Positions 1-64,000 of a stretch of 64,000 nt of DNA are shown piece after piece. Under the pieces are notes generated by a model. That model saw only the letters and a list, made by a program, of their open reading frames with translations, ran no database searches and was not told the DNA's origin. The stretch is from Promethearchaeota archaeon. GTDB lineage: Archaea > Asgardarchaeota > Lokiarchaeia > Sigyniarchaeales > SOKP01. The position numbers and the translations under genes were made by a program. Position 1 is the stretch's first letter, and each line of letters starts with the position of its first letter. Location: positions 1,082 to 65,081 of the forward strand of contig JBHLLU010000020.1 in assembly GCA_048938895.1 (NCBI GenBank). The letters run 5' to 3'.

Positions 1-1025
1 TTCAAGCTCTAGCTTTCTCTGCCCAATTTTCCTTGACTCCAGAAGATACTGTATTTCAACTAGTACCAATGTTCCATGTAATAGGATGGTCTAAACCACA
101 AGCAGCAACATATGCAGGATCTAAATTAGTTTTATCAGGGAAGTGGAGTTTGGATGATCTAGAAGAAATCACAAATCTTATGGTTCAAGAAAAGGTAACA
201 GTCTCTGGGGGTGTTCCTACCGTTTTTATGACAATGCTTGAAATCATTAGAAAAATGGAAACAAAACCAGATCTTTCAAAAACACGGTTAATTTGTGGAG
301 GTTCAGAACCCCCTATTACTTTGATGAAAGGTTTTTGGGATGAAACAGGTGGTGAAATTATACATTCCTACGGTTCTACGGAAGCAATGGCTATAACCAC
401 CTTGAATTTTATCAAACCTTGGCTTAAAGAAGAACTTTCAGAAGATGAGTTGTGGGAGCTCAAGAAAAAACAAGGTACAATCGTAAATGGGCTTGATATT
501 AGAATAGTGGATGAAAATGGTAATGATCTACCTCATGATGGACAATCTTCTGGAGAAATCCTATTGCGTGGTCTTTGGATCTTAAAAAGTTATTATAAAG
601 CTCCGACTACTAAAAATAGTTTTACAAAGGATGGATATTTTCGAAGTGGTGATGCTGGAACTATTGATTCTGAAGGATATTTAAAAATTACTGATAGGAT
701 TAAAGATGTAATCAAAAGCGGTGGTGAATGGATTAGTTCAATAGATATGGAAAATGTACTTGTAGCTCATCCAGGCGTTCTTGAAGCTGCGGTAGTAGGG
801 ATACCTCATCCTAAATGGGAAGAACGACCTTTAGCATTAGTTGTATTACGAGAGGGTAATGATTCGACAACAGAAGAGGAAATATTTAACCATCTTTCCA
901 AATCATTTGCTAAATGGCAACTTCCTGACAAAATTCTGTTTGTTCAATCGATTCCGAGAACAAGTGTTGGAAAATTAGATAAAAAGGTCATACGAGAAGA
1001 ATATAATAACTTATATACAAAGTAA
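1..1025 (+). CDS. Long/medium-chain fatty-acid--CoA ligase (AMP-binding, AlkK/FadD14-like), 5'-truncated by the window edge
   Basis: Motifs VPMFHV, HSYGSTE, GYFRSGD, DRIKDVIKSGGEWISS, PRTSVGK; the frame is open back to the window start, so the TTG at 33 is not the real start. Confidence 0.9.
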   Translation, partial: QALAFSAQFSLTPEDTVFQLVPMFHVIGWSKPQAATYAGSKLVLSGKWSLDDLEEITNLMVQEKVTVSGGVPTVFMTMLEIIRKMETKPDLSKTRLICGGSEPPITLMKGFWDETGGEIIHSYGSTEAMAITTLNFIKPWLKEELSEDELWELKKKQGTIVNGLDIRIVDENGNDLPHDGQSSGEILLRGLWILKSYYKAPTTKNSFTKDGYFRSGDAGTIDSEGYLKITDRIKDVIKSGGEWISSIDMENVLVAHPGVLEAAVVGIPHPKWEERPLALVVLREGNDSTTEEEIFNHLSKSFAKWQLPDKILFVQSIPRTSVGKLDKKVIREEYNNLYTK

Positions 1026-1039
1026 GCAACCAAAAATTC

Positions 1040-1537
1040 TTAATCTAATTTTAATTTCATTTCTAATTCACCTGATAGAATTCTACCCGTATGTTTAAAC
1101 CCACACTTTTTGTAGAATTCTCCAGCATTCCCTTTACCCGTTTCATGATGTAGAGTTACTTCTCTCACATTAGGGCGAGATTTTATATGTTCAATAACAA
1201 GTTCCATTGCTCTTTTTCCATAATTTTTTCCTTGATATCTACTATCTATCATAAATCTCCATAGATACATTTCTGGATTCTTAGGGATTATTTTTTTAAA
1301 TTTAAGTGTGCTATCCTTAAGCATTACAAATCCAATTGGTTTGTCTCCTAAATAGATCCCACGAAACCAAGTTCCTCTGGTGAAATGGGACTCTGCAATA
1401 GATTTTGCATTTGAAGCAACTAGATTTTTCTGTTGAGGCTTTACTTGTAAATTTAAAATTTGGTCTAGGTTTCTTCTTGTAATTTTTTTCAGGGTTATAT
1501 TTGGAGTTGCATATTCTATTCGATTTTCTCTATTCAT
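1040..1537 (-). CDS. GNAT N-acetyltransferase (BltD/spermine-spermidine acetyltransferase-like)
   Basis: RFMIDSRYQGKNYGK acetyl-CoA motif A; FYKKCGF. Confidence 0.85.
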   Translation of the reverse strand: MNRENRIEYATPNITLKKITRRNLDQILNLQVKPQQKNLVASNAKSIAESHFTRGTWFRGIYLGDKPIGFVMLKDSTLKFKKIIPKNPEMYLWRFMIDSRYQGKNYGKRAMELVIEHIKSRPNVREVTLHHETGKGNAGEFYKKCGFKHTGRILSGELEMKLKLD

Positions 1538-1596
1538 ATACAGAAAAATGAGACTGAATTAAAAAAAATTTATGATCATATCTTTACTTAGTTTAT

Positions 1597-1998
1597 CTAC
1601 TTAACTTTGAATATGGAAAAAGTGCCAGTAGCTTTACCAACTAGAATTTCACCATTTTTGATTTCTGATTCAAGATTACTGAAATTTTTTCCTTTATATA
1701 TTACGGTAGTATCACAGGTAAGTGAACCCTCTCTGACAGGTTTAAAATAAACTATTTTAATTTCTACTGTTGCGCATAATTCATCTGGTTTTAATAAGGG
1801 ATATAAAGCGGCGCCCATACCAGTATCGCTCATTGAATAAAGAACTCCTCCATGTAAAGTTTTATGCGGATTCATCAATTTATCCGTGACATTTAGAACA
1901 CATTGAGAGTATCCTTTTTCAATTATTGTGAAGTTTAACCCTATCAGGTCACCAAATGGATGAAATCCTTTAGTTTGAAGTGGATTTTTATTGGTCAT
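1597..1998 (-). CDS. PaaI-family hotdog-fold thioesterase
   Basis: NPHKTLHGG...SDTGMG motif, TVEIKIVYFKPV. Confidence 0.9.
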   Translation of the reverse strand: MTNKNPLQTKGFHPFGDLIGLNFTIIEKGYSQCVLNVTDKLMNPHKTLHGGVLYSMSDTGMGAALYPLLKPDELCATVEIKIVYFKPVREGSLTCDTTVIYKGKNFSNLESEIKNGEILVGKATGTFSIFKVK

Positions 1999-2150
1999 AA
2001 TCTAAGTGATAATATTTTTCATTCTTAATAAAACTCTTAAATAGAATTTCATCTGAAAGGTTAAATTAAATTACTATAGATAAATTAATATTTTTTAAGT
2101 AAAAAAATAATATTTATCCTCTAAAGCCTAATATATCTTAAGGTAAAACC

Positions 2151-2996
2151 ATGATTATTTGGATTGTAGAAAGCGATTCTGGTGTAAAGTTGTTATATAA
2201 ATCTTTTTTGAAGACTGATGCCGATGAAGACATTGTTTCTGGATTTCTTACCGCATTTAACCAATTTTCGATGATGGAATTTAAACAGGCTATCGATTCT
2301 ATAGAAATGGGTGGAATGAGGTGGATATATATTGTAGAACCAAAATATAATCTTCTTTTTGTCGCCGCTGGTTCAAAAGAAATGAAAACCGATATTTTGA
2401 AAACAAGATTAGAGGTAATAAAGAATGCTTTTATAAAAGAATTCAATCCCGTTTGGGAAAAAAAAGGGCAAAATTGGGATGGGGATATTAATATATTCTT
2501 ACCTTTTCTAAACCTAATTGAAGATTACTATAATCAATGGGAAGAAGTTGAGACATTAACCCAAACGGCTGATTTTTTTGATATTTTAGGAATTTTCCAA
2601 AATATTTTCATTATGATAAGAAACATTATCGAAAATAAGATGTATAGCAAATCAAAAAATGAAATCTTAGATCTTATTGATGAAATCTACCAAGGTTATC
2701 AATATCAAGAAGCCTGTAAAGAAGAACCTGAGTTGAAAAGTATCTCATTTTCAAAAGAGTCTTGGTTCGATATAGTTGATATTAATTTAATAAAATGTGA
2801 TAAGGAATTAGTTATTGATAGTTTGAAATATTTACTTAGCCAAGTAGTTAATGTCATAAGAGAAATAAAAGGTGATAATCTATGTTTAAAATATTTCAGA
2901 GAAGAAAAAGTATATCGTTACATTTTTAACAACATGGAACTTTTAAAAGATTTAGCTTTAGATATGTACCTATTAGAACTTTTTCTACTATTATAA
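2151..2996 (+). CDS. Longin-like domain protein (Asgard-type) with helical C-terminus
   Basis: N-terminal IWIVESDSGVKLLYKSF...DIVSGFLTAFNQF...IDSIEMGG pattern typical of Asgard longin/roadblock-like domains. Confidence 0.65.
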   Translation: MIIWIVESDSGVKLLYKSFLKTDADEDIVSGFLTAFNQFSMMEFKQAIDSIEMGGMRWIYIVEPKYNLLFVAAGSKEMKTDILKTRLEVIKNAFIKEFNPVWEKKGQNWDGDINIFLPFLNLIEDYYNQWEEVETLTQTADFFDILGIFQNIFIMIRNIIENKMYSKSKNEILDLIDEIYQGYQYQEACKEEPELKSISFSKESWFDIVDINLIKCDKELVIDSLKYLLSQVVNVIREIKGDNLCLKYFREEKVYRYIFNNMELLKDLALDMYLLELFLLL

Positions 2997-3075
2997 TCTT
3001 TTAACTTCTTATGTTTTCCTGGAAAAGCTTTTGCAACCCTTGATTTTATCTATTATTTAGTTAAGAATAAAGGGA

Positions 3076-3191
3076 GGCTCCTGCCAAGGACCTCAAGCTG
3101 AGGTCAAATCCATTAAGTAGGAGAAGGTAAATTTTTAAGTGTAACGAATTACACTACCAAAAGACAAAAATCCAGGGGATTGACAGGAGCC
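3076..3191 (-). ncRNA. Candidate structured small RNA (alternatively a MITE-like element)
   Basis: 12-bp terminal stem GGCTCCTGTCAA/TTGGCAGGAGCC (one G-U on the minus strand); internal hairpins AGTGTAA-TTCG-TTACACT and GACCTCA-GCT-TGAGGTC; TATA-like TTTTATATA about 25 nt upstream on the minus strand. Confidence 0.5.
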
Positions 3192-3471
3192 ATTTTTTTT
3201 ATGATTAATATATGTTATATAAAATTGTTTTAAATATATGACGGTTTGTCTTATATATGTATAGTAATTACTTTTATGAATATAAATCTTTAGAGTTCAA
3301 ATTTATTATATTTTTATTAATTTTTCCTTTTTAAATGAATTGATTATATTATATTGATAAAAATCTAAAAGTTTATAGTTCGAGGGTATTGTAGGGAACC
3401 GAAAAGAATAATAAGTAATAAACTTATATATTTTAGTAAGGAATTAAATAATTTCGATCCTAAATAAATTT

Positions 3472-3951
3472 ATGCCTGATAATAATTATCCTTGTGAAGA
3501 CGATACCTGTGCAGTGATAAATTTCTCTGAAATTTTTCAATTGATAAGTTTATTAAATAAAAAGTATGAAAAGTTACAAAGTAGAGTTTTAAAAAGTGAA
3601 AATATTACCCCTCCTCAATATTCAATACTAACAGAACTGTGGAAATCTGATGGGAGGCAATTTAAAGAGTTAGCATCAGCATGCTGTTGTTCTCCATCAA
3701 CTGTTACAGGTATAGTTGATACTATGGAAAAGAATGATTTAGTCTTCAGAGAAAAAAATCCAGATGACAGACGAAGTCTATTTGTGAAACTTACTGATAA
3801 AGGTAAAAATATTGAAAGTTCAACACCCCCTATTAAGATAGTGTTAACAAATTGTTGTGAAGGATTTACACCTGAAGATGCTGAAGAGTTAACTTTCTTA
3901 TTAAATAAGTTATCCGATTCATTTGAAATTAGTGGATTGGAAAAATGCTGA
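3472..3951 (+). CDS. Cys-rich MarR-family transcriptional regulator, probable arsenic sensor
   Basis: ITPPQYSIL, NPDDRRS, LTDKG MarR motifs; 8 Cys including CCC and CC; upstream of arsM. Confidence 0.85.
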   Translation: MPDNNYPCEDDTCAVINFSEIFQLISLLNKKYEKLQSRVLKSENITPPQYSILTELWKSDGRQFKELASACCCSPSTVTGIVDTMEKNDLVFREKNPDDRRSLFVKLTDKGKNIESSTPPIKIVLTNCCEGFTPEDAEELTFLLNKLSDSFEISGLEKC

Positions 3952-3998
3952 TTATTTTTTTGGTTTTTGAAATAAGAAGTTAATTTATATAAAAATAG

Positions 3999-4022
3999 TT
4001 CGGTTCCGAAATATTCGGAACC
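3999..4022. promoter_or_regulatory. Operator palindrome upstream of the small ORF and arsM
   Basis: Perfect inverted repeat GGTTCCGAA-ata-TTCGGAACC (4002-4022), flanked by TATA-like TTTATATA (3984-3991) and TTTAAATA (4023-4030); related GGAACCGAA at 3395-3403 upstream of marR. Confidence 0.7.
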
Positions 4023-4090
4023 TTTAAATACTAATCTTGATTATTTATGATCAAAGAATTATTTCTTAAAAATTCGTGAAGTGAAATAAA

Positions 4091-4255
4091 TTGAAAGAAT
4101 TTAAAGAAGATAAATTAACAAAAAAATTGGCAGAAATTAAGAAGAGAAGAGAACTAAAAGAATTATTTTATTCAAAGTGTGACGTTTCTCTTTGTTTCAA
4201 TCCTGAAAATTCTTTTTCAATATATAACTCACAAATTTCTATTAATTGTTGTTAG
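4091..4255 (+). CDS. Small Cys-containing protein (54 aa) between marR and arsM, not in the ORF track
   Basis: TTG start; MKEFKEDKLTKKLAEIKKRRELKELFYSKCDVSLCFNPENSFSIYNSQISINCC*; C-terminal CC; lies between the operator and arsM. Confidence 0.5.
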   Translation: MKEFKEDKLTKKLAEIKKRRELKELFYSKCDVSLCFNPENSFSIYNSQISINCC

Positions 4256-4282
4256 AATCTAAATAATATTGAGGAAATTAAA

Positions 4283-5239
4283 ATGGTAGAAGAAAAAGTA
4301 CTTGAAGATGATAAAATAAGGCAATCTGTAAGAGAAGCTTATTCAAGAAGAGTAAGTGAACCAAATGCTCCAAGTTGCTGTGGCCCAACTGCTCCTACAG
4401 AAACTCCTACTCTGAGTTGTTGTGGTTCAACAGCACCAACTGAAAATTCAACATCCAATGCATGTAGTTCTGCTTGTGGTGGGGCAATTCAACTACCTGC
4501 TGAACAAAGAGAGGAATTTTTGAAAAAATACAGTGCTAGCTTAGGTTATTCAGAAAATGATTTAAAAAATATCCCTGATGGAGCAAATTTAGCATTAGGT
4601 TGTGGGAATCCAACTGCACATGCTTCTATTAAAGAAGGAGAGACCGTCCTTGATCTTGGATCGGGAGGAGGATTAGATTGCTTTATTGCAGCCAATAAAG
4701 TTGGAAAAACAGGTAAAGTTATTGGAGTCGACATGACACCTGCTATGCTTTCTAGAGCTCGAGAAAATGCTGTAAAAGGTAATTATGATAATGTTGAATT
4801 TAGACTTGGTGAAATTGAGAATTTACCTGTAGCTGATAATTCCGTTGATTTGATTATATCTAATTGTGTAATTAACCTGTCTCCTGATAAGGAACAGGTA
4901 TTTCGTGAAGCATTCCGAGTATTAAAACCTGGGGGAAGATTGATGGTTTCGGATATAGTTTTACTAAAGGAATTGCCTGATGCTATAAGGAATAATGCAC
5001 AAGCCTATGCGAGTTGCATTGGTGGTGCAATTATGAAAGACCAATATTTAGGAGCAATTGAAAGTGCTGGTTTTAAAGATGTTGAAATCATAGGACAGAG
5101 TAATTTCTCTACAACAGAGCTGTTATTAAGTGATGATACGATTAGAGAGGCGTTGGGAGATCAGATTGAAACAGTTAAGAAGTTAGACCAGTTAGATATT
5201 GATAGCACGAGTATAAAAGTAAAAGCAATTAAATCGTAA
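4283..5239 (+). CDS. arsM: Arsenite S-adenosylmethionine methyltransferase
   Basis: [60 protein letters not shown]: the conserved ArsM Cys and SAM-binding motifs. Confidence 0.95.
4373..4456 (+). repeat. Intragenic 42-nt (14-aa) tandem repeat encoding SCCGxTAPTE
   Basis: [14 protein letters not shown] / [14 protein letters not shown] with units starting at 4373 and 4415. Confidence 0.8.
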
Positions 5240-5265
5240 TTATTTTTTAGCAAACAAAATTTTTT

Positions 5266-6075
5266 TCATTTTTTTGTTATTCTATTTCCACATAATGGGC
5301 ATATAGTAACTTCAGAGTTAATTATATTACCACAATAAGAGCATCTAACCTCGTCTTTTCCTATTTTTGTCATATGTTCAAACACTAATCCTTCTGATTG
5401 TTTATACATAACAGTTTGGTTTAGGATGTCAAAGAGTTTTTCAGTTTTACCTTGATCTATGATGAACTTTCCCCAAGAAGTCTTTAACGGTAGAATTGAG
5501 AAAATTTTACCTTCATGAGTTTCTAAAGTTACATATGTTATTGAATCTACAATCTCTATTATTATTTGCTTAATCTGCATAATTTCAATTTTGTTTATTT
5601 TTCCTGATTGGAATAATTTGACTAATACATAATTTTCTGTTAAAAATAAATGACCATGTAAGGAACTCTCCTTAAAATCAAAGTTTTTTAGTGAACTTGG
5701 ATAAATGGCAACAATCGCATCAAATAAAATTACTTGATCTTTATTTAGAATTAGACGAGCAAGTTGTCTAAAAAGGTCTTCTGTGGTTTTTAGAGCTGAA
5801 TGATAATGTTTTTTACTTTTTTTCAGTGAATATAAATTATGTGTGCTTCCATGAAGAGTTATAACTTCAACTATAGGGATAGAAAATCTTATTTTCATAA
5901 AAAAATCTCGAATTTCAGGTAGCCTCAACCGAAAAAGTACTTTATCTTTCAGAGATTCAAAAGATAAAGCATCTTCTGTTAGAGAAATTGTGCCTCTTGA
6001 TCTTTTTGAAATTAGGATTCTGTATGAAGGTTCACCAGTGTGAAGACTTCCAAAAGATTCATATAGAATTCCCAT
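5266..6075 (-). CDS. Tandem PH-like/GRAM-like domain protein with C-terminal zinc ribbon
   Basis: Two similar halves (GTISLTEDALSF / GHLFLTENYVLV; TEDLF / TEKLF); C-terminal CSYC-x10-CPLC. Confidence 0.6.
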   Translation of the reverse strand: MGILYESFGSLHTGEPSYRILISKRSRGTISLTEDALSFESLKDKVLFRLRLPEIRDFFMKIRFSIPIVEVITLHGSTHNLYSLKKSKKHYHSALKTTEDLFRQLARLILNKDQVILFDAIVAIYPSSLKNFDFKESSLHGHLFLTENYVLVKLFQSGKINKIEIMQIKQIIIEIVDSITYVTLETHEGKIFSILPLKTSWGKFIIDQGKTEKLFDILNQTVMYKQSEGLVFEHMTKIGKDEVRCSYCGNIINSEVTICPLCGNRITKK

Positions 6076-6218
6076 AACAAACTCTTTAAAATTAAAGTCT
6101 ATAGTTTTTAGATCAGGTTTATTACATTAAAATATGTTGTTATTAGATAATTAAATAATCAAATAGGTAATTGATAAAATGAAGAATAAATAAAATTTCC
6201 TATTATGTATTACTCACT

Positions 6219-7514
6219 CTAAAATCCCTTATCGATCTTGGATTTCCTATTCAGATTAAATTTTTCTATTCTGTATTTAACAAAAGGAGCTATTCCCTTG
6301 AAAACAACAAGTTCTAATGAAGTCACAAAAGATATTAAAGAAATCATCATAATTAATGAATTTATACCACTAATAATTGGGTTTTTGCGATTAATATGTA
6401 AGAAGATGTAACGATATGCAACAACGATATCATTTCCATTAGAAGATATTTCAATATCCTCCATTGAAGATCTAGTATTAAAGTCGATTATCCATCTCGT
6501 TGATTTACTACTTTTGTGAAAAAAGAGCAAACGATTGATTAAACCATCGGCATGATATCTATATAGATCTGAAATAATATATTCCCCATCAGATGACATA
6601 GCAATTTCATTCACAAAACTCTCATAAGGAATTGAATATTTCCACAATCTTGTTAAACTTGAAGCATTAAAGAGATATATCCCGTCTGATCCTCCTGTAG
6701 CTATCAGATCTCCATTCTGAGATATTGCTACTCCTGAGATAATACCCTCAGTATACATAATCTTTGGAATAGGGCTTGATTTATTGAATAGGTAGAGTTC
6801 ATATCCCGAAATACCTACAACATATCCGCCTATCACGATATATTCACAATTAGGTGTTATTTCTATATCGAATAGTTGATCACCTATAGTATACTGCCAT
6901 ATTGGAGTAGAACTCGTTTTATTAAATAAATATACAACTCCCCCGTTTCCTAAACATACAATATAGTTTCCATCTGAAGATAATCTAACACCTCTATCAC
7001 CTAAAGGTGTATTCCATAAAATCATTAAGTCATCTCCTTGAATGGAATAAAGTGTTGTTCCTAAAGAACTACAAACAGCAGCATAATTTCCATTTGAAGA
7101 GATTACAGTATCATAAACAAAATTTCCAATAGGAGTTTCCCATAATGGTGTTGGATTAGTTTTCTTAAAAATATAGAGTGATTGAGAGCCTCCTGCAATT
7201 ATATGTTGCCCGTCTGCTGATATATCAACATCAAGTACATCCTCATTTAATCTACAGCTCCATAGTGGTTTAGAATTTGACTTTTTGAATAAATACACAT
7301 AATTGAACCTTCCCATAACCAGATATTTTCCATCTTGTGAAATCGCACAGGAGGACCAACCCCCTCCTTGATTAGATGACACTTCAAATGCCCAAGTTCC
7401 CTTACTCGAAATTAATAAACTACCAAAAAGCGCGATTGATATGACAATACCTAACACGGAAATTAATAATATCTTCTCATATCGTTTCTTATTTTGGGTT
7501 AATAACCTGAACAT
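6219..7514 (-). CDS. Membrane-anchored WD40-like beta-propeller protein
   Basis: About 40-aa repeats (AISxDGxY...YLFNKSSxTPLW); N- and C-terminal hydrophobic helices. Confidence 0.85.
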   Translation of the reverse strand: MFRLLTQNKKRYEKILLISVLGIVISIALFGSLLISSKGTWAFEVSSNQGGGWSSCAISQDGKYLVMGRFNYVYLFKKSNSKPLWSCRLNEDVLDVDISADGQHIIAGGSQSLYIFKKTNPTPLWETPIGNFVYDTVISSNGNYAAVCSSLGTTLYSIQGDDLMILWNTPLGDRGVRLSSDGNYIVCLGNGGVVYLFNKTSSTPIWQYTIGDQLFDIEITPNCEYIVIGGYVVGISGYELYLFNKSSPIPKIMYTEGIISGVAISQNGDLIATGGSDGIYLFNASSLTRLWKYSIPYESFVNEIAMSSDGEYIISDLYRYHADGLINRLLFFHKSSKSTRWIIDFNTRSSMEDIEISSNGNDIVVAYRYIFLHINRKNPIISGINSLIMMISLISFVTSLELVVFKGIAPFVKYRIEKFNLNRKSKIDKGF

Positions 7515-7645
7515 TATTGTATTATATTGTTTTTATTAGCGAAATCGTTATAAAGGTATTCTTACTTCTTGTCTTCAATAATATCTAACCAAATTATATA
7601 TATAAATGTTCATAATCAACATTTTTCTTAATGAGGTAGAACTGA

Positions 7646-8014
7646 ATGGTCTCTTTTACATTGGTAGTATGTGCAGAACCCTATAAATATGAAGCCATTG
7701 ATACTGCTTTGAATTTAGGGGAAGCAATCTTAAAAAAAGGACATGAAATTAAGGGCATCTTTCTTTATGGAAGTGGAGTTTATAATATTAAAATCCGAGA
7801 TATTACTTCTGATTCAATAAGAAACATCTCAAAACGTCTTAGCCAATTTAGTATAACCCATAATACTAAACTTGCAGCTTGTAGTACATGGATTAGTTTA
7901 ACAGGCATTCAATCTGCTGAATTTTCTGAGGGAGCATACCAAGAAGGATTAGGAGGGCTTTCAGATTTAATATCACAATCTGATAAAGTGATTTTTTTTG
8001 GTCCCGGAGGATGA
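7646..8014 (+). CDS. DsrE/TusD-family sulfur relay protein
   Basis: AEPY, GIFLYGSGVY, conserved active-site-position Cys (LAACST), GLGGLSDLI..SDKVIFF. Confidence 0.8.
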   Translation: MVSFTLVVCAEPYKYEAIDTALNLGEAILKKGHEIKGIFLYGSGVYNIKIRDITSDSIRNISKRLSQFSITHNTKLAACSTWISLTGIQSAEFSEGAYQEGLGGLSDLISQSDKVIFFGPGG

Positions 8015-8020
8015 TTTGGA

Positions 8021-8389
8021 GTGGTTCAATCTATTGTAATAGTATGTGAAGATTCCCCTTTTGGAAAGAATTCTGCGATGGAATCTATTCGGCTGGCGAC
8101 AGGATTGTTAGCAGTAGGGGATATTGAGTTATGTAAGGTCATTTTTTTGAAAGATGCTATTTATTTTCTCAACAAGAACATTAATCCTAATGCATTACAC
8201 GTTGATTCCATTGATAACATAATGAGGCTAATGGAACTTTCTGAATTAGAAATTTTTGTCCATAAAAATGCTCTTGAAGCTGCTGGAATGGACGAATCAG
8301 ACTTGATTAAGTACGAGAATTTGAGGATCGTTTCTATGGATGAGATTTCGAAATTAATCCTTGAAGCTGAGATGATTTTTAAGTATTAA
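8021..8389 (+). CDS. DsrF/TusC-family protein
   Basis: DSPFGK..AMESIR, VIFLKDAIY; second gene of a tightly linked trio. Confidence 0.75.
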   Translation: MVQSIVIVCEDSPFGKNSAMESIRLATGLLAVGDIELCKVIFLKDAIYFLNKNINPNALHVDSIDNIMRLMELSELEIFVHKNALEAAGMDESDLIKYENLRIVSMDEISKLILEAEMIFKY

Positions 8390-8405
8390 AGGGGTGATCA
8401 AATAA

Positions 8406-8747
8406 ATGAATGAACAATCTTCTATATTATATTTATATGGATTTAGCACTTCCCTCGAATCGAAGTTAAATACCGTTAAACAGATAATAGATAATCAATT
8501 AAAACAAATAGCTCAGATTTCTTTTGTATTTATTCAAGATGGAGTAATAGGAACATCTTTTAAGAATAAAATGTCTCATTCTATGCAAAAACTATTAAGT
8601 TTACCTATAACCTTCTATAGCATGATTCCAGACCTTGAAGCTCGAGGACTTGAGGCAACTCCTCTTCAAAATAAAATAAAAGGTATTGGATATGAGGAAT
8701 TAGTTGAAATTTTAGCCACCTCCTCAAAAATTGTTTCTTGGATGTAA
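8406..8747 (+). CDS. DsrH/TusB-family protein
   Basis: FIQDGV, DLEARGL, IGYEELVE..IVSW; GGGGTGA SD upstream. Confidence 0.8.
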   Translation: MNEQSSILYLYGFSTSLESKLNTVKQIIDNQLKQIAQISFVFIQDGVIGTSFKNKMSHSMQKLLSLPITFYSMIPDLEARGLEATPLQNKIKGIGYEELVEILATSSKIVSWM

Positions 8748-8780
8748 AAAATAAAAATAATAGTGGAAAAAATTTTTAAA

Positions 8781-10760
8781 TTATTTTAAACTTCTGATGT
8801 ATTTTTGAGCATCTGTCATAGCTTCTTTTATATCACGAGGTCTCTTGCAATCGCCGATTAGGACAATTTCAGGGGCAACTCCTTCGAATTTCTCCTTCAA
8901 TACTTTACCATTGGCAATCCGAGAGCCACAATAAACAAGAGTATCTGCCTCAATGAATTGTTCCTCTTGATTCTCATCAAGAAAAGATATTCCATCTTTA
9001 GTAACATCTTGAAGTTTCGCTTTGTAATAGACTGGTATTTTTTTATCTCTTAAGTATCTCATCAAATACATTCTTCTTCCTGCATTTCCCATTAATAACT
9101 GTCCTACTATCGTGTTGGAACCTATGAGCGCTTTAACATTATAATCTTGTTCTCCTAGTGTGGTAACAGTTTCTAAACCTCCTTTCCAATAAGCATTTAA
9201 GCCCCAGATAACCACATTTTTGCCCATAGGTTTGCTTTTTAATATTGCTTCATCCTGAGTTATCACATTTGAACTTTCCTGAAACTTTACCGGAACAGTT
9301 GCTTCTGACCCTACAGCAAGAATTAAAATATCAGTATTTAACGCTTCAACTTCTCCTTTTGATAAATCTTTGTTTAGATGAATTGGAACATTTAATTTCT
9401 TTAATTGAGCTTCTAACCAATTCACCATTAGCATAAAGCGTTCCTTTTTATATTCCATGGCTAAAAGTGGCATTAGTCCACCTACTTTATCTGATTTTTC
9501 ATATAGTTCAACATGATGGCCTCGAAGTTTTGCTATCCGTGCTGCTTCCATCCCTGCAATTCCTGCCCCTAAGATTACAATTTTCTTAGATTCAGAGGAG
9601 GGAGTAAGTTCTTTATAGTCTAATCCACTAAAAGCGTCATATACACAAGTTCCACAGCTTTGCAGACAACCGATGCAACGCTTAATACCATCAATTTGCC
9701 CGTTAAAATATTTGTTGGGGGTCTCTGGATCGCATATTAATTGACGCCCTAGGTTAATGATATCTGCTTTTCCCTGCTGGATAAACTCATCTGCCATTCG
9801 TGGATCATTAATATTCCCAACGCCAAAAACAGGAATATTCACCACTTTTTTAATTGCTTCAGGTAAATGTATATAGCATCCATATTCACAATAAAGAGGA
9901 ATTGTTATACCAAAAGGACTTCTAAGGATGATTCCTTGGGATACATCTAGAGCATCAACTCCCGCTTTTTCAAGCTGTTTTGCTATTTCTTTTGTATCTT
10001 CAATCCTATTTCCATCGTGAACTAATTCATCACCTGAGATTCGAACCATTATCGGGGGAATATCTCCTATAGTTTCCCTCATTTTAGCTACCGTTTCTTT
10101 TATAAATTGACACCTTTTCTCAATAGTCCCACCATATTTATCTGTTCTTTTATTAAAATATGGTGATAAAAAAGAGCATGGTAATGTTCCATGAGCAGAA
10201 TGAACCATCACATAATCGAAACCCGCCTGGATTACTCTTTTTGCAGCAGCAGCATATAAGTCTTGAATACCGCTGATCTCTTCAATTGTTAATTCTCTGA
10301 TCTTAAGATCCTTATTTCTTATAGTTTCACCCCAAACGGGTGACATAAAATCAAATGCTGAAGTGGCATGGGCCATATCTATGCTAGATGGACCTATATT
10401 TGCGGGAGCAAAGAAACCCGCCATTGCACCAAAAGTATATCCAATCATACCCACTTTATTTATTTGCATTCCGATTTTAGTTCCATATTGATGAATAATG
10501 TCGGTTAACTTCTTATAAGCCGGGATATTCTCATCACTTCCAATATTCGCACCCATTCCCCCTTTAGCCCAAGGATCAACCTGAGCTGCCTCGTAAGTCA
10601 TTATCCCTACCCCTCCACGAGCTTTTACTTCATATCCATTAATGGTTCTCTGAGTAGGACAGCCTTCAACATCAGAAGAACTGGTCAACATTGGGGGATA
10701 ACCAAATCTATTCTTAACTTCCATATTTCGAATAGTAATAGGATCTGTTATTTTCGGCAT
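8781..10760 (-). CDS. FadH/BaiCD-like multidomain flavoenzyme (OYE barrel + Fe-S + FAD/NAD domain)
   Basis: N-terminal TIM barrel (HSAHGTL, NKRTDKYGG), CIGCLQSC, GAGIAGMEAA Rossmann motif, IGDC. Confidence 0.9.
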   Translation of the reverse strand: MPKITDPITIRNMEVKNRFGYPPMLTSSSDVEGCPTQRTINGYEVKARGGVGIMTYEAAQVDPWAKGGMGANIGSDENIPAYKKLTDIIHQYGTKIGMQINKVGMIGYTFGAMAGFFAPANIGPSSIDMAHATSAFDFMSPVWGETIRNKDLKIRELTIEEISGIQDLYAAAAKRVIQAGFDYVMVHSAHGTLPCSFLSPYFNKRTDKYGGTIEKRCQFIKETVAKMRETIGDIPPIMVRISGDELVHDGNRIEDTKEIAKQLEKAGVDALDVSQGIILRSPFGITIPLYCEYGCYIHLPEAIKKVVNIPVFGVGNINDPRMADEFIQQGKADIINLGRQLICDPETPNKYFNGQIDGIKRCIGCLQSCGTCVYDAFSGLDYKELTPSSESKKIVILGAGIAGMEAARIAKLRGHHVELYEKSDKVGGLMPLLAMEYKKERFMLMVNWLEAQLKKLNVPIHLNKDLSKGEVEALNTDILILAVGSEATVPVKFQESSNVITQDEAILKSKPMGKNVVIWGLNAYWKGGLETVTTLGEQDYNVKALIGSNTIVGQLLMGNAGRRMYLMRYLRDKKIPVYYKAKLQDVTKDGISFLDENQEEQFIEADTLVYCGSRIANGKVLKEKFEGVAPEIVLIGDCKRPRDIKEAMTDAQKYIRSLK

Positions 10761-11002
10761 TTTTCAAATTACACCATTCTGAAATTTATATTTTTTTTAG
10801 TAATGAAAGAGAAAATTAACTCTAAAAAAAACGTTTTCATTTTAAATTTTCTGGATAAGCTCCATCTCAGATATTAAAATCGCAGTTTTTGACACACTCT
10901 TGACATATTTGGTAGTATTGAATCCATGGACAAATAAACTTTAAGTTAAATCAAGTTGTTTTAATTATTAAAATTTTTAAATTTTAAAAAAGTGAGAAAA
11001 TT

Positions 11003-12979
11003 ATACCAAGACTAACAGATTCTTTAAAAATAAGAAATATGGAAATAAAAAATCGGCTTGGATATCCACCTATGATGTCAGGTTCGATCTCAAATGGAGT
11101 TCCTGGAAAGAATTTTTACAATGTTTATGAGCCACTAGCAAGAGGTGGAGCTGGATTGATTACAGTAGAAGCTTCTTCACCAGATCCGATGAATACTCCA
11201 ATTACACCATGTATAGGATTGGACGAAAATATCCCAGCGTTTAAAAAATTCACTGATAAAATTCATGAATATGGTACCAAGATCGGCATCCAAATTGCAC
11301 ATGGAGGTATACTTACCCTAATGTTTATTGCCATAATGAAAATGAACATGCCGGTTTTTGCTCCTTCTAGCGTGGATCCTGTAGTAGCTAGTTCTTCTTA
11401 TGAGCTTATTAATCCTAACTGGCGCGAAGATTTAGCAAAAACAGGATTTAAAGAAATTCATGCAATGACAAAACAAGAAATTATAGATGTTGAGGATAGA
11501 TTTGCTGCTGCTGGAAAAAGAGCAATTGAAGCGGGATTTGATTACGTAGAGATCCATTCTGCTCATGGAACGTTATATCACGATTTTTTATCACCTTATT
11601 ATAATCAAAGAACAGATGAATACGGGGGTTCATGGGAAAATAAAACCCGATTTATTAGAGAAACCGTCGAGAAAATGAGAGATAAAATTGGAGATAATCC
11701 CCTTTTTGTTCGGATATCTGCTGAAGAACTTTTAGAAGATGGGTTAAAATTAAAAGATCAGCAAGAAGTTGCGAAAATCTTAGAAAAAATTGGTGTTGAT
11801 TGTATAGATGTCAGCCAAGGAATACAAGTAAGGAAACCTATAGGTATAAATATTCCAACATATATCCCAGCAGGTGGTTTTATTCATCACGCTGAGGGAA
11901 TTAAAAAAGTGGTGAATATTCCTGTCATAGGTGTGGGAAATATCGTTGATCCAAAAATGGCTGATGAGTTTATCCAGCAGGGAAAAGCAGATATCATCTA
12001 TATGGGAAGACAACTATTAACAGATCCTGAAACCCCAAATAAATATTTTAACGGGCAAATTGATGATATTAAGCATTGTATTGGCTGTCAAGTCGGTTGT
12101 GGTGCTGTGTGTGTTCTTAATCCATTTGAAAGACATGCCTACAAAGAACTTATTCCAACTGATGACCCCAAAAAAATTATTGTTTTGGGAGCTGGTATTG
12201 CCGGGATGGAATTAGCACGGATAGCGAAACTTCGAGGACATGATGTTGAGATATATGAAAAATCAGACAAAGTGGGCGGATTGATGCATATATTAGCAGC
12301 AGAATACAAAAAAGAACAATTTATGAATATTGTGAATTACCAGAAAATCCAACTTAAGAAGCTAGATGTTCCCATTCATTTTAATAGAGAATTAACAACT
12401 AATGAAATAAAGGAACTGGATTGCGATGTTTTAGCATTTGCTGTAGGCACTGAAGCAGTACTTCCTGTTAAATATAAAGATTACCCAAATGTGATAACCC
12501 AGGATGAGGCTATATTAAAGAGCAAACCAATAGGTAAAAATGTCGTTATTTGGGGTTTGGATACCTATTGGAAGGGAGGGGCAGAAACCGCAATAACATT
12601 AAGAGAGCAAGGTTATAACATTAAAGCCATTGCTGGAACGGAAAAAATGTTAGCAGGAACACTTACTCAAGCTAGACTTACTGGCAGGGTTACATGGATT
12701 CACCAGTATTTTAAAGATAATAAAATACCGCAATTCAAAGAAGCTAAACTTATTGATGTTTCTAAAAACGCTGTAATAATCCAAGACTCTGAGGGAAAGG
12801 AACATGAAATTGAAGCTGACACGCTAGTTCATATTGGGGCTAGAACTACACCAAAAAAGACTCTAGAAAAAGAGTTTGAAGATGTAGGATTTAAAGTTGA
12901 ATTTGTTGGAGATTGTAAAACCCCACGAGATATTCAAGCGGCAATAAAAGACGCCCAAACTTTAGCACGTGCTATTTAA
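11003..12979 (+). CDS. FadH/BaiCD-like flavoenzyme, divergent paralog; probable ATA start at 11003 (ORF track starts at 11039)
   Basis: Same architecture (HSAHGTL, NQRTDEYGG, CIGCQVGC, GAGIAG); upstream in-frame IPRLTDSLKIRN aligns with the paralog's MPKITDPITIRN. Confidence 0.88.
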   Translation: MPRLTDSLKIRNMEIKNRLGYPPMMSGSISNGVPGKNFYNVYEPLARGGAGLITVEASSPDPMNTPITPCIGLDENIPAFKKFTDKIHEYGTKIGIQIAHGGILTLMFIAIMKMNMPVFAPSSVDPVVASSSYELINPNWREDLAKTGFKEIHAMTKQEIIDVEDRFAAAGKRAIEAGFDYVEIHSAHGTLYHDFLSPYYNQRTDEYGGSWENKTRFIRETVEKMRDKIGDNPLFVRISAEELLEDGLKLKDQQEVAKILEKIGVDCIDVSQGIQVRKPIGINIPTYIPAGGFIHHAEGIKKVVNIPVIGVGNIVDPKMADEFIQQGKADIIYMGRQLLTDPETPNKYFNGQIDDIKHCIGCQVGCGAVCVLNPFERHAYKELIPTDDPKKIIVLGAGIAGMELARIAKLRGHDVEIYEKSDKVGGLMHILAAEYKKEQFMNIVNYQKIQLKKLDVPIHFNRELTTNEIKELDCDVLAFAVGTEAVLPVKYKDYPNVITQDEAILKSKPIGKNVVIWGLDTYWKGGAETAITLREQGYNIKAIAGTEKMLAGTLTQARLTGRVTWIHQYFKDNKIPQFKEAKLIDVSKNAVIIQDSEGKEHEIEADTLVHIGARTTPKKTLEKEFEDVGFKVEFVGDCKTPRDIQAAIKDAQTLARAI

Positions 12980-13153
12980 TTCTTTCTATATAATCAATAT
13001 ACCATTTCTTTTTCCTTTTTTTTCTTTAATTCTTAGTAATTAGTTGAGAATTTCTTCACCCACAGTTGATATAATTCCATTTGGAGAAATGAATCTGAAC
13101 TCTTATATTCTTGAGACAAAAAGATTAAAAAAAAAAATAATAAAAAGATAGTT

Positions 13154-14359
13154 TTAATCTAAAGCTTGGTTAATTAAATCAGTTAAGTCAACCATTTTAA
13201 GACTAGAACCGAGATCTTTAATAGCATCTGCTAAATTCCTGTAGCAGAAAGGACACATACTCACAAGGAGTTCTGCACCTGTGTCTTCTGCTTCCTGTAT
13301 TCTACTTTTTGCAATTTCTAATGCTAAATCCGAAAATCCTTTCTTAACTCCTCCCCCAGCACCACAACACTTAGCACTCTGCTTGATTGTCTTCATTTCA
13401 GTTAGATCTGCAATTTTGTTTAATATCTCTCTTGGTTCCTCAAAAAGTCCCATATGTCTTCCTGTATGGCATGGATCATGATATGTCGCTTTTAATCCTA
13501 ATTTCTTCAACTGAACATTATTCTCTTTGAAGTATTTGTTTAGGAATTCAATTGTATGATACACAGTTATTCCTAAATCTTCCATATGGTCGGCGTAATC
13601 CTTTTTTAAAGTTCGATAACAACCAGCACAGCTTGTTACTATGGTTTTTATTCCACTTTTCTTAAAAAGTTCATAGTTCTTAGTAGCAACTGTATTAAAA
13701 GCTTTATGATCTCCTGTCCTCATTGCGACGCTTCCGCAACAGACTTCTTTTTCACCAAATACAGAAAAATCTATATCTAATTTCTTAAAAATCTGAGCTG
13801 TGTTAATTGCCACATTCTCTATATCTGGAGTTAATGCTGCAGTGCATCCTACAAAATATAATAGTTCTGTTGGTTCTGTGTTGGCATCTTTTACTTTGAA
13901 ATCAAGTTTCTCTAACCAACTTGCTTTAAGTTTATTATCTCTTTCATAAGGATTTAAAAGCTCAACCATAGCTTTATTCATCGGAACATGGGCTTCAAGA
14001 CCACATCCAGCATCAACTAGTTCAGCTCTCAGTGCTTCATATAAGGCAACATTGTCCATATCATATGCACAGGCTTCCGCACAGGTGTTGCAGGTCGGAC
14101 ATTGATATATTACCTCCGCCATTTCTTTACTTAACTCTAATTTGCCCTGCCAAAGTGAACGAATGATCTGCATTTTCCCTCTTGCGAAAAAGGGTTCAAA
14201 TCCAGAAGAATGGTCTCTTGCTACACAAACTCCCCATCTTGGTGGATCTGCGGTATAATCCGTTTGTTCTCTACAATCTCCACAAGCTATACATTGCAGT
14301 ATATTTGGACCAATTTTTGCCAAATGCTTGTACTTCTCTTTTGGATCAAATTCTGTCAT
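13154..14359 (-). CDS. GlcF/HdrD-like Fe-S oxidoreductase subunit (2x[4Fe-4S] + two CCG domains)
   Basis: CIACGDC, CPTCNTCAEAC, YFVGC, EVCCGS, TSCAGC, TYHDPCH, CCGAGGG, CPFC. Confidence 0.9.
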   Translation of the reverse strand: MTEFDPKEKYKHLAKIGPNILQCIACGDCREQTDYTADPPRWGVCVARDHSSGFEPFFARGKMQIIRSLWQGKLELSKEMAEVIYQCPTCNTCAEACAYDMDNVALYEALRAELVDAGCGLEAHVPMNKAMVELLNPYERDNKLKASWLEKLDFKVKDANTEPTELLYFVGCTAALTPDIENVAINTAQIFKKLDIDFSVFGEKEVCCGSVAMRTGDHKAFNTVATKNYELFKKSGIKTIVTSCAGCYRTLKKDYADHMEDLGITVYHTIEFLNKYFKENNVQLKKLGLKATYHDPCHTGRHMGLFEEPREILNKIADLTEMKTIKQSAKCCGAGGGVKKGFSDLALEIAKSRIQEAEDTGAELLVSMCPFCYRNLADAIKDLGSSLKMVDLTDLINQALD

Positions 14360-14363
14360 TTTT

Positions 14364-15899
14364 TTAATCCTCCTCTTCTACATAATAATCTTTAAATTTT
14401 GAATCATAAGTGTGAAGATGGAACTTATTTGGACTTAAAAGATAGTTAGGATCAACAGTCTTCTTCAAATCTCTAAAAAACTGTTCATATTCAGGAGTAA
14501 ACGCTCCTGCTTCAGTAACCGATTGTGAGATAGATTCTCCTAACCAGTAGTGAGCACCTCCATAACGGACTTGGTGTCGTATCTTCCTATGCCAGTTTTT
14601 CATGTTTTTATCCCTCTCTCCTTCTATATTTTTACCACCCACTCCTCCTAACACTACAAAATTACCGTTTGGTAAAAAATATAGCATTGAAGCAAAGATT
14701 CCAGGATATATAGCACCTATTCCCATCTCAACAGCGTGTTTCTTACTGAAATCAACTACTTTGGTAAATATCTCTCCCATGTGTGAAATGGGTACTTTAT
14801 GACAAGTTGCCATTGAAATCTGCGCAGGCATAGGTGAAATAGATGCCTGAAAGAAATGAAATGTACCTTCAAGATCATAACCAAATTTAGGTTCATCCTC
14901 CAAATCTGGTCTTAATAGTGAAGCAGGTACTCTCTCTGAATCATTCTTCATTATTTCTGTGAGTTTTTCTAATTTCAAATCTAATGTACTTTCTTCCATA
15001 GCTTCTATTGTTATATTCATTAGAGGTCCTCTACCTTCAATTGTTTGTCCCGTTCTCTTCTTAAATTCAGGCTTAGCCATTTGGATCATGATAGCTGGTA
15101 ACACTGAAAGATCTCTTAATCCCTCATTTATTTCGAATCGAATTTTGTGGGCTAATTTAAATACAGCATTATAGTCTTCTTTTTCAAGTACATACATACG
15201 AGCTTGTTTATATGGTGGATCAGGAAATAATCGCAGAATTGCTTTCGTTTTTATACCCATAGTGCCTACATCGCCCATAAAAAGACCTGTGAAGTCTGGT
15301 GAAACACCATAACGGCAGAAGGGTTGAGCATATTTATTTGCTTGAGAACCAGTTTTAATAATTGTTCCTTCTGGATTTGGTAAAACTGCTGTTACTCCTA
15401 AACAGATATCGGGAACTAAGCCATATTTCGTAGAGCCACCACCTGCAGTACTATTGGAAAGGCCACCGCCTATTGTTGCAGCGAATCCACTTCCAGGGCC
15501 GATTACTCCTGTAGTATAACCAGTAGGATGGAGATGTGATATGAGTGCACCCCAAGTGATCCCACAACCGACTACTACGTAGTAATCATCTTTGTTGAAT
15601 TCTTCCACTTGGTTCATTCGTGTAAGGTCTATAAGAATACCTTGTTCTGTAACGCTGCCTCCTACAAGATCAGCTCCTCCACCTCTAGGTACCATACGTA
15701 TTTTATACTTATTTGCGATTTTAACAATCTCTGACACTTCTTCAGTAGTTTCAGGACGCACTATTATATCAGCCCAACGATCAGGAAATGCAGGATCCAC
15801 ATTTCTTGAGTATGCGGCTTTCATAAAATCTTTGTCAGTTACATAGTCTTGTCCTACAACACTTTCAATCTCACTATATGCTTCTTTAACTTTTGAAAT
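14364..15899 (-). CDS. VAO/PCMH-family FAD-binding oxidoreductase, copy 1 (GlcD/AGPS-like); probable ATT start at 15899
   Basis: RPETTEEVS, PRGGGADLVGG, IDLTRMN, ATIGG, KYG, DP..LLSPNK; 25 homologous codons upstream of the ORF-track Met at 15824; stop codon 4 nt from the Fe-S partner start. Confidence 0.88.
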   Translation of the reverse strand: MSKVKEAYSEIESVVGQDYVTDKDFMKAAYSRNVDPAFPDRWADIIVRPETTEEVSEIVKIANKYKIRMVPRGGGADLVGGSVTEQGILIDLTRMNQVEEFNKDDYYVVVGCGITWGALISHLHPTGYTTGVIGPGSGFAATIGGGLSNSTAGGGSTKYGLVPDICLGVTAVLPNPEGTIIKTGSQANKYAQPFCRYGVSPDFTGLFMGDVGTMGIKTKAILRLFPDPPYKQARMYVLEKEDYNAVFKLAHKIRFEINEGLRDLSVLPAIMIQMAKPEFKKRTGQTIEGRGPLMNITIEAMEESTLDLKLEKLTEIMKNDSERVPASLLRPDLEDEPKFGYDLEGTFHFFQASISPMPAQISMATCHKVPISHMGEIFTKVVDFSKKHAVEMGIGAIYPGIFASMLYFLPNGNFVVLGGVGGKNIEGERDKNMKNWHRKIRHQVRYGGAHYWLGESISQSVTEAGAFTPEYEQFFRDLKKTVDPNYLLSPNKFHLHTYDSKFKDYYVEEED

Positions 15900-15941
15900 T
15901 TTAAATCACTTCTATATGTAAAAGTTATTTGATTTTGTTTA

Positions 15942-15970
15942 AATGTTGAATTTAATTTAATAGTTATTCT
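15942..15970 (-). promoter_or_regulatory. Putative archaeal promoter shared with the copy 2 upstream region
   Basis: Minus strand AGAATAACTATTAAATTAAATTCAACATT, closely similar to AGAATAATTATTAAATTTGATTCGACATT at 17592-17620; BRE/TATA-like. Confidence 0.5.
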
Positions 15971-16067
15971 TAATTCAACCTTCAATTTTAAAATGATTTA
16001 CAAATAATAGAACGGTTATTCTCAAAATTGTAAACAAAAATTTAAAAAAAGAAAGAGATTCTTTAAA

Positions 16068-17558
16068 TTAGTCTGGTTCTACATAATAATCTGCGAACTT
16101 TGAATCATATGTATGCAGATGAAACTTGTTGGGGGATAATAAATAATTGGGATCCACAGTTTTCTTAATATCCCTGAAGAATTGTTCATATTCTGGAGTA
16201 AAAGCTCCTGATTCAGTAACCGATTGCGAAATTGACTCCCCTAACCAATAGTGGGCACCACCATATCGTACTTGGGTTCTAATTTTTGAATGCCATAAGT
16301 TCATATTCCTTTCCCGCATTTCATCTTTATTTTCTCCCCCCACACCACCTAACACAACCATATTTCCATTAGGTAAGAAATATTGTGTTGCTTCAAATAT
16401 CCCTGGCATTACTGAACCTGGTATATCTTTTGCATGCCTATTATTCCAATCAACATTTTCATCATGAACATGACCCAATGTCGATATTGGAATTTTATGA
16501 CACGTTGCCATAGCAATTCTTCCAGGAACTGGAGAAATACCCGCCTGAAAGTAGTGAAAAGCTGCTTTCAGATTCGGTTGAGCATTAGCTCCCGGAGCAG
16601 CAGGCATCATAATGGTGTCTTCTTTCATGATATCTTCGAGAGTTTTAATATATTTCTCAAGAATGTCTAGTTCCATTGCTTCTAGTGTAACTGATACCCC
16701 TGGACCTTTAGCATTCGGTATTTTAAATTGTGCAAAATAAAAGGGTGGAAATGCACTTAAGCCAAGTAGGCCATCAGGAATTTCGTACCTAATTTTTTTA
16801 GCTAATAAAAAGACTTTATTATAATCATATTCCTTGAGGATAAAAGTTCTATTGGCTTTATAGGGATGTTCGCGATATATTCTCATATAAGCCTTGCATT
16901 TAATTCCCAAAGTTCCAACATCCCCCATGAACAAACCTGTAAAATCAGGTGATACTCCATATCTGCAGAAAGGCTTTGCATACTTATTTGCTGCTGAACC
17001 TGTTCTGATAATTGTACCTTCTGGATTTGGAAGTACTACCTCAACACCAAGACAATTATCTGGAACGAGACCATATTTAGTTGAGCCACCTCCAGCAGTA
17101 CTATTAGAAAGACCCCCTCCTATTGTTGCGGAGAACCCACTTCCCGGACCAGTCACTCCCGTTGTATAGCCCTCAGGGATTAATTGAGAAAGTAAATCTC
17201 CCCATGTGATTCCTACTCCCACTACAATATAGTAATCATCCTTGTTAAATTCCTCAAGTTTATTCATTCGTGTCAAATCAATTAATATGCCTTCTTCAGT
17301 AACACTTCCTCCTACTAAATCGGCACCGCCCCCTCTAGGAACCATACGCATTTTATATTTATTTGCGATTTTTACGATTTCTGACACTTCTTCGGTAGTT
17401 TCCGGTCTCACTATTATATCTGCCCATCTATCTGGAAATGCTGGATCTACATTTCTGGAGTATGCAGCTTTCATAAAATCTTTATCAGAAACATAATCTT
17501 CCCCAACAACACTCTCAATTTCACTATATGCTTCTTTAACTTTAGACAATTTTATCAC
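16068..17558 (-). CDS. VAO-family FAD-binding oxidoreductase, copy 2 (probable start TTG 17549)
   Basis: Same motifs as copy 1; C-terminal GGAHYWLGESISQS. Confidence 0.9.
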   Translation of the reverse strand: MIKLSKVKEAYSEIESVVGEDYVSDKDFMKAAYSRNVDPAFPDRWADIIVRPETTEEVSEIVKIANKYKMRMVPRGGGADLVGGSVTEEGILIDLTRMNKLEEFNKDDYYIVVGVGITWGDLLSQLIPEGYTTGVTGPGSGFSATIGGGLSNSTAGGGSTKYGLVPDNCLGVEVVLPNPEGTIIRTGSAANKYAKPFCRYGVSPDFTGLFMGDVGTLGIKCKAYMRIYREHPYKANRTFILKEYDYNKVFLLAKKIRYEIPDGLLGLSAFPPFYFAQFKIPNAKGPGVSVTLEAMELDILEKYIKTLEDIMKEDTIMMPAAPGANAQPNLKAAFHYFQAGISPVPGRIAMATCHKIPISTLGHVHDENVDWNNRHAKDIPGSVMPGIFEATQYFLPNGNMVVLGGVGGENKDEMRERNMNLWHSKIRTQVRYGGAHYWLGESISQSVTESGAFTPEYEQFFRDIKKTVDPNYLLSPNKFHLHTYDSKFADYYVEPD

Positions 17559-17591
17559 ATAATCAATATATAATTCAATTGATATTTTATT

Positions 17592-17620
17592 AATGTCGAA
17601 TCAAATTTAATAATTATTCT
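17592..17620 (-). promoter_or_regulatory. Putative archaeal promoter of copy 2
   Basis: Conserved with 15942-15970 and at an equivalent distance from the inferred start codon. Confidence 0.5.
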
Positions 17621-17685
17621 TTAATTGTTTTCTCTAAATAGCTGTTTCTTTCTTTAAAAGAATAAAAAAGTAGAAAGATGATTAT

Positions 17686-19230
17686 TTAATTATTATCATG
17701 TACAATGTAGTCAGAAAATTTACTATCATAACTATGAAGATGGAACTTATTAGGAGAGAGAAGGAAATTAGGATCTACCGTCTTCTTTATATCTCTGAAA
17801 AATTGTTCAAAATCTTCTGTAAATGCTCCTGCTTCTGTAATGGATTGACTAATTGATTCCCCAAGCCAGTAGTGTACTCCTCCATATCTCACTTGATATC
17901 GTATCTTTTTATGCCATAAATCCATCGAGAGCTGACGTTTTTCCTCAACATTGTCGGCGTTAAAACCACCAACAAAAATACAATTACCATTTGGCATAAA
18001 AGCAATAACACCAGCCCATATTGCCATAGTTCCAGAAGGATATGTCTTACTATGATCAATATCAAACTGTTGAGCTTTTTTTGACAATTCTGGTAGCCCA
18101 GACATAGGTACCTTATGGCAAGTTGTACAGGTAACCTTAGGAGGTGCCACAGAAATCAAATTATGGAAATAGTTGAAACTTGCTTTAAGATTATACTGCC
18201 AAGTATCAGGACGTTCCCGGTCTGGAGCCAATTCACCCATTGCGAAGGGGCGTGTCGCCTCGTCTTTCAACATAATATTATCAACTTTTTCAAGATATAC
18301 ATCCAAAATTCGTTGATCTGTCGCTTCTAAGTTTATCGCGGCTATTGGACCTTTAATTCTTACTCTAGGAGATCCTGGAGGTCTTTGAGCAGCCATAATC
18401 ATACTAATTTCATATGGTAATACACTTAAACCAAGCAATCCATCTCCTACCTCTTTTCTCAACTTATGAGCTTTCGCAAAGACCATATTGTAATCATTTT
18501 TACTGAATGCATATAATCGTGAAGCTTTATATGGAGGATCTGGGAAAAGTCGCATGAAGGCTTTTGTTTTAATACCTAAAGTCCCAACATCACCCATAAA
18601 TAATCCTGTAAAATCTGGAGATACACCATATCGACAGAAAGGTGTAGCATATTGATTAGAAGCGGCCCCAGTCTTTATGATTCTGCCCTCTGGTCCTGGT
18701 AACACGACCTCGACACCTAAACACACATCGGGAACTAATCCATATTTTGTAGAACCCCCTCCCGCAGTGCTATTTGATAAACCGCCACCGATTGTTGCTG
18801 AGAAACCGCTTCCAGGGCCGGTAACTCCGGATGTAAGACCCCTTGGATGTAATTCTGAGAGTAGTGCCCCCCATGTGACTCCACACTCAACTATATAATA
18901 AAAATCATCTTCATTAATCTCTAAAATCTTATTCATTCGAGTTAAATCAATTAAGATTCCTCCTTCAGTTGTGGATCCGCCAACCAGATCTGCACCACCA
19001 CCTCTTGGGACCATATGTATCTTGTATTTATTCGCAATCTTGACAATCTCAGATACTTCTTCAGTGGTTTCAGGACGTACGATCATATCAGCCCAGCGAT
19101 CAGGAAATGCAGGATCTACATTTCTTGAGTATGCGGCTTTCATAAAATCTTTATCAGTTATAAATTCATCTCCAACAACGTGTTCAATTTCCTTGTAAGC
19201 GTTTTTTACTTTTGAGATTTTTATCACCAT
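17686..19230 (-). CDS. VAO-family FAD-binding oxidoreductase, copy 3
   Basis: Same FAD-binding motifs; TCHK and GGVHYWLG. Confidence 0.9.
   Translation of the reverse strand: MVIKISKVKNAYKEIEHVVGDEFITDKDFMKAAYSRNVDPAFPDRWADMIVRPETTEEVSEIVKIANKYKIHMVPRGGGADLVGGSTTEGGILIDLTRMNKILEINEDDFYYIVECGVTWGALLSELHPRGLTSGVTGPGSGFSATIGGGLSNSTAGGGSTKYGLVPDVCLGVEVVLPGPEGRIIKTGAASNQYATPFCRYGVSPDFTGLFMGDVGTLGIKTKAFMRLFPDPPYKASRLYAFSKNDYNMVFAKAHKLRKEVGDGLLGLSVLPYEISMIMAAQRPPGSPRVRIKGPIAAINLEATDQRILDVYLEKVDNIMLKDEATRPFAMGELAPDRERPDTWQYNLKASFNYFHNLISVAPPKVTCTTCHKVPMSGLPELSKKAQQFDIDHSKTYPSGTMAIWAGVIAFMPNGNCIFVGGFNADNVEEKRQLSMDLWHKKIRYQVRYGGVHYWLGESISQSITEAGAFTEDFEQFFRDIKKTVDPNFLLSPNKFHLHSYDSKFSDYIVHDNN
18974..19107. 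repeat. Left arm of a 134-bp inverted repeat (partner 20275-20408)
   Basis: Manual comparison gives 2 mismatches in 134 nt; 18974-19071 is identical to the reverse complement of 20311-20408 (98 nt). Confidence 0.85.
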
Positions 19231-19382
19231 TTAATATAACATCAATTATTAAGAAATACGGGTGAGAAACTAATAAAAGTTTCTTTTTTATACGATTATG
19301 GCTACAACTGTATCAATAAAATAATACTTGAATATTGCAAAAGTTAAAATCAACTTTCAAAAATAGTAGTCATCGGTTCAGT

Positions 19383-20066
19383 TCATTCTGGTTTGCTATA
19401 ACGGTCTGGATATTCTTCAGCCCAAGTTTCCATTACTTCCTGGTGAGGAGCATCATTATAGACCCCTCGATCTTTTAAGTAGTCTACAAACGGTTCACCA
19501 TCTTTATTTGTACTTGCAAAAAGTCCATCTTTTTTTCCATCAAAATCCACCCATGGAAAGTTCTTTCTTATGCAGAGTTCTTTATCAAACGCACAGTTTG
19601 CTTCTACCCATTTACCATTTAGAAAAAGTTCCACAAACCCATGGAATATGAAAACATTGCTTCCCATTCTTGTTTTGAGATTTTCGCTAATCATATGGTT
19701 TACTATATCAACAAAATGAAGCCTTGAAGGGATTTCTACAGCTCTGGCTAAAGAAGCCAATAAAATTGCTTTTGGTATGCAAAATCCATAACCTTTCTTA
19801 AGAGTTAAACTTGATTTCCATTCTTCCTTATCGTATGATTTACGAGAATCTTTTACAGTATATTTAATACCATCGCGAACAAAATAAAATAGCTTAATTG
19901 CTTTTCCTATATCATCTTCAATTCCGTCAGTCAATTCTTTAGCTTTTTGCCGGATAGAAGGATGTTCCCAATCCATAAAAAAAGTAGGTTTCAGTGTTTC
20001 TTTAAAATCTTCGTTTAGATCTGTCATTAACTTCATAAAACTATATATCAATTTAATATTTTCCAA
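19383..20066 (-). CDS. Transglutaminase-like (Cys protease fold) protein
   Basis: LFYFVRDGIKY, GFCIPKAILLASLARA, FHGFVELFLNGKWV. Confidence 0.85.
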   Translation of the reverse strand: MENIKLIYSFMKLMTDLNEDFKETLKPTFFMDWEHPSIRQKAKELTDGIEDDIGKAIKLFYFVRDGIKYTVKDSRKSYDKEEWKSSLTLKKGYGFCIPKAILLASLARAVEIPSRLHFVDIVNHMISENLKTRMGSNVFIFHGFVELFLNGKWVEANCAFDKELCIRKNFPWVDFDGKKDGLFASTNKDGEPFVDYLKDRGVYNDAPHQEVMETWAEEYPDRYSKPE

Positions 20067-20154
20067 CTTTAAATCATAATTAACCTAGTTAGCAAGTAAC
20101 TTTTATTAGGCTATTCGGTCTATATTCTAATTATTATATTTTTTTGAAAAAAAG

Positions 20155-21699
20155 GTGTTAATAATTAGCAAGGTCAAAAATGCGTATAAGGAAATAGAAG
20201 ATATTATTGGTTCTGACTTTATCTCCGATGCTGATTTCACGAAAGCTGCATATTCAAGGAATGTTGACCCCGCGTTTCCTGATCGATGGGCTGATATGAT
20301 CGTACGTCCCGAAACCACTGAAGAAGTATCTGAGATTGTCAAGATTGCGAATAAATACAAGATACATATGGTCCCAAGAGGTGGTGGTGCAGATCTGGTT
20401 GGCGGATCTGTTTCAGAAGGGGGTATCTTAATAGATCTAACTCGTATGAATCAAATCCATGAAATCAATATAGATGATTATTATTGTGTTGTAGGATGCG
20501 GAATTACATGGGGTTCCATGCTTTCAGAATTACAGAAAAAAGGAGTGACCACAGGAATTTTAGGTCCTGGGAGTGGGTATTCTGCAACCATTGGAGGTGG
20601 TCTTTCAAATGCAACAGTAGGTTTTAGTTCAACCAAATATGGATTAGTTCCCGATATTTGTCTTGGAGTTGAGGTGGTACTTCCAAATCCGGAAGGTACG
20701 ATTATCCAGACAGGCTCTGCTGCGAATAAGTATGCAACCCCTTTTTGCAGATACGGGGTAGCACCAGACTTCACAGGGCTTTTTATGGGGGATGTAGGTA
20801 CTATGGGAATTAAATGTAAAGCCTATCTCAGATTATTTCCTGATCCACCATATAAAGCAAGAAGATATTATATGCTTTTAAAGGATGATTATAATAAGGT
20901 GTTCGAGTTAGGTCATAAACTTCGTAAAGAAGTTGGAGATGGTCTTAATGATTTGATGGTATTTCCTTTTATTTTAACTCAATTATTATATGGTCAGACT
21001 GTCAATAAACCGAGTAAAAGACCAAAATTGACTGGACCTGTTGTTTCAGTAACTCTTGATGCTTCTGACGAGAGAATTTTGGATATATATCTTGAAAAGG
21101 TTGAGGAAATTATGCTTAAGGATGAAGTTTCTCGATCATTTGAGTGGACAGAAATAGATCTAGATATGGTATTATCAAAAGATTGGAAGTTTACTTTAAA
21201 GGAAGAGTTCAATTTCTTTCAGAAGTATATTTCTATGGCACCTCCAAAGAGTTCGTGTACAACCTGCCATAAAGTAGCAATCTCACGGCTTAATGAAAGT
21301 GTTCAAAAAGGTGTACAATTCAATATAACCAACCAGAAGGAGTTTCCACCAGGTAATCCTCCATATCCTGTATTTGCTTCCTTCTTAATGTTTTTGCCTA
21401 ATGGAAATTGTGTGATTGTCGGAGGACTTGGTGGTGATAACACAGATGAACATCGCGAAACGACAATGAATATATGGCACAAGAAAATCAGACATCAAGT
21501 TCGTTATGGGGGTGCTCATTATTGGCTTGGTGAATCTATAAGTCAATCTATAGTTGAAGCTGGGGCTTATACTCCTGAATTTATGCAATTCTTTAAAGAT
21601 ATGAAAAAAACAGTTGACCCCAATTATCTCTTGAGCCCAAATAAATTCCATCTATATTCTTACGACCACGATTATACGGAACATCTCGTAGAAGATTAA
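20155..21699 (+). CDS. VAO-family FAD-binding oxidoreductase, copy 4
   Basis: Same motifs; divergently oriented relative to copy 3. Confidence 0.9.
   Translation: MLIISKVKNAYKEIEDIIGSDFISDADFTKAAYSRNVDPAFPDRWADMIVRPETTEEVSEIVKIANKYKIHMVPRGGGADLVGGSVSEGGILIDLTRMNQIHEINIDDYYCVVGCGITWGSMLSELQKKGVTTGILGPGSGYSATIGGGLSNATVGFSSTKYGLVPDICLGVEVVLPNPEGTIIQTGSAANKYATPFCRYGVAPDFTGLFMGDVGTMGIKCKAYLRLFPDPPYKARRYYMLLKDDYNKVFELGHKLRKEVGDGLNDLMVFPFILTQLLYGQTVNKPSKRPKLTGPVVSVTLDASDERILDIYLEKVEEIMLKDEVSRSFEWTEIDLDMVLSKDWKFTLKEEFNFFQKYISMAPPKSSCTTCHKVAISRLNESVQKGVQFNITNQKEFPPGNPPYPVFASFLMFLPNGNCVIVGGLGGDNTDEHRETTMNIWHKKIRHQVRYGGAHYWLGESISQSIVEAGAYTPEFMQFFKDMKKTVDPNYLLSPNKFHLYSYDHDYTEHLVED
20275..20408. repeat. 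Right arm of a 134-bp inverted repeat (partner 18974-19107)
   Basis: See left arm. Confidence 0.85.
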
Positions 21700-21730
21700 A
21701 ACTAACCAATAGATTTACTTTTTTATATTT

Positions 21731-22777
21731 TTAATTTAAAAGAGAATTAAAATTGAGTTTTCTAAAGTTTGAGAATCCCCGCTTTGCAGTCTTTTTTTGC
21801 AATTCTATGAGCATTTTATTCATCATTTTAAAGAATGGGAATTTTTGAAGATCAGAGTCACCTTTCATTTTGATAACATATGCTGGTTCATTAATTTTGG
21901 GTGTTTTAAACCTCATATATCCTCCGGGAGTATATAATTTATCAGTTAGTATCTCTAATTCTACAGAAATATCAAATTTTGATAAGACATCAAAATATGA
22001 ATTCCATTCTTCCTCATTACTGGGAAGGGTTAGTGGTTTTCTGTTATCATATAATGTAGCACTGTCTATTCTCAATTCACTTCCATCAATTTCACCGAAT
22101 AATACCACAATCCAGAGAAACCTCCATAAAAATTCTTCTCTAGTTTTGTACATTTCAAGACCTGCAACTGTATCAATACCCTTTATATTCAAATTTGAAT
22201 TAGCAATTTCAAGTAGCTTTTCATAGACAAATTTGAAGCTTTCATTCTTAAATTCTCCTGCTAATTTAGTAATTTCAGGTTTATGAACTACGGGTTTTGG
22301 GTTTTTAATCTGAGTATTTTTTAATTTACTCCGAATCTCATTGAGATTTTCCATTGCGTCAAACATTTTAATATAATTTTCGTATTCATTATCGTCAATT
22401 TCTTTTCCTAATTTTTCTGATACTTTTTCCCTTGTTATATTATTTCGTGCCACTGTATTTGCACAGGGAAATCGTCCGCAATATGCACAATTTTGAATCT
22501 CATTATATTCTCCACATTTTCTTGTACGACATTTTTTTAAGAAATTAAAAAAAGGATGACTTGGTAGTTCATTATTTGGAGTAAGACAACCAACACAACC
22601 CTCCCATTCATATTTAACCGGTTTAAATCCAATATAACTTTTAATCTGTATAGAATATTTTTCCCAATTTTCTTTACCAATTTTTTTTCGCATGTGGGTT
22701 GACCAAGGGCATTCAGAACAGATGTTTCCACATCTTGAAATTATTTGTTTCATTAGTTTTTCACTATTTTTATTCAA
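21731..22777 (-). CDS. DUF3795-like Cys-rich (Fe-S/Zn) domain protein with C-terminal extension
   Basis: SRCGNICSECP...CVGC...CRTRKC...NCAYCGRFPC. Confidence 0.75.
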   Translation of the reverse strand: MNKNSEKLMKQIISRCGNICSECPWSTHMRKKIGKENWEKYSIQIKSYIGFKPVKYEWEGCVGCLTPNNELPSHPFFNFLKKCRTRKCGEYNEIQNCAYCGRFPCANTVARNNITREKVSEKLGKEIDDNEYENYIKMFDAMENLNEIRSKLKNTQIKNPKPVVHKPEITKLAGEFKNESFKFVYEKLLEIANSNLNIKGIDTVAGLEMYKTREEFLWRFLWIVVLFGEIDGSELRIDSATLYDNRKPLTLPSNEEEWNSYFDVLSKFDISVELEILTDKLYTPGGYMRFKTPKINEPAYVIKMKGDSDLQKFPFFKMMNKMLIELQKKTAKRGFSNFRKLNFNSLLN

Positions 22778-22862
22778 GAAGTATTAATTTTTAAAGCTAT
22801 ACTCGTCTTTTATTTTGTATTTTTACAATAAAAAAGATGATAATATAAAAAATAATAAACAT

Positions 22863-24113
22863 TTAAATTGCTTCTAATATGTGCACACACATAGCTGCGG
22901 GACCTGAACCAATTGTTCCGCCACCATTTTCAGCTAGAGCGAATTTAGGATTATTAACTTGCCTTTTGCCCGCATCTCCACGTAACTGCAATACAAGTTC
23001 ATAGATTTGTGCTAAACCTGAAGCACCAAGAGGATGTCCACGTGATAATAAACCCCCACTTGGATTTACAGGAATTTTTCCTCCAAGTTCTGTCTCCCCG
23101 CTTTCACTAAATGGACCTCCTTTCCCTAATGGACAAAATCCCATTTGTTCAATCTGTTCTAATTCTCCATAAGCAGTAGCATCATGAACTTCAGCTACAT
23201 TTATATCTTTTGGGGTAAGGTCTGCTATTTTATACGCCGCTGAAGAGGCTCTTTGTGACACATTATCTTTGCCCCAAGAACCGGATCGCAGAATTGATGC
23301 TCTAACTAATATTGCTTTGTCATTTGGGTGTTCTTTTAGGAATTTTTCAGAACAAAGAATTGCAGCAGCAGATCCATCTCCTACTGGAGCACACATCGCT
23401 CTAGTTAGGGGGTAAGCTACCTCATAGTCTTCCATTACCTGTTCTACAGTCATAGGAAACGTATATTGAGCAAGTGGATTTAGTGTAGAATTGTTATGAT
23501 TCTTTGCGGCGATTGCAGCAAGTTGACGTTGGGTTGTTCCATACTCTTTCATGTGTGCTCGTGCCCCTGCTGCATAGAAATCCATAAAGACTGAGTGTCC
23601 TCCTTTTTTTTCTCCCTTCTTTTCTCCACTTTTTTCTGTTTTCTCCGCTCTTTCTTTAGCTGCTTTTTGCATCTGTGCTATCATACTTCTTGTCATTTCG
23701 ACATCTGTATAAGTCATAAAACCTCCCATCATTTTTGATCGATCTTCTTGATATACTTTTTCGGTACCTATGGCTAAAGCACAGTCAACTACTCCCGCTT
23801 TAATCGCTGTCCATGCACCATTGAATGCTGTACTCCCACTGGCACATGCATTTTCCACATTAGTAATCGGTACTTTATCAACACCGTTGGGTGTGAGCGC
23901 TACTTGTCCTCGGATGCTATGCTGAAAATCGGTCATTCCCCAACCTGTATTTGAAAACCATGCTGCTTCGATATTTTTTAAATCGAAATTATTGTCTTCT
24001 TGAAGAGATTTAAGAGCCTCCCTAGTCAAGTTTTTGATACTTTTATCAAGGAATTTACCAAACTTCGTCATACCAACACTATATACATAAACTTTATCGC
24101 TTATATTCATCAC
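22863..24113 (-). CDS. SCP-x-type thiolase
   Basis: GMTKFGK, VENACASGSTA, AEVHDA, NPSGGLLSRGHPLGASG. Confidence 0.92.
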   Translation of the reverse strand: MMNISDKVYVYSVGMTKFGKFLDKSIKNLTREALKSLQEDNNFDLKNIEAAWFSNTGWGMTDFQHSIRGQVALTPNGVDKVPITNVENACASGSTAFNGAWTAIKAGVVDCALAIGTEKVYQEDRSKMMGGFMTYTDVEMTRSMIAQMQKAAKERAEKTEKSGEKKGEKKGGHSVFMDFYAAGARAHMKEYGTTQRQLAAIAAKNHNNSTLNPLAQYTFPMTVEQVMEDYEVAYPLTRAMCAPVGDGSAAAILCSEKFLKEHPNDKAILVRASILRSGSWGKDNVSQRASSAAYKIADLTPKDINVAEVHDATAYGELEQIEQMGFCPLGKGGPFSESGETELGGKIPVNPSGGLLSRGHPLGASGLAQIYELVLQLRGDAGKRQVNNPKFALAENGGGTIGSGPAAMCVHILEAI

Positions 24114-24195
24114 CTAACAAATAAATAAAAATTATTTTTACAAAATTAATGATTTTAATTATTAATTTCGGTTATATATAAGGTATAAATAAGGA

Positions 24196-24624
24196 TTATA
24201 ACTTTTGTAAAGCTTCTACAAACGCACGAGTAATCTCTCCATAATTAATTGCATCTTGGAGATTTCCTTCAATAACTAAATCACCAGATAAATATTCTTC
24301 CTGGCCATCACTTTCCATACTCAGTATTTTTCCCACTATTTCCCAAGTTGCTTTCATTGTATAATTAGGTTCTTTTGCTTCACCTTCTCCGTAGTCGAAA
24401 ACACCATCACCAGCACTATACCAGAACGATGTGTCTTTATCAGTTATAATGATTTGCCCAACAATTTTCTCGATTTCCAATGCTTCTTTTAAATCCTCAT
24501 CCTCAACTGATAATTGCTTTGTGAGTTCAAATAATTTTAAAAAATTCATTGGATCTTCTTTCAATTTGCTTTTTGAAGTCAATTTTCTAACTTCTTTAGC
24601 CAATTTCATATCAACTATTTTCAT
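24196..24624 (-). CDS. SCP2 sterol/lipid-binding domain protein (b)
   Basis: YGEGEAKEPNYTMKA...YLSGDLVIEGNLQDA. Confidence 0.85.
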   Translation of the reverse strand: MKIVDMKLAKEVRKLTSKSKLKEDPMNFLKLFELTKQLSVEDEDLKEALEIEKIVGQIIITDKDTSFWYSAGDGVFDYGEGEAKEPNYTMKATWEIVGKILSMESDGQEEYLSGDLVIEGNLQDAINYGEITRAFVEALQKL

Positions 24625-24745
24625 TCAACTCCAATTTTGTTAACTATAAAGAAATAAAGTACCATATTATTGATAATAATTTCTAAATTACGAAATTACT
24701 AGATTGAGGTAAAAAAGAAAAAAAATAATAATATTTCCGAACTGA

Positions 24746-25180
24746 TTATCCTTGCCCAAGTCTTTGTAGGGCTTCGACAGCTATTCGCATGAATTCGGCA
24801 TAACCCATCACATCTTGGAGATTTCCTTCGATAACAAGATCTCCAGACATGTAAGCCGCTGTACCATCAACCTCTCCTGACATCATTCCCCCCATTGTTT
24901 CCCAATTAGCCTTCATTGTGAAAGAGGGATCATCAGTGTCTCCTTCTCCATATTCAAATTCACCATCTCCAGAACTAAGCCAGTATTTAAAATCCTTATC
25001 ATTAACAACCATTTGGCCAATAATTTTATCCATATCTTCTAGTTCTTCTTTTAATTCTTCGTCTTCTGCTGCAACTTGTTTTACTAATTCCAGCAATTTT
25101 AGGATATTTTTTGGATCTTCTTTCATCGTACCCTTTTCAGTCATTTCTCTAACTTCCATAGCTAAATTTAAATCAACCAT
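24746..25180 (-). CDS. SCP2 sterol/lipid-binding domain protein (a); start revised to ATG 25180
   Basis: YGEGDTDDPSFTMKA...AAYMSGDLVIEGNLQD; GAGGT SD precedes ATG 25180. Confidence 0.88.
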   Translation of the reverse strand: MVDLNLAMEVREMTEKGTMKEDPKNILKLLELVKQVAAEDEELKEELEDMDKIIGQMVVNDKDFKYWLSSGDGEFEYGEGDTDDPSFTMKANWETMGGMMSGEVDGTAAYMSGDLVIEGNLQDVMGYAEFMRIAVEALQRLGQG

Positions 25181-25397
25181 TTTTAAAACCTCATTTTGTT
25201 TTGTTATTAAATTCAATATTTATCTTTAGATTTCGTTTTGTGTTAAACAAGTATTATTGATTGTGAACATTATTAAATATTATTCTTTATCATTAACATC
25301 TTAAAGCCTATTCCATTTAATCAAAACCTATTTAAATTTGGGATACTTCTCTTTTTCTTAAAAATTTATTTAAAGACATAAGATGAATAATTAAATC

Positions 25398-26906
25398 ATG
25401 AATGCTATTCAAAACGCATATGAGGAAATTGAAAATGTTGTAGGAACTAAATATGTTACTGATTCTGAACCTATTTGTTATTCTTATTCAATGAATTGTG
25501 ACTTTACATTACAAGGAATTCCGGATATAGTAGTGAAGCCAAATACACCAGAAGAAATCTCTGAAATATTGAAAATTGCTAATAAATATAAAACACCTAT
25601 CATTCCTAGGGGAAATGGTGCTGATTTGACTGGAGGATCTAAACCCATTGGTGATGGAGGGATAGTTTTAGATGTTACTCGAATGAACAAAATATTAGAT
25701 GTTGATGAGGATAATATGATTGTTACTGTAGAAGTTGGAATTTCATGGAGCGAGCTATGTGAACAGCTTAGTAGAGTTGGAATTGGATACTATACTGGAA
25801 CAACGGGTCCCGCTTCTGGATTCTCTGCTACTATTGGCGGAGGGCTTTCTAATAATACAGTCGGTGGTGGAGGTGCCGCTATGTATGGTGCTGTAACAGA
25901 ACAATGTGTTGGATTAGAAGTCGTCTTACCAACAGGGGAGATTATATACACAGGAGCGAAAGCGAATTCTTTTCGTGATAAACCATTTACTAGATTTGGT
26001 TTAGGCGCAGATTATTCTGGTATATTTTTAGGTGATGTTGGAATTCACGGGATTAAAACTAAAGCATCATTCAATATCTTTCCACTTCCTGAATATAGAG
26101 GATATGCCACTTATGTAATTAAAAGAGTCAAAGGGCAGACTCCTACAGAACGAGTGACAGATTTAATGGTCAAATGGCAACATCATAGATTACAGTTGCA
26201 TGATTTCTTTTATTATCCTCCCAGTAATGTGGTTGGATTAACGTCACGAAATATTGTGAAAGGTTTGGCAAATAAATCAGTTAGAGGAGGTGTTTTATAC
26301 TATACTACCGTAGCCGATACTCAAAAACAATTGGATTATAACATAGAAAGAATTGAAAAATATGCTGAAGAAGCTGAATTCGAAAGATTAGGAGATACAA
26401 TAGAAGAAGGAAATGTAGGAAAATGGTTTTATGAAGAAAATGGAAAATGGCAATGGTCAGACAATAGTTGGGGGGGTGGATTTATATTTACAATGAGTGC
26501 CTGTCTCAAAACTCCCACAAATCTATTACCTAAATATAGTATGATGTATGATGAATGGACTAAAAGGAATTTTCCAAAAATGCAAGAAATCGGACCTGGT
26601 GGAGCTGCTAGTTATATTGCATTTGGTGTCTATCCATGTTACATTGATGTTGCAGGTGGTGCTGGCGCTATGAGTACAATAGAACACCGAGAAAAACAAC
26701 AAGAATTATGGAAGGATCTAATTATTACCCAAATTAAAGAACTGGGTGGTGTGCACTACTGGATGGGCGAAATTATTGGAAGAGCGTTAGTTGACTCTGG
26801 AGCCTTATCAGAAGAGTATTATAATTTTATGATTACAATCAAGAAAGCTCTTGATCCTAACAGAATATTAAGCCCAGGTAAATTTTATTTAACAGATAAA
26901 TATTAA
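25398..26906 (+). CDS. VAO-family FAD-binding oxidoreductase, copy 5 (divergent)
   Basis: PRGNGADLTGG, DVTRMN, SATIGG, GGVHYWMGE, DPNRILSPGK. Confidence 0.9.
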   Translation: MNAIQNAYEEIENVVGTKYVTDSEPICYSYSMNCDFTLQGIPDIVVKPNTPEEISEILKIANKYKTPIIPRGNGADLTGGSKPIGDGGIVLDVTRMNKILDVDEDNMIVTVEVGISWSELCEQLSRVGIGYYTGTTGPASGFSATIGGGLSNNTVGGGGAAMYGAVTEQCVGLEVVLPTGEIIYTGAKANSFRDKPFTRFGLGADYSGIFLGDVGIHGIKTKASFNIFPLPEYRGYATYVIKRVKGQTPTERVTDLMVKWQHHRLQLHDFFYYPPSNVVGLTSRNIVKGLANKSVRGGVLYYTTVADTQKQLDYNIERIEKYAEEAEFERLGDTIEEGNVGKWFYEENGKWQWSDNSWGGGFIFTMSACLKTPTNLLPKYSMMYDEWTKRNFPKMQEIGPGGAASYIAFGVYPCYIDVAGGAGAMSTIEHREKQQELWKDLIITQIKELGGVHYWMGEIIGRALVDSGALSEEYYNFMITIKKALDPNRILSPGKFYLTDKY

Positions 26907-26917
26907 AGGCGGGAGTT

Positions 26918-28141
26918 ATGACTGTGATAAAAGAACAATTAGAAAATTTAAGCAAATTAGAAGAAGCTGCTTTAGCATGTGCACAATGTGGACAGTGTAG
27001 AGCAAAAAATTTTCCTGTCAAGGGAATATTTTACAGTTGCCCGGTTTATAAGGCAAATCAGTCGTTTGAAGTATACAATGCCCGGGGTAAAAACATCATC
27101 ATGAAAGGGCTTCTATGGGGGCATTTAAAGCTCAGTCAAGATATCAGTGACGTAATATTCCAATGTACACTCTGTGGTCTTTGTGAACAAGTTTGTTTTA
27201 CATCTCATAATGAAAATTTTGATTTTCCTTTATCTCACCTAATGGATCATGTCAATACATACGAAGCCTTAAGAGCGGATTTAGTAGCAGCAGGATTTCC
27301 AATAGAATCACAAGTTCCCATGAATAAAGCAATGATGGAATTATATAATCCATACGAACGAGATAATAAAGAAAAGCATAATTGGATTGAAGAACTAGAT
27401 TTCAAAATTAAAGACGCTTGGAAAGAAGATGCTGAAACTCTATATTTTGTAGGATGCACATCGGCTTTAACTCCTCAAATAAAACCTGTTGCTGTAGCTA
27501 CTGCTAAAATATTCAATAAACTAGGAGAGGATTTTTCAATATTTGGTGAACATGAAGTATGTTGTGGAAGTGTAGGGATGAGAACCGGAGATCGAAATTC
27601 TTTTGAAAAAGTAGCTGAAGAGAATGCAAAATTATTTAGAGAAAGAGGAATAAAGAGGATTATTACTAGCTGTGCGGGTTGTTATAGAACATTTAAGAGA
27701 GATTATGGTGATAAATTGGGAGGCATTGAAATTCTACATTCGGTCGAATATCTCAAAGATATTATAACTAAAAATAAATCTAAATTGAAGAATTTAGGCA
27801 TTAAAACCACATATCACGATCCATGCCATCTTGGAAGGCACATGGGTATCTATGAAGAACCACGAGATATACTAAGTAAAATTTCAGATTTAACAGAAAT
27901 GAAGACAAACCGTTTTGCTGCTATGTGTTGTGGAGCGGGAGGTGGAGTACGAAAAGGATTTCCAGAATTATCTATGGACATGGCTAAAAACAGAATTAAA
28001 GAAGCTGAAGAAACAGAAGCAGAATATTTGGTTAGTACTTGTCCGTTCTGTTATCGAAATTTATCAGATGCCATAGAAGAACTTGATTCAAATCTTAAAA
28101 TGGTTGATTTAGTTGAGTTAATTTTAGAATCTCTCTCTTAA
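26918..28141 (+). CDS. GlcF/HdrD-like Fe-S oxidoreductase subunit (CCG domains)
   Basis: CAQCGQC, CTLCGLCEQVC, CCGS, TYHDPCH, CCGAGGG; 11 nt downstream of copy 5. Confidence 0.9.
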   Translation: MTVIKEQLENLSKLEEAALACAQCGQCRAKNFPVKGIFYSCPVYKANQSFEVYNARGKNIIMKGLLWGHLKLSQDISDVIFQCTLCGLCEQVCFTSHNENFDFPLSHLMDHVNTYEALRADLVAAGFPIESQVPMNKAMMELYNPYERDNKEKHNWIEELDFKIKDAWKEDAETLYFVGCTSALTPQIKPVAVATAKIFNKLGEDFSIFGEHEVCCGSVGMRTGDRNSFEKVAEENAKLFRERGIKRIITSCAGCYRTFKRDYGDKLGGIEILHSVEYLKDIITKNKSKLKNLGIKTTYHDPCHLGRHMGIYEEPRDILSKISDLTEMKTNRFAAMCCGAGGGVRKGFPELSMDMAKNRIKEAEETEAEYLVSTCPFCYRNLSDAIEELDSNLKMVDLVELILESLS

Positions 28142-28261
28142 TCATAACTTTTCTGATTATTTTCAAAAGAAATTTTAAAAAAAAGATAAAAAAAATAAGA
28201 ATAAAATAAAAATTGTAATCTCCCAGTAGCATTAACTACTAGAAAGTTTCCTTCAATATTC

Positions 28262-28309
28262 TTAGAATATGGAAATCATTAGTAAAACAATGGCTAAAAA
28301 ACCCCACAT
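28262..28309 (-). CDS. Candidate 15-aa hydrophobic micropeptide MWGFLAIVLLMISIF
   Basis: ATG at 28309 preceded by GAGGTG SD-like motif (28321-28326); almost entirely hydrophobic. Confidence 0.3.
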   Translation of the reverse strand: MWGFLAIVLLMISIF

Positions 28310-28352
28310 AATTACATTTTCACCTCTCTTTTTAATTTTTTATTTTTAATTT

Positions 28353-28526
28353 TTAGTTAGATAGTAATCCATCAAGACGTGCAATTTGCCTATCTAATTT
28401 GTTAATGAGATGGCAAGCATCGTAATTCTCGAACACGCAAGACATGACCTTTTTCTGGATTGAATGTGATTTTTGAGAAATTTCTTGGATGGTGTATAAA
28501 AAATCATAATATTTTATATCCGACAT
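28353..28526 (-). CDS. Small hypothetical helical protein (57 aa, probable start MSDIKYY)
   Basis: GAGGA SD-like motif before ATG 28526; amphipathic helical pattern. Confidence 0.45.
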   Translation of the reverse strand: MSDIKYYDFLYTIQEISQKSHSIQKKVMSCVFENYDACHLINKLDRQIARLDGLLSN

Positions 28527-28715
28527 AGCTTTTTCCTCTAATTTTTTTTTTTTCATTTTTTTTTCTATTAATTTTAAATTAGAATCTATTTCATATATAG
28601 TTTAACTCTACAAACTTCTGGGGGAGTTCGAACTCATCACGAAGCAATAGGATTGCTAGAAAAATTTAGCTAAGACATTAAAGGAGCTTATCAAAAAAAT
28701 GTGAAATAATTGAGG

Positions 28716-29166
28716 TTAAAACGGGTAAAAACCCTTTTGGATATCATTATTGATTTCCTCGGTTAAAATTGGATATTCAGTATTATTTGGTAATAAAACA
28801 TATATAGGATCTTCAATAATATCAATTCTGAATTCCTCCTTTTTTAAATCTACTTTTAGTCATCAGAAGTACAATATCATCTCCTTTTCTTAATCCTAAG
28901 GAATAAAAATAGTTGGCATATTGGTTTACTATTTCATTAAACTCCTTATAAGTCCAAGATAAATCTTCAAATTTAACAGCAACTTTATCTGCAAAATCCT
29001 TAGCATTTATCTCTACTAGAGCGCCTCATGAAAGCTTATCTTCTGCGAAAACAGTTAAAAATTCGATAATTATCTTTTCACATTTCTTAGTTACTTTTTC
29101 TAATCTTTTTGTAAATTCCTCTTCATCAATTAAATCCGACTCTTCTAATTTTTGTTCATCTATCAT
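28716..29166 (-). pseudogene. Relic of an FATP/very-long-chain acyl-CoA synthetase with an in-frame TGA and a large internal deletion
   Basis: N-terminal part ...DKLS*GALVEINAKDFADKVAVKFEDLSWTYKEFNEIVNQYANYFYSLGLRKGDDIVLLM joined out of frame near 28860 to C-terminal LKVDLKKEEFRIDIIEDPIYVLLPNNTEYPILTEEINNDIQKGFYPF*. Confidence 0.8.
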
Positions 29167-29330
29167 ATCCTTTTACATCTTCCCATGGCACATTCTAACC
29201 AATATATTAAATCGACAATATTTTAAATTTTATAAAATTGACTGATAAAATTAAAAAAATAGAAGTTTAAAAATTAAAAATTCTCAATATAAATTTCTTA
29301 CTTTCTCGCTTGTGGAGTATTTACTTCTTC

Positions 29331-30371
29331 TTATATTTCAGGACCTTCTGCACCTTCTCGGAACCAAGTTACTGGTCTGAATTCACGCGGTACAACTCCT
29401 TCTTGCTTAAACTTGGGATAACCGAGACATAGTGAACTGGCACAAGTCCATGGTTTTTCAATACCTAATTTTTTCTTTATTGGTTGGAAAAAATTAACAC
29501 CAGCAGCTATAAAGCCGTTCCAACAAGCTTTAATTCCGAGTGAATTTGCTACTAAATTCATATTCTGGCCACATATCCCGATATTTAATTCCGGACTCCC
29601 TATAGATCTATCGTCTGCGAGTAGAAGTATTACAGCAGGAGCATCCATTGTAGGATCAAGTTCTTTATGTTTAGCAATTGTACCAAATCCTCCCAACATA
29701 ACCCGAGGATCATACGCTGATACATTGAGAGGGGGACCCTCAACCATAGATGCTAAACCTTTTACTGATGTATCGTTCATATACATGTTATATAAATTAG
29801 TGAGTAGATTTTTAGTTACATTGTTAATCTCGGCAAGTAATGCTTTATCAGTGATAACAATGAATCTCCAAGGTTGACAATTTCCCGCACTTGGAGCAAA
29901 TCTACCTGCTTCCAGAACTCTCTGAATTATTGTTTCTGGTATAGGCTTATCTTTAAAATTCCTTACACTTCTACGAGTAAAAACAGCATTCTCAATTTCG
30001 TTCCATTCTGTAGGATTCCCTTCATCATCTTTAGCTTCCATAGGTATTTTAGCAGGTAAAGGGTGTGGTTCAGTTTTCCAAAAACCCTCATCTACATGAT
30101 ATGAATCAATAATCATCATTGCATCATTTGGACATGCGACTTTACAATTATAGCAACTAAAACATGCATATTCCTCTTTCATTACTGGAAATCCCTCTTC
30201 ACTTTTTTCCCAGCATCGAAAAGGGCAGTTCTGCATGCATAATTCACATTTATTACATTTTTCCTCATCCACTTTCATAACACCCATATGAATATCATCC
30301 ATATTAGGGCGTAATATATCTTTTACTTCTTCCCAAGGCATAATTAATTTAATCTCCTTACAATTGCTCAT
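29331..30371 (-). CDS. Ferredoxin-fused nitroreductase family protein
   Basis: CNKCELCMQNCP and CFSCYNCKVACP; RRSVRNFK, APSAGNCQPW, LGYP. Confidence 0.92.
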   Translation of the reverse strand: MSNCKEIKLIMPWEEVKDILRPNMDDIHMGVMKVDEEKCNKCELCMQNCPFRCWEKSEEGFPVMKEEYACFSCYNCKVACPNDAMMIIDSYHVDEGFWKTEPHPLPAKIPMEAKDDEGNPTEWNEIENAVFTRRSVRNFKDKPIPETIIQRVLEAGRFAPSAGNCQPWRFIVITDKALLAEINNVTKNLLTNLYNMYMNDTSVKGLASMVEGPPLNVSAYDPRVMLGGFGTIAKHKELDPTMDAPAVILLLADDRSIGSPELNIGICGQNMNLVANSLGIKACWNGFIAAGVNFFQPIKKKLGIEKPWTCASSLCLGYPKFKQEGVVPREFRPVTWFREGAEGPEI

Positions 30372-30578
30372 TGAGTTATTAAATATTAAAACAACAATCT
30401 ATTAAACATTATAGAATTTATCAGTGATAGTATAATTCATCTCAAATAAAAAGAATATTCGAATCAAATCTGGATTATAAAAAAGAAAAAATAAATTGAT
30501 TCAGTTAGTACTTAAATAGCTTAAATCAACAATTTATTATTCTTTAGACTATTCTAAATAATTACAAAATTGACTTGA

Positions 30579-32288
30579 ATGAATATGTCTGACTTTGCAA
30601 TATTAGGTAAGAAATTACAAGAAAAGTATAATATTACTCCTACCACTTCATTTGCCGATTTAGTAAAGACTAAAGCAAAAATTAGCGGTGATAAAGTTTT
30701 TCTGACATTTATTAGAGACTTTGATAAAGGAATCGATGAAACCTATACATATCGCGACATGCATTTACAATCAAACCGAGTTGCCAATGCTCTATTGAAT
30801 GCAGGATTAAATCGAGGAGATGGGATTTCTCTGTATCAAATCAACAGTCCTGAATTTCTTTTTGTATTATTTGGAGCATGGAAAATTGGGATTTATGTAA
30901 CCCTTGTGAATACGGGTTTAAAGGGAGAGGGATTGCAATTTATTATTGATCATAGTGATAGTAAAGCGATAGTAACTCATTGGACCTTGATAGAAAATGT
31001 TCAAAACATTAAGGATCAATTGCCAAAAGCTAAACATATTATAGTCGATATCAATGAAGCTCCTGATGATTATAAATTACCTGAAGGAACTGTATCTCTT
31101 CAGAAATTTATGGATACCTCTGATGCAGAAATTAATGTGAAATTAAGTCCAAACGATATGGCTACTCTAATTTATACATCTGGAACAACAGGACTTCCAA
31201 AAGCTACAACATTTTTCCATAGGGGTATGTATGGGCTTGCTTTCATTGGAGTAATGATATGGGCTAGTAATATAGCACGCCCTGGTTTCAAACTATATAC
31301 TTGTTTGCCTTTATTTCATGGAAATGCGCTTCAGTTATGCACTATGCCTGGTTATTATGGTGAAGTGCCTGTTGTGTTATCTAAAAGATTTTCAGCTTCA
31401 AGACTTTGGGATATTGTGCGAAAATATGAAGTAACTACATTTAATGTTTTGGGCTCAATGCCTCAATATCTTATGAAACAACCACCTCGTCCAAATGATA
31501 GAGACCACAAAGTCGAGTTTATTGGTTCTGCTGCAGCTCCAAAAGAATTAGTAAGAGATTTTGAGGAAAGGTTCGGCGTAAAATTATGGGAAGGGTATGG
31601 TGCTGTGGATGGAGGAGGCTTTAGTTTAGGGGCTCAAGGTGATCCAGATGCACCGGTAGGTTCTATGGGAAGACCGCCGCCTGGAGTCGTTGCAGAAATA
31701 ATGGACGACGATCTAAATATTTTGGGACCAGATAGCGTTGGAGAACTTGTTTTTCTTGTCAAACCAGAAGAAAAAGAACAGAGAAAGGTGAGTTATTATA
31801 AGAATCCAGAAGCATCGGCAGCAAGAATCCAGACTGCTCCAGATGGTAGAATGTGGTTTCTTACAGGGGATCTATCTACTAAGGACGAGAACGGCTGGTT
31901 CTTTTTTGTGGATCGTAAGAAAGACTCAATTCGGCGCCGTGGAGAAAATATAGCTGCGTGGTCTATTGAACGGGCAATCAACCTGCACAAGAAAGTGCTC
32001 GAATCTGCCGCATATGGTATTAAAGGACACCAAGTAGGAGAAGATTATGCTGAAGATGAAGTAATGGTTGCTGTAGTACTACAGCCTAATCAGACCATGG
32101 AAGCTGAAGAATTATTGGATTATCTTCAAGATAAGCTAGCTTATTTTCAAATTCCTCGCTTTATTGACTTTGTTGAAGAACTTCCAAAGAGTAAAGTTCA
32201 TAGGATAATGAAAAGATTTCTTAAAGAACGTGGAGTTACTGAATCAACCTACGACAGAGAAAAGGCTGGTTATGAGGTAAAAAGATAA
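30579..32288 (+). CDS. CaiC-like ATP-dependent acyl-CoA ligase (probable start ATG 30585)
   Basis: YTSGTTGLPK, LPLFHGNA, RFSASR.WD, TGD, DRKKDSIRRRGENI. Confidence 0.92.
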   Translation: MNMSDFAILGKKLQEKYNITPTTSFADLVKTKAKISGDKVFLTFIRDFDKGIDETYTYRDMHLQSNRVANALLNAGLNRGDGISLYQINSPEFLFVLFGAWKIGIYVTLVNTGLKGEGLQFIIDHSDSKAIVTHWTLIENVQNIKDQLPKAKHIIVDINEAPDDYKLPEGTVSLQKFMDTSDAEINVKLSPNDMATLIYTSGTTGLPKATTFFHRGMYGLAFIGVMIWASNIARPGFKLYTCLPLFHGNALQLCTMPGYYGEVPVVLSKRFSASRLWDIVRKYEVTTFNVLGSMPQYLMKQPPRPNDRDHKVEFIGSAAAPKELVRDFEERFGVKLWEGYGAVDGGGFSLGAQGDPDAPVGSMGRPPPGVVAEIMDDDLNILGPDSVGELVFLVKPEEKEQRKVSYYKNPEASAARIQTAPDGRMWFLTGDLSTKDENGWFFFVDRKKDSIRRRGENIAAWSIERAINLHKKVLESAAYGIKGHQVGEDYAEDEVMVAVVLQPNQTMEAEELLDYLQDKLAYFQIPRFIDFVEELPKSKVHRIMKRFLKERGVTESTYDREKAGYEVKR

Positions 32289-32367
32289 ATTTTTATGCTT
32301 TCTATTTTTATTATTTTTTTATTTAATGGACTGTAATAAGTCTAAAAGAATGAAATTAAAAGCTTAA

Positions 32368-34044
32368 GTGGGTATTGAATTGTCTGATTTTAAAATAACA
32401 GCTACAACAATATTTAATGATGTTGTGAAAAATAAAGCTAAAACTGTAGGAGACAAGGTTTTTTTAACATATATTCGAGATTTTGATGAAGGAATTGATG
32501 AGAAATATACTTATCGAGACATGCATCTATATTCAAATCGAATGGCAAATGGTTTATCACAGTTTGGATTGAAATCTGGTGTCGGACTTTCGTTAATGGA
32601 AATTAATTCTCCTGAATTTCTTTTCACTCTTTTTGGAACATGGAAACTCGGGGGATATGCGGTGTTAATAAATACTGCCCTAAAAGGAGTCACATTACAA
32701 TATATTATTGATCACAGCGATTCTGAAATTTTAGTCATACATTGGAGTATGATCGATGCATATTCGGAAATCAAAGAAGATTTACCAAAAATTAAAACTG
32801 TAATAGTAGATATTAATGAAGCTCCTACAGATTTTGAGCTGCCAGAGGGAATGATAACTCTTCAAGAAGTAATGGAATCATCTGATACGGATATTAAGGC
32901 TGAAATTGATTTTGAAGAAAAATGTTACCTTATGTATACTTCAGGAACTACAGGACCACCAAAGGCTACTACGTTCTTCTATAAAAAAACTATTGCTGGT
33001 AATGCTTTACAAACAGCCTCTGGTTTAATTAGACTATTCTTGGGTGGTGAAGATAATGTATTGTTCACATGTTTGCCCTTATTCCATGGTAACGCGTTGC
33101 AAATTACAACTCTTCCTGGATATTTTACAGAAACACCAGTTGTTCTTTCTAAAAGATTTAGTGCCAGCCGACACTGGGATATCTGCAGAAAATATAATGT
33201 TACCTCCTTCAATTTATTAGGTGCCATGCCCCAGTTTTTATTAAAGCAACCTGAACTTCCTAATGATGTTGAAAATAATGTTAAATTAATTGTTTCAGCA
33301 GCTTGTCCTAAAGAATTAGTAATCCCTTTTGAAAAACGTTTTAACGTTGAGATAAAGGAATTTTATGGTGCGGTAGATGGTGGTGGTTATATACTTGGAC
33401 CTTTTTTCCAGAAAAATGTTCCTGTTGGCTCAATGGGGAAACCTTTAGGTGGTACAAGAGCAGATATCTTGGATGAGGAGGGAAATTTGTTAGATCCTAA
33501 TGAAATAGGAGAATTAGTCTTTCTGGTAAACAAAGGAGAACTAGAGATGCGGAAAGTCACATATTATAAAGATGAAGATTCTACAAAATCAAAAATCCGT
33601 GAAGCTAAGGATGGAAATTTATGGTTCCATACAGGAGATCTGGCTACGAAGGATGAGAATGGGTGGTTTTATTTCGTAGATAGGAAAAAAGATTCAATCC
33701 GACGTAGGGGTGAAAATATTTCACCTTGGTCAATTGAACGAGTAATAAACCAGCATGAAAAAGTCTTAGAATCTGCCGCTTACGCTGTCCAACCTGAAGG
33801 TGTAGTAGAAGATGAAGTTATGGTATCAATTGTACTGAAACCGGGTGAATCAATGACACCAGAAGAGCTACTTGATTATTGTCAAGGTAAAATGGCATAT
33901 TTCGAAATTCCTAGATTTATTGACTTTATTGAATCTCTGCCAAAAAGCGAAGTCCACAGAACATTAAAACAAGTTTTAAAAGAAGCTGGAATAACAGAAA
34001 CGACATATGATCGAGAAAAAGCAGAGTATGAAATTAGAAAATAA
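32368..34044 (+). CDS. CaiC-like acyl-CoA ligase, tandem paralog (probable start TTG 32380)
   Basis: YTSGTTGPPK, LPLFHGNA, WFHTGD, DRKKDSIRRRGENI. Confidence 0.92.
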   Translation: MGIELSDFKITATTIFNDVVKNKAKTVGDKVFLTYIRDFDEGIDEKYTYRDMHLYSNRMANGLSQFGLKSGVGLSLMEINSPEFLFTLFGTWKLGGYAVLINTALKGVTLQYIIDHSDSEILVIHWSMIDAYSEIKEDLPKIKTVIVDINEAPTDFELPEGMITLQEVMESSDTDIKAEIDFEEKCYLMYTSGTTGPPKATTFFYKKTIAGNALQTASGLIRLFLGGEDNVLFTCLPLFHGNALQITTLPGYFTETPVVLSKRFSASRHWDICRKYNVTSFNLLGAMPQFLLKQPELPNDVENNVKLIVSAACPKELVIPFEKRFNVEIKEFYGAVDGGGYILGPFFQKNVPVGSMGKPLGGTRADILDEEGNLLDPNEIGELVFLVNKGELEMRKVTYYKDEDSTKSKIREAKDGNLWFHTGDLATKDENGWFYFVDRKKDSIRRRGENISPWSIERVINQHEKVLESAAYAVQPEGVVEDEVMVSIVLKPGESMTPEELLDYCQGKMAYFEIPRFIDFIESLPKSEVHRTLKQVLKEAGITETTYDREKAEYEIRK

Positions 34045-34095
34045 ACTTTAATCTTTTCTTTATTGTTTTGAAATATTTTTCGATTAATTTCTTCT

Positions 34096-35556
34096 TTACT
34101 CCTTTAGCTTTACCTTAAAAAGTTGAAGGAAGATGAGAGACACGATATAGAATAATCCCATTGAGGCTAAACCAAACGTGAGAATGATTGGATTTAGAGA
34201 ATTCTCACCTTGATATAGGAACCCATACAATGTTGAGGAAAGTGCTGCTAAAATATTCGTGGAAAACATAAATAGTCCCATATATGCTCCGGAAAGCATT
34301 GTTACAGCTTGATTTTTATCCATTGGTTTATTTCCACTTTTTGCGATATGCATTTCAGCAGCTCTGTCAACTAATTCGTTCATTATAGGTGAACTGAATA
34401 TTCCTGTTGCATACATACTTCCTAAAACCGTACCAAATGATAGAATGAATAAGATTAATCCAGCAACTATATTCAATTCCAATAGAAAAAACAATTCGAA
34501 AAATGTAGCGATTATTATGATTGTTACGTTCCATTTATACGTTCTAAGAATTTTAGCTTGCCTTTTCATTATATATCTCCAAATGTACAACCATACGAAT
34601 TTTGTTGATATACTAATTACAATATAGATGATATAAAGAATTCCAACTTCATCAGTAGCCAAACTCCTTCCCAAAACATGCGCAATAAACGGGATAATTG
34701 TAAAAACAAGAGCAAATTGACTTACTTGACCAAATACCCCTGCGCTCATTAGTTTCATATATTCTTTATCTCTTGCGGGGATGAAGAGCTGTTTAAATGC
34801 ATTTCTTAATGAACGTCTTTTAAAATTTGGAGAGTTCAGATGGAAGCTCTCATCAATAGAGAAAAACGATATTAAGATGAGAATGGCAGAAAATGCTCCG
34901 AAGGTCATTGAAATTGGAGGCATTACGTTTCTAATAAACCTTCCGCTATCAGTCCAATACCTTGGATATGTAGGGTCTTCAAGAACACTCTGAAGTATAT
35001 TAGGAAAAGCAATACTTATAATTGAGGCAAAAATCCTCAAGTTTGCACCTATTACCGCAGCTTTTTTTCTATTTTCTAATGTTTGAGAAATTTCAGGAAG
35101 AACTGAACTGAATACCATCATCATTAATCCACCAAATACACCTTTTAATAGACTCAATATCCAGAACCATATTGCGGTCGGCCAAAACAGAACAGTACTT
35201 GCTACTGCTTCTGCTTGAGGTGGTATCCAAGGAGGTAAATAAACTAAAATTGTAGCTATAAGCCAAATAGGTAATCCAATAAGAATATACGGTCTTCTTT
35301 TACCGATTCTTCTGGGAGTAGTATTATCCAGTAATACCCCAAAAATAATACCCGAAAATGCCGTTGTTAGCATATATATTGTAGTCCCTATCGAGACTAG
35401 AATTGAATCTATCCTGATCGTATAAACATAGAAATTATATGAATAGGAATCAGTTAAGAATAACAACAACATAATCCCAAAATTTCCTAAAGAGTAACCA
35501 ATCAATCTTGCTCCTTTTAATTCCCTTAATGAAGAAAATTTGCTTGAATTTTCCAT
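34096..35556 (-). CDS. MFS transporter, GPH/MelB-like family
   Basis: GYSLGNFG, D.T..RIGKRRPYILIG, about 12 hydrophobic segments. Confidence 0.85.
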   Translation of the reverse strand: MENSSKFSSLRELKGARLIGYSLGNFGIMLLLFLTDSYSYNFYVYTIRIDSILVSIGTTIYMLTTAFSGIIFGVLLDNTTPRRIGKRRPYILIGLPIWLIATILVYLPPWIPPQAEAVASTVLFWPTAIWFWILSLLKGVFGGLMMMVFSSVLPEISQTLENRKKAAVIGANLRIFASIISIAFPNILQSVLEDPTYPRYWTDSGRFIRNVMPPISMTFGAFSAILILISFFSIDESFHLNSPNFKRRSLRNAFKQLFIPARDKEYMKLMSAGVFGQVSQFALVFTIIPFIAHVLGRSLATDEVGILYIIYIVISISTKFVWLYIWRYIMKRQAKILRTYKWNVTIIIIATFFELFFLLELNIVAGLILFILSFGTVLGSMYATGIFSSPIMNELVDRAAEMHIAKSGNKPMDKNQAVTMLSGAYMGLFMFSTNILAALSSTLYGFLYQGENSLNPIILTFGLASMGLFYIVSLIFLQLFKVKLKE

Positions 35557-35705
35557 TAGTCAATCAGTGAAATATTTTGGGGGAAATATTTAGACAATAA
35601 TAATTCGCAATTATTAAATATATATCTTAAATTGTTCCTCAACCTTTTTTTCATGTTCAAGCAGAATTAGTAAAATAAAAAATCAGGTAAAAATTTTGAT
35701 TATTT

Positions 35706-36929
35706 ATGACTTTACCATTAGAGAATATTACAATTTTGGATTTATCAAGAATGCTTCCTGGTCCATATTGTACAATGATCTTGTCAGATCTCGGGGCAAA
35801 TGTCATTCGTGTAGAGAATCCGGGCGATCCTATGAGCAACCTCCCTCCCTTTTTCCAGAAGGGAGGATACAGCGAAAGTGCATTTAATGCAGTGCTTATG
35901 AGAAATAAAAAATCAATCACTATAAATTTAAAATCTGAAGCAGGAAAAAAAATATTTTATGAATTGGTTAAGAGAGCAGACGTGGTGATGGATACTTTTC
36001 GACCGAAAGTTATGGAACGATTAGAAATCGATTATAAGACTTTATCCTCCATAAATCCATCAATAATATGCTGTTCTATGACAGGTTATGGACAGGATGG
36101 ACCTTACGAACAGATTGCCGGGCATGATATTAATTACATTGCTGTCGCGGGAGTTTTAGATGCAACAAGAGAAAGATATGAACTGGGTAAAGATGATATA
36201 GAACGAAGACCAATACCACCTGGTGTATCAGTGGGAGATATAGGTGGAGCATTGGTTTCTGTTATTGGGATACTTGGAGCTCTATTTGAAAGAGATCATA
36301 ATCCAGAAAAAAAGGGGCAATATATTGATATTTCTATGACAGATTCTGTTTTCTTTTTCAATCCCTTGGCTGCAGCAGCTAAGTTTGTAAGAGATTTAAG
36401 GGAGGAATCGGAAGAATCAGTAAAAAGAGCAAAAACAGGTGGTGGATCACCCTACTATTATGCATATAAAACTAAAGATGAGCGATATATTGCTGTTGGT
36501 GCTATGGAACCTAAATTTTGGCAAGGTTTATGTGATGGATTAAATCGACCAGATTTAAAATCAAAGATGTGGGTTCAGGGAGAAGAAAAAGAAAAGGTTT
36601 TCAAAGAATTAGAGACTGAATTTTCTAAGAAAACTTCAGAAGAATGGTTTGAAGTTTTTAAAAATTATGATACATGCATATCTCTAGTTCAGAATTATTT
36701 TGAAGCATGTGAAGATCCTCAAATTAAAGCTCGTAACATGATTGTTACAATGGAACACCCTATTTTTGGAGAAATTCAGAATTTAGCTTCACCTATAAAA
36801 ATGTCAAGAACCCCTCCTACAATAAGAAGTTTAGCTCCTAAAACAGGTCAACACACAGAAGAAATCTTAAAATCTCTTAATTATTCTGAGGATCAAATTC
36901 AAAATTTAAAAAAAAATAAAATAATTTAG
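35706..36929 (+). CDS. CaiB/BaiF family III CoA-transferase fold, alpha-methylacyl-CoA racemase-like
   Basis: LDLSRMLPGPYC, RNKKSITINLK, FRPKVMERL, TGYGQDGP, AGHDINY and VGDIGG (racemase-type His/Asp pair). Confidence 0.88.
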   Translation: MTLPLENITILDLSRMLPGPYCTMILSDLGANVIRVENPGDPMSNLPPFFQKGGYSESAFNAVLMRNKKSITINLKSEAGKKIFYELVKRADVVMDTFRPKVMERLEIDYKTLSSINPSIICCSMTGYGQDGPYEQIAGHDINYIAVAGVLDATRERYELGKDDIERRPIPPGVSVGDIGGALVSVIGILGALFERDHNPEKKGQYIDISMTDSVFFFNPLAAAAKFVRDLREESEESVKRAKTGGGSPYYYAYKTKDERYIAVGAMEPKFWQGLCDGLNRPDLKSKMWVQGEEKEKVFKELETEFSKKTSEEWFEVFKNYDTCISLVQNYFEACEDPQIKARNMIVTMEHPIFGEIQNLASPIKMSRTPPTIRSLAPKTGQHTEEILKSLNYSEDQIQNLKKNKII

Positions 36930-36934
36930 AAATA

Positions 36935-37807
36935 TTATTCCTTTTCCAATTCTTCAAACATTGAGAAAGGATTCTCTTCTTGTTCTTCAAGAAGCGTATT
37001 TCTATTGGCCTCTACTTCACGAGATTGCCCTTCGGTGCTTAAAAACATATTCATTCTTGCTTTAGAAGTAGGTAAAGCAACAGCCCTCCCAAATAAATAT
37101 TGCTCTTCCAAAAGTGCTTCTTCAAGAGGTAAATCTACTCCTGCTAATACAGATTGTTTTGCTATGGCAATTGATTCAGCAGGAAATGATGCAATCCTAT
37201 AAGCTAAATTTTCAACATAAAGAGTTAATTTCTCTGGAGGAAGTGCACGATTAATTAAACCATAAAGTTCAGCTACTTCAGCAGGAAAATCATGTCCCCC
37301 AACTACAACTTCCATTGCTCTTCTTCGACCAATTTCACGGGGGATCCTAATTGTTCCTCCACCTCCAGGTATAATACCTACCCCTATTTCGGGTTGAGCA
37401 AATACAGCTTTTTCCTTTTCCCCAAAAATCATATCGAAGCTTTGAATGAACTCAAATCCTCCACCACGTACCACACCTTCAACTTTCGCAATTGAAATTT
37501 TAGGCATAGTACGATATGCTTCATTAAGTGCATGCACGGTACCTTCAATACTTGTCTTTTTTGGTGCTGCCTCGTCAGGCATTACCACTAATCCTTGAAC
37601 GTCAAAATGAGCAATAAAGAAATCCGGATCAGCGCTGTCAAATACGATCACCCTAACATTATCATCATTCCTAACAGTAGTTGCAAGCATGCCAAATTCC
37701 ATTATCATTTGCATATTTAAGAGATTCATAGGAGGATTATCAATAGTAGCAAAAAGTACTCCTCTGTCAATTCTTATTTTAAACAATTTAAAACCATTAT
37801 AACTCAT
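36935..37807 (-). CDS. Enoyl-CoA hydratase/isomerase family protein
   Basis: IDNPPMNL, FIAHFD, GGGFEF, QPEIGVGIIPGGGG. Confidence 0.9.
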   Translation of the reverse strand: MSYNGFKLFKIRIDRGVLFATIDNPPMNLLNMQMIMEFGMLATTVRNDDNVRVIVFDSADPDFFIAHFDVQGLVVMPDEAAPKKTSIEGTVHALNEAYRTMPKISIAKVEGVVRGGGFEFIQSFDMIFGEKEKAVFAQPEIGVGIIPGGGGTIRIPREIGRRRAMEVVVGGHDFPAEVAELYGLINRALPPEKLTLYVENLAYRIASFPAESIAIAKQSVLAGVDLPLEEALLEEQYLFGRAVALPTSKARMNMFLSTEGQSREVEANRNTLLEEQEENPFSMFEELEKE

Positions 37808-37926
37808 ATCTATTACTCCTTTTATGATCTAAAGACCACATATTCTTTAACTATTCATAAAGATACTTATTTTATGAACTTATTTTAGCTAAAAGAATAT
37901 TTAATTATTGCATTATAAGAAAAAAA

Positions 37927-38790
37927 TTAGAATATTTTACCTAGGATTTTTTCCATTTCTTCTAATCTTCGTTTTGGACCTAATTCTGATTCTCTTGTTT
38001 GTAACCCTGAAGCAAGAGCTTCATTCATTCTCCCTTTTGAATCTATTGAGGCTGCTGCTATGGCAAATAAATGACCTTCCTCAAGTAGTCCATCCTTTCT
38101 AGGCATCTCTTCAGCTACAACAACTGAACGTTTAACAAGTGCAATTGTCTCAGCAGAAACATATGCAATACTATTGGCTAGGATTTCTACAAACTGACCA
38201 ATTTTGTCTGCGGGTAATGCTCTATTAATCCATCCATAGCGTTCGGCCATTTCAGCTGAAAAGGGCATAAGGCCCAGCATTGCTTCTAACGCTCTAGATC
38301 TTCCCATCAATCGTGTTAGCCAGTGTGTTCCGCCCCCGCCAGCGATAATACCTACTGCAGCTTCAGTCTGAGAAAATACTGCTTTGCCTATAGCACCAAA
38401 TCTCATATCCATAGACAATGCAAATTCATTTCCCCCACCACCTACAATTCCCTCAATTTTTGCTATTGTAACTTTTGGTAACGTCCGAAATTCCATGAAA
38501 TATTTTTTCCACCCTTGTAAATCTGTAGCTGGTGGTGCAGGTTCTTCTGGAAAATCAGTTAAAGCGGTTACATCAAAATGCGAGATAAAAATATCCGGAT
38601 CAGCACTTTGAAAGACTATGACTTTCACATCATCATCTTCTTTAACTTGAGTGAAAAATCGTTCCATATCCACCAAAAAATCCATATTAATCAAATTTAC
38701 AGGAGGATTATCAATTGTAACCCATGCAATTGCATTTTTAACTTCAATTTTGAAAACTTTATAATCTTTATATTCCATTTTCTGCTTCAT
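37927..38790 (-). CDS. Enoyl-CoA hydratase/isomerase family protein (tandem paralog)
   Basis: IDNPPVNL, FISHFD, GGGNEF, QTEAAVGIIAGGGG. Confidence 0.9.
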   Translation of the reverse strand: MKQKMEYKDYKVFKIEVKNAIAWVTIDNPPVNLINMDFLVDMERFFTQVKEDDDVKVIVFQSADPDIFISHFDVTALTDFPEEPAPPATDLQGWKKYFMEFRTLPKVTIAKIEGIVGGGGNEFALSMDMRFGAIGKAVFSQTEAAVGIIAGGGGTHWLTRLMGRSRALEAMLGLMPFSAEMAERYGWINRALPADKIGQFVEILANSIAYVSAETIALVKRSVVVAEEMPRKDGLLEEGHLFAIAAASIDSKGRMNEALASGLQTRESELGPKRRLEEMEKILGKIF

Positions 38791-38838
38791 AATTTTTTTA
38801 ATTGTAATAATATTTCTGACCTATTATTAAATAAAAAG

Positions 38839-38970
38839 TTATTTTTTCTCAAGGTTTTCATTGAGTTTTTTAACCGATTTTGAAACTTCCAGTTCTCCTT
38901 CCCTTGTTTGCCCACCTATTTCGAGGAATAAGCTCATTCTTTCTTTAGTAGCAGCTAAAGAAAATAAATA
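38839..38970 (-). pseudogene. 3' relic of a third crotonase paralog
   Basis: Translates YLFSLAATKERMSLFLEIGGQTREGELEVSKSVKKLNENLEKK*, matching the neighbours' C-termini (KARMNMFLSTEGQSREVE; KGRMNEALASGLQTRESEL). Confidence 0.75.
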
Positions 38971-39009
38971 ATAAGAAAAAAGAATAACAGAACATTAAGT
39001 AAAGAAAGC

Positions 39010-40236
39010 TTAGATTTTAAGATCTCTTGAAAAGACATGCATTACATTAGTGAAACCCATTCCAGGTTGTCCTAGTGTATGTTGAAGACCTAGATCAAGG
39101 TGTTTATCAGGAACTTGTCTTTTTGCTACTTCCTTATCTTTGGTCATCTGCCAAAATATTTCTGCAACTTGGCGCACTCCTGTTGCCCCTAGTGGGTGAC
39201 CAACTGATAGTAATCCACCACTTGGATTTATAGGAAGATCACCATCGATTTCTACAACTCCATCATTTATCATAGATGGTCCTTCACCTTTTTTACAGAA
39301 ACCAAAATCTTCATAATGTACAAGCTCAGAAACTGAAAAACAGTCATGACATTCAACAAATCCTCTATTATAAAAGTCTTTTGGTTCGACATTAGCCATT
39401 TTATATACTTTTTGTGCAGTTAAATAGTCAGTAACTATTCCGGGGCCATACCATTTACCGGTCTCTTCAAAAAATCGCCTTTCATTTGCTCCCCCCATAT
39501 TACTTCCCATAGCACTACCTTTAACCCAGATAGGAGTATCAATGTGATGTTTCTTTACAAAATCTTCACTCATTACAACAACAGCAGCAGCTCCATCTGT
39601 ACGAGGGCAGCATTGAGATCTAGTAAGGGGATCATTTATCATTACATCATCTAAAACTTCATCTAAAGTCATAGGAGTTTGAAATTCTGCTTTATGATTT
39701 TTAGAGGCATTTCTTCTACTTTTTACAACAATATTAGCAAAATCTTCTTTTGTTGAACCGTACTCCTTCATATGTGTTCTCCCCATAAAAGCAAAACCTG
39801 CAGGCATACCACCCCCACCACCACTAGGCATTGGAGAACTATAACTGTATGCCTTTGCTTCAATTTGAAACCTTGTCCCTCCCCCAACTACCCCCATGGA
39901 TACATTCTTCATTTTTTCAATTCCCATTGCCATTACACAATCACTCATTCCTGAAGCTATATCCATAAAAGCTAGTCGAAATGCATTCGAACCAGATGAG
40001 CATGCATTTACGACTCTTGTAATAGGGATTCCCACCATACCGCATTCATCCATAATCTCATGACCGACACCGACTCCCCCACAAGTGCCATAATAACAAC
40101 TTTCGATCAATTTACGATCTATCCCTGCATTTTCAATAGCATCATTTACCGCAGGTCTTCCAATTTCTTGATACATTAGTGCATCGAGTCTTCCAAAAGG
40201 AGACATCCCAGCACCTACAACAGCTACATTTCTCAT
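39010..40236 (-). CDS. SCP-x-type thiolase family protein, partnered with DUF35
   Basis: GAGMSPFGR, NACSSGSNA, ECHDCF, NPSGGLLSVGHPLGATG. Confidence 0.9.
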   Translation of the reverse strand: MRNVAVVGAGMSPFGRLDALMYQEIGRPAVNDAIENAGIDRKLIESCYYGTCGGVGVGHEIMDECGMVGIPITRVVNACSSGSNAFRLAFMDIASGMSDCVMAMGIEKMKNVSMGVVGGGTRFQIEAKAYSYSSPMPSGGGGGMPAGFAFMGRTHMKEYGSTKEDFANIVVKSRRNASKNHKAEFQTPMTLDEVLDDVMINDPLTRSQCCPRTDGAAAVVVMSEDFVKKHHIDTPIWVKGSAMGSNMGGANERRFFEETGKWYGPGIVTDYLTAQKVYKMANVEPKDFYNRGFVECHDCFSVSELVHYEDFGFCKKGEGPSMINDGVVEIDGDLPINPSGGLLSVGHPLGATGVRQVAEIFWQMTKDKEVAKRQVPDKHLDLGLQHTLGQPGMGFTNVMHVFSRDLKI

Positions 40237-40238
40237 TC

Positions 40239-40625
40239 TTATTCCTCCAATTTTTTAAATATATTAAATTTATCGTGTGGGATTAATTCTACTTTATCCC
40301 CTATTTTTAAATCCTCAATACTTTTAACATCAAAAGTCCCACTTATTCCAATGGAATCCTTTCCATCTTCAGAATACAGCCTTGCAGAGCCAAAAATTCG
40401 TTGTTCATCTGTTGCTTTTCTCTTATAGGTTGATGAAAATGTTATTACTTCTCCTTTAGGTCCTAATAAAATCTGTGAAAAATCAGTGCCTTGGCATCTA
40501 TTGCAATAAGTTCTTTGTGGATATCTAATATTTCCGCAATTATTACATTTATAAGCGTTTATCTTATTGTCAATTCTTGCTGGTCCTTTTACACGTGTTA
40601 TTAGACTTTCTTGAATACTTTTCAT
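40239..40625 (-). CDS. DUF35 zinc-ribbon/OB-fold protein (thiolase scaffold)
   Basis: CNNCG...YPQRTYCNRC, GEVITFS, LKIGDKV; 2 nt upstream of the thiolase. Confidence 0.88.
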   Translation of the reverse strand: MKSIQESLITRVKGPARIDNKINAYKCNNCGNIRYPQRTYCNRCQGTDFSQILLGPKGEVITFSSTYKRKATDEQRIFGSARLYSEDGKDSIGISGTFDVKSIEDLKIGDKVELIPHDKFNIFKKLEE

Positions 40626-40919
40626 ACTATTTTCCTTTAATTTATATCTACTTTTGCATATTTGTTTTTAATTCAAAAAATTTTCTAAAATATTTTATTT
40701 GGTAAAAACTGTAGTGCTTATAAAATTTTCAATTTATTTTTATATAACATATTTGATTTTGATACTTTTCCTCTCCTCCTTCTGCTATAGAATTAAAAAA
40801 TTCAGTACAACTTTTAAATGAAGAAACCACTCCGTATCGATACTTAAAAGAAATAACAAACTAAAAAATATCTACACAATTATTATTGTTATTAGATTCA
40901 CACTAAACCCTGAAAAATA

Positions 40920-41966
40920 TTGTTTAAATACAATTTAAAGTCTGAAATAAACGAAATTGATGGAGTATATCAATTTAAAATAAACTTTCCATCGTTTGAA
41001 GGACTCCAATTTGTAAGCATGTATTTGCTTAAAATTGAAGAGAACTACATTCTTATAGATGCAGGTTTAAGTTTTAGAGAATGTGAAAATTTATTTTTTT
41101 CTGAGCTTGAAAATTTAAACATATCAATTGATGACTTAAAATATCTAATTCTTACTCATGAACACCCGGATCATATTGGAATTGCTAAAGCTATTAAACT
41201 TAAAAATCCAAATATACAAATACTTGCTCATGAAATGACTAATTCCTTGATGAGATGGAGGGTAAGACCAAAAAATTCAGAATATACTCAAGATTCCGCT
41301 GAAGAATCATCTTCTTATTTAATAAAATATGGCATGGATGAAGATCAAGCAAAAAAAGTACTCAACTATATGGTTAATTTTCGAAGTTTTACAGAATATC
41401 ATGAACCAGATCGAATTTTACGGGATAATGATGAGATCTCAATTAATTCAAATAAATTGAAAATAATTTGGACTCCAGGACATAGCATTGGTCATATATG
41501 TGTCTTTTATGAAAAAAAAAGTTATCTCTTTTCAGGAGATCATATTCTTTCGAGAATAACTCCTCATATCGGAGCGTATATTATCCCAAATACTATGATA
41601 GAGGAATATAAAGGAGTTGATTTTAACAATATTTTAAAACATTATTTGGACTCCTTGGATCGAATTGATCAACTGAATCCGAGCATAATATTTCCCGCAC
41701 ATCAGGAGATTATTTACAATCCGCATGAAAGAATTTTAGATATTAAAAAACATCATGAGAATCGGTTGATCGAAATTGCTGACACCATTAAAGAAGAACC
41801 AAAAACACCTTATCAAATTTCTCAACTACATTTCGGAAAGAATTTAAGTGAAATTAATGAATTTCTTGCTATTAGTGAGGTTTTAAGCCACTTGATCTAT
41901 TTAGAACATCAACATAAAGTAAAAAGAATAGAGAAAAATAATAAAATCTATTTTGTAAGGATTTAA
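40920..41966 (+). CDS. Metallo-beta-lactamase-fold hydrolase with C-terminal winged helix
   Basis: THEHPDHIG, TPGHSIGH, FSGDHIL..ITPHI, PAH. Confidence 0.9.
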   Translation: MFKYNLKSEINEIDGVYQFKINFPSFEGLQFVSMYLLKIEENYILIDAGLSFRECENLFFSELENLNISIDDLKYLILTHEHPDHIGIAKAIKLKNPNIQILAHEMTNSLMRWRVRPKNSEYTQDSAEESSSYLIKYGMDEDQAKKVLNYMVNFRSFTEYHEPDRILRDNDEISINSNKLKIIWTPGHSIGHICVFYEKKSYLFSGDHILSRITPHIGAYIIPNTMIEEYKGVDFNNILKHYLDSLDRIDQLNPSIIFPAHQEIIYNPHERILDIKKHHENRLIEIADTIKEEPKTPYQISQLHFGKNLSEINEFLAISEVLSHLIYLEHQHKVKRIEKNNKIYFVRI

Positions 41967-41969
41967 GTA

Positions 41970-42815
41970 TTATTCATTAAATTCCGAAATAATAGCGTTC
42001 AAACGTTCATTTACTCGCTCTGTAATGACAGAATCTTTATGTGTAAAAATATACAATTTTTCATTTTTGATCGCTTGAAATGTGATATTAGCAACCTCTT
42101 CTGGCATTATCGCGGGGGAATTCTCCATAAAATTTTTGATTTCTTCAATTCTTTCTGCATCTAATTCATCAGGATTAAAAAAATCTCTTCTATCTTCTTC
42201 AGATAATCTATTGAGTGCTGATAAGAATATATTCGTTTTCACAAATCCAGGACAAAGGACAGAAACTTTAATCTTAGGCCCATTTTCCTCCAATTCAAGA
42301 GCCAACCTTTCTGTTAGATGAACAATTGCATGTTTACACACCCCATATGTAGCACCCCCTATTCCACTTGAGATTATCCCTTCTATAGAAGCTGTGTTAA
42401 CAATATGACATTCTGTATCCTGTTTGAGCATTATCGGAATAAAAGTATGAATACCATGAATTACACCCCATAAATTCACGCTCAATACGAGTTCCCAATC
42501 TTTTAAATCATATTCCCAAGCAAGCTGGGGAATAGCTATTCCCGCATTATTAAACAAAAGATGAACAACACCAAAAGTATCGAGTGTTTTTTTTGCTAAT
42601 TCCTCAACGTCGGAAGCTTTAGAAACATCTGTTACTACTGAAAGCACTTCAATTTCCCCTCTTTTTAATTTTCGTTCTAACCTTCTTAATCGCTTTTCAT
42701 CAATATCGGCAATAACCACTTTCATACCTTCTTTAGCACACTTTTCTGCCAACCCTAATCCAATACCACTAGCCGCACCAGTGATAACTGCAACTTTATC
42801 TTTAAAATCTATCAT
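41970..42815 (-). CDS. Short-chain dehydrogenase/reductase
   Basis: TGAASGIG, NNAGI, NTAS, YGVCK. Confidence 0.92.
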   Translation of the reverse strand: MIDFKDKVAVITGAASGIGLGLAEKCAKEGMKVVIADIDEKRLRRLERKLKRGEIEVLSVVTDVSKASDVEELAKKTLDTFGVVHLLFNNAGIAIPQLAWEYDLKDWELVLSVNLWGVIHGIHTFIPIMLKQDTECHIVNTASIEGIISSGIGGATYGVCKHAIVHLTERLALELEENGPKIKVSVLCPGFVKTNIFLSALNRLSEEDRRDFFNPDELDAERIEEIKNFMENSPAIMPEEVANITFQAIKNEKLYIFTHKDSVITERVNERLNAIISEFNE

Positions 42816-42962
42816 ATGAAATATTCAACTGGATAACATAAAAATATTCTTTCGATGTGTAATTTCGAATTAGAAACCTATAATTATAAATATCTTTTCA
42901 GCTAAAATCACAAATATTATAGAATTATTCTCAAATAAGTTATATATTTTGTGTGAAAAATT

Positions 42963-43985
42963 GTGAAAGCTGCTGTTTTTTACGGTCCTAGAGATATTAG
43001 AGTAGAAGAAGTGGAAAAACCTGAAGTTCAAGATAACGAGATTCTTATCAAAGTCAATGCTTGCGGGATTTGTGGTTCCGATTTACACATGTATAAATTG
43101 AATCTCTATACCCCAATGCTTGTAAGACCTTTAAAAAAAGGGGGAATACCTGGTCATGAATATTGTGGGATTGTAGATAAAGTTGGAAGCAATGTCTGTG
43201 GAATCAAGGAAGGTGATAAAGTAGTGGCGTTTTCTCGTGGCGGTGGTATGGCAGAATATGTTCCAGTACCCGTTTTTGAAGATTTTAACGTCCATCAAAT
43301 ACCTTCTGAGATTTCATTTGAAGAAGCAGCGACACTCGAACCTTTAGGTAATTCATATCATGCTTTGATGAAGGGTAATCCTTCTAAGGAGGATAATGTG
43401 GTAATATTTGGGGCAGGATTAATAGGATTAGGTATAATTCAATGCATAAAAGCTCTAGATATGGAAATAAATAAAATAATTATAGTTGATTTATCAGATC
43501 ATCGCTTAAAAAAAGCAACAGAATTAGGTGCTGATGAAGTTATTAATGCCAGAAATGATAATCCTGTAATAAAAATAAATAAACTCGTTGAGTTAATACC
43601 ATTACCAATGATGCCTGATGTAAGATTGCCTAAAGTTGACATAATATATGATTGTGTAGGATATATGAAGGAACATAAAGGTCCTATAGTCCTCCAACAA
43701 GCAATTGATATGGTAAGTTATGGTACTGGTAAAATAGTAGTACATGGCATATTTGAAGATACAGTTCCTCTCAACCTTTCAATGATGGTGGGAAAGGAGA
43801 CCTCTATTCTTGGCTCTTATGGAAGTTCTCCAGAAGAAGTCCGAGAATGTATAAAATTGCTTCAAAACAAAAGAGTTGATCGGTCAAAAATTATTTCTCA
43901 TGAATTTCCACTAGATAAGGTGAAAGAAGCTTTTGAAACTCAATGCAATGTTGATGAATCGGTAAAAGTGTTAATAAAACCGTAA
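42963..43985 (+). CDS. Zinc-dependent medium-chain alcohol dehydrogenase lacking the structural Zn lobe
   Basis: CGICGSDLH, GHE, GAGLIG; the 4-Cys segment after GDKVV is absent. Confidence 0.9.
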   Translation: MKAAVFYGPRDIRVEEVEKPEVQDNEILIKVNACGICGSDLHMYKLNLYTPMLVRPLKKGGIPGHEYCGIVDKVGSNVCGIKEGDKVVAFSRGGGMAEYVPVPVFEDFNVHQIPSEISFEEAATLEPLGNSYHALMKGNPSKEDNVVIFGAGLIGLGIIQCIKALDMEINKIIIVDLSDHRLKKATELGADEVINARNDNPVIKINKLVELIPLPMMPDVRLPKVDIIYDCVGYMKEHKGPIVLQQAIDMVSYGTGKIVVHGIFEDTVPLNLSMMVGKETSILGSYGSSPEEVRECIKLLQNKRVDRSKIISHEFPLDKVKEAFETQCNVDESVKVLIKP

Positions 43986-44000
43986 AGAAACTGTAAGAAG

Positions 44001-44876
44001 TTAGTTTTCAAACTCCTCAAGAATTTCATCAAATCGTTCTTTTATCAAACCCTTCAAGATTTTATCCTTATGTGTTAAAATGTAAAACTTATCTTGTTCA
44101 ATAGCTTGAAAAATGCGATCTGCTGCTTCTTCAGGTGAAATTATTTTCGTTTGTTCTAATGCATTTTCTATATTTGTACCCAATTTAGAACCCAGCTTAG
44201 CAATATAGTCTTCGCCCCTCGTATCTTCACCTTCTTCTCTTGGGAGATTTTGATATCTATCTGGACGATGAGTATCACCGAATAATATTCTTGTGTTAAC
44301 GAAACCAGGGCATACAACTGATACTTTGACTTTACTGCCATACATTTCTAAATCAGTTCTTAGTGTCTCACTCAAAGAGATTATGCCGTGTTTTGATACA
44401 CCATAGATAGCACCACCAGGTCCGGAACCAGAAAGTAACCCTTCAATTGAGGCAACATTAACAATATGACATTCTGTATCCTGTTTGAGCATAATTGGAA
44501 CAAAAATTCTAACTCCATTAATTACACCCCAAAGATTCACACCCAATTGATACTCCCAATCTTTTAAAGTGTAATTCCATGTATATTTGGTATTTCCAAT
44601 TCCTGCATTATTTACTAACAAATGTACAGCTCCATAGGTTTCCAGCGTCTTTTTTGCTAGCTCTTCAATATTACTCACTATTGATACATCAGTCAAAACT
44701 GTGATAAAATCAACTTCAAGTCTTTTCATTTTTCTTGTGGCTCTTCTTAAGAACTTTTCATCAATATCTGCTAATACCACCTTCATACCTTCTTTTCCGC
44801 AACGCTGAGCTAAAGCTAACCCAATACCGCTTCCCGCTCCCGTGATCACTATCACTTTATTTTTGAAATCTTTCAT
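44001..44876 (-). CDS. Short-chain dehydrogenase/reductase
   Basis: TGAGSGIG, NNAG, NVAS, YGVSK. Confidence 0.92.
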   Translation of the reverse strand: MKDFKNKVIVITGAGSGIGLALAQRCGKEGMKVVLADIDEKFLRRATRKMKRLEVDFITVLTDVSIVSNIEELAKKTLETYGAVHLLVNNAGIGNTKYTWNYTLKDWEYQLGVNLWGVINGVRIFVPIMLKQDTECHIVNVASIEGLLSGSGPGGAIYGVSKHGIISLSETLRTDLEMYGSKVKVSVVCPGFVNTRILFGDTHRPDRYQNLPREEGEDTRGEDYIAKLGSKLGTNIENALEQTKIISPEEAADRIFQAIEQDKFYILTHKDKILKGLIKERFDEILEEFEN

Positions 44877-44897
44877 TTTATAGCCATTTAATTAGAT

Positions 44898-45803
44898 TTA
44901 TCGATAATCATTAATATTGATACCATATTTACGGTATCTTTGTCTCATATTATAAGCACGTTCGGCATGAGACATTTTGAGGGCATTTTCAAATTCTTTA
45001 GGTTTACCCTTTAAAGCAAGGATATTGAAATAATCTTTATTATCGCAGATGTATAACTTATTCTCCTTTATTTCTTTCACGTAGATTTTTGCAACTTCAT
45101 CAGGTGATACCGCAATTTCGAGGAATCCTTGTCTAACCTCTTTCATAATTTCTTCTACTTTTTCCTCTCCTACATCTTCAATTAACTTTTGAGGAACCTT
45201 TAATTCTGATATATTCCATATATTCGTTGCAATAACCCAGGGACAAATTACAGATACATTTATCCCCATCCCATTAAGACTGCCAAATAATGCTTCGGAT
45301 AACCCAACTACCGCGAATTTTGTTGTCACATAGGGAAGAGGCTCTGCTGATCCAAATATTCCTGCTCCTGATGCAACATTTACTAAATGCCCCGATCCTT
45401 TTGCTATCATTCTTGGAACAAAGGTTTTTAATGAATATATTATGCTCCATAAATTAACACCTATAACCTTTTCCCAATCCTCTAATTCAAGTTGTAAAAT
45501 TCCACCACCAATCGCAATTCCTGCATTATTTACCAGAAGATCAATATCTCCTAGATTTGATCTAAAATCTTTTTCACATCCTTCCCAATCTTCGAATTTA
45601 GAGACATCACATTTATTTGAGAATACCTTAACTCCAATTTCTTCGATTTCTTTTTTCACATTTTCTAATCCTTCTAAATTAATGTCCGTTATATAAAGCA
45701 CCATTCCTTCTCTGGCAAGCTCAAGCGCTATAGAGCGTCCTATTCCACTCGCGGCACCTGTAATAAAGCAATTTTTTCCCTTCAAATCTTTCATTTTTCT
45801 CAC
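44898..45803 (-). CDS. Short-chain dehydrogenase/reductase (probable start ATG 45794)
   Basis: TGAASGIG, NNAG, NVASG, YVTTK. Confidence 0.92.
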   Translation of the reverse strand: MRKMKDLKGKNCFITGAASGIGRSIALELAREGMVLYITDINLEGLENVKKEIEEIGVKVFSNKCDVSKFEDWEGCEKDFRSNLGDIDLLVNNAGIAIGGGILQLELEDWEKVIGVNLWSIIYSLKTFVPRMIAKGSGHLVNVASGAGIFGSAEPLPYVTTKFAVVGLSEALFGSLNGMGINVSVICPWVIATNIWNISELKVPQKLIEDVGEEKVEEIMKEVRQGFLEIAVSPDEVAKIYVKEIKENKLYICDNKDYFNILALKGKPKEFENALKMSHAERAYNMRQRYRKYGININDYR

Positions 45804-45830
45804 TTTTAAAAATTGATCTATTTTTAATTT

Positions 45831-46742
45831 TTACATATAGTCTGTAATATTTATACCATGTTTTAAAAAATGTTCTCGAAAGGCTTTCCCTCGGTTTGTA
45901 AAACCTTCTATTATATGATTCTCATATTGTTTAGGATCTTTCCCTTTCATAGCCATGGCATCCAAGTAATAAGGACTATCAAAAATATAAAGTTGATTCT
46001 TTTCAATTCCTTCTAAATATATCTGTACCGCGTCATCTGGTGATATTGCACCTGCGGCAATAGTATCCATTAATGTACTGTAAGCTTTATCCAATTTTTC
46101 TTTTCCAAAATCTTTTAAAAGTCTCGGTGGGTATTGAATTTTATCTGTATCGATAACAATTATGTTAGTCTTGATCCACATTGGTACTATAACAGACACA
46201 TTGATCCCTATATTTTTTAACCGAGCAAAAAAAGTTTCTGAAAGTCCCACTACTCCAAATTTAGATGCTATATATGGAATTGGTTCTGCTACTCCTAAAA
46301 TACCAGCTCCCGAAGCGATATTTACAATATGACCAGATCCTCTTTTAACCATTCGTGGTAAAAATGCCTTTATGGAATGAATTATACTCCCTAAATTTGT
46401 ATCCATCACTTTCTGCCAAACCTCTAAATCGATATTGAGAATATCAAAACCCATAGAAATTCCCGCATTATTGATTAGAAGATCTATTTCACCCATTTTC
46501 TCATAAAAATCATTAGAAGCTTTCTCGAAATCGTTATATTTGGATACATCACATTTTGTAGCTACTATTTTAACTCCAATTTTTTTAATATCTGATTTAA
46601 CCTTTTCTAAACCTTCCATATTGATATCCGTGATATAGAGATTCATTCCTCGCTTCGCTAATGCAAATGCAAAAGAACGACCAATTCCACTAGCAGCTCC
46701 AGTAATAAAAACATTCTTATCTTTAAATTCATCCATTCTCAT
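45831..46742 (-). CDS. Short-chain dehydrogenase/reductase
   Basis: TGAASGIG, NNAG, NIASG, YIASK. Confidence 0.92.
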   Translation of the reverse strand: MRMDEFKDKNVFITGAASGIGRSFAFALAKRGMNLYITDINMEGLEKVKSDIKKIGVKIVATKCDVSKYNDFEKASNDFYEKMGEIDLLINNAGISMGFDILNIDLEVWQKVMDTNLGSIIHSIKAFLPRMVKRGSGHIVNIASGAGILGVAEPIPYIASKFGVVGLSETFFARLKNIGINVSVIVPMWIKTNIIVIDTDKIQYPPRLLKDFGKEKLDKAYSTLMDTIAAGAISPDDAVQIYLEGIEKNQLYIFDSPYYLDAMAMKGKDPKQYENHIIEGFTNRGKAFREHFLKHGINITDYM

Positions 46743-46943
46743 TCATTCCTTTGATGATAATAATATAACAATAATTTACTCAATCATAAAAAGTTTTAAT
46801 TAGCATCTATAAAATTTTGTAAAACCTTTTGGAAAACCTTTTATATTTTTAGATTAAACTTCTTATTACTGAATTTAATTATTTTTTTACATCATAAAAA
46901 ATCAATTAAAGAGCAAATTATAAGAATTTAAGAGGAAGAAGTT

Positions 46944-48638
46944 ATGAAAGATTATACAGATTGGGAACCTACTTTTGATTACGAAAACGAGTCACCGTAC
47001 CTTCAGAATCCAAATAGACCATGGCTTAAATATCGACCTGAAAATGTCCCAAAATCAATAAAATTTGATCCTATACCGATACATGAATTCATAAGAAAAA
47101 CAGCTGAAGATTATCCTAATAACGTATGTGTTTATTATAAGCCAACGGATAAGAAGTACACCTATAGAGAGTTATTGAATACTGCAGATAGAATAGCACA
47201 TGCTCTATTTCATGAAGGTATTAAGAAAGGTGATGCAGTGGGTGTGATGGCAAGTAATTGCCCAGAATTCTTATTCTGTCTTTTAGGGATCATGGAAACT
47301 GGTGCTTCTGTTGTCCCTATCAATGCTCTCCTTAAGGAAGGTGATGTAACGCATATTATTAAAGATGCTGGAAATATAAATACAGTATTCATTCATAAAA
47401 ACCAATATCGAACAATTAAACGGGTTAAAAAACTAGTAGAACTCAAAAATGTAATTTTAATTGGTACTGAAGAAGCAAAAGAAGGTACTGTTACCTTGAC
47501 AGAATTTATTGAGGGTATGCCAGCCAAACGTCCAGATGTGGACATAGATCCTATGGAGGATGTTGCTGCGTTATTGTACACAGGAGGTACAACGGGATTA
47601 CCTAAAGGAGTAATGTTAACTCACCATAACATAGTTTCAGATTGTCTTTGTGCTATGTTAATGGGTGGGGAACCAGACGAAGATGAAGAACCTATTTATG
47701 GTGTTGGTGTGAATTTATCTATTCTCCCTTTATGCCATTCCTTTGGTTTTACAGTGGTTATTATTGCCATGCATCTAGCTGCGATGTTAGTCATGTTTGC
47801 ATCTTTCAATGCATCTGAGGTATTAGAGGCAATCGAATATTATAAAGTAAAAGGATTTGTTGGTGTTCCTGTTATGTTTCAAATGATTGTTAATAATCCA
47901 GATTTCACCGAACGGGATTTATCCAGTCTTGAAACTGCTGGAGCTGGATCAGCCGCATTACCTCCAGAGATCTCTAAAAAATGGGAAGCGGTCACTGGTG
48001 TAAAACCAGGACAAGGATATGGATTAACTGAAACATCCCCTATAACACATACTGCTACTGATTGGATGCCAGAGATAAAATCTGAGAGCATAGGTGTGCC
48101 AATAATCGAAACTGATGCTATAATCGTAAATCCTGAAACTTTAGAGGAACTTCCAATAGGAGAAATCGGAGAATTACTCATCAGAGGACCTCAAGTAATG
48201 AAAGGATACTGGAAAAATCCTGAAGCAACCGAAGAAACAATTGTAAATGGATGGTTAAGAACTGGTGATTTGACAAGAATGGATGAGGATGGGTATTTTT
48301 ACATTGAAGGTCGTACAAAAGATATGATAAAATATAAGGGATATAAAGTTATGCCTCGTGAAGTCGAAGAAAAACTTTATGAGCATCCAGCTGTATTAGA
48401 AGTAGGTGTGGTTCCAGCACCTGATCCAAATATTGGAGAGACAATAAAAGCTTATATTGTATTGAAACCAGATTATAAAGATAAAATCACAGAACAAGAC
48501 ATAATCGAATGGGCAAAGGAAAAAATGGCGGGATATAAATATCCTCGACAAGTAGAATTTTTAAATGTTTTGCCACGTACAGCAGTCGGGAAAGTCTTTA
48601 GAAGAAAATTAAGAGAAGAAGCCTTTAAGGAGGCTTAG
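46944..48638 (+). CDS. Long-chain-fatty-acid--CoA ligase (FadD/LcfA-like)
   Basis: YTGGTTGLPKG, GYGLTETSP, RGPQVMKGYW, GWLRTGD, PRTAVGK. Confidence 0.93.
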   Translation: MKDYTDWEPTFDYENESPYLQNPNRPWLKYRPENVPKSIKFDPIPIHEFIRKTAEDYPNNVCVYYKPTDKKYTYRELLNTADRIAHALFHEGIKKGDAVGVMASNCPEFLFCLLGIMETGASVVPINALLKEGDVTHIIKDAGNINTVFIHKNQYRTIKRVKKLVELKNVILIGTEEAKEGTVTLTEFIEGMPAKRPDVDIDPMEDVAALLYTGGTTGLPKGVMLTHHNIVSDCLCAMLMGGEPDEDEEPIYGVGVNLSILPLCHSFGFTVVIIAMHLAAMLVMFASFNASEVLEAIEYYKVKGFVGVPVMFQMIVNNPDFTERDLSSLETAGAGSAALPPEISKKWEAVTGVKPGQGYGLTETSPITHTATDWMPEIKSESIGVPIIETDAIIVNPETLEELPIGEIGELLIRGPQVMKGYWKNPEATEETIVNGWLRTGDLTRMDEDGYFYIEGRTKDMIKYKGYKVMPREVEEKLYEHPAVLEVGVVPAPDPNIGETIKAYIVLKPDYKDKITEQDIIEWAKEKMAGYKYPRQVEFLNVLPRTAVGKVFRRKLREEAFKEA

Positions 48639-48744
48639 ACTTAAAATTTAATCTTTTTATTTCTTTTTTTCATATTGATTACAAATCAATATTAATCCCA
48701 TGATTATATCTTTAAATTTCAAAATAAAAAAAAATGAAAAAAAG

Positions 48745-49200
48745 TTATCTATTTCTATATTTTAAGTAAAATAATATTGTATTAATCAATCCTGCTATGA
48801 TACCACCATAAAATCCTTCCAAAGGCCACCAATCATAGTTACTATATTCTGCACCAAATGAAGCAATTCCAATTATTGCAAACAGTATTGTTAAAGCAGC
48901 TAGACCCATACCATATTTATCTAAATCCATATTGATAAATTTCTTGGGGAGAAGATCATTGAAAACTACAACTATTTGGATTAATAACAAAATAATCATA
49001 AAAACTTGTGCTATTAAATCTCCAGTAGTTGCATACTCACATGATAAACAGGAGTACCTATCCTCTCCGACACCAGTATGATAAAAAGCCGCAAAATCGA
49101 AGGCTGCGATAAAAATAATTCCTATAATACTTAATACTAATATTATGGCAGCGAATGGATCAACTTTCCTTTCTGATGACATTTTAATATCTCTCTGCAA
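48745..49200 (-). CDS. Hypothetical 4-TM membrane protein with CxxC loop
   Basis: Four hydrophobic segments; YSCLSCEY loop. Confidence 0.65.
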   Translation of the reverse strand: MQRDIKMSSERKVDPFAAIILVLSIIGIIFIAAFDFAAFYHTGVGEDRYSCLSCEYATTGDLIAQVFMIILLLIQIVVVFNDLLPKKFINMDLDKYGMGLAALTILFAIIGIASFGAEYSNYDWWPLEGFYGGIIAGLINTILFYLKYRNR

Positions 49201-49272
49201 GAAATTTTTATGAATAAATTCTTGTTGATATATTATTTAAATGTTTTTTTTATAAATTTAAATACATATATG

Positions 49273-50184
49273 TTAAAGATTACAAGCCTCAACAGCATCT
49301 TCAGGCATAATCTGAATAACAGATTCTATGATGTTGTAGTTTTTTTTCAAATATTCATTAATTTTCAATGTAAATTCTTCTCGGTATTCTATGATCTTGT
49401 CATCATTTAATTTTACATGAGCGGAATAAATGAGCATATCTGGAATAATTGTCCATAGATGTACATCATATATTTGATTTATTTCTGGAAATTTAGCTTT
49501 TAAGTCATTTGTAATCATATCAATATCCATTCCCTTCGGTGCCATTTCAAGTAATATGCGAGTGGATTCTTTTAATATTCCATAAGCCCAATATAATATT
49601 ACTATTGATATACCTAAACTCACAATTGGATCAAGAATTACAAATTCAGTTGACATTATTATAAAAGCAGCGATTACAATTCCAATTGATGATGCAGCAT
49701 CAGCAATCATATGATAAAACACACTTTTGACGTTTAAACTGGAACCTTGGCTCCCTTGAAGTATCAGAATGCTAGTTATATTAACTACTAAACCAATAAA
49801 TGCCACTATTAACATGTAAAATCCAACTACATCTTGAGGATTTAAAAACCTAATTATTGATTCAAATATTATCACTCCAACAATAGGGAGAAGAAAAAGA
49901 CCATTAATAAATGCAGCAAGAACTTCTGCACGATATAAACCAAATGTTTTATGATGACAGGGTGGTTTTCGAGCGATAAAATTGGCAAGGAGACTTACTC
50001 CAATAGCGAAGCTGTGAGTAAACATATGTCCAGCATCACTGAGTAGAGCTAAGCTATTTGTAATAAATCCTCCGACAATTTCTACAAACATTACTGTAAG
50101 GGTAATTGTGAGAGATATAATCAGTTTCTTCCTCTCTACAGAGCGAAACTGAAATAGATGGTCTGAGTAAGCACTTTTTTCCAC
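49273..50184 (-). CDS. Cation diffusion facilitator (CzcD/ZitB-like Zn/Co/Cd exporter)
   Basis: SLALLSDAGHM, TFGLYRAEVLAA..NG, HMIADA, DVHLW. Confidence 0.93.
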   Translation of the reverse strand: MEKSAYSDHLFQFRSVERKKLIISLTITLTVMFVEIVGGFITNSLALLSDAGHMFTHSFAIGVSLLANFIARKPPCHHKTFGLYRAEVLAAFINGLFLLPIVGVIIFESIIRFLNPQDVVGFYMLIVAFIGLVVNITSILILQGSQGSSLNVKSVFYHMIADAASSIGIVIAAFIIMSTEFVILDPIVSLGISIVILYWAYGILKESTRILLEMAPKGMDIDMITNDLKAKFPEINQIYDVHLWTIIPDMLIYSAHVKLNDDKIIEYREEFTLKINEYLKKNYNIIESVIQIMPEDAVEACNL

Positions 50185-50205
50185 TTTTATTACCCTTAAA
50201 CTTAA

Positions 50206-51327
50206 TTATTTCTTTTCTATATTCTGTTTAGTCACGCAGTATATTGGTCCCTTATCCATAATTGCAAAACAAGAATTACAACTAATACATTTTGCTGGTG
50301 TTAAATCACCACTTTTCCAACGATTTGGCAAATTAGGCTCATATATCAATGGACGACTCATCGAAATAAAATCTGCGTTGTTATTTTCAAGAATCTGTTC
50401 AGCAGAGATTGGATTTTTTATTCCACCCACTAGTATTAATTTGGTTTTATTTATTAACGGTTTTATTTTTTTAGCAAATGGTAGAAAGTAATTTTCATCC
50501 TCGACTTTTTTAATTAGTCTACTGGGAAGAGTATTCTTTGCATAATACAACGATTCTCTTTGTCCACCACTTGGTTCAATAGCATCAAAACCGATATCAG
50601 AAAGAGTTCTTGCAATTTCAATCCCTTGTGCTTCAGTTATACTGTTAGGGATATAGTCTTGGGATTGAAACTTTATCGTAATAGGAAACTTATTTCCTAA
50701 CTGATCTCGAATTTTATCATGAATTTCCTTTAGAACTCGTGTTCTATTCTGAATACTTCCACCATATTCATCAGTTCTAATATTTGTAAAGGGGGAGATA
50801 AAATTATTTAGTAGATAACCGTGAGCACCATGAAGCTGTACTAGATCATAACCACATTCATAGGCTCTCAAACCAGCTCTCACAAATTTATCTATATAAT
50901 CATTTACTTCTTTGGTAGTTAATTCTATAGGAGTTATTCCTGTTTCTTCATATGGAATAGGTGAAGGAGCTATTGTTGGATATTTTGGATGATAACCTAG
51001 GCGCCCTGAATGTTGAATCTGTATAGCAACTTTAGTATCATCATAATCATGTATTAGTTTAGTCAATTTCTTATGACCTGACATGTGGGAATCATCATAT
51101 AAACAAACTTGGTATGGTCCACCAGAACCACCAGGATCAACCGAGGTTGCTTCTGTTATAATTAACCCTGTACCTCCTTCTGCTAATTCTTTATTGAATT
51201 TCAAAATTCTTTCTCCAATATAGCCATATTTCTCGGCCATGTGTGAGAATGTAGCAGACCTCACTACTCGGTTTTTAATTTGAACCGTTCCAATTTTGCC
51301 AGGACTAAAAAGTTTGCTTAATTCCAT
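50206..51327 (-). CDS. NADH:flavin oxidoreductase (OYE family, single barrel with C-terminal Cys motif)
   Basis: KNRVVRSAT, QLHGAHGYLL, RTDEYGGS, SRPLI.EP, CISCNSC. Confidence 0.92.
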   Translation of the reverse strand: MELSKLFSPGKIGTVQIKNRVVRSATFSHMAEKYGYIGERILKFNKELAEGGTGLIITEATSVDPGGSGGPYQVCLYDDSHMSGHKKLTKLIHDYDDTKVAIQIQHSGRLGYHPKYPTIAPSPIPYEETGITPIELTTKEVNDYIDKFVRAGLRAYECGYDLVQLHGAHGYLLNNFISPFTNIRTDEYGGSIQNRTRVLKEIHDKIRDQLGNKFPITIKFQSQDYIPNSITEAQGIEIARTLSDIGFDAIEPSGGQRESLYYAKNTLPSRLIKKVEDENYFLPFAKKIKPLINKTKLILVGGIKNPISAEQILENNNADFISMSRPLIYEPNLPNRWKSGDLTPAKCISCNSCFAIMDKGPIYCVTKQNIEKK

Positions 51328-51513
51328 TATAAATCCTCTTAAAAATTATAGGATATAATAATTATTTTTTAAAATAAATTACTCTTTAAAAAAATGGTTA
51401 TAGCTTATTAAATACAAATTGATGGTTATGGTTTATAGCAATTTTAAATCAATCTGTCTAGTGAGTTACATTATAACTTTAGTTAAAAAAAAAATTTAAT
51501 TTAATCATATTTT

Positions 51514-52254
51514 CTATCTCGCAAACTTTTTTTTGTAAACAACATATATCATAGCCGATATTGTGATTCCGAAGTATAGAAGATAGGAATTCCCAAGAGG
51601 AATTGAAGATCCTGATCTTGTTTTATCTAAGACTAATAAATATTCAATATTGTCCAGAGAACCTTCATATATAGTAAGCGTTTCAGTTATGAAGTTTTCA
51701 TTAAATTCCCAAACACAAGCAATACTTGTTGTAGAATTAAAAGCTACAATTGTAAATATTCCTTCTTGAAATCCATAACCATATACATTGAAGCCGAAAT
51801 TGTCGTATAGGTCACCCCATAATCCCTCTGCACATCCGTTATAATAATTTGTTGGTAAGAAAAAACCATGTTGATAAAATGGATCATAGAAAAAAGTATT
51901 GTTATTATCTAGTCTGTAACTCATAAAAGTCTCGTTGTTTAATATATCTGTAGTTATTTTAGTTTCACTATTATATATCGAAAAATCGGCTCTAATGCGA
52001 TCTCTTATTTCTCCTGGTAAAAAAGATGCATTTTCGATTGAAGTTATCGTTAATTCAAATTTAGAACCTATTGGGAGGAAACCCTTACTTTCATTTGATT
52101 CAGACACCACCCATGTAATTTTATCTCCCTCTTTTATACCCCATTCAAAATTAGCAGCAGAAAGTTTAGGAGCACCTTTACAAACTGAAATAAATGCAAA
52201 ACCACTTACGAAAAAAAAGAGTAATAAACAGATTTGAATTTTCTTACTATTCAT
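51514..52254 (-). CDS. Secreted/surface protein with a C-terminal sorting-type TM anchor
   Basis: N-terminal signal peptide; ends SIPLGN + hydrophobic helix + KKK, resembling the IPG-type C-terminal anchors of Loki surface proteins. Confidence 0.7.
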   Translation of the reverse strand: MNSKKIQICLLLFFFVSGFAFISVCKGAPKLSAANFEWGIKEGDKITWVVSESNESKGFLPIGSKFELTITSIENASFLPGEIRDRIRADFSIYNSETKITTDILNNETFMSYRLDNNNTFFYDPFYQHGFFLPTNYYNGCAEGLWGDLYDNFGFNVYGYGFQEGIFTIVAFNSTTSIACVWEFNENFITETLTIYEGSLDNIEYLLVLDKTRSGSSIPLGNSYLLYFGITISAMIYVVYKKKFAR

Positions 52255-52453
52255 TGTTTTGGATTTAATTTGTTTTAATTACTTTTTATTTATACTCAAG
52301 TTATATATTAATTGTTCTATCCCATGTAGAGATTTTACAAAAAAGTCGAAGCAAGGTTATTCAATGATATTGAGATCTGTAACACTAACATTTACTCTAT
52401 ACCTTGGTAAAATTCAATAATATAAGAACTGATAGGAGGTAGATTTTAGATTA

Positions 52454-52855
52454 TTATGCTTTAGATTTTTCGAGCAATTGTTTTAATGCTGTATAATTTA
52501 CTACACCAACAATTTTTCTTAAAAGTTGTCCATTTTTAAGGAATAGTGTCGTTGGGATTGAAGAGACACCATATCTTTGTGCTAACATAGGATTTTCATC
52601 AACATTGATTTTCACAAAAATGAAATCTTGATAATATTCTTGTTGGATTTTTTCAAAGATAGGAGCATACATTTTGCAGGGGGAACACCAGACTGCCCAC
52701 ATATCACAAATAATGATTTTATCATTAAATTCCTGCGATAACTTACTTAAATGGTCCTTAGATGTTATGTTCACTATTTGCTTGGGCATTGATTGAAGTT
52801 TCATCAACATTTCTACTTTTCTTTGCCTAATTTTTTCTAATTCATTATCAGACAT
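52454..52855 (-). CDS. trxA: Thioredoxin with archaeal N-terminal helical extension
   Basis: WAVWCSPC, KINVDEN, SIPT; N-terminal DNELEKIRQRK. Confidence 0.9.
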   Translation of the reverse strand: MSDNELEKIRQRKVEMLMKLQSMPKQIVNITSKDHLSKLSQEFNDKIIICDMWAVWCSPCKMYAPIFEKIQQEYYQDFIFVKINVDENPMLAQRYGVSSIPTTLFLKNGQLLRKIVGVVNYTALKQLLEKSKA

Positions 52856-53084
52856 GTTCCTACTTTAAATGTTTGTACAAAATTGAAATCTTCTTTATTA
52901 ATTGAAATAAGAAATTTTATTTAAACATCTGGATTCTGAACAAAAATTCCTAACATAAGAACGAATTTTAAAAAAAATATATAAATGAAAAACTCTAGGA
53001 GAGATATCATTTTAAATTAAATTAGATTAAGAATTAATATGACTTTTTCTGCAAATTTAATTCATTTTAAGAGAAGGGAATTAT

Positions 53085-53933
53085 TTGAAAGTACAGAGCA
53101 TCAATAATAAGAATTTGGATTATATAAGCTATATATGTCTTGATCCTAGTGTAGATAAGCAGACCAGAGCACTTATGGAGGATAGTATGAAGGAACGACT
53201 TAATTGGATTAAAAATATGTTTGAAAAAAAGCTTGAAATCCTTATAGCTCTAGAAGAACCGAAAAAAGAAACTATTCATTATAAATGGGTTGGAAAAATG
53301 CTGCATTCAGATTTGGCTGTGCATAATAATGTACCAATGGGCCTCATTGAATACATGCCGATTGAATCTACACTCGAACCAGTTGAAGGAAAGGATTCAT
53401 TATTTATTCACTGTATGTGGATACTCCCACCATTTTGGAATTATGGTGTAGGGGGGGCTCTGATAAATAAATTTATAAATAAAGCTAAAAAATTAGGAGG
53501 GGCAGCAGTAATTGCATATGATGGTGATAAATGGTTTGGAACTTCAATTAGATATATGCCCTCAAGTTTTTTCCAAAGATACAAGTTTAAAGAAGTTGAT
53601 AGAGATGGAACTCGTGTATTGTTATACCTTGATCTTGGAGCAAATTTACCACCACAATTCATTCTACCAGTCACTGAACAATATTCTGAGGAAGAAAAGA
53701 TAAGTTTAGAAGTCTTTTTTAATAGTCAATGTCCTTGGTCTAGATTTATGATTAATTCGATAAAGAAGGAAATAGTTAATGATCCTAGGATAATTGCAAA
53801 ATTCATAAATACTCAAGATCGTGCAACGATTAAGAAATATGGAATTTCAAGAGGAATTAGAATAAATGGAAGACCAACTATTAACAGAATGGCGACTTGG
53901 GACGAAATTAAAAAAGAATTAGATAAAATCTAG
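53085..53933 (+). CDS. GNAT acetyltransferase fused to a thioredoxin-like (YoaP-like) domain
   Basis: IHCMWI..F.NYGVGGAL; C-terminal SQCPW, GISRGIRING. Confidence 0.7.
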   Translation: MKVQSINNKNLDYISYICLDPSVDKQTRALMEDSMKERLNWIKNMFEKKLEILIALEEPKKETIHYKWVGKMLHSDLAVHNNVPMGLIEYMPIESTLEPVEGKDSLFIHCMWILPPFWNYGVGGALINKFINKAKKLGGAAVIAYDGDKWFGTSIRYMPSSFFQRYKFKEVDRDGTRVLLYLDLGANLPPQFILPVTEQYSEEEKISLEVFFNSQCPWSRFMINSIKKEIVNDPRIIAKFINTQDRATIKKYGISRGIRINGRPTINRMATWDEIKKELDKI

Positions 53934-54023
53934 TTTGGTTTAAAGACTTTCAGTGATTATTAGCCATATTTATATGACTAAAATACCTTAATTTAATTTA
54001 AGACACTTAATATCATCGAGCCT

Positions 54024-54782
54024 ATGAAAATTCACTCACTATTTATTCTGAAAAAAACGGGAGTATGCATCTATAATCGCAATTTTACAAATGATTTTGA
54101 GAATATTGAAGTAAATCTAATAACACCCTTTTTTTCAGCTATTTTCTCATTTTCTGAAAATGTAATTTCAAAAAAAACACCTGAAATACTTGAGATGGGT
54201 GAACTGAGGTTTGTGTTCGCTGTGAGGGAAGATTTTATTTTTAGTATATTATCCGATTCAAGTGCTAGCATTATTTTTGTAAGTTCGCGTTTATCGAGAA
54301 TAGCAGATGAATTTTTTGAATTATTCCCAGATACTAGTTTAGTTAAGGATTACCAACAAATTGAAGAGCCAAAATTTGATGAATTAGTTGATACGATAAT
54401 AACCGGTGAAGAAGAGATCTACATGAGTAAGACCTTTTATAAGAAAGTGATTGATGTATTTAAAGAATTGATGTATGAGAATGAAATTATTGGTGCGGCT
54501 CTTCTTTCTACTAAAGGAAATGTAATATATACTTCACTTCCAAATGAAATATTAGTGAATTCATTAAAAGAACTAGAAATTAGGTTCATGGTTGGAGCAG
54601 TTGTTCTCCCTGAAATGTATTCCCGATTAGAAAACGGGCAAAAAGTTGTCTCTAAAATAATTGACATTCCCTGGAAACTTGATCCTTTATTAATTGTAGT
54701 TCTCTATGAAAGTACTGTACCTTTAGGAATGGCTGAAGTAAACCTTGACAGAATTGCGAATAAGATCATTAATATTATATAA
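54024..54782 (+). CDS. Longin + Roadblock/LC7-like two-domain protein
   Basis: N-terminal IHSLFILKKTGVCIYNRNF...LITPFFSAIFSF (longin-like); C-terminal IIGAALLSTKGNVIYTSLP (roadblock-like). Confidence 0.7.
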   Translation: MKIHSLFILKKTGVCIYNRNFTNDFENIEVNLITPFFSAIFSFSENVISKKTPEILEMGELRFVFAVREDFIFSILSDSSASIIFVSSRLSRIADEFFELFPDTSLVKDYQQIEEPKFDELVDTIITGEEEIYMSKTFYKKVIDVFKELMYENEIIGAALLSTKGNVIYTSLPNEILVNSLKELEIRFMVGAVVLPEMYSRLENGQKVVSKIIDIPWKLDPLLIVVLYESTVPLGMAEVNLDRIANKIINII

Positions 54783-54795
54783 ACGATACTATGAT

Positions 54796-55329
54796 CTATT
54801 TTGTTTTTAATATCAGTCTTGGAGCTTTAACATAAAGCATGAATTGTAGTAACCCAAAAGAGATCAAAATGATAAGCACCCCAATAATTAAATAATAATC
54901 TGCGATTTTTTTATTATACACATATCTCGAAGCCTGGTACACTAGTATAAATCCAAAAGAAAATAGAATTATAAGAATCGAGGCTACTATGCTTTCAATC
55001 ACAAATGCATCATGAATACTCCTCTCATATATAAAAACTGGATTTCCATCTTTGTCTGCACCCACTGAGGGAGGATCTATAACTATTAAGTATACAATAC
55101 CTGTTTGGAGTAGAAATAGAATAGAAAATACAATTATAATCAGGAATGATCTTGATGGTGTTGGTAAAGATAACTTCAAAGACTTGAATTTCGGGAAAAT
55201 TACTTTAGGCCTTCTAAGTTTTTTTCCAAATATCCATGGTGTATTTTTTTTAATTTTTTCTAAGACAGTTTCAGAACCAGAAATTTCTTGCTTATCATTT
55301 CTTCTTTTCGATTTTTCTTGTTTTTGCAA
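54796..55329 (-). CDS. OSTC/DC2 (OST3/OST6 family) oligosaccharyltransferase subunit homolog
   Basis: FLLQTGIVYLIVIDPPSVG...PVFI...FVIESIVAS resembles eukaryotic OSTC FLITGGIIYDVIVEPPSVG...PVAF...YIMEGLAS; three TM helices. Confidence 0.8.
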   Translation of the reverse strand: MQKQEKSKRRNDKQEISGSETVLEKIKKNTPWIFGKKLRRPKVIFPKFKSLKLSLPTPSRSFLIIIVFSILFLLQTGIVYLIVIDPPSVGADKDGNPVFIYERSIHDAFVIESIVASILIILFSFGFILVYQASRYVYNKKIADYYLIIGVLIILISFGLLQFMLYVKAPRLILKTK

Positions 55330-55649
55330 TTAGTTAACCTGAAAATTATATAACTTCTTTTTAGCTTAAAAACTACATATTATTTCTTTCGTTCGTTCTA
55401 TTTAAGTTCACCAATCATAAATCTGAATCTTTTATAGAATTCTGCTAGAAAAAGAATGTGAAATTATATTTAGACATGAATCAAAAACTAAGTGTTCAAT
55501 TTATTTATTGATGCATTTTTATACAGGAAAAACAGAAGAATTATTAACTAACTAAATTTTCTGACAAAAAATTAAACAGATAAATAGATTTATAATCAAA
55601 GTTAAACAATTAAATAAAAAATCCATTTTGAAAGATAAAATTATTTGAA

Positions 55650-56705
55650 TTGTCAAGTATGAAAAAACGATTAAGAAATAATCTAGTAATTCTATTGTTG
55701 ATAAATATAAGTTTTCTTTCCCTTCTTTATTATATTAGCTCTATTCGTTTTGAAACTAAGAAAGATAATCCTGAAGACTCTAACTCAACCTATTATTTGT
55801 TTCTTAATCAACATTTTTCAAGGAATTCAATCGAATTATTTAGCATCGATTCAACAGACAATTCTCATTTTATAGAAATTAGCCGTTTTATCGAAGAACT
55901 TTTACAAGACCATGAAGAAACCTTTTATATACTATGTCTAACGGGGACAGTTATCTCTGTTGAATTTCTCTTGTTCGACAAATATATATCAAAAAATCAC
56001 ATTCTTGGAAAGAAGGATTTATTAAAAATAGTCGGAGTAAATGTTACTGAAGAAGAATTTAGAATTTTTAACTTGATCCAAGAATATCTTAACTGTAATA
56101 GAGTTTTTAATAAAGAAAAAGTAGCTTTATACATTAAATCACGGAATAAAGTAAACGGAAATTTAAACTTCAACGGGATAACAACTGTTATTGAGTCTCT
56201 GATAAAAAAGAAAATTATCAGCGAAGGATCAAAACTAACTCGAAAGACAGTTTTAAAAAATGCAAATAGAGCACAATTATACAAATTTATAAAGGAAAAT
56301 CCAGGAATCTATAAGAATCCACTAGCCAAAATGCTCAATGTTTGCCCTTTTGTAATTAAGTGGCATTTATCAATGTTATTGGAATTTGGTTTAATACGAG
56401 AACGAAGTATTAAAGGGCGTATCAGTTACTTTGATTCATTTCTTAGTTCGGAAAAAGATTTAGTATTTTACACTATCTCCCAAGAAAAATGTGATAAGAT
56501 CATTGAGTTTCTAACGGTAAATAATAAAGGATTTACAAAAAGTCAACTCTCTAAGGCACTTCATATGCATTATAACACAGTAACAAAGTACTTGAACGAA
56601 ATTGAAAAATTTGGGCTATTAACAAAAAAGAATCTCAACAATAACAAAGAATTAATATATCTAAAAGTAGAAATTCTTAATCATTTAAAACAGAAATCAA
56701 TGTAA
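55650..56705 (+). CDS. Membrane-associated multi-winged-helix transcriptional regulator
   Basis: N-terminal TM; VLKNANRAQLYKFIKENPGIY...WHLSML and KSQLSKALHMHYNTVTKYL wHTH motifs. Confidence 0.7.
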   Translation: MSSMKKRLRNNLVILLLINISFLSLLYYISSIRFETKKDNPEDSNSTYYLFLNQHFSRNSIELFSIDSTDNSHFIEISRFIEELLQDHEETFYILCLTGTVISVEFLLFDKYISKNHILGKKDLLKIVGVNVTEEEFRIFNLIQEYLNCNRVFNKEKVALYIKSRNKVNGNLNFNGITTVIESLIKKKIISEGSKLTRKTVLKNANRAQLYKFIKENPGIYKNPLAKMLNVCPFVIKWHLSMLLEFGLIRERSIKGRISYFDSFLSSEKDLVFYTISQEKCDKIIEFLTVNNKGFTKSQLSKALHMHYNTVTKYLNEIEKFGLLTKKNLNNNKELIYLKVEILNHLKQKSM

Positions 56706-56919
56706 AGTTGAAGAATTGAAAAAACAAACTTAATTTTTTTAATATTATTTTAGCACTCCCAAATTTATTTTTATGCGAGTCTATTATCAAGACATACCGT
56801 TCGATATGCATCTTTAGTATTTAACCTTTATTGAGTAATTAGGTTCATAATTATAAAAATTAAAAACGTACAAATCATTTTTTTATATAATTTTACATAA
56901 GAATTGGTATCACCTAATT

Positions 56920-58188
56920 ATGCATGATATTATTATTATAGGTGCTGGAGTATCTGGAGCAAATTTTGCTGCCAAAGCATCAAACTATGCTAAATCATTG
57001 TTAATTGAAGCACAAGACTATCAGAAAGAGATTCCTATCAGAACAAACATATTTCCAGAACATAATAAACCATTCATTCAAAATGCATTAGATTGGGATG
57101 ATAAATCAATATTCCCCGAAGCACATACTACTTCAAATTATATGAGTGATGAATTCAATGGCGTGATTGATTCAAAAGAATTTGGGATCCCTCTAGGGAA
57201 CATAAGCTATACAGAAAATCTTATAGCTGAATTAATTAAAACTTTTGAACAAAATGGTGGAATATTTGCTTCTAATGAAAAGATCGCAAATGTTCATAAG
57301 CATGGCGATCACTTGGAACTAATTAATTCTAAAGGTGAATCTTATAAAACAAAATTACTAATTATTTCCACAGGATCGCGAGGATTTGAGTTGCAACGAT
57401 CACTCGGATTTAGTGTTCCAGATTCTTATACTGGTGTTTATCTCCATTTATTTGGGGATGAGAGTAAAATTAGGGAGAATTTAAGATGGAATTATACCTT
57501 CCATATAAATCCAAAGATTTCAACTAATGGACCTTTTTTCTTTAATAGAGGGATAGAAAGAGTCTCAGCCGGTTATTTAGGAGAAAAAGGTCAATCGAAA
57601 GAAGAGATCTTATCAAAATTAGAAAGAATATTAAAAAATTATAAACCTATTCAACCATTCATCGAAGGGTTATCTTACAATTTATCTGACTCGGTTATAG
57701 GTGAAATCTCAAAACACCCCATTAAGAGTTTTTCAAATGATAGAGTACTCATTCTTGGAGAAGCTGCAGGATTAGTCACAGCTTGTTTTTATGAAGGATT
57801 GCTATCAGGAGTAGCATGTGCAGATATCGCCTCTAAAACTGTTAGACCCCTCTTTGAAAGTGGGAGTGATTTTAGTGGTACTGAACTACAAAAATATGAT
57901 AGGGAAGTTAAGCGAATACTTTTTCCCTATTTCAAAAATGGAAATGCTCTGGAATACCTAATATATAATGATAGCTCGTATGTAAAAACTCTTTGGAGGT
58001 TGTATACAAAACTTTTAAAGGAAAACAAGACTTGCAGAAAATATATATACGAAGCTTATATCAACCACGATCTTTCAAAACATAATACAAGCAATGATAA
58101 ATATGTCGGAGAAAAATGGTTTGGTATGCTCCCGGCTCTCTCAAAGGTAACTTTAAGTCCAAAATTCTTTAGAGCTATGCTAATGTAA
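56920..58188 (+). CDS. Geranylgeranyl-reductase-like FAD/NAD(P)-dependent oxidoreductase
   Basis: DIIIIGAGVSG; LGEAAGLVT..FYEG. Confidence 0.7.
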   Translation: MHDIIIIGAGVSGANFAAKASNYAKSLLIEAQDYQKEIPIRTNIFPEHNKPFIQNALDWDDKSIFPEAHTTSNYMSDEFNGVIDSKEFGIPLGNISYTENLIAELIKTFEQNGGIFASNEKIANVHKHGDHLELINSKGESYKTKLLIISTGSRGFELQRSLGFSVPDSYTGVYLHLFGDESKIRENLRWNYTFHINPKISTNGPFFFNRGIERVSAGYLGEKGQSKEEILSKLERILKNYKPIQPFIEGLSYNLSDSVIGEISKHPIKSFSNDRVLILGEAAGLVTACFYEGLLSGVACADIASKTVRPLFESGSDFSGTELQKYDREVKRILFPYFKNGNALEYLIYNDSSYVKTLWRLYTKLLKENKTCRKYIYEAYINHDLSKHNTSNDKYVGEKWFGMLPALSKVTLSPKFFRAMLM

Positions 58189-58255
58189 ACATTTTATATT
58201 AGAAATATAGATTATAGAAGAAAAAGTAAAATAAATAAGATTATCAATAAATTAA

Positions 58256-58441
58256 TTATTCATATGTTAATAATGGGCACATAACTTTCCTATTCATTCG
58301 AATATCTTTAAGTCTTTTGCCAGTTTCAACACTTTTTTTTAATTCACAATTGGTACAATTCCAATCGTATTTGGTTCTATCTTCAGTAAAAATCACACCA
58401 TTGTCAAAATTATGTTTGACACCACATGGAAATCGGTTCAT
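58256..58441 (-). CDS. Small Cys-containing (possibly Zn-binding) protein, 61 aa
   Basis: Strong SD AGGTGGAG just before ATG; PCG, CTNC, CPL. Confidence 0.65.
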   Translation of the reverse strand: MNRFPCGVKHNFDNGVIFTEDRTKYDWNCTNCELKKSVETGKRLKDIRMNRKVMCPLLTYE

Positions 58442-58792
58442 TGCTCCACCTTTTATTTTATATACAATTTTTAATACTTTCTTGTTAACTCTAAACTTTT
58501 TTCATTTTTTTTTTTTCTATATAAAAAATTAGTAATGGAGGTATATAAACTTACCCCTTATATTCCCACTGATAAGCACTGCATTACGACAAAATACAGG
58601 GCTGTAAAAATATTGATAAAAGTGAACAAAGTTTATCTAACTAATACATACCTATAAATCTGTTCAATCTATATTGATCTTGAATATAAAGTTTGGTTTT
58701 TAAATTGAACATTATTTAGATCTATTTAAAAAACAATAATAATCCTTAAAAAAAATATAAATTCAATCAAAACTAATTAATGTTGATCCAAT

Positions 58793-59956
58793 ATGTCAGA
58801 ACAAGATTTAGTTCCTGAATCAGAGATAGAGATATATAGAGAATTACAACAGCACCTTCATACACTACCTGTTGGATATCCTGCAACAAAATCGGGGGTA
58901 GAACTACGCTTATTAAAACGAGTTTTCACTCCTGATGAAGCCAAAATTGCAACCTATCTCACATTTTCTTATGATAATTTAGACTCAATAGAAGACATTT
59001 TCGAGCGTGCGAAAGAATTAGGGTATACGAAGGAGGAATTAAAAATTCATTTAGATAGAATGGTTAATAAAGGAGCAATTCAGGCAAAAAAGAAAGGGGA
59101 CAAAAAATTTTATAGTTTAGCCATGTTTATGATTGGGACATTTGAGTATCAAGTTAATAAGTTAACTAAAGATTACGTGGAAGACATGCATAAATATATG
59201 ATGGAAGGATTTATGATGGAGGCGGGGAGCACTCAAATTGGCCAGCTTCGTGTTGTACCTGTTGAACAAAGTGTTACACCTTCATTAAATATTGCTAATT
59301 ATGAGGATTTAAGTGTATTATTAGATACAATTGGTGGTCCGTTTGTATCTGTTAATTGTGTATGCAGACAAGGAATGGATTTAATAGGAAAATCCTGTAA
59401 AAATACTACACGAAGGGATGTTTGTATGGGTATTGGTGATTTCGCGCAGATGTATATTGACGAAGGATGGGGTAAAGAAATATCAAAAGAGACAGCCTTA
59501 GAAATTCTGAAAAAGAATCAAGAGGAGGGAATGATAATTCAGCCAGGAAATGCTCAGAAACCAGATTTCATTTGTTCCTGTTGTACATGTTGTTGTGAGG
59601 GGTTACAAGGAATTAAAATGCTTCCTAATCCTGCTGATTTTGTTACAACAAATTATTTTGCTGAAGTAGATCCAGAATTCTGTGATGCTTGCGAAACTTG
59701 TATTGACATCTGTCAAATGGATGCAATTACTATGACTAATGGAACATCGTCAGTTAATAAACAACGGTGTATCGGATGTGGTAATTGCGTAGCAAAATGT
59801 CCCTCAGAAGCATTAAGCCTGCAAAAGAAAGATCAAGTTATGATCCCTCCTGAAACTGAAGCAGATTTATACAATACAATTTGGGATCGAAAAAAAGTCC
59901 TATTAGAACGAGAAAGGAAGAGACAATTAAGAAGAGAAAAGAAAATGACAAACTAA
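58793..59956 (+). CDS. Multi-Fe-S protein (N-terminal wHTH-like domain, Cys-rich middle, C-terminal 2x[4Fe-4S] ferredoxin)
   Basis: NCVCRQ, ICSCCTCCC, CDACETCIDICQ, CIGCGNCVAKCP. Confidence 0.88.
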   Translation: MSEQDLVPESEIEIYRELQQHLHTLPVGYPATKSGVELRLLKRVFTPDEAKIATYLTFSYDNLDSIEDIFERAKELGYTKEELKIHLDRMVNKGAIQAKKKGDKKFYSLAMFMIGTFEYQVNKLTKDYVEDMHKYMMEGFMMEAGSTQIGQLRVVPVEQSVTPSLNIANYEDLSVLLDTIGGPFVSVNCVCRQGMDLIGKSCKNTTRRDVCMGIGDFAQMYIDEGWGKEISKETALEILKKNQEEGMIIQPGNAQKPDFICSCCTCCCEGLQGIKMLPNPADFVTTNYFAEVDPEFCDACETCIDICQMDAITMTNGTSSVNKQRCIGCGNCVAKCPSEALSLQKKDQVMIPPETEADLYNTIWDRKKVLLERERKRQLRREKKMTN

Positions 59957-59987
59957 TATTCAATAACTCATTCTTTTTTTTTAATAC

Positions 59988-62333
59988 TTATCTATTAATA
60001 AAGGACATATCAAGAGCTTCTTGAAGTTTATTAACAATATTTTTTAGATCCTTGATAAGTGGATGAATTTCTTGAGCAAGATCTGGATCTAGGTTAATCG
60101 CTTTTTCTATATTTATAATAGCATTATGGTAGTCTTTTTTATCAAAATAAGTAGTTCCCATAAAAAACCACGCCTTAGCATAATCGGGATTTAATTTAGT
60201 TGCTCTTGAATAATGCTCAATAGCGGTTTCATACTCCTTTATCTGTTTATATATATTTCCAAGATTATACCATCCTATAGAATAGTTTGGATCTATTTTT
60301 ACTGCTTCTTCAAGATATTCTAAAGCGTTATCATAATCTTTTTTAGCTTCATATGTTAATCCTGTAAGGTTCAAAGATTCAATATGGTTTTTATCATATG
60401 ACAATGCTTTTTGAAGATTTTCTATCGCAGCTTCATATTTCTTTTTCTGGATGTATGCGAGACTAATGTAAAAGTACCCTTCTACAAATTTTTCATCTAA
60501 TTCAATTGCTTTTCTTCCATTTTCGATTGCTAAATCATAGTTTTTATTGATAATTTCAAATTTTGCTCTATTAATAAGCTCTCTTTTGTAACTCTCTTTT
60601 ACCAAACCTTTATTTTTAATATCTGGTTCTTCCATCATATCATTTACTTTTAAGGCTCTTTCATAAAAGCTAAAAGCTTCCTCATAAGCTTTCTTGTTTG
60701 CGAGTTGATTGCCTTGTTCAATTAATAATTTAATTTCTTCTGAGTGAACATTATCAATCAATTTTTTGATTTTGCTCATTTCTTCAACTCTTCGATTATC
60801 ATCTTCTATAGATTTGGCATACTCTAATCTTTTCCTTAATTTCTCAATTTCTTTTTCTTTTTCTTTCTGTTCTTCTGTGAGCTTTCCTTCTCCAATAAGA
60901 AGCCCAACTTCCGCATCATAAATTAAACTTTTGATTATATTCACTTGCTTTTCCATCTCTTCAGTAAGATACATTTTATCGGTTTGATTCAATGCTTCAT
61001 TAAAAACTTCAATTGCTTTCTCAAATTCATTATTCTCTGCTAAAGTTTTTCCTTCGTTAACAACTTTTTTTATTTCTACAGAATAGATTTTATTAATTAA
61101 ATTCTTTAGTTCCTCGAGTTCAGCATTTTCTTCTTCTGCATAAGTCATACGCTTTGCAAGGCTTAACGCTATATATACCTCGTTAATAGCTTCCTCATAT
61201 TTTTGTTGTCCAATTAATTGTATTGCTTTATCTTTTATGCTATTTATTCCTGGTAAACAAGCTTTATTGATTAAATCATTAATCTTCTTCAATTCAATAT
61301 TCTTTTTTTCTGACTCTATCATTGTCTTTCCAATATCGAGTGCTCTTTCAAATACATCGATAGCTTGATTTATCATTGAATTCGATTCCTTAAAATTTTC
61401 TCTTTTTGTAATTGCAATTCCTTCATCCACAATGGGATTTATACGTTTTATGTAAATAGGATTCATTAGCTCTGCAATTATACTTATTTCAAGTTTCTTT
61501 AAATCTGAATCATACATTTTTTTCGCAATTATTAATGCTTTGTCTAACTCTGTAATAGCCTTCTCAGTTGAGCCTTGCTCTAATAAATTATTACCTTGTT
61601 CAACAAGGGGTTTAATCTGATTAGAATACATTTCATTTGTTTGATTTTTTAGATTGACTACTTCCGTTTTTTTGGTATCTGAGGGGAAAGATTGTTCAAT
61701 ATAATTTTTAGCTTGTTCAAACAACTCAATTGCCTCTTCAAATTGACCAGATTGTTTTAATTCAGCTCCCTTTTCTAAAATTTGCCTAACTTGCGATTCA
61801 TATGTCTTTTTAATTTCTTCATTAATTTTGGATATATTTCCCTTTTTACCCTCTACATTTTGAATTTTTTCTGCAATTGCTAATCCTTCATTAAATACTT
61901 CAGCAGCATCATCAAGTTTTTTATCCTCTTCCCTTAATTTAATTCCTTTAACGATTAAATCTTGAATATCGATCTCACTTATTAATTCATTTATTTCCTG
62001 TTTTTCCACATTTTTAAGTTCTTCATCATCTATTTTCTCACTTATTCTTAGTGCATTCTTAAAATTTAATCTTGCTTGTTCATATTCCCTTTGAGATGTC
62101 AATCGAATTGATTCCTGGATAATATTATTTATCTCTACTGAATATGTCTGGTTTATTGCGTTTCTTATATTCGCAATCTCTATCTTTTTATCATTAAGAT
62201 CATCAACTTTAATATTAATAAAATTTAGAGCGTGTTCGAACTTATCAATGGCTTTCTGGAATTTATTCTTATCTTTTAACGCATTAGCTTCTTCAATAAT
62301 TTGATTTAATTTTTTTAAAACAGATGGCTTCAT
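59988..62333 (-). CDS. Large tetratricopeptide-repeat/alpha-solenoid protein
   Basis: Repeated YEEAI..F/Y.KAL motifs; canonical C-terminal TPRs (WYNLGNIY, AWFFMG, DP/NP turns). Confidence 0.9.
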   Translation of the reverse strand: MKPSVLKKLNQIIEEANALKDKNKFQKAIDKFEHALNFINIKVDDLNDKKIEIANIRNAINQTYSVEINNIIQESIRLTSQREYEQARLNFKNALRISEKIDDEELKNVEKQEINELISEIDIQDLIVKGIKLREEDKKLDDAAEVFNEGLAIAEKIQNVEGKKGNISKINEEIKKTYESQVRQILEKGAELKQSGQFEEAIELFEQAKNYIEQSFPSDTKKTEVVNLKNQTNEMYSNQIKPLVEQGNNLLEQGSTEKAITELDKALIIAKKMYDSDLKKLEISIIAELMNPIYIKRINPIVDEGIAITKRENFKESNSMINQAIDVFERALDIGKTMIESEKKNIELKKINDLINKACLPGINSIKDKAIQLIGQQKYEEAINEVYIALSLAKRMTYAEEENAELEELKNLINKIYSVEIKKVVNEGKTLAENNEFEKAIEVFNEALNQTDKMYLTEEMEKQVNIIKSLIYDAEVGLLIGEGKLTEEQKEKEKEIEKLRKRLEYAKSIEDDNRRVEEMSKIKKLIDNVHSEEIKLLIEQGNQLANKKAYEEAFSFYERALKVNDMMEEPDIKNKGLVKESYKRELINRAKFEIINKNYDLAIENGRKAIELDEKFVEGYFYISLAYIQKKKYEAAIENLQKALSYDKNHIESLNLTGLTYEAKKDYDNALEYLEEAVKIDPNYSIGWYNLGNIYKQIKEYETAIEHYSRATKLNPDYAKAWFFMGTTYFDKKDYHNAIINIEKAINLDPDLAQEIHPLIKDLKNIVNKLQEALDMSFINR

Positions 62334-62454
62334 TTGATATCTCCTACAGTTTAATCCTTAGAATTATTTCATAATTATAATACTTTTCTTATAAACCTTT
62401 TATTTATTAAAATCTCAGTATAAATAACTTACTCTAATTAATATCACAAGAAGA

Positions 62455-63033
62455 ATGCCCAAAGAAATTTTAATAAAGACCTATCCTACTATCGCTTGTT
62501 GCGGATTAGATTGTGGATTATGTCCTACATACTATACAAAAGGACCTTCTAAATGCCCAGGATGCTGTGGTCCAAATTTCGCAATTAAACATCCCTCATG
62601 CTCGATAATAACTTGTTGCGTCAAAAAAAATAAGTTTGAGACCTGTGCTGAATGTTCTGAGTTTCCTTGTCAGAAGTTAAAAGATTGGGACAAAATTGAT
62701 TCCTTTATATGTCATAGAGTCTCCCTTTCTAACTTATATTCAATACAAAGTGATGGTATGGAAGAGTTCATCAAACAACAACAAGAACGGATAAAATTTC
62801 TTGAAAATATGTTAGAAAACTTTGATGAAGGTAGATCAAAAAGTTTTTACTGCCTTGCTACTGCCCTACTCTCTTTGGAGGATTTAGAATTTGCATTAAA
62901 AAAGAGTAATGAGCAAATAAAGCGTGAAGAAATAGAACTAAATAATCTAAAACCCAAATCAAAAATTTTAAAAGCTTATTGCAATCAGTTTGCAGAGAAA
63001 AAGAAAATACAATTAAAACTAAAAAAAGGATAA
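62455..63033 (+). CDS. DUF3795-like Cys-rich protein
   Basis: ACCGLDCGLCP, CPGC, CSIITCC, TCAECSEFPC. Confidence 0.8.
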   Translation: MPKEILIKTYPTIACCGLDCGLCPTYYTKGPSKCPGCCGPNFAIKHPSCSIITCCVKKNKFETCAECSEFPCQKLKDWDKIDSFICHRVSLSNLYSIQSDGMEEFIKQQQERIKFLENMLENFDEGRSKSFYCLATALLSLEDLEFALKKSNEQIKREEIELNNLKPKSKILKAYCNQFAEKKKIQLKLKKG

Positions 63034-63100
63034 CTTTAAAAATAAAGTAAAAAGATATCATTAACAAAAATGTAAGTTTTTTTTCTTTTTCAAGAAAAAG

Positions 63101-63469
63101 GTGAAAGCAATGGAATCAGGTCGTGGTTCAATTTTAAGCAAATCTTATATGAAGTTTTTTCTTGTGGCTATGATTTTTATGGGTACAGGAATTACTTTAC
63201 TTACAGTAAGAGGCTTATTTATAATATATGCGGATCCGGGGTCTCCAGGTGAGTATGAATTTTACGCTAATTTTGCAAATACAATTTATATTCTTGCCAT
63301 GTTATTTGTACAATTAGGATTTGTAATGTTTTTATTTTCCTCATTTTGGGGCGCTATGGCTGATGGGACACTTTCAGAAAGTATTAGAAGAGGTATGGTT
63401 TATACCGCTGGCATTATAATTATCGCACTAGCATTAATAATGCTGTTCGGGGGCATATATATTATTTAA
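63101..63469 (+). CDS. Hypothetical 3-TM membrane protein
   Basis: Three hydrophobic segments. Confidence 0.65.
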   Translation: MKAMESGRGSILSKSYMKFFLVAMIFMGTGITLLTVRGLFIIYADPGSPGEYEFYANFANTIYILAMLFVQLGFVMFLFSSFWGAMADGTLSESIRRGMVYTAGIIIIALALIMLFGGIYII

Positions 63470-63580
63470 TCTTAATAAGTTTTTTTTACTTTAATTTTTT
63501 TTATTTTTTATTAAGGGTTTTAAATCTTTGAAAGATTTTTTTTACTACCTTAACTTTTTAGAGAAGATGTGAAATTTCTT

Positions 63581-64000
63581 ATGAATGCAGAAAAGTTACA
63601 AAGAAAAATATTTTATGGTGGATCAATTATCACCATGAATCCAAAGCAACCTTTTGTAGATGCTATAGGAATTGAAGCGGATAAAATAATTTCAGTAGGA
63701 ACAATAGAAGATGTAAAAAAAATTTTGGAACCTGATTATGACATAGTTGATCTAAATGACAAAACACTCCTTCCTGGTTTTATTGATTCTCATATGCATC
63801 CATTAAGCTTTATGTTTCTTTTATTAAATCTCGATCTTTCTGAAATTAAAAGTCTGGAAGAATTACAAGACATATTGAAGGAAGCGTCAACTAAAAGAAA
63901 CGAAGGGGAATTCATATTAGGGTTGAAATTGAAGGAAGAGGAATTTAATATACCTATATTACCAAATCGATGGGATCTAGATAAGGCTTGTCCTAATAAT
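63581..64000 (+). CDS. Amidohydrolase (YtcJ-like), 3'-truncated by the window edge
   Basis: ATG 63581; IFYGGSIITMNP...IISVGT...VDLNDKTLLPGFIDSHMH metal-binding motif. Confidence 0.88.
   Translation, partial: MNAEKLQRKIFYGGSIITMNPKQPFVDAIGIEADKIISVGTIEDVKKILEPDYDIVDLNDKTLLPGFIDSHMHPLSFMFLLLNLDLSEIKSLEELQDILKEASTKRNEGEFILGLKLKEEEFNIPILPNRWDLDKACPNN

Follow-up and report, generated by a model that had tools for sequence, protein, structure and literature searches.

A 64,000-nt stretch of a Promethearchaeota archaeon genome (GCA_048938895.1, contig JBHLLU010000020.1, positions 1,082 to 65,081 of the forward strand; hereafter the window) encodes five VAO/PCMH-type flavoproteins (c1–c5) and two CCG (HdrD-like) iron-sulfur proteins (CCG_a and CCG_b), which we think probably represent Asgard-specific cytoplasmic flavo-iron-sulfur dehydrogenases with a rebuilt active site and a thiol/disulfide-type acceptor, c1–c4 being isoenzymes. 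The array is of interest for its FAD enzyme, as yet uncharacterised, in which the customary metal-binding catalytic residues are missing and whose genes lie beside those of heterodisulfide-reductase-like Fe-S partners. All seven genes were recovered where a first-pass annotation of the window had placed them.

A forward-strand DsrE/DsrE/DsrH-like trio (7646..8747; PF02635 twice and PF04077) and CCG_a flank two 2,4-dienoyl-CoA-reductase-like genes, each a fusion of OYE and pyridine-nucleotide-disulfide-reductase domains (8781..12979; PF00724 with 202 and 221 bits, plus PF07992). The reverse strand then carries CCG_a, a soluble HdrD/TfrB-like Fe-S subunit (13154..14359; 401 aa; PF02754 twice, 123 bits), c1 (14364..15824; 486 aa as called; 128 bits), c2 (16068..17558; 496 aa; 132 bits), c3 (17686..19230; 514 aa; 132 bits) and, between c3 and c4, a transglutaminase-core-like protein (19383..20066; PF01841, 51 bits). 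On the forward strand lie c4 (20155..21699; 514 aa; 128 bits), the distant paralogue c5 (25398..26906; 502 aa; 123 bits) and CCG_b (26918..28141; 407 aa; PF02754 twice, 128 bits). The flavoprotein scores (123–132 bits) are for PF01565 (FAD_binding_4), with a cut-off of 26.4 bits. The c1 open reading frame as called begins 29 codons late; its frame is open upstream to about 15902 (513 aa). Codons for the conserved N-terminus can still be recognised upstream, but they are shifted by one base against the ancestral start and are not in frame with the GTG start. Direct coupling to a CCG subunit had been claimed for c1 and c5 only. These are indeed the only copies abutted by a CCG gene (CCG_a 4 nt downstream of c1, CCG_b 11 nt downstream of c5), but the claim needs qualification, as a single string of genes read in one direction runs from the transglutaminase-like gene through c3, c2 and c1 to CCG_a, and c4 is transcribed divergently from this string, 88 nt away. 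No RNA run containing the region was among those listed.

AF2 models of c3 and c5 (pLDDT 92.5 and 91.4) predict a flavoprotein fold closest to the D-2-hydroxyacid dehydrogenases. Mouse LDHD (mLDHD) is the closest structure to c3 (Z 36.1, rmsd 3.0, 448 residues) and matches the c5 model with Z 38.1, with D2HGDH (Z 34.0 for c3 and 35.4 for c5) and LctD (33.8 and 36.2) ranked, like mLDHD, above the 4-phenol oxidases (Z approximately 30–34). Profile comparison is in agreement, the family profile matching mLDHD over the full length with an E-value of 6.5e-77 and Escherichia coli GlcD with an hhalign probability of 99.9 (E 9e-36). No solved structure matches c1–c5 above threshold, the best solved relative being 22% identical, and no NCBIfam equivalog reaches its cut-off for c1–c5 (GlcD TIGR00387, 111–126 bits versus 567.9; YdiJ, far under its cut-off), while PF02913 gives 18.2 bits on c5, under the cut-off of 21.2. 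Together with the substitution of the canonical residues described below, these results bear out the earlier assignment to an uncharacterised dehydrogenase subfamily. In two trees, as in the phylogenetic check that had been proposed, the window flavoproteins fall outside the rows with canonical motifs, among which is E. coli GlcD. Database searches found the family almost confined to Asgard archaea, with some members labelled 'glycolate oxidase' in the source databases.

The motif scan reproduced the motifs listed earlier. HYWLGE occurs in c1–c4 (at position 425 of c1) and HYWMGE in c5 (453); TCHK in c1–c4 (340 in c1) corresponds to ACLK in c5 (368), leaving Cys and Lys unchanged throughout the five copies; LPNGN or MPNGN occurs in c1–c4 (LPNGN384 in c1) and is absent from c5. 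The motifs HHH, HxG[DN]GNxH and GEHG are absent from all of c1–c5, in line with the statement that these proteins differ here from their nearest characterised families. Among the nearest 120 database clusters, TCHK is kept in 120, HYW[LM]GE in 119 and xPNGN in 104, and in the family alignment [STA]C[HL]K and HYW[LM]GE are each present in 97 of 97 rows and the remaining motif in 75 of 97; judged by this conservation, the family motifs are not chance. The HYW-bearing rows are not monophyletic (AU p 1e-7), so c1–c4 may not have a single derived site in common with c5.

Pairwise identity is 63–71% within c1–c4 and 35–39% between any of these and c5. Near-invariant FAD domains and C-termini with a divergent centre had been described for c1–c4, and this holds in 40-column windows: columns 1–220 are mostly 75–100% identical and the last ~70 columns 70–95%, against 21–55% in columns 261–400 of the central ~200 residues. 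In the proposed comparison of selection across copies, synonymous sites are saturated, indicating that c1–c4 are old. Each of the four copies falls in a separate clade of the tree (c1, 8 rows, SH-aLRT 99; its sister c2, 8 rows, support 100; c3, 7 rows, support 100; c4, 13 rows, support 100, nearest to single-copy forms of other Asgard genomes). Central-domain identity is 78–87% inside clades versus 35–49% across them, and dN/dS within clades is 0.06–0.12 in the central domain and 0.03 in the FAD domain. Clade-specific positions are concentrated in the central region (16 of 19); positions 341–343 and 347 immediately precede the counterpart of the helix that carries LDHD Arg347/Trp351, and 408–410 come just ahead of the His398 equivalent. 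These alignments support a central domain that separates the paralogues and is under purifying selection inside every orthologue group, and indicate that c1–c4 are four old, specialised copies and c5 a distant one.

The order of flavoprotein then CCG gene recurs widely across the 58 loci of the flavoprotein family used for neighbourhood counts. A CCG gene is present in 39 loci. It comes immediately after the flavoprotein gene in 17 of the 19 other loci of c5 type and, among the 67 flavoprotein runs that leave room for a downstream gene, in 35, the latter fraction being explained partly by intervening genes for an acetoacetate-decarboxylase-fold (ADC-fold) protein. In the source genome, which holds 54 CCG domain matches, 7 of 8 VAO-type matches outside the window have a CCG match no more than about 3 kb away. 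Recurrent neighbours in other Asgard genomes are the ADC-fold protein, CoA ligases, OYE reductases, SDRs and the DsrEFH-like trio. An OYE-fusion-cluster gene is found in 20 of 58 loci and a DsrE- or DsrH-like match of any kind in 18 of 58; two Cys of the DsrE1-like protein are conserved in 17 of 17 rows, and a reciprocal test placed the trio in the wider cluster, not strictly beside the flavoprotein. The transglutaminase-like gene keeps its position in close relatives (L001–L005, L013, L033). Elsewhere in the window, genes at 44001..51327 (by Pfam assignment three SDRs, CoA ligase c, a small ORF, a cation-efflux gene and OYE_c) have orthologues with 52–76% identity directly adjoining VAO-CCG(-ADC) in loci L011, L014–L016, L025, L043 and L044 of other Asgard genomes.

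In many Asgard loci a single CCG gene accompanies two flavoprotein genes, as in VAO-ADC-VAO-CCG, which invites a different reading, that the paralogues are subunits of one GlcDEF-like hetero-oligomer in which a catalytic D-like subunit is paired with E-like partners and all share a CCG subunit. The E. coli genes glcD, glcE and glcF are likewise adjacent and encode two VAO-type subunits and one CCG subunit, anaerobic benzene degraders are described with GlcDEF-like FAD/Fe-S/FAD trios (ORM2a proteins 24–26 and BzS1_12970–12990, in the available portions of PMC13101534 and PMC13416013), and the near-invariant FAD domain and C-terminus could form a shared dimer interface. However, c1–c4 each carry every family motif and a full-length cap, unlike the very divergent 350-aa GlcE; many loci have a single flavoprotein gene and a single CCG gene, with 29 one-gene runs followed directly by CCG; and every paralogue's cap is under separate purifying selection. 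We therefore regard the hetero-oligomer as rather unlikely, though the strongest competitor to isoenzymes.

CCG_a and CCG_b are 57% identical, and in each of them the ferredoxin-type Cys motif occurs twice, as does a complete C-x(n)-CC-x(n)-CxxC motif. TfrB is their best NCBIfam match (229 and 204 bits, below the cut-off of 385), the GlcF equivalog gives 50–57 bits versus a cut-off of 333, and CCG_a matches the PDB profiles 9ojn (1.6e-43) and HdrB 5odc (7e-19). The TfrB match, the abundance of CCG proteins in this anaerobic host and the OYE-type reductases among the recurrent neighbours would fit a TfrAB-like, thiol-driven reductase, in which the CCG subunit oxidises thiols and the flavoprotein reduces a keto or enoyl compound. 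This direction is improbable given the sub-threshold TfrB scores, a VAO-type flavoprotein unlike TfrA, and characterised relatives at the top of the fold and profile matches that are dehydrogenases or oxidases.

As far as the available text of the mLDHD paper goes, Mn is bound by His398, His405 and Glu442 and the substrate by Arg347 and His443, the latter acting as base, and mutation of any of the five abolishes activity. In alignments at about 22% identity, within a loop of differing length, all of these His/His/Glu/Arg/His positions are substituted in the window flavoproteins, c3 having Ser, Phe, Ile, His and Tyr in the HMMER alignment. Subject to the same limits, the Tyr of HYW aligns in three alignments with the catalytic His of LDHD and GlcD and with the last His of the AGPS HHH loop, and the Cys of TCHK with a conserved Asp of the xDxxVP strand, next to the LDHD subsite-B residue Ser365. 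Whether Glu442 is replaced by the His of HYW differs between the HMMER and hhalign alignments, and the His, Cys and Asn of the family could form a different metal site. An ordinary D-lactate, glycolate or D-2-hydroxyacid dehydrogenase, with metal and substrate ligands supplied by other residues, would accord with the closest matches (LDHD, LctD, D2HGDH and GlcD), the 'glycolate oxidase' labels and the His kept in the HYW loop. We give this reading little credence, since all five activity-essential mLDHD residues are replaced, the GlcD and YdiJ equivalogs score far under their cut-offs, other VAO-type genes of the source genome could do such jobs, and a single small substrate ill fits four conserved paralogues with different caps. 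The action on lipids, ether lipids or glycerolipid head groups suggested by the first-pass annotation is very improbable: AGPS is a recognisable relative (profile E 4e-62; Z 31.3 for c5) likewise without a metal site, and the window holds two SCP2 genes and thiolases, but AGPS comes after both the hydroxyacid dehydrogenases and the phenol oxidases for c5 and is not among the 50 structure matches listed for c3, the HHH loop is absent, the SCP2 genes accompany thiolase 1 on the opposite strand and did not turn up beside six c5 orthologues (58–72% identity), and no lipid-biosynthesis neighbour recurs in the 58 loci.

The preferred reading, of flavo-iron-sulfur dehydrogenases, would involve two subunit types, a FAD subunit of LDHD/GlcD fold and an HdrD/TfrB-like subunit with two putative ferredoxin-type clusters and two CCG sites. 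Neither the Mn/Zn site nor the Arg/His pair, by which a 2-hydroxy-carboxylate is bound and deprotonated, appears to survive in the FAD subunit, where a conserved strand with Cys-x-Lys and loops with Asn-Gly-Asn and His-Tyr-Trp take their place. With these changes, the substrate would most likely be one held without chelation through an alpha-hydroxy-carboxylate, and its hydride would pass to FAD N5 with Tyr (or His) acting as base. Electrons would then move through the Fe-S clusters to the CCG site and, by analogy, most likely reduce a thiol/disulfide-type acceptor. Since c1–c4 combine the same FAD core with different cap domains, each probably acts on a different substrate within a single CoA-ester/keto-acid catabolic island; it is plausible that they dock on one shared Fe-S subunit, presumably CCG_a, with c5 pairing with CCG_b.

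Among known systems, LDHD (8jd*), human D2HGDH (6lpn) and Acetobacterium woodii LctD (7qh2) share the two-domain fold over about 450 residues (Z 34–38, rmsd 2.7–3.1) and the FAD-binding domain, but they are only about 20% identical overall and differ in that the LDHD Mn ligands, Arg347 and His443 are all replaced and the PF02913 cut-off is unmet in the window flavoproteins, and in their partner, which is ETF or the respiratory chain instead of a CCG protein. AGPS shares a VAO/PCMH fold without a metal site and is a more distant match than LDHD, the window proteins lacking its HHH, its N-terminal extension and a lipid gene context. E. coli GlcDEF resembles the window in having a VAO-type gene ahead of one whose product combines a pair of ferredoxin-type motifs with a pair of CCG domains; GlcD is 23% identical and carries HAGDGNMH and GEHG, neither of which is found in the window proteins, and the window has no short GlcE-type subunit. 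To our knowledge, the GlcDEF CCG subunit has no known role in disulfide reduction, which makes the disulfide acceptor a weak inference. The benzene-degrader sets, divergent and from strict anaerobes, lie among CoA ligase, CoA transferase and hydratase genes; they are bacterial, are likened to the window proteins by description and, in the available portions of PMC13101534 and PMC13416013, have one of two flavoproteins without the C-terminal domain, whereas all five window copies are full length. TfrB aligns with CCG_a and CCG_b over its C-terminal ~340 residues, and HdrB of solved Hdr complexes aligns with them too (E 7e-19), with both five-Cys CCG motifs intact; scores are under every equivalog cut-off, and the flavoprotein partner is related to neither TfrA nor HdrA. 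Fused HdrD/GlcD forms of ~900 aa carry HAGDGN[LF]H and GEHG, unlike the unfused window family, which has neither. The HdrD/GlcD units of Bathyarchaeia, Methanomethylicia and Korarchaeia, interpreted as lactate dehydrogenases, unlike the window family, similarly combine a GlcD-type flavoprotein with an HdrD-type CCG protein in hosts without methyl-coenzyme M reductase, and in the available part of that report are proposed to couple lactate oxidation to the reduction of heterodisulfide and possibly of other heterodisulfides (PMC10667645).

Five genes for VAO/PCMH-type flavoproteins (c1–c5) and two for CCG-domain Fe–S subunits (CCG_a and CCG_b) lie at 13154–28141 of the window, at exactly the coordinates that the first-pass annotation had given. 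The minus strand carries, in order, a transglutaminase-like gene, c3 (17686–19230), c2 (16068–17558), c1 (14364–15824) and CCG_a (13154–14359), with gaps of 152, 127, 243 and 4 nt, while c4 (20155–21699, +) is divergent from this string with 88 nt between, and CCG_b (26918–28141, +) begins 11 nt after c5 (25398–26906, +). The G+C content of the window is ~33%, and its closest database proteins are those of Promethearchaeota, Lokiarchaeia, Hodarchaeota, and Heimdall-, Hel- and Hermodarchaeota bins, which places the organism among the Asgard archaea. The start of c1 is unusual: 29 conserved N-terminal codons (15825–15910, −) precede the ATG called as its start, but their frame is shifted by one base relative to the ancestral GTG start, and a TGA stands before the open frame. 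The contig of run X1 at depth 35 shows no difference from the window in this region; low-depth contigs of X1 and X2 part from it at 15902, which would restore an in-frame start, and an internal Met is the start in three of eight c1-clade rows, the window included. No RNA run was listed for 13100–22000, the runs compared all being DNA contigs. Two Cys-rich DUF3795 proteins are also encoded in the window (21731–22777, −; 62455–63033, +), the former directly after c4, a place that it also holds in two close relatives (L003, L013). A small protein (54796–55329, −) is similar to the eukaryote-type OST3/OST6 family over that family's C-terminal part (E 1.9e-10), and a thioredoxin gene ~2 kb away (52454–52855, −) is itself a weak OST3/OST6 match.

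All five flavoproteins match PF01565 (FAD_binding_4) with 123–132 bits (cut-off 26.4), and AF2 models of c3 (pLDDT 92.5) and c5 (pLDDT 91.4) display the two-domain fold (FAD and cap) superposable on solved members of the VAO/PCMH superfamily, with Z values of 30–38 over 445–475 residues against LDHD, D2HGDH, EUGO, PCMH and VAO. Mouse LDHD (mLDHD) gave Z values of 36.1 for c3 and 38.1 for c5 (rmsd 3.0 and 2.8 over ~450 residues), followed by other D-lactate dehydrogenases, LctD and D2HGDH (33.8–34.0 and 35.4–37.1) and the 4-phenol oxidases (~29–33 and ~31–34); AGPS was absent among the 50 structural matches listed for c3 and had a Z of 31.3 for c5. The 4-phenol oxidising VAO/PCMH/EUGO group, whose marks are a covalent FAD link and a Tyr/Tyr/Arg phenolate site, was compared by fold scores only, and these lie below LDHD. 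The family profile matched the same enzymes (mLDHD E 6.5e-77, LctD 5e-67, AGPS 4e-62, PCMH 8e-57) and aligned with E. coli GlcD at an hhalign probability of 99.9. Kinship to PF02913 (FAD-linked oxidase C-terminal) is visible by profile and fold only: c1–c4 have no match to this domain at E ≤ 0.01, and c5 scores 18.2 bits, below the 21.2 cut-off and over its last 25 residues only. An ESM Atlas search with the C-terminal part returned only PF02913-type clusters, and the C-terminal 282 residues of c3 alone gave only spurious matches to PDB sequences (best E 0.016). None of the NCBIfam equivalog cut-offs was reached by the window flavoproteins, including those for GlcD (TIGR00387, 111–126 bits vs 567.9; NF008408, 48–67 vs 897).

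In the published mLDHD study, Mn is bound by His398, His405 and Glu442, whereas Arg347 and His443 bind the substrate and the latter serves as base; alanine variants at all five residues are inactive (PMC10589216). The FAD subunit encoded here is built on the LDHD fold, with the LDHD catalytic set gone. In c3, the HMMER alignment places Ser, Phe, Ile, His and Tyr against Arg347, His398, His405, Glu442 and His443, respectively, and with the hhalign alignment also considered the metal-ligand and catalytic positions align with Phe (or Pro), Ile (or Val), His (or a gap) and Tyr. At the position of Arg347, which contacts the C1 carboxylate, c1–c4 have Thr/Ala/Ser/Glu and c5 has Lys, in a helix alignment that is moderately reliable. 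Neither HxGDGNxH nor GEHG, which supply the metal ligands (two His and one Glu) and catalytic His of the metal-dependent D-2-hydroxyacid dehydrogenases (LDHD, D2HGDH, GlcD), occurs in c1–c5; in the hhalign alignment to GlcD the first loop is moved by two residues, a three-residue deletion precedes the Tyr, no His falls at either ligand position and the Tyr of the HYW motif lies opposite the catalytic His. In the alignment to AGPS, this Tyr is matched to the final His of the HHH loop, which has a catalytic role in that enzyme, reads shhHGVG in 2uuu and is absent from all five copies.

In place of these residues, [STA]C[HL]K and HYW[LM]GE are present in all 97 family rows (97/97 each), with TCHK in 96/97 and xPNGN in 75/97. 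Within the TCHK motif, the Cys and Lys are the sole residues invariant across all five copies, and the Cys lies opposite the conserved Asp of an xDxxVP strand, beside LDHD subsite-B Ser365. The residues predicted to face the flavin were placed by alignment rather than from model coordinates. The family lacks the residues that 2-hydroxyacid chemistry requires, and its public labels, 'FAD-binding oxidoreductase' and 'glycolate oxidase', are therefore probably wrong. Flags of '1 TAG' or '1 TGA inside' on c5-like matches raised recoding (Sec or Pyl at the active site), which was rejected since the translated matches have no internal stop; the flags most likely reflect the terminal stops of the genes themselves.

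A protein search of 1.84 billion representatives returned 603 proteins at E ≤ 1e-30, among which the only full-length clusters resembling the window proteins were P0121 (c1–c4 type) and P0122 (c5 type); the motifs are missing from the clusters that come after these. In trees built from 140 and from 70 rows, c1–c4 and P0121 formed one clade (support 100), nested in a 17-row clade (support 99) whose other members are c5, P0122 and ten rows that lack HYW. Rows with canonical HxGDGNxH/GEHG, including E. coli GlcD, fall outside the 17-row clade in both trees, so that the phylogenetic check came out in favour of the earlier proposal of a separate dehydrogenase subfamily. The 12 HYW-bearing rows are not monophyletic (AU p 1e-7), and HYW is therefore either ancestral with several losses or convergent between c1–c4 and c5. 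The 58 loci with family members in other genomes comprise 52 titled Asgard, 4 'uncultured archaeon', 1 Bathyarchaeota bin and 1 bacterial Deferrimicrobium bin; the genes in the last two (L057 and L045) share 89% and 64% identity with c4, respectively, and their placement, for L057 on a 2.7-kb contig, could be due to mis-binning or gene transfer. A c4-like gene (E ≤ 1e-150) was detected in 25 of 201 sampled genomes of the phylum, with 19/40 genomes of the window's own family and 5/6 of one other family positive; sampling of 25 further families yielded none. Orthologues of c5 (58–73% identity) are present in 6 other genomes.

The four related copies share 63–71% identity with one another and 35–39% with c5. 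Sliding-window identity among c1–c4 is mostly 75–100% over the first ~220 columns, falls to 21–55% over columns 261–400 and returns to 70–95% over the C-terminal ~70 columns, bearing out the pattern of conserved FAD domain and C-terminus around a divergent centre that had been noticed from the sequence. Gene conversion, which would account for the near-identical FAD domains, was rejected: the same codon is used at only 46–49% of identical residues in every pair, c5 pairs alike, and dS between paralogues is 1.5–3 or not computable. Because of this uniform codon identity and high dS, the similarity of c1–c4 is old and the array is not a recent duplication. In a family tree of 97 rows (the window and the 58 loci), c1 (8 rows), c2 (8), c3 (7) and c4 (13) formed separate orthologue clades (SH-aLRT 99–100), with those of c1 and c2 as sisters. 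Central-region identity is 78–87% within these clades vs 35–49% between them, and dN/dS within clades is low throughout (FAD domain 0.027–0.034, central region 0.06–0.12, C-terminus 0.02–0.07). Sixteen of the 19 clade-fixed positions differing among at least three clades lie in the central region; clade-specific positions 341–343 and 347 are just ahead of the helix equivalent to the LDHD Arg347/Trp351 helix, and 408–410 just ahead of the His398-equivalent. The cap domain is constrained in each paralogue and different between paralogues, and c1–c4 therefore resemble specialised isoenzymes rather than decaying copies, most likely serving different substrates. Taken with the missed equivalogs, the replaced LDHD residues and the conserved motifs, these clade-specific caps support the initial description of an uncharacterised subfamily with a rebuilt active site and a variable cap.

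The protein encoded beside the FAD subunit is a soluble HdrD/TfrB-like subunit. CCG_a and CCG_b each contain two PF02754 domains (123 and 128 bits, cut-off 20.6, two stretches each), two ferredoxin-type Cys motifs and two complete five-Cys CX(n)CCX(n)CXXC motifs (at 172–247 and 297–372 in CCG_a; at 180–255 and 303–378 in CCG_b). Both score below the NCBIfam cut-offs for TfrB (229/204 vs 385), GlcF (50/57 vs 333), GlpC (80/78 vs 278), DsrK (87/66 vs 400) and HdrB (69/62 vs 345). A CCG gene is present in 39/58 c1–c4-type loci and directly follows 35 of the 67 flavoprotein runs with room downstream; at other c5-like loci it directly follows the flavoprotein in 17/19, the remaining two having an SDR between or no CCG gene in the flank. 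In the window's own genome (4.65 Mb), CCG domains are matched 54 times (roughly at least 27 proteins), a large expansion of HdrB/HdrD-like proteins. The same genome has 13 VAO-type matches, and of the eight outside the window seven have a CCG match within ~3 kb. The flavoprotein-then-CCG gene order is general, and this adjacency is the basis on which a physical complex of the two is putatively assigned. All of c1–c4 may use CCG_a as a shared acceptor, and they may also pair among themselves in the manner of GlcD and GlcE.

Elsewhere among Asgard genomes, the pair is most often joined by an acetoacetate-decarboxylase (ADC)-fold protein, encoded in 31/58 loci, followed by a CoA ligase (20), an OYE + PNDR reductase (20), a DsrH-like protein (17), DsrE-like proteins as two separate genes (16 each), an SDR (13), a nitroreductase–ferredoxin fusion (11), a GNAT-like protein (11) and a thiolase (9). 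The typical order elsewhere is DsrE, DsrE, DsrH, (GNAT), VAO, ADC, VAO, CCG, ADC, and then SDRs, CoA ligase c, a small ORF, a cation-efflux gene and an OYE gene. The window keeps orthologues of both flanks of this cluster, with MarR, methyltransferase, an unnamed gene and a DsrE/DsrE/DsrH-like trio at 3.4–8.7 kb, and SDRs, CoA ligase c, the small ORF, the cation-efflux gene and the OYE gene at 44–51 kb; the stretch that separates these flanks holds the expanded flavoprotein array and another ~16 kb of CoA-ester genes. No ADC-fold gene occurs in the window, the single genomic copy being on another contig. ADC-fold proteins match PF06314 (162–187 bits; e.g. L047 11484–12266 and 15176–15937, L014 12766–13563) and retain a G-x-P-K-K stretch, which presumably holds the Schiff-base Lys of acetoacetate decarboxylase and hints at keto-acid chemistry beside the flavoprotein.

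The trio (7646–8747, +) recurs at loci L014–L016, L019, L020, L042–L044, L047–L049 and L054, and its DsrE1-like protein keeps two Cys in 17/17 rows. A strict link between trio and flavoprotein was nevertheless rejected by a reciprocal test: among 15 DsrE1 orthologues, DsrH is followed by a CoA ligase or a GNAT-like gene in 4 cases each, by the flavoprotein and by ADC once each, and by an unidentified gene in 5, so the trio belongs to the wider cluster and not to the flavoprotein alone. Four genomes of the same genus have the trio without the flavoprotein, a CoA ligase coming directly after it. At L047, an IS605 OrfB/TnpB-type gene (Cas12f1-like TNB domain; 7738–9015, +) stands between the DsrH-like and GNAT-like genes, and another contig of the window's genome carries two DsrE-family matches ~1.5 kb from a CCG protein.

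Lipid or ether-type substrates, suggested in the first-pass annotation, did not find support, as the AGPS HHH loop is absent and SCP2 was not found beside six c5 orthologues. Two SCP2-domain genes do stand ahead of thiolase 1 on the same strand (22863–25216, −), similar to a thiolase–SCP2 (SCPx-type) arrangement in split form; SCP2 as a partner of c5 was rejected because none was found in the 1.5-kb flanks of these six orthologues (58–72% identity). The window has hydratases, SDRs and thiolases and no acyl-CoA dehydrogenase, but the idea that the flavoproteins stand in for one was dismissed given 16 PF00441 matches elsewhere in the genome.

Most likely, an organic substrate passes hydride to FAD, and the electrons then reach the CCG site by way of the two ferredoxin-type clusters; by analogy with Hdr, Tfr and the published interpretation of archaeal HdrD/GlcD units, a thiol/disulfide-type acceptor would be reduced there. 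A wider scheme, which we consider unlikely as a whole, is that the flavoprotein–CCG pairs would be substrate-specific electron entry points into a thiol/disulfide or protein-persulfide pool in Asgard archaea. The neighbouring DsrEFH-like Cys proteins would be candidate carriers, and HdrABC–Mvh-type complexes might re-oxidise the pool. Cys-x-Lys and His-Tyr-Trp would then form a catalytic site that is metal-free and new to the LDHD fold, acting on substrates without an alpha-hydroxy-carboxylate, e.g. 3-hydroxy or keto-acid precursors passed to the ADC-fold decarboxylase encoded nearby.

Eukaryotes have no closer known relatives than the Asgard archaea, whose energy metabolism has, to our knowledge, been inferred almost wholly from annotation. 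Knowledge of the substrates of these enzymes, and above all of the electron acceptor at the CCG subunit, would inform the question of the role of heterodisulfide-reductase-like proteins in archaea without methanogenesis, and the four paralogues with separately constrained caps offer a natural set for specificity work on a conserved flavin core. No description of the subfamily was found in the literature covered, subscription papers on Lokiarchaeon metabolism lying beyond its scope. The array is of the same kind, a GlcD-like flavoprotein with a CCG Fe–S partner, as E. coli GlcDEF, the archaeal HdrD/GlcD units (PMC10667645) and the GlcDEF-like proteins of anaerobic benzene degraders (PMC13101534, PMC13416013). 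It differs from these known flavoprotein–CCG systems in its conserved active-site residues, its almost exclusively Asgard distribution and its array of four paralogues in one sublineage.
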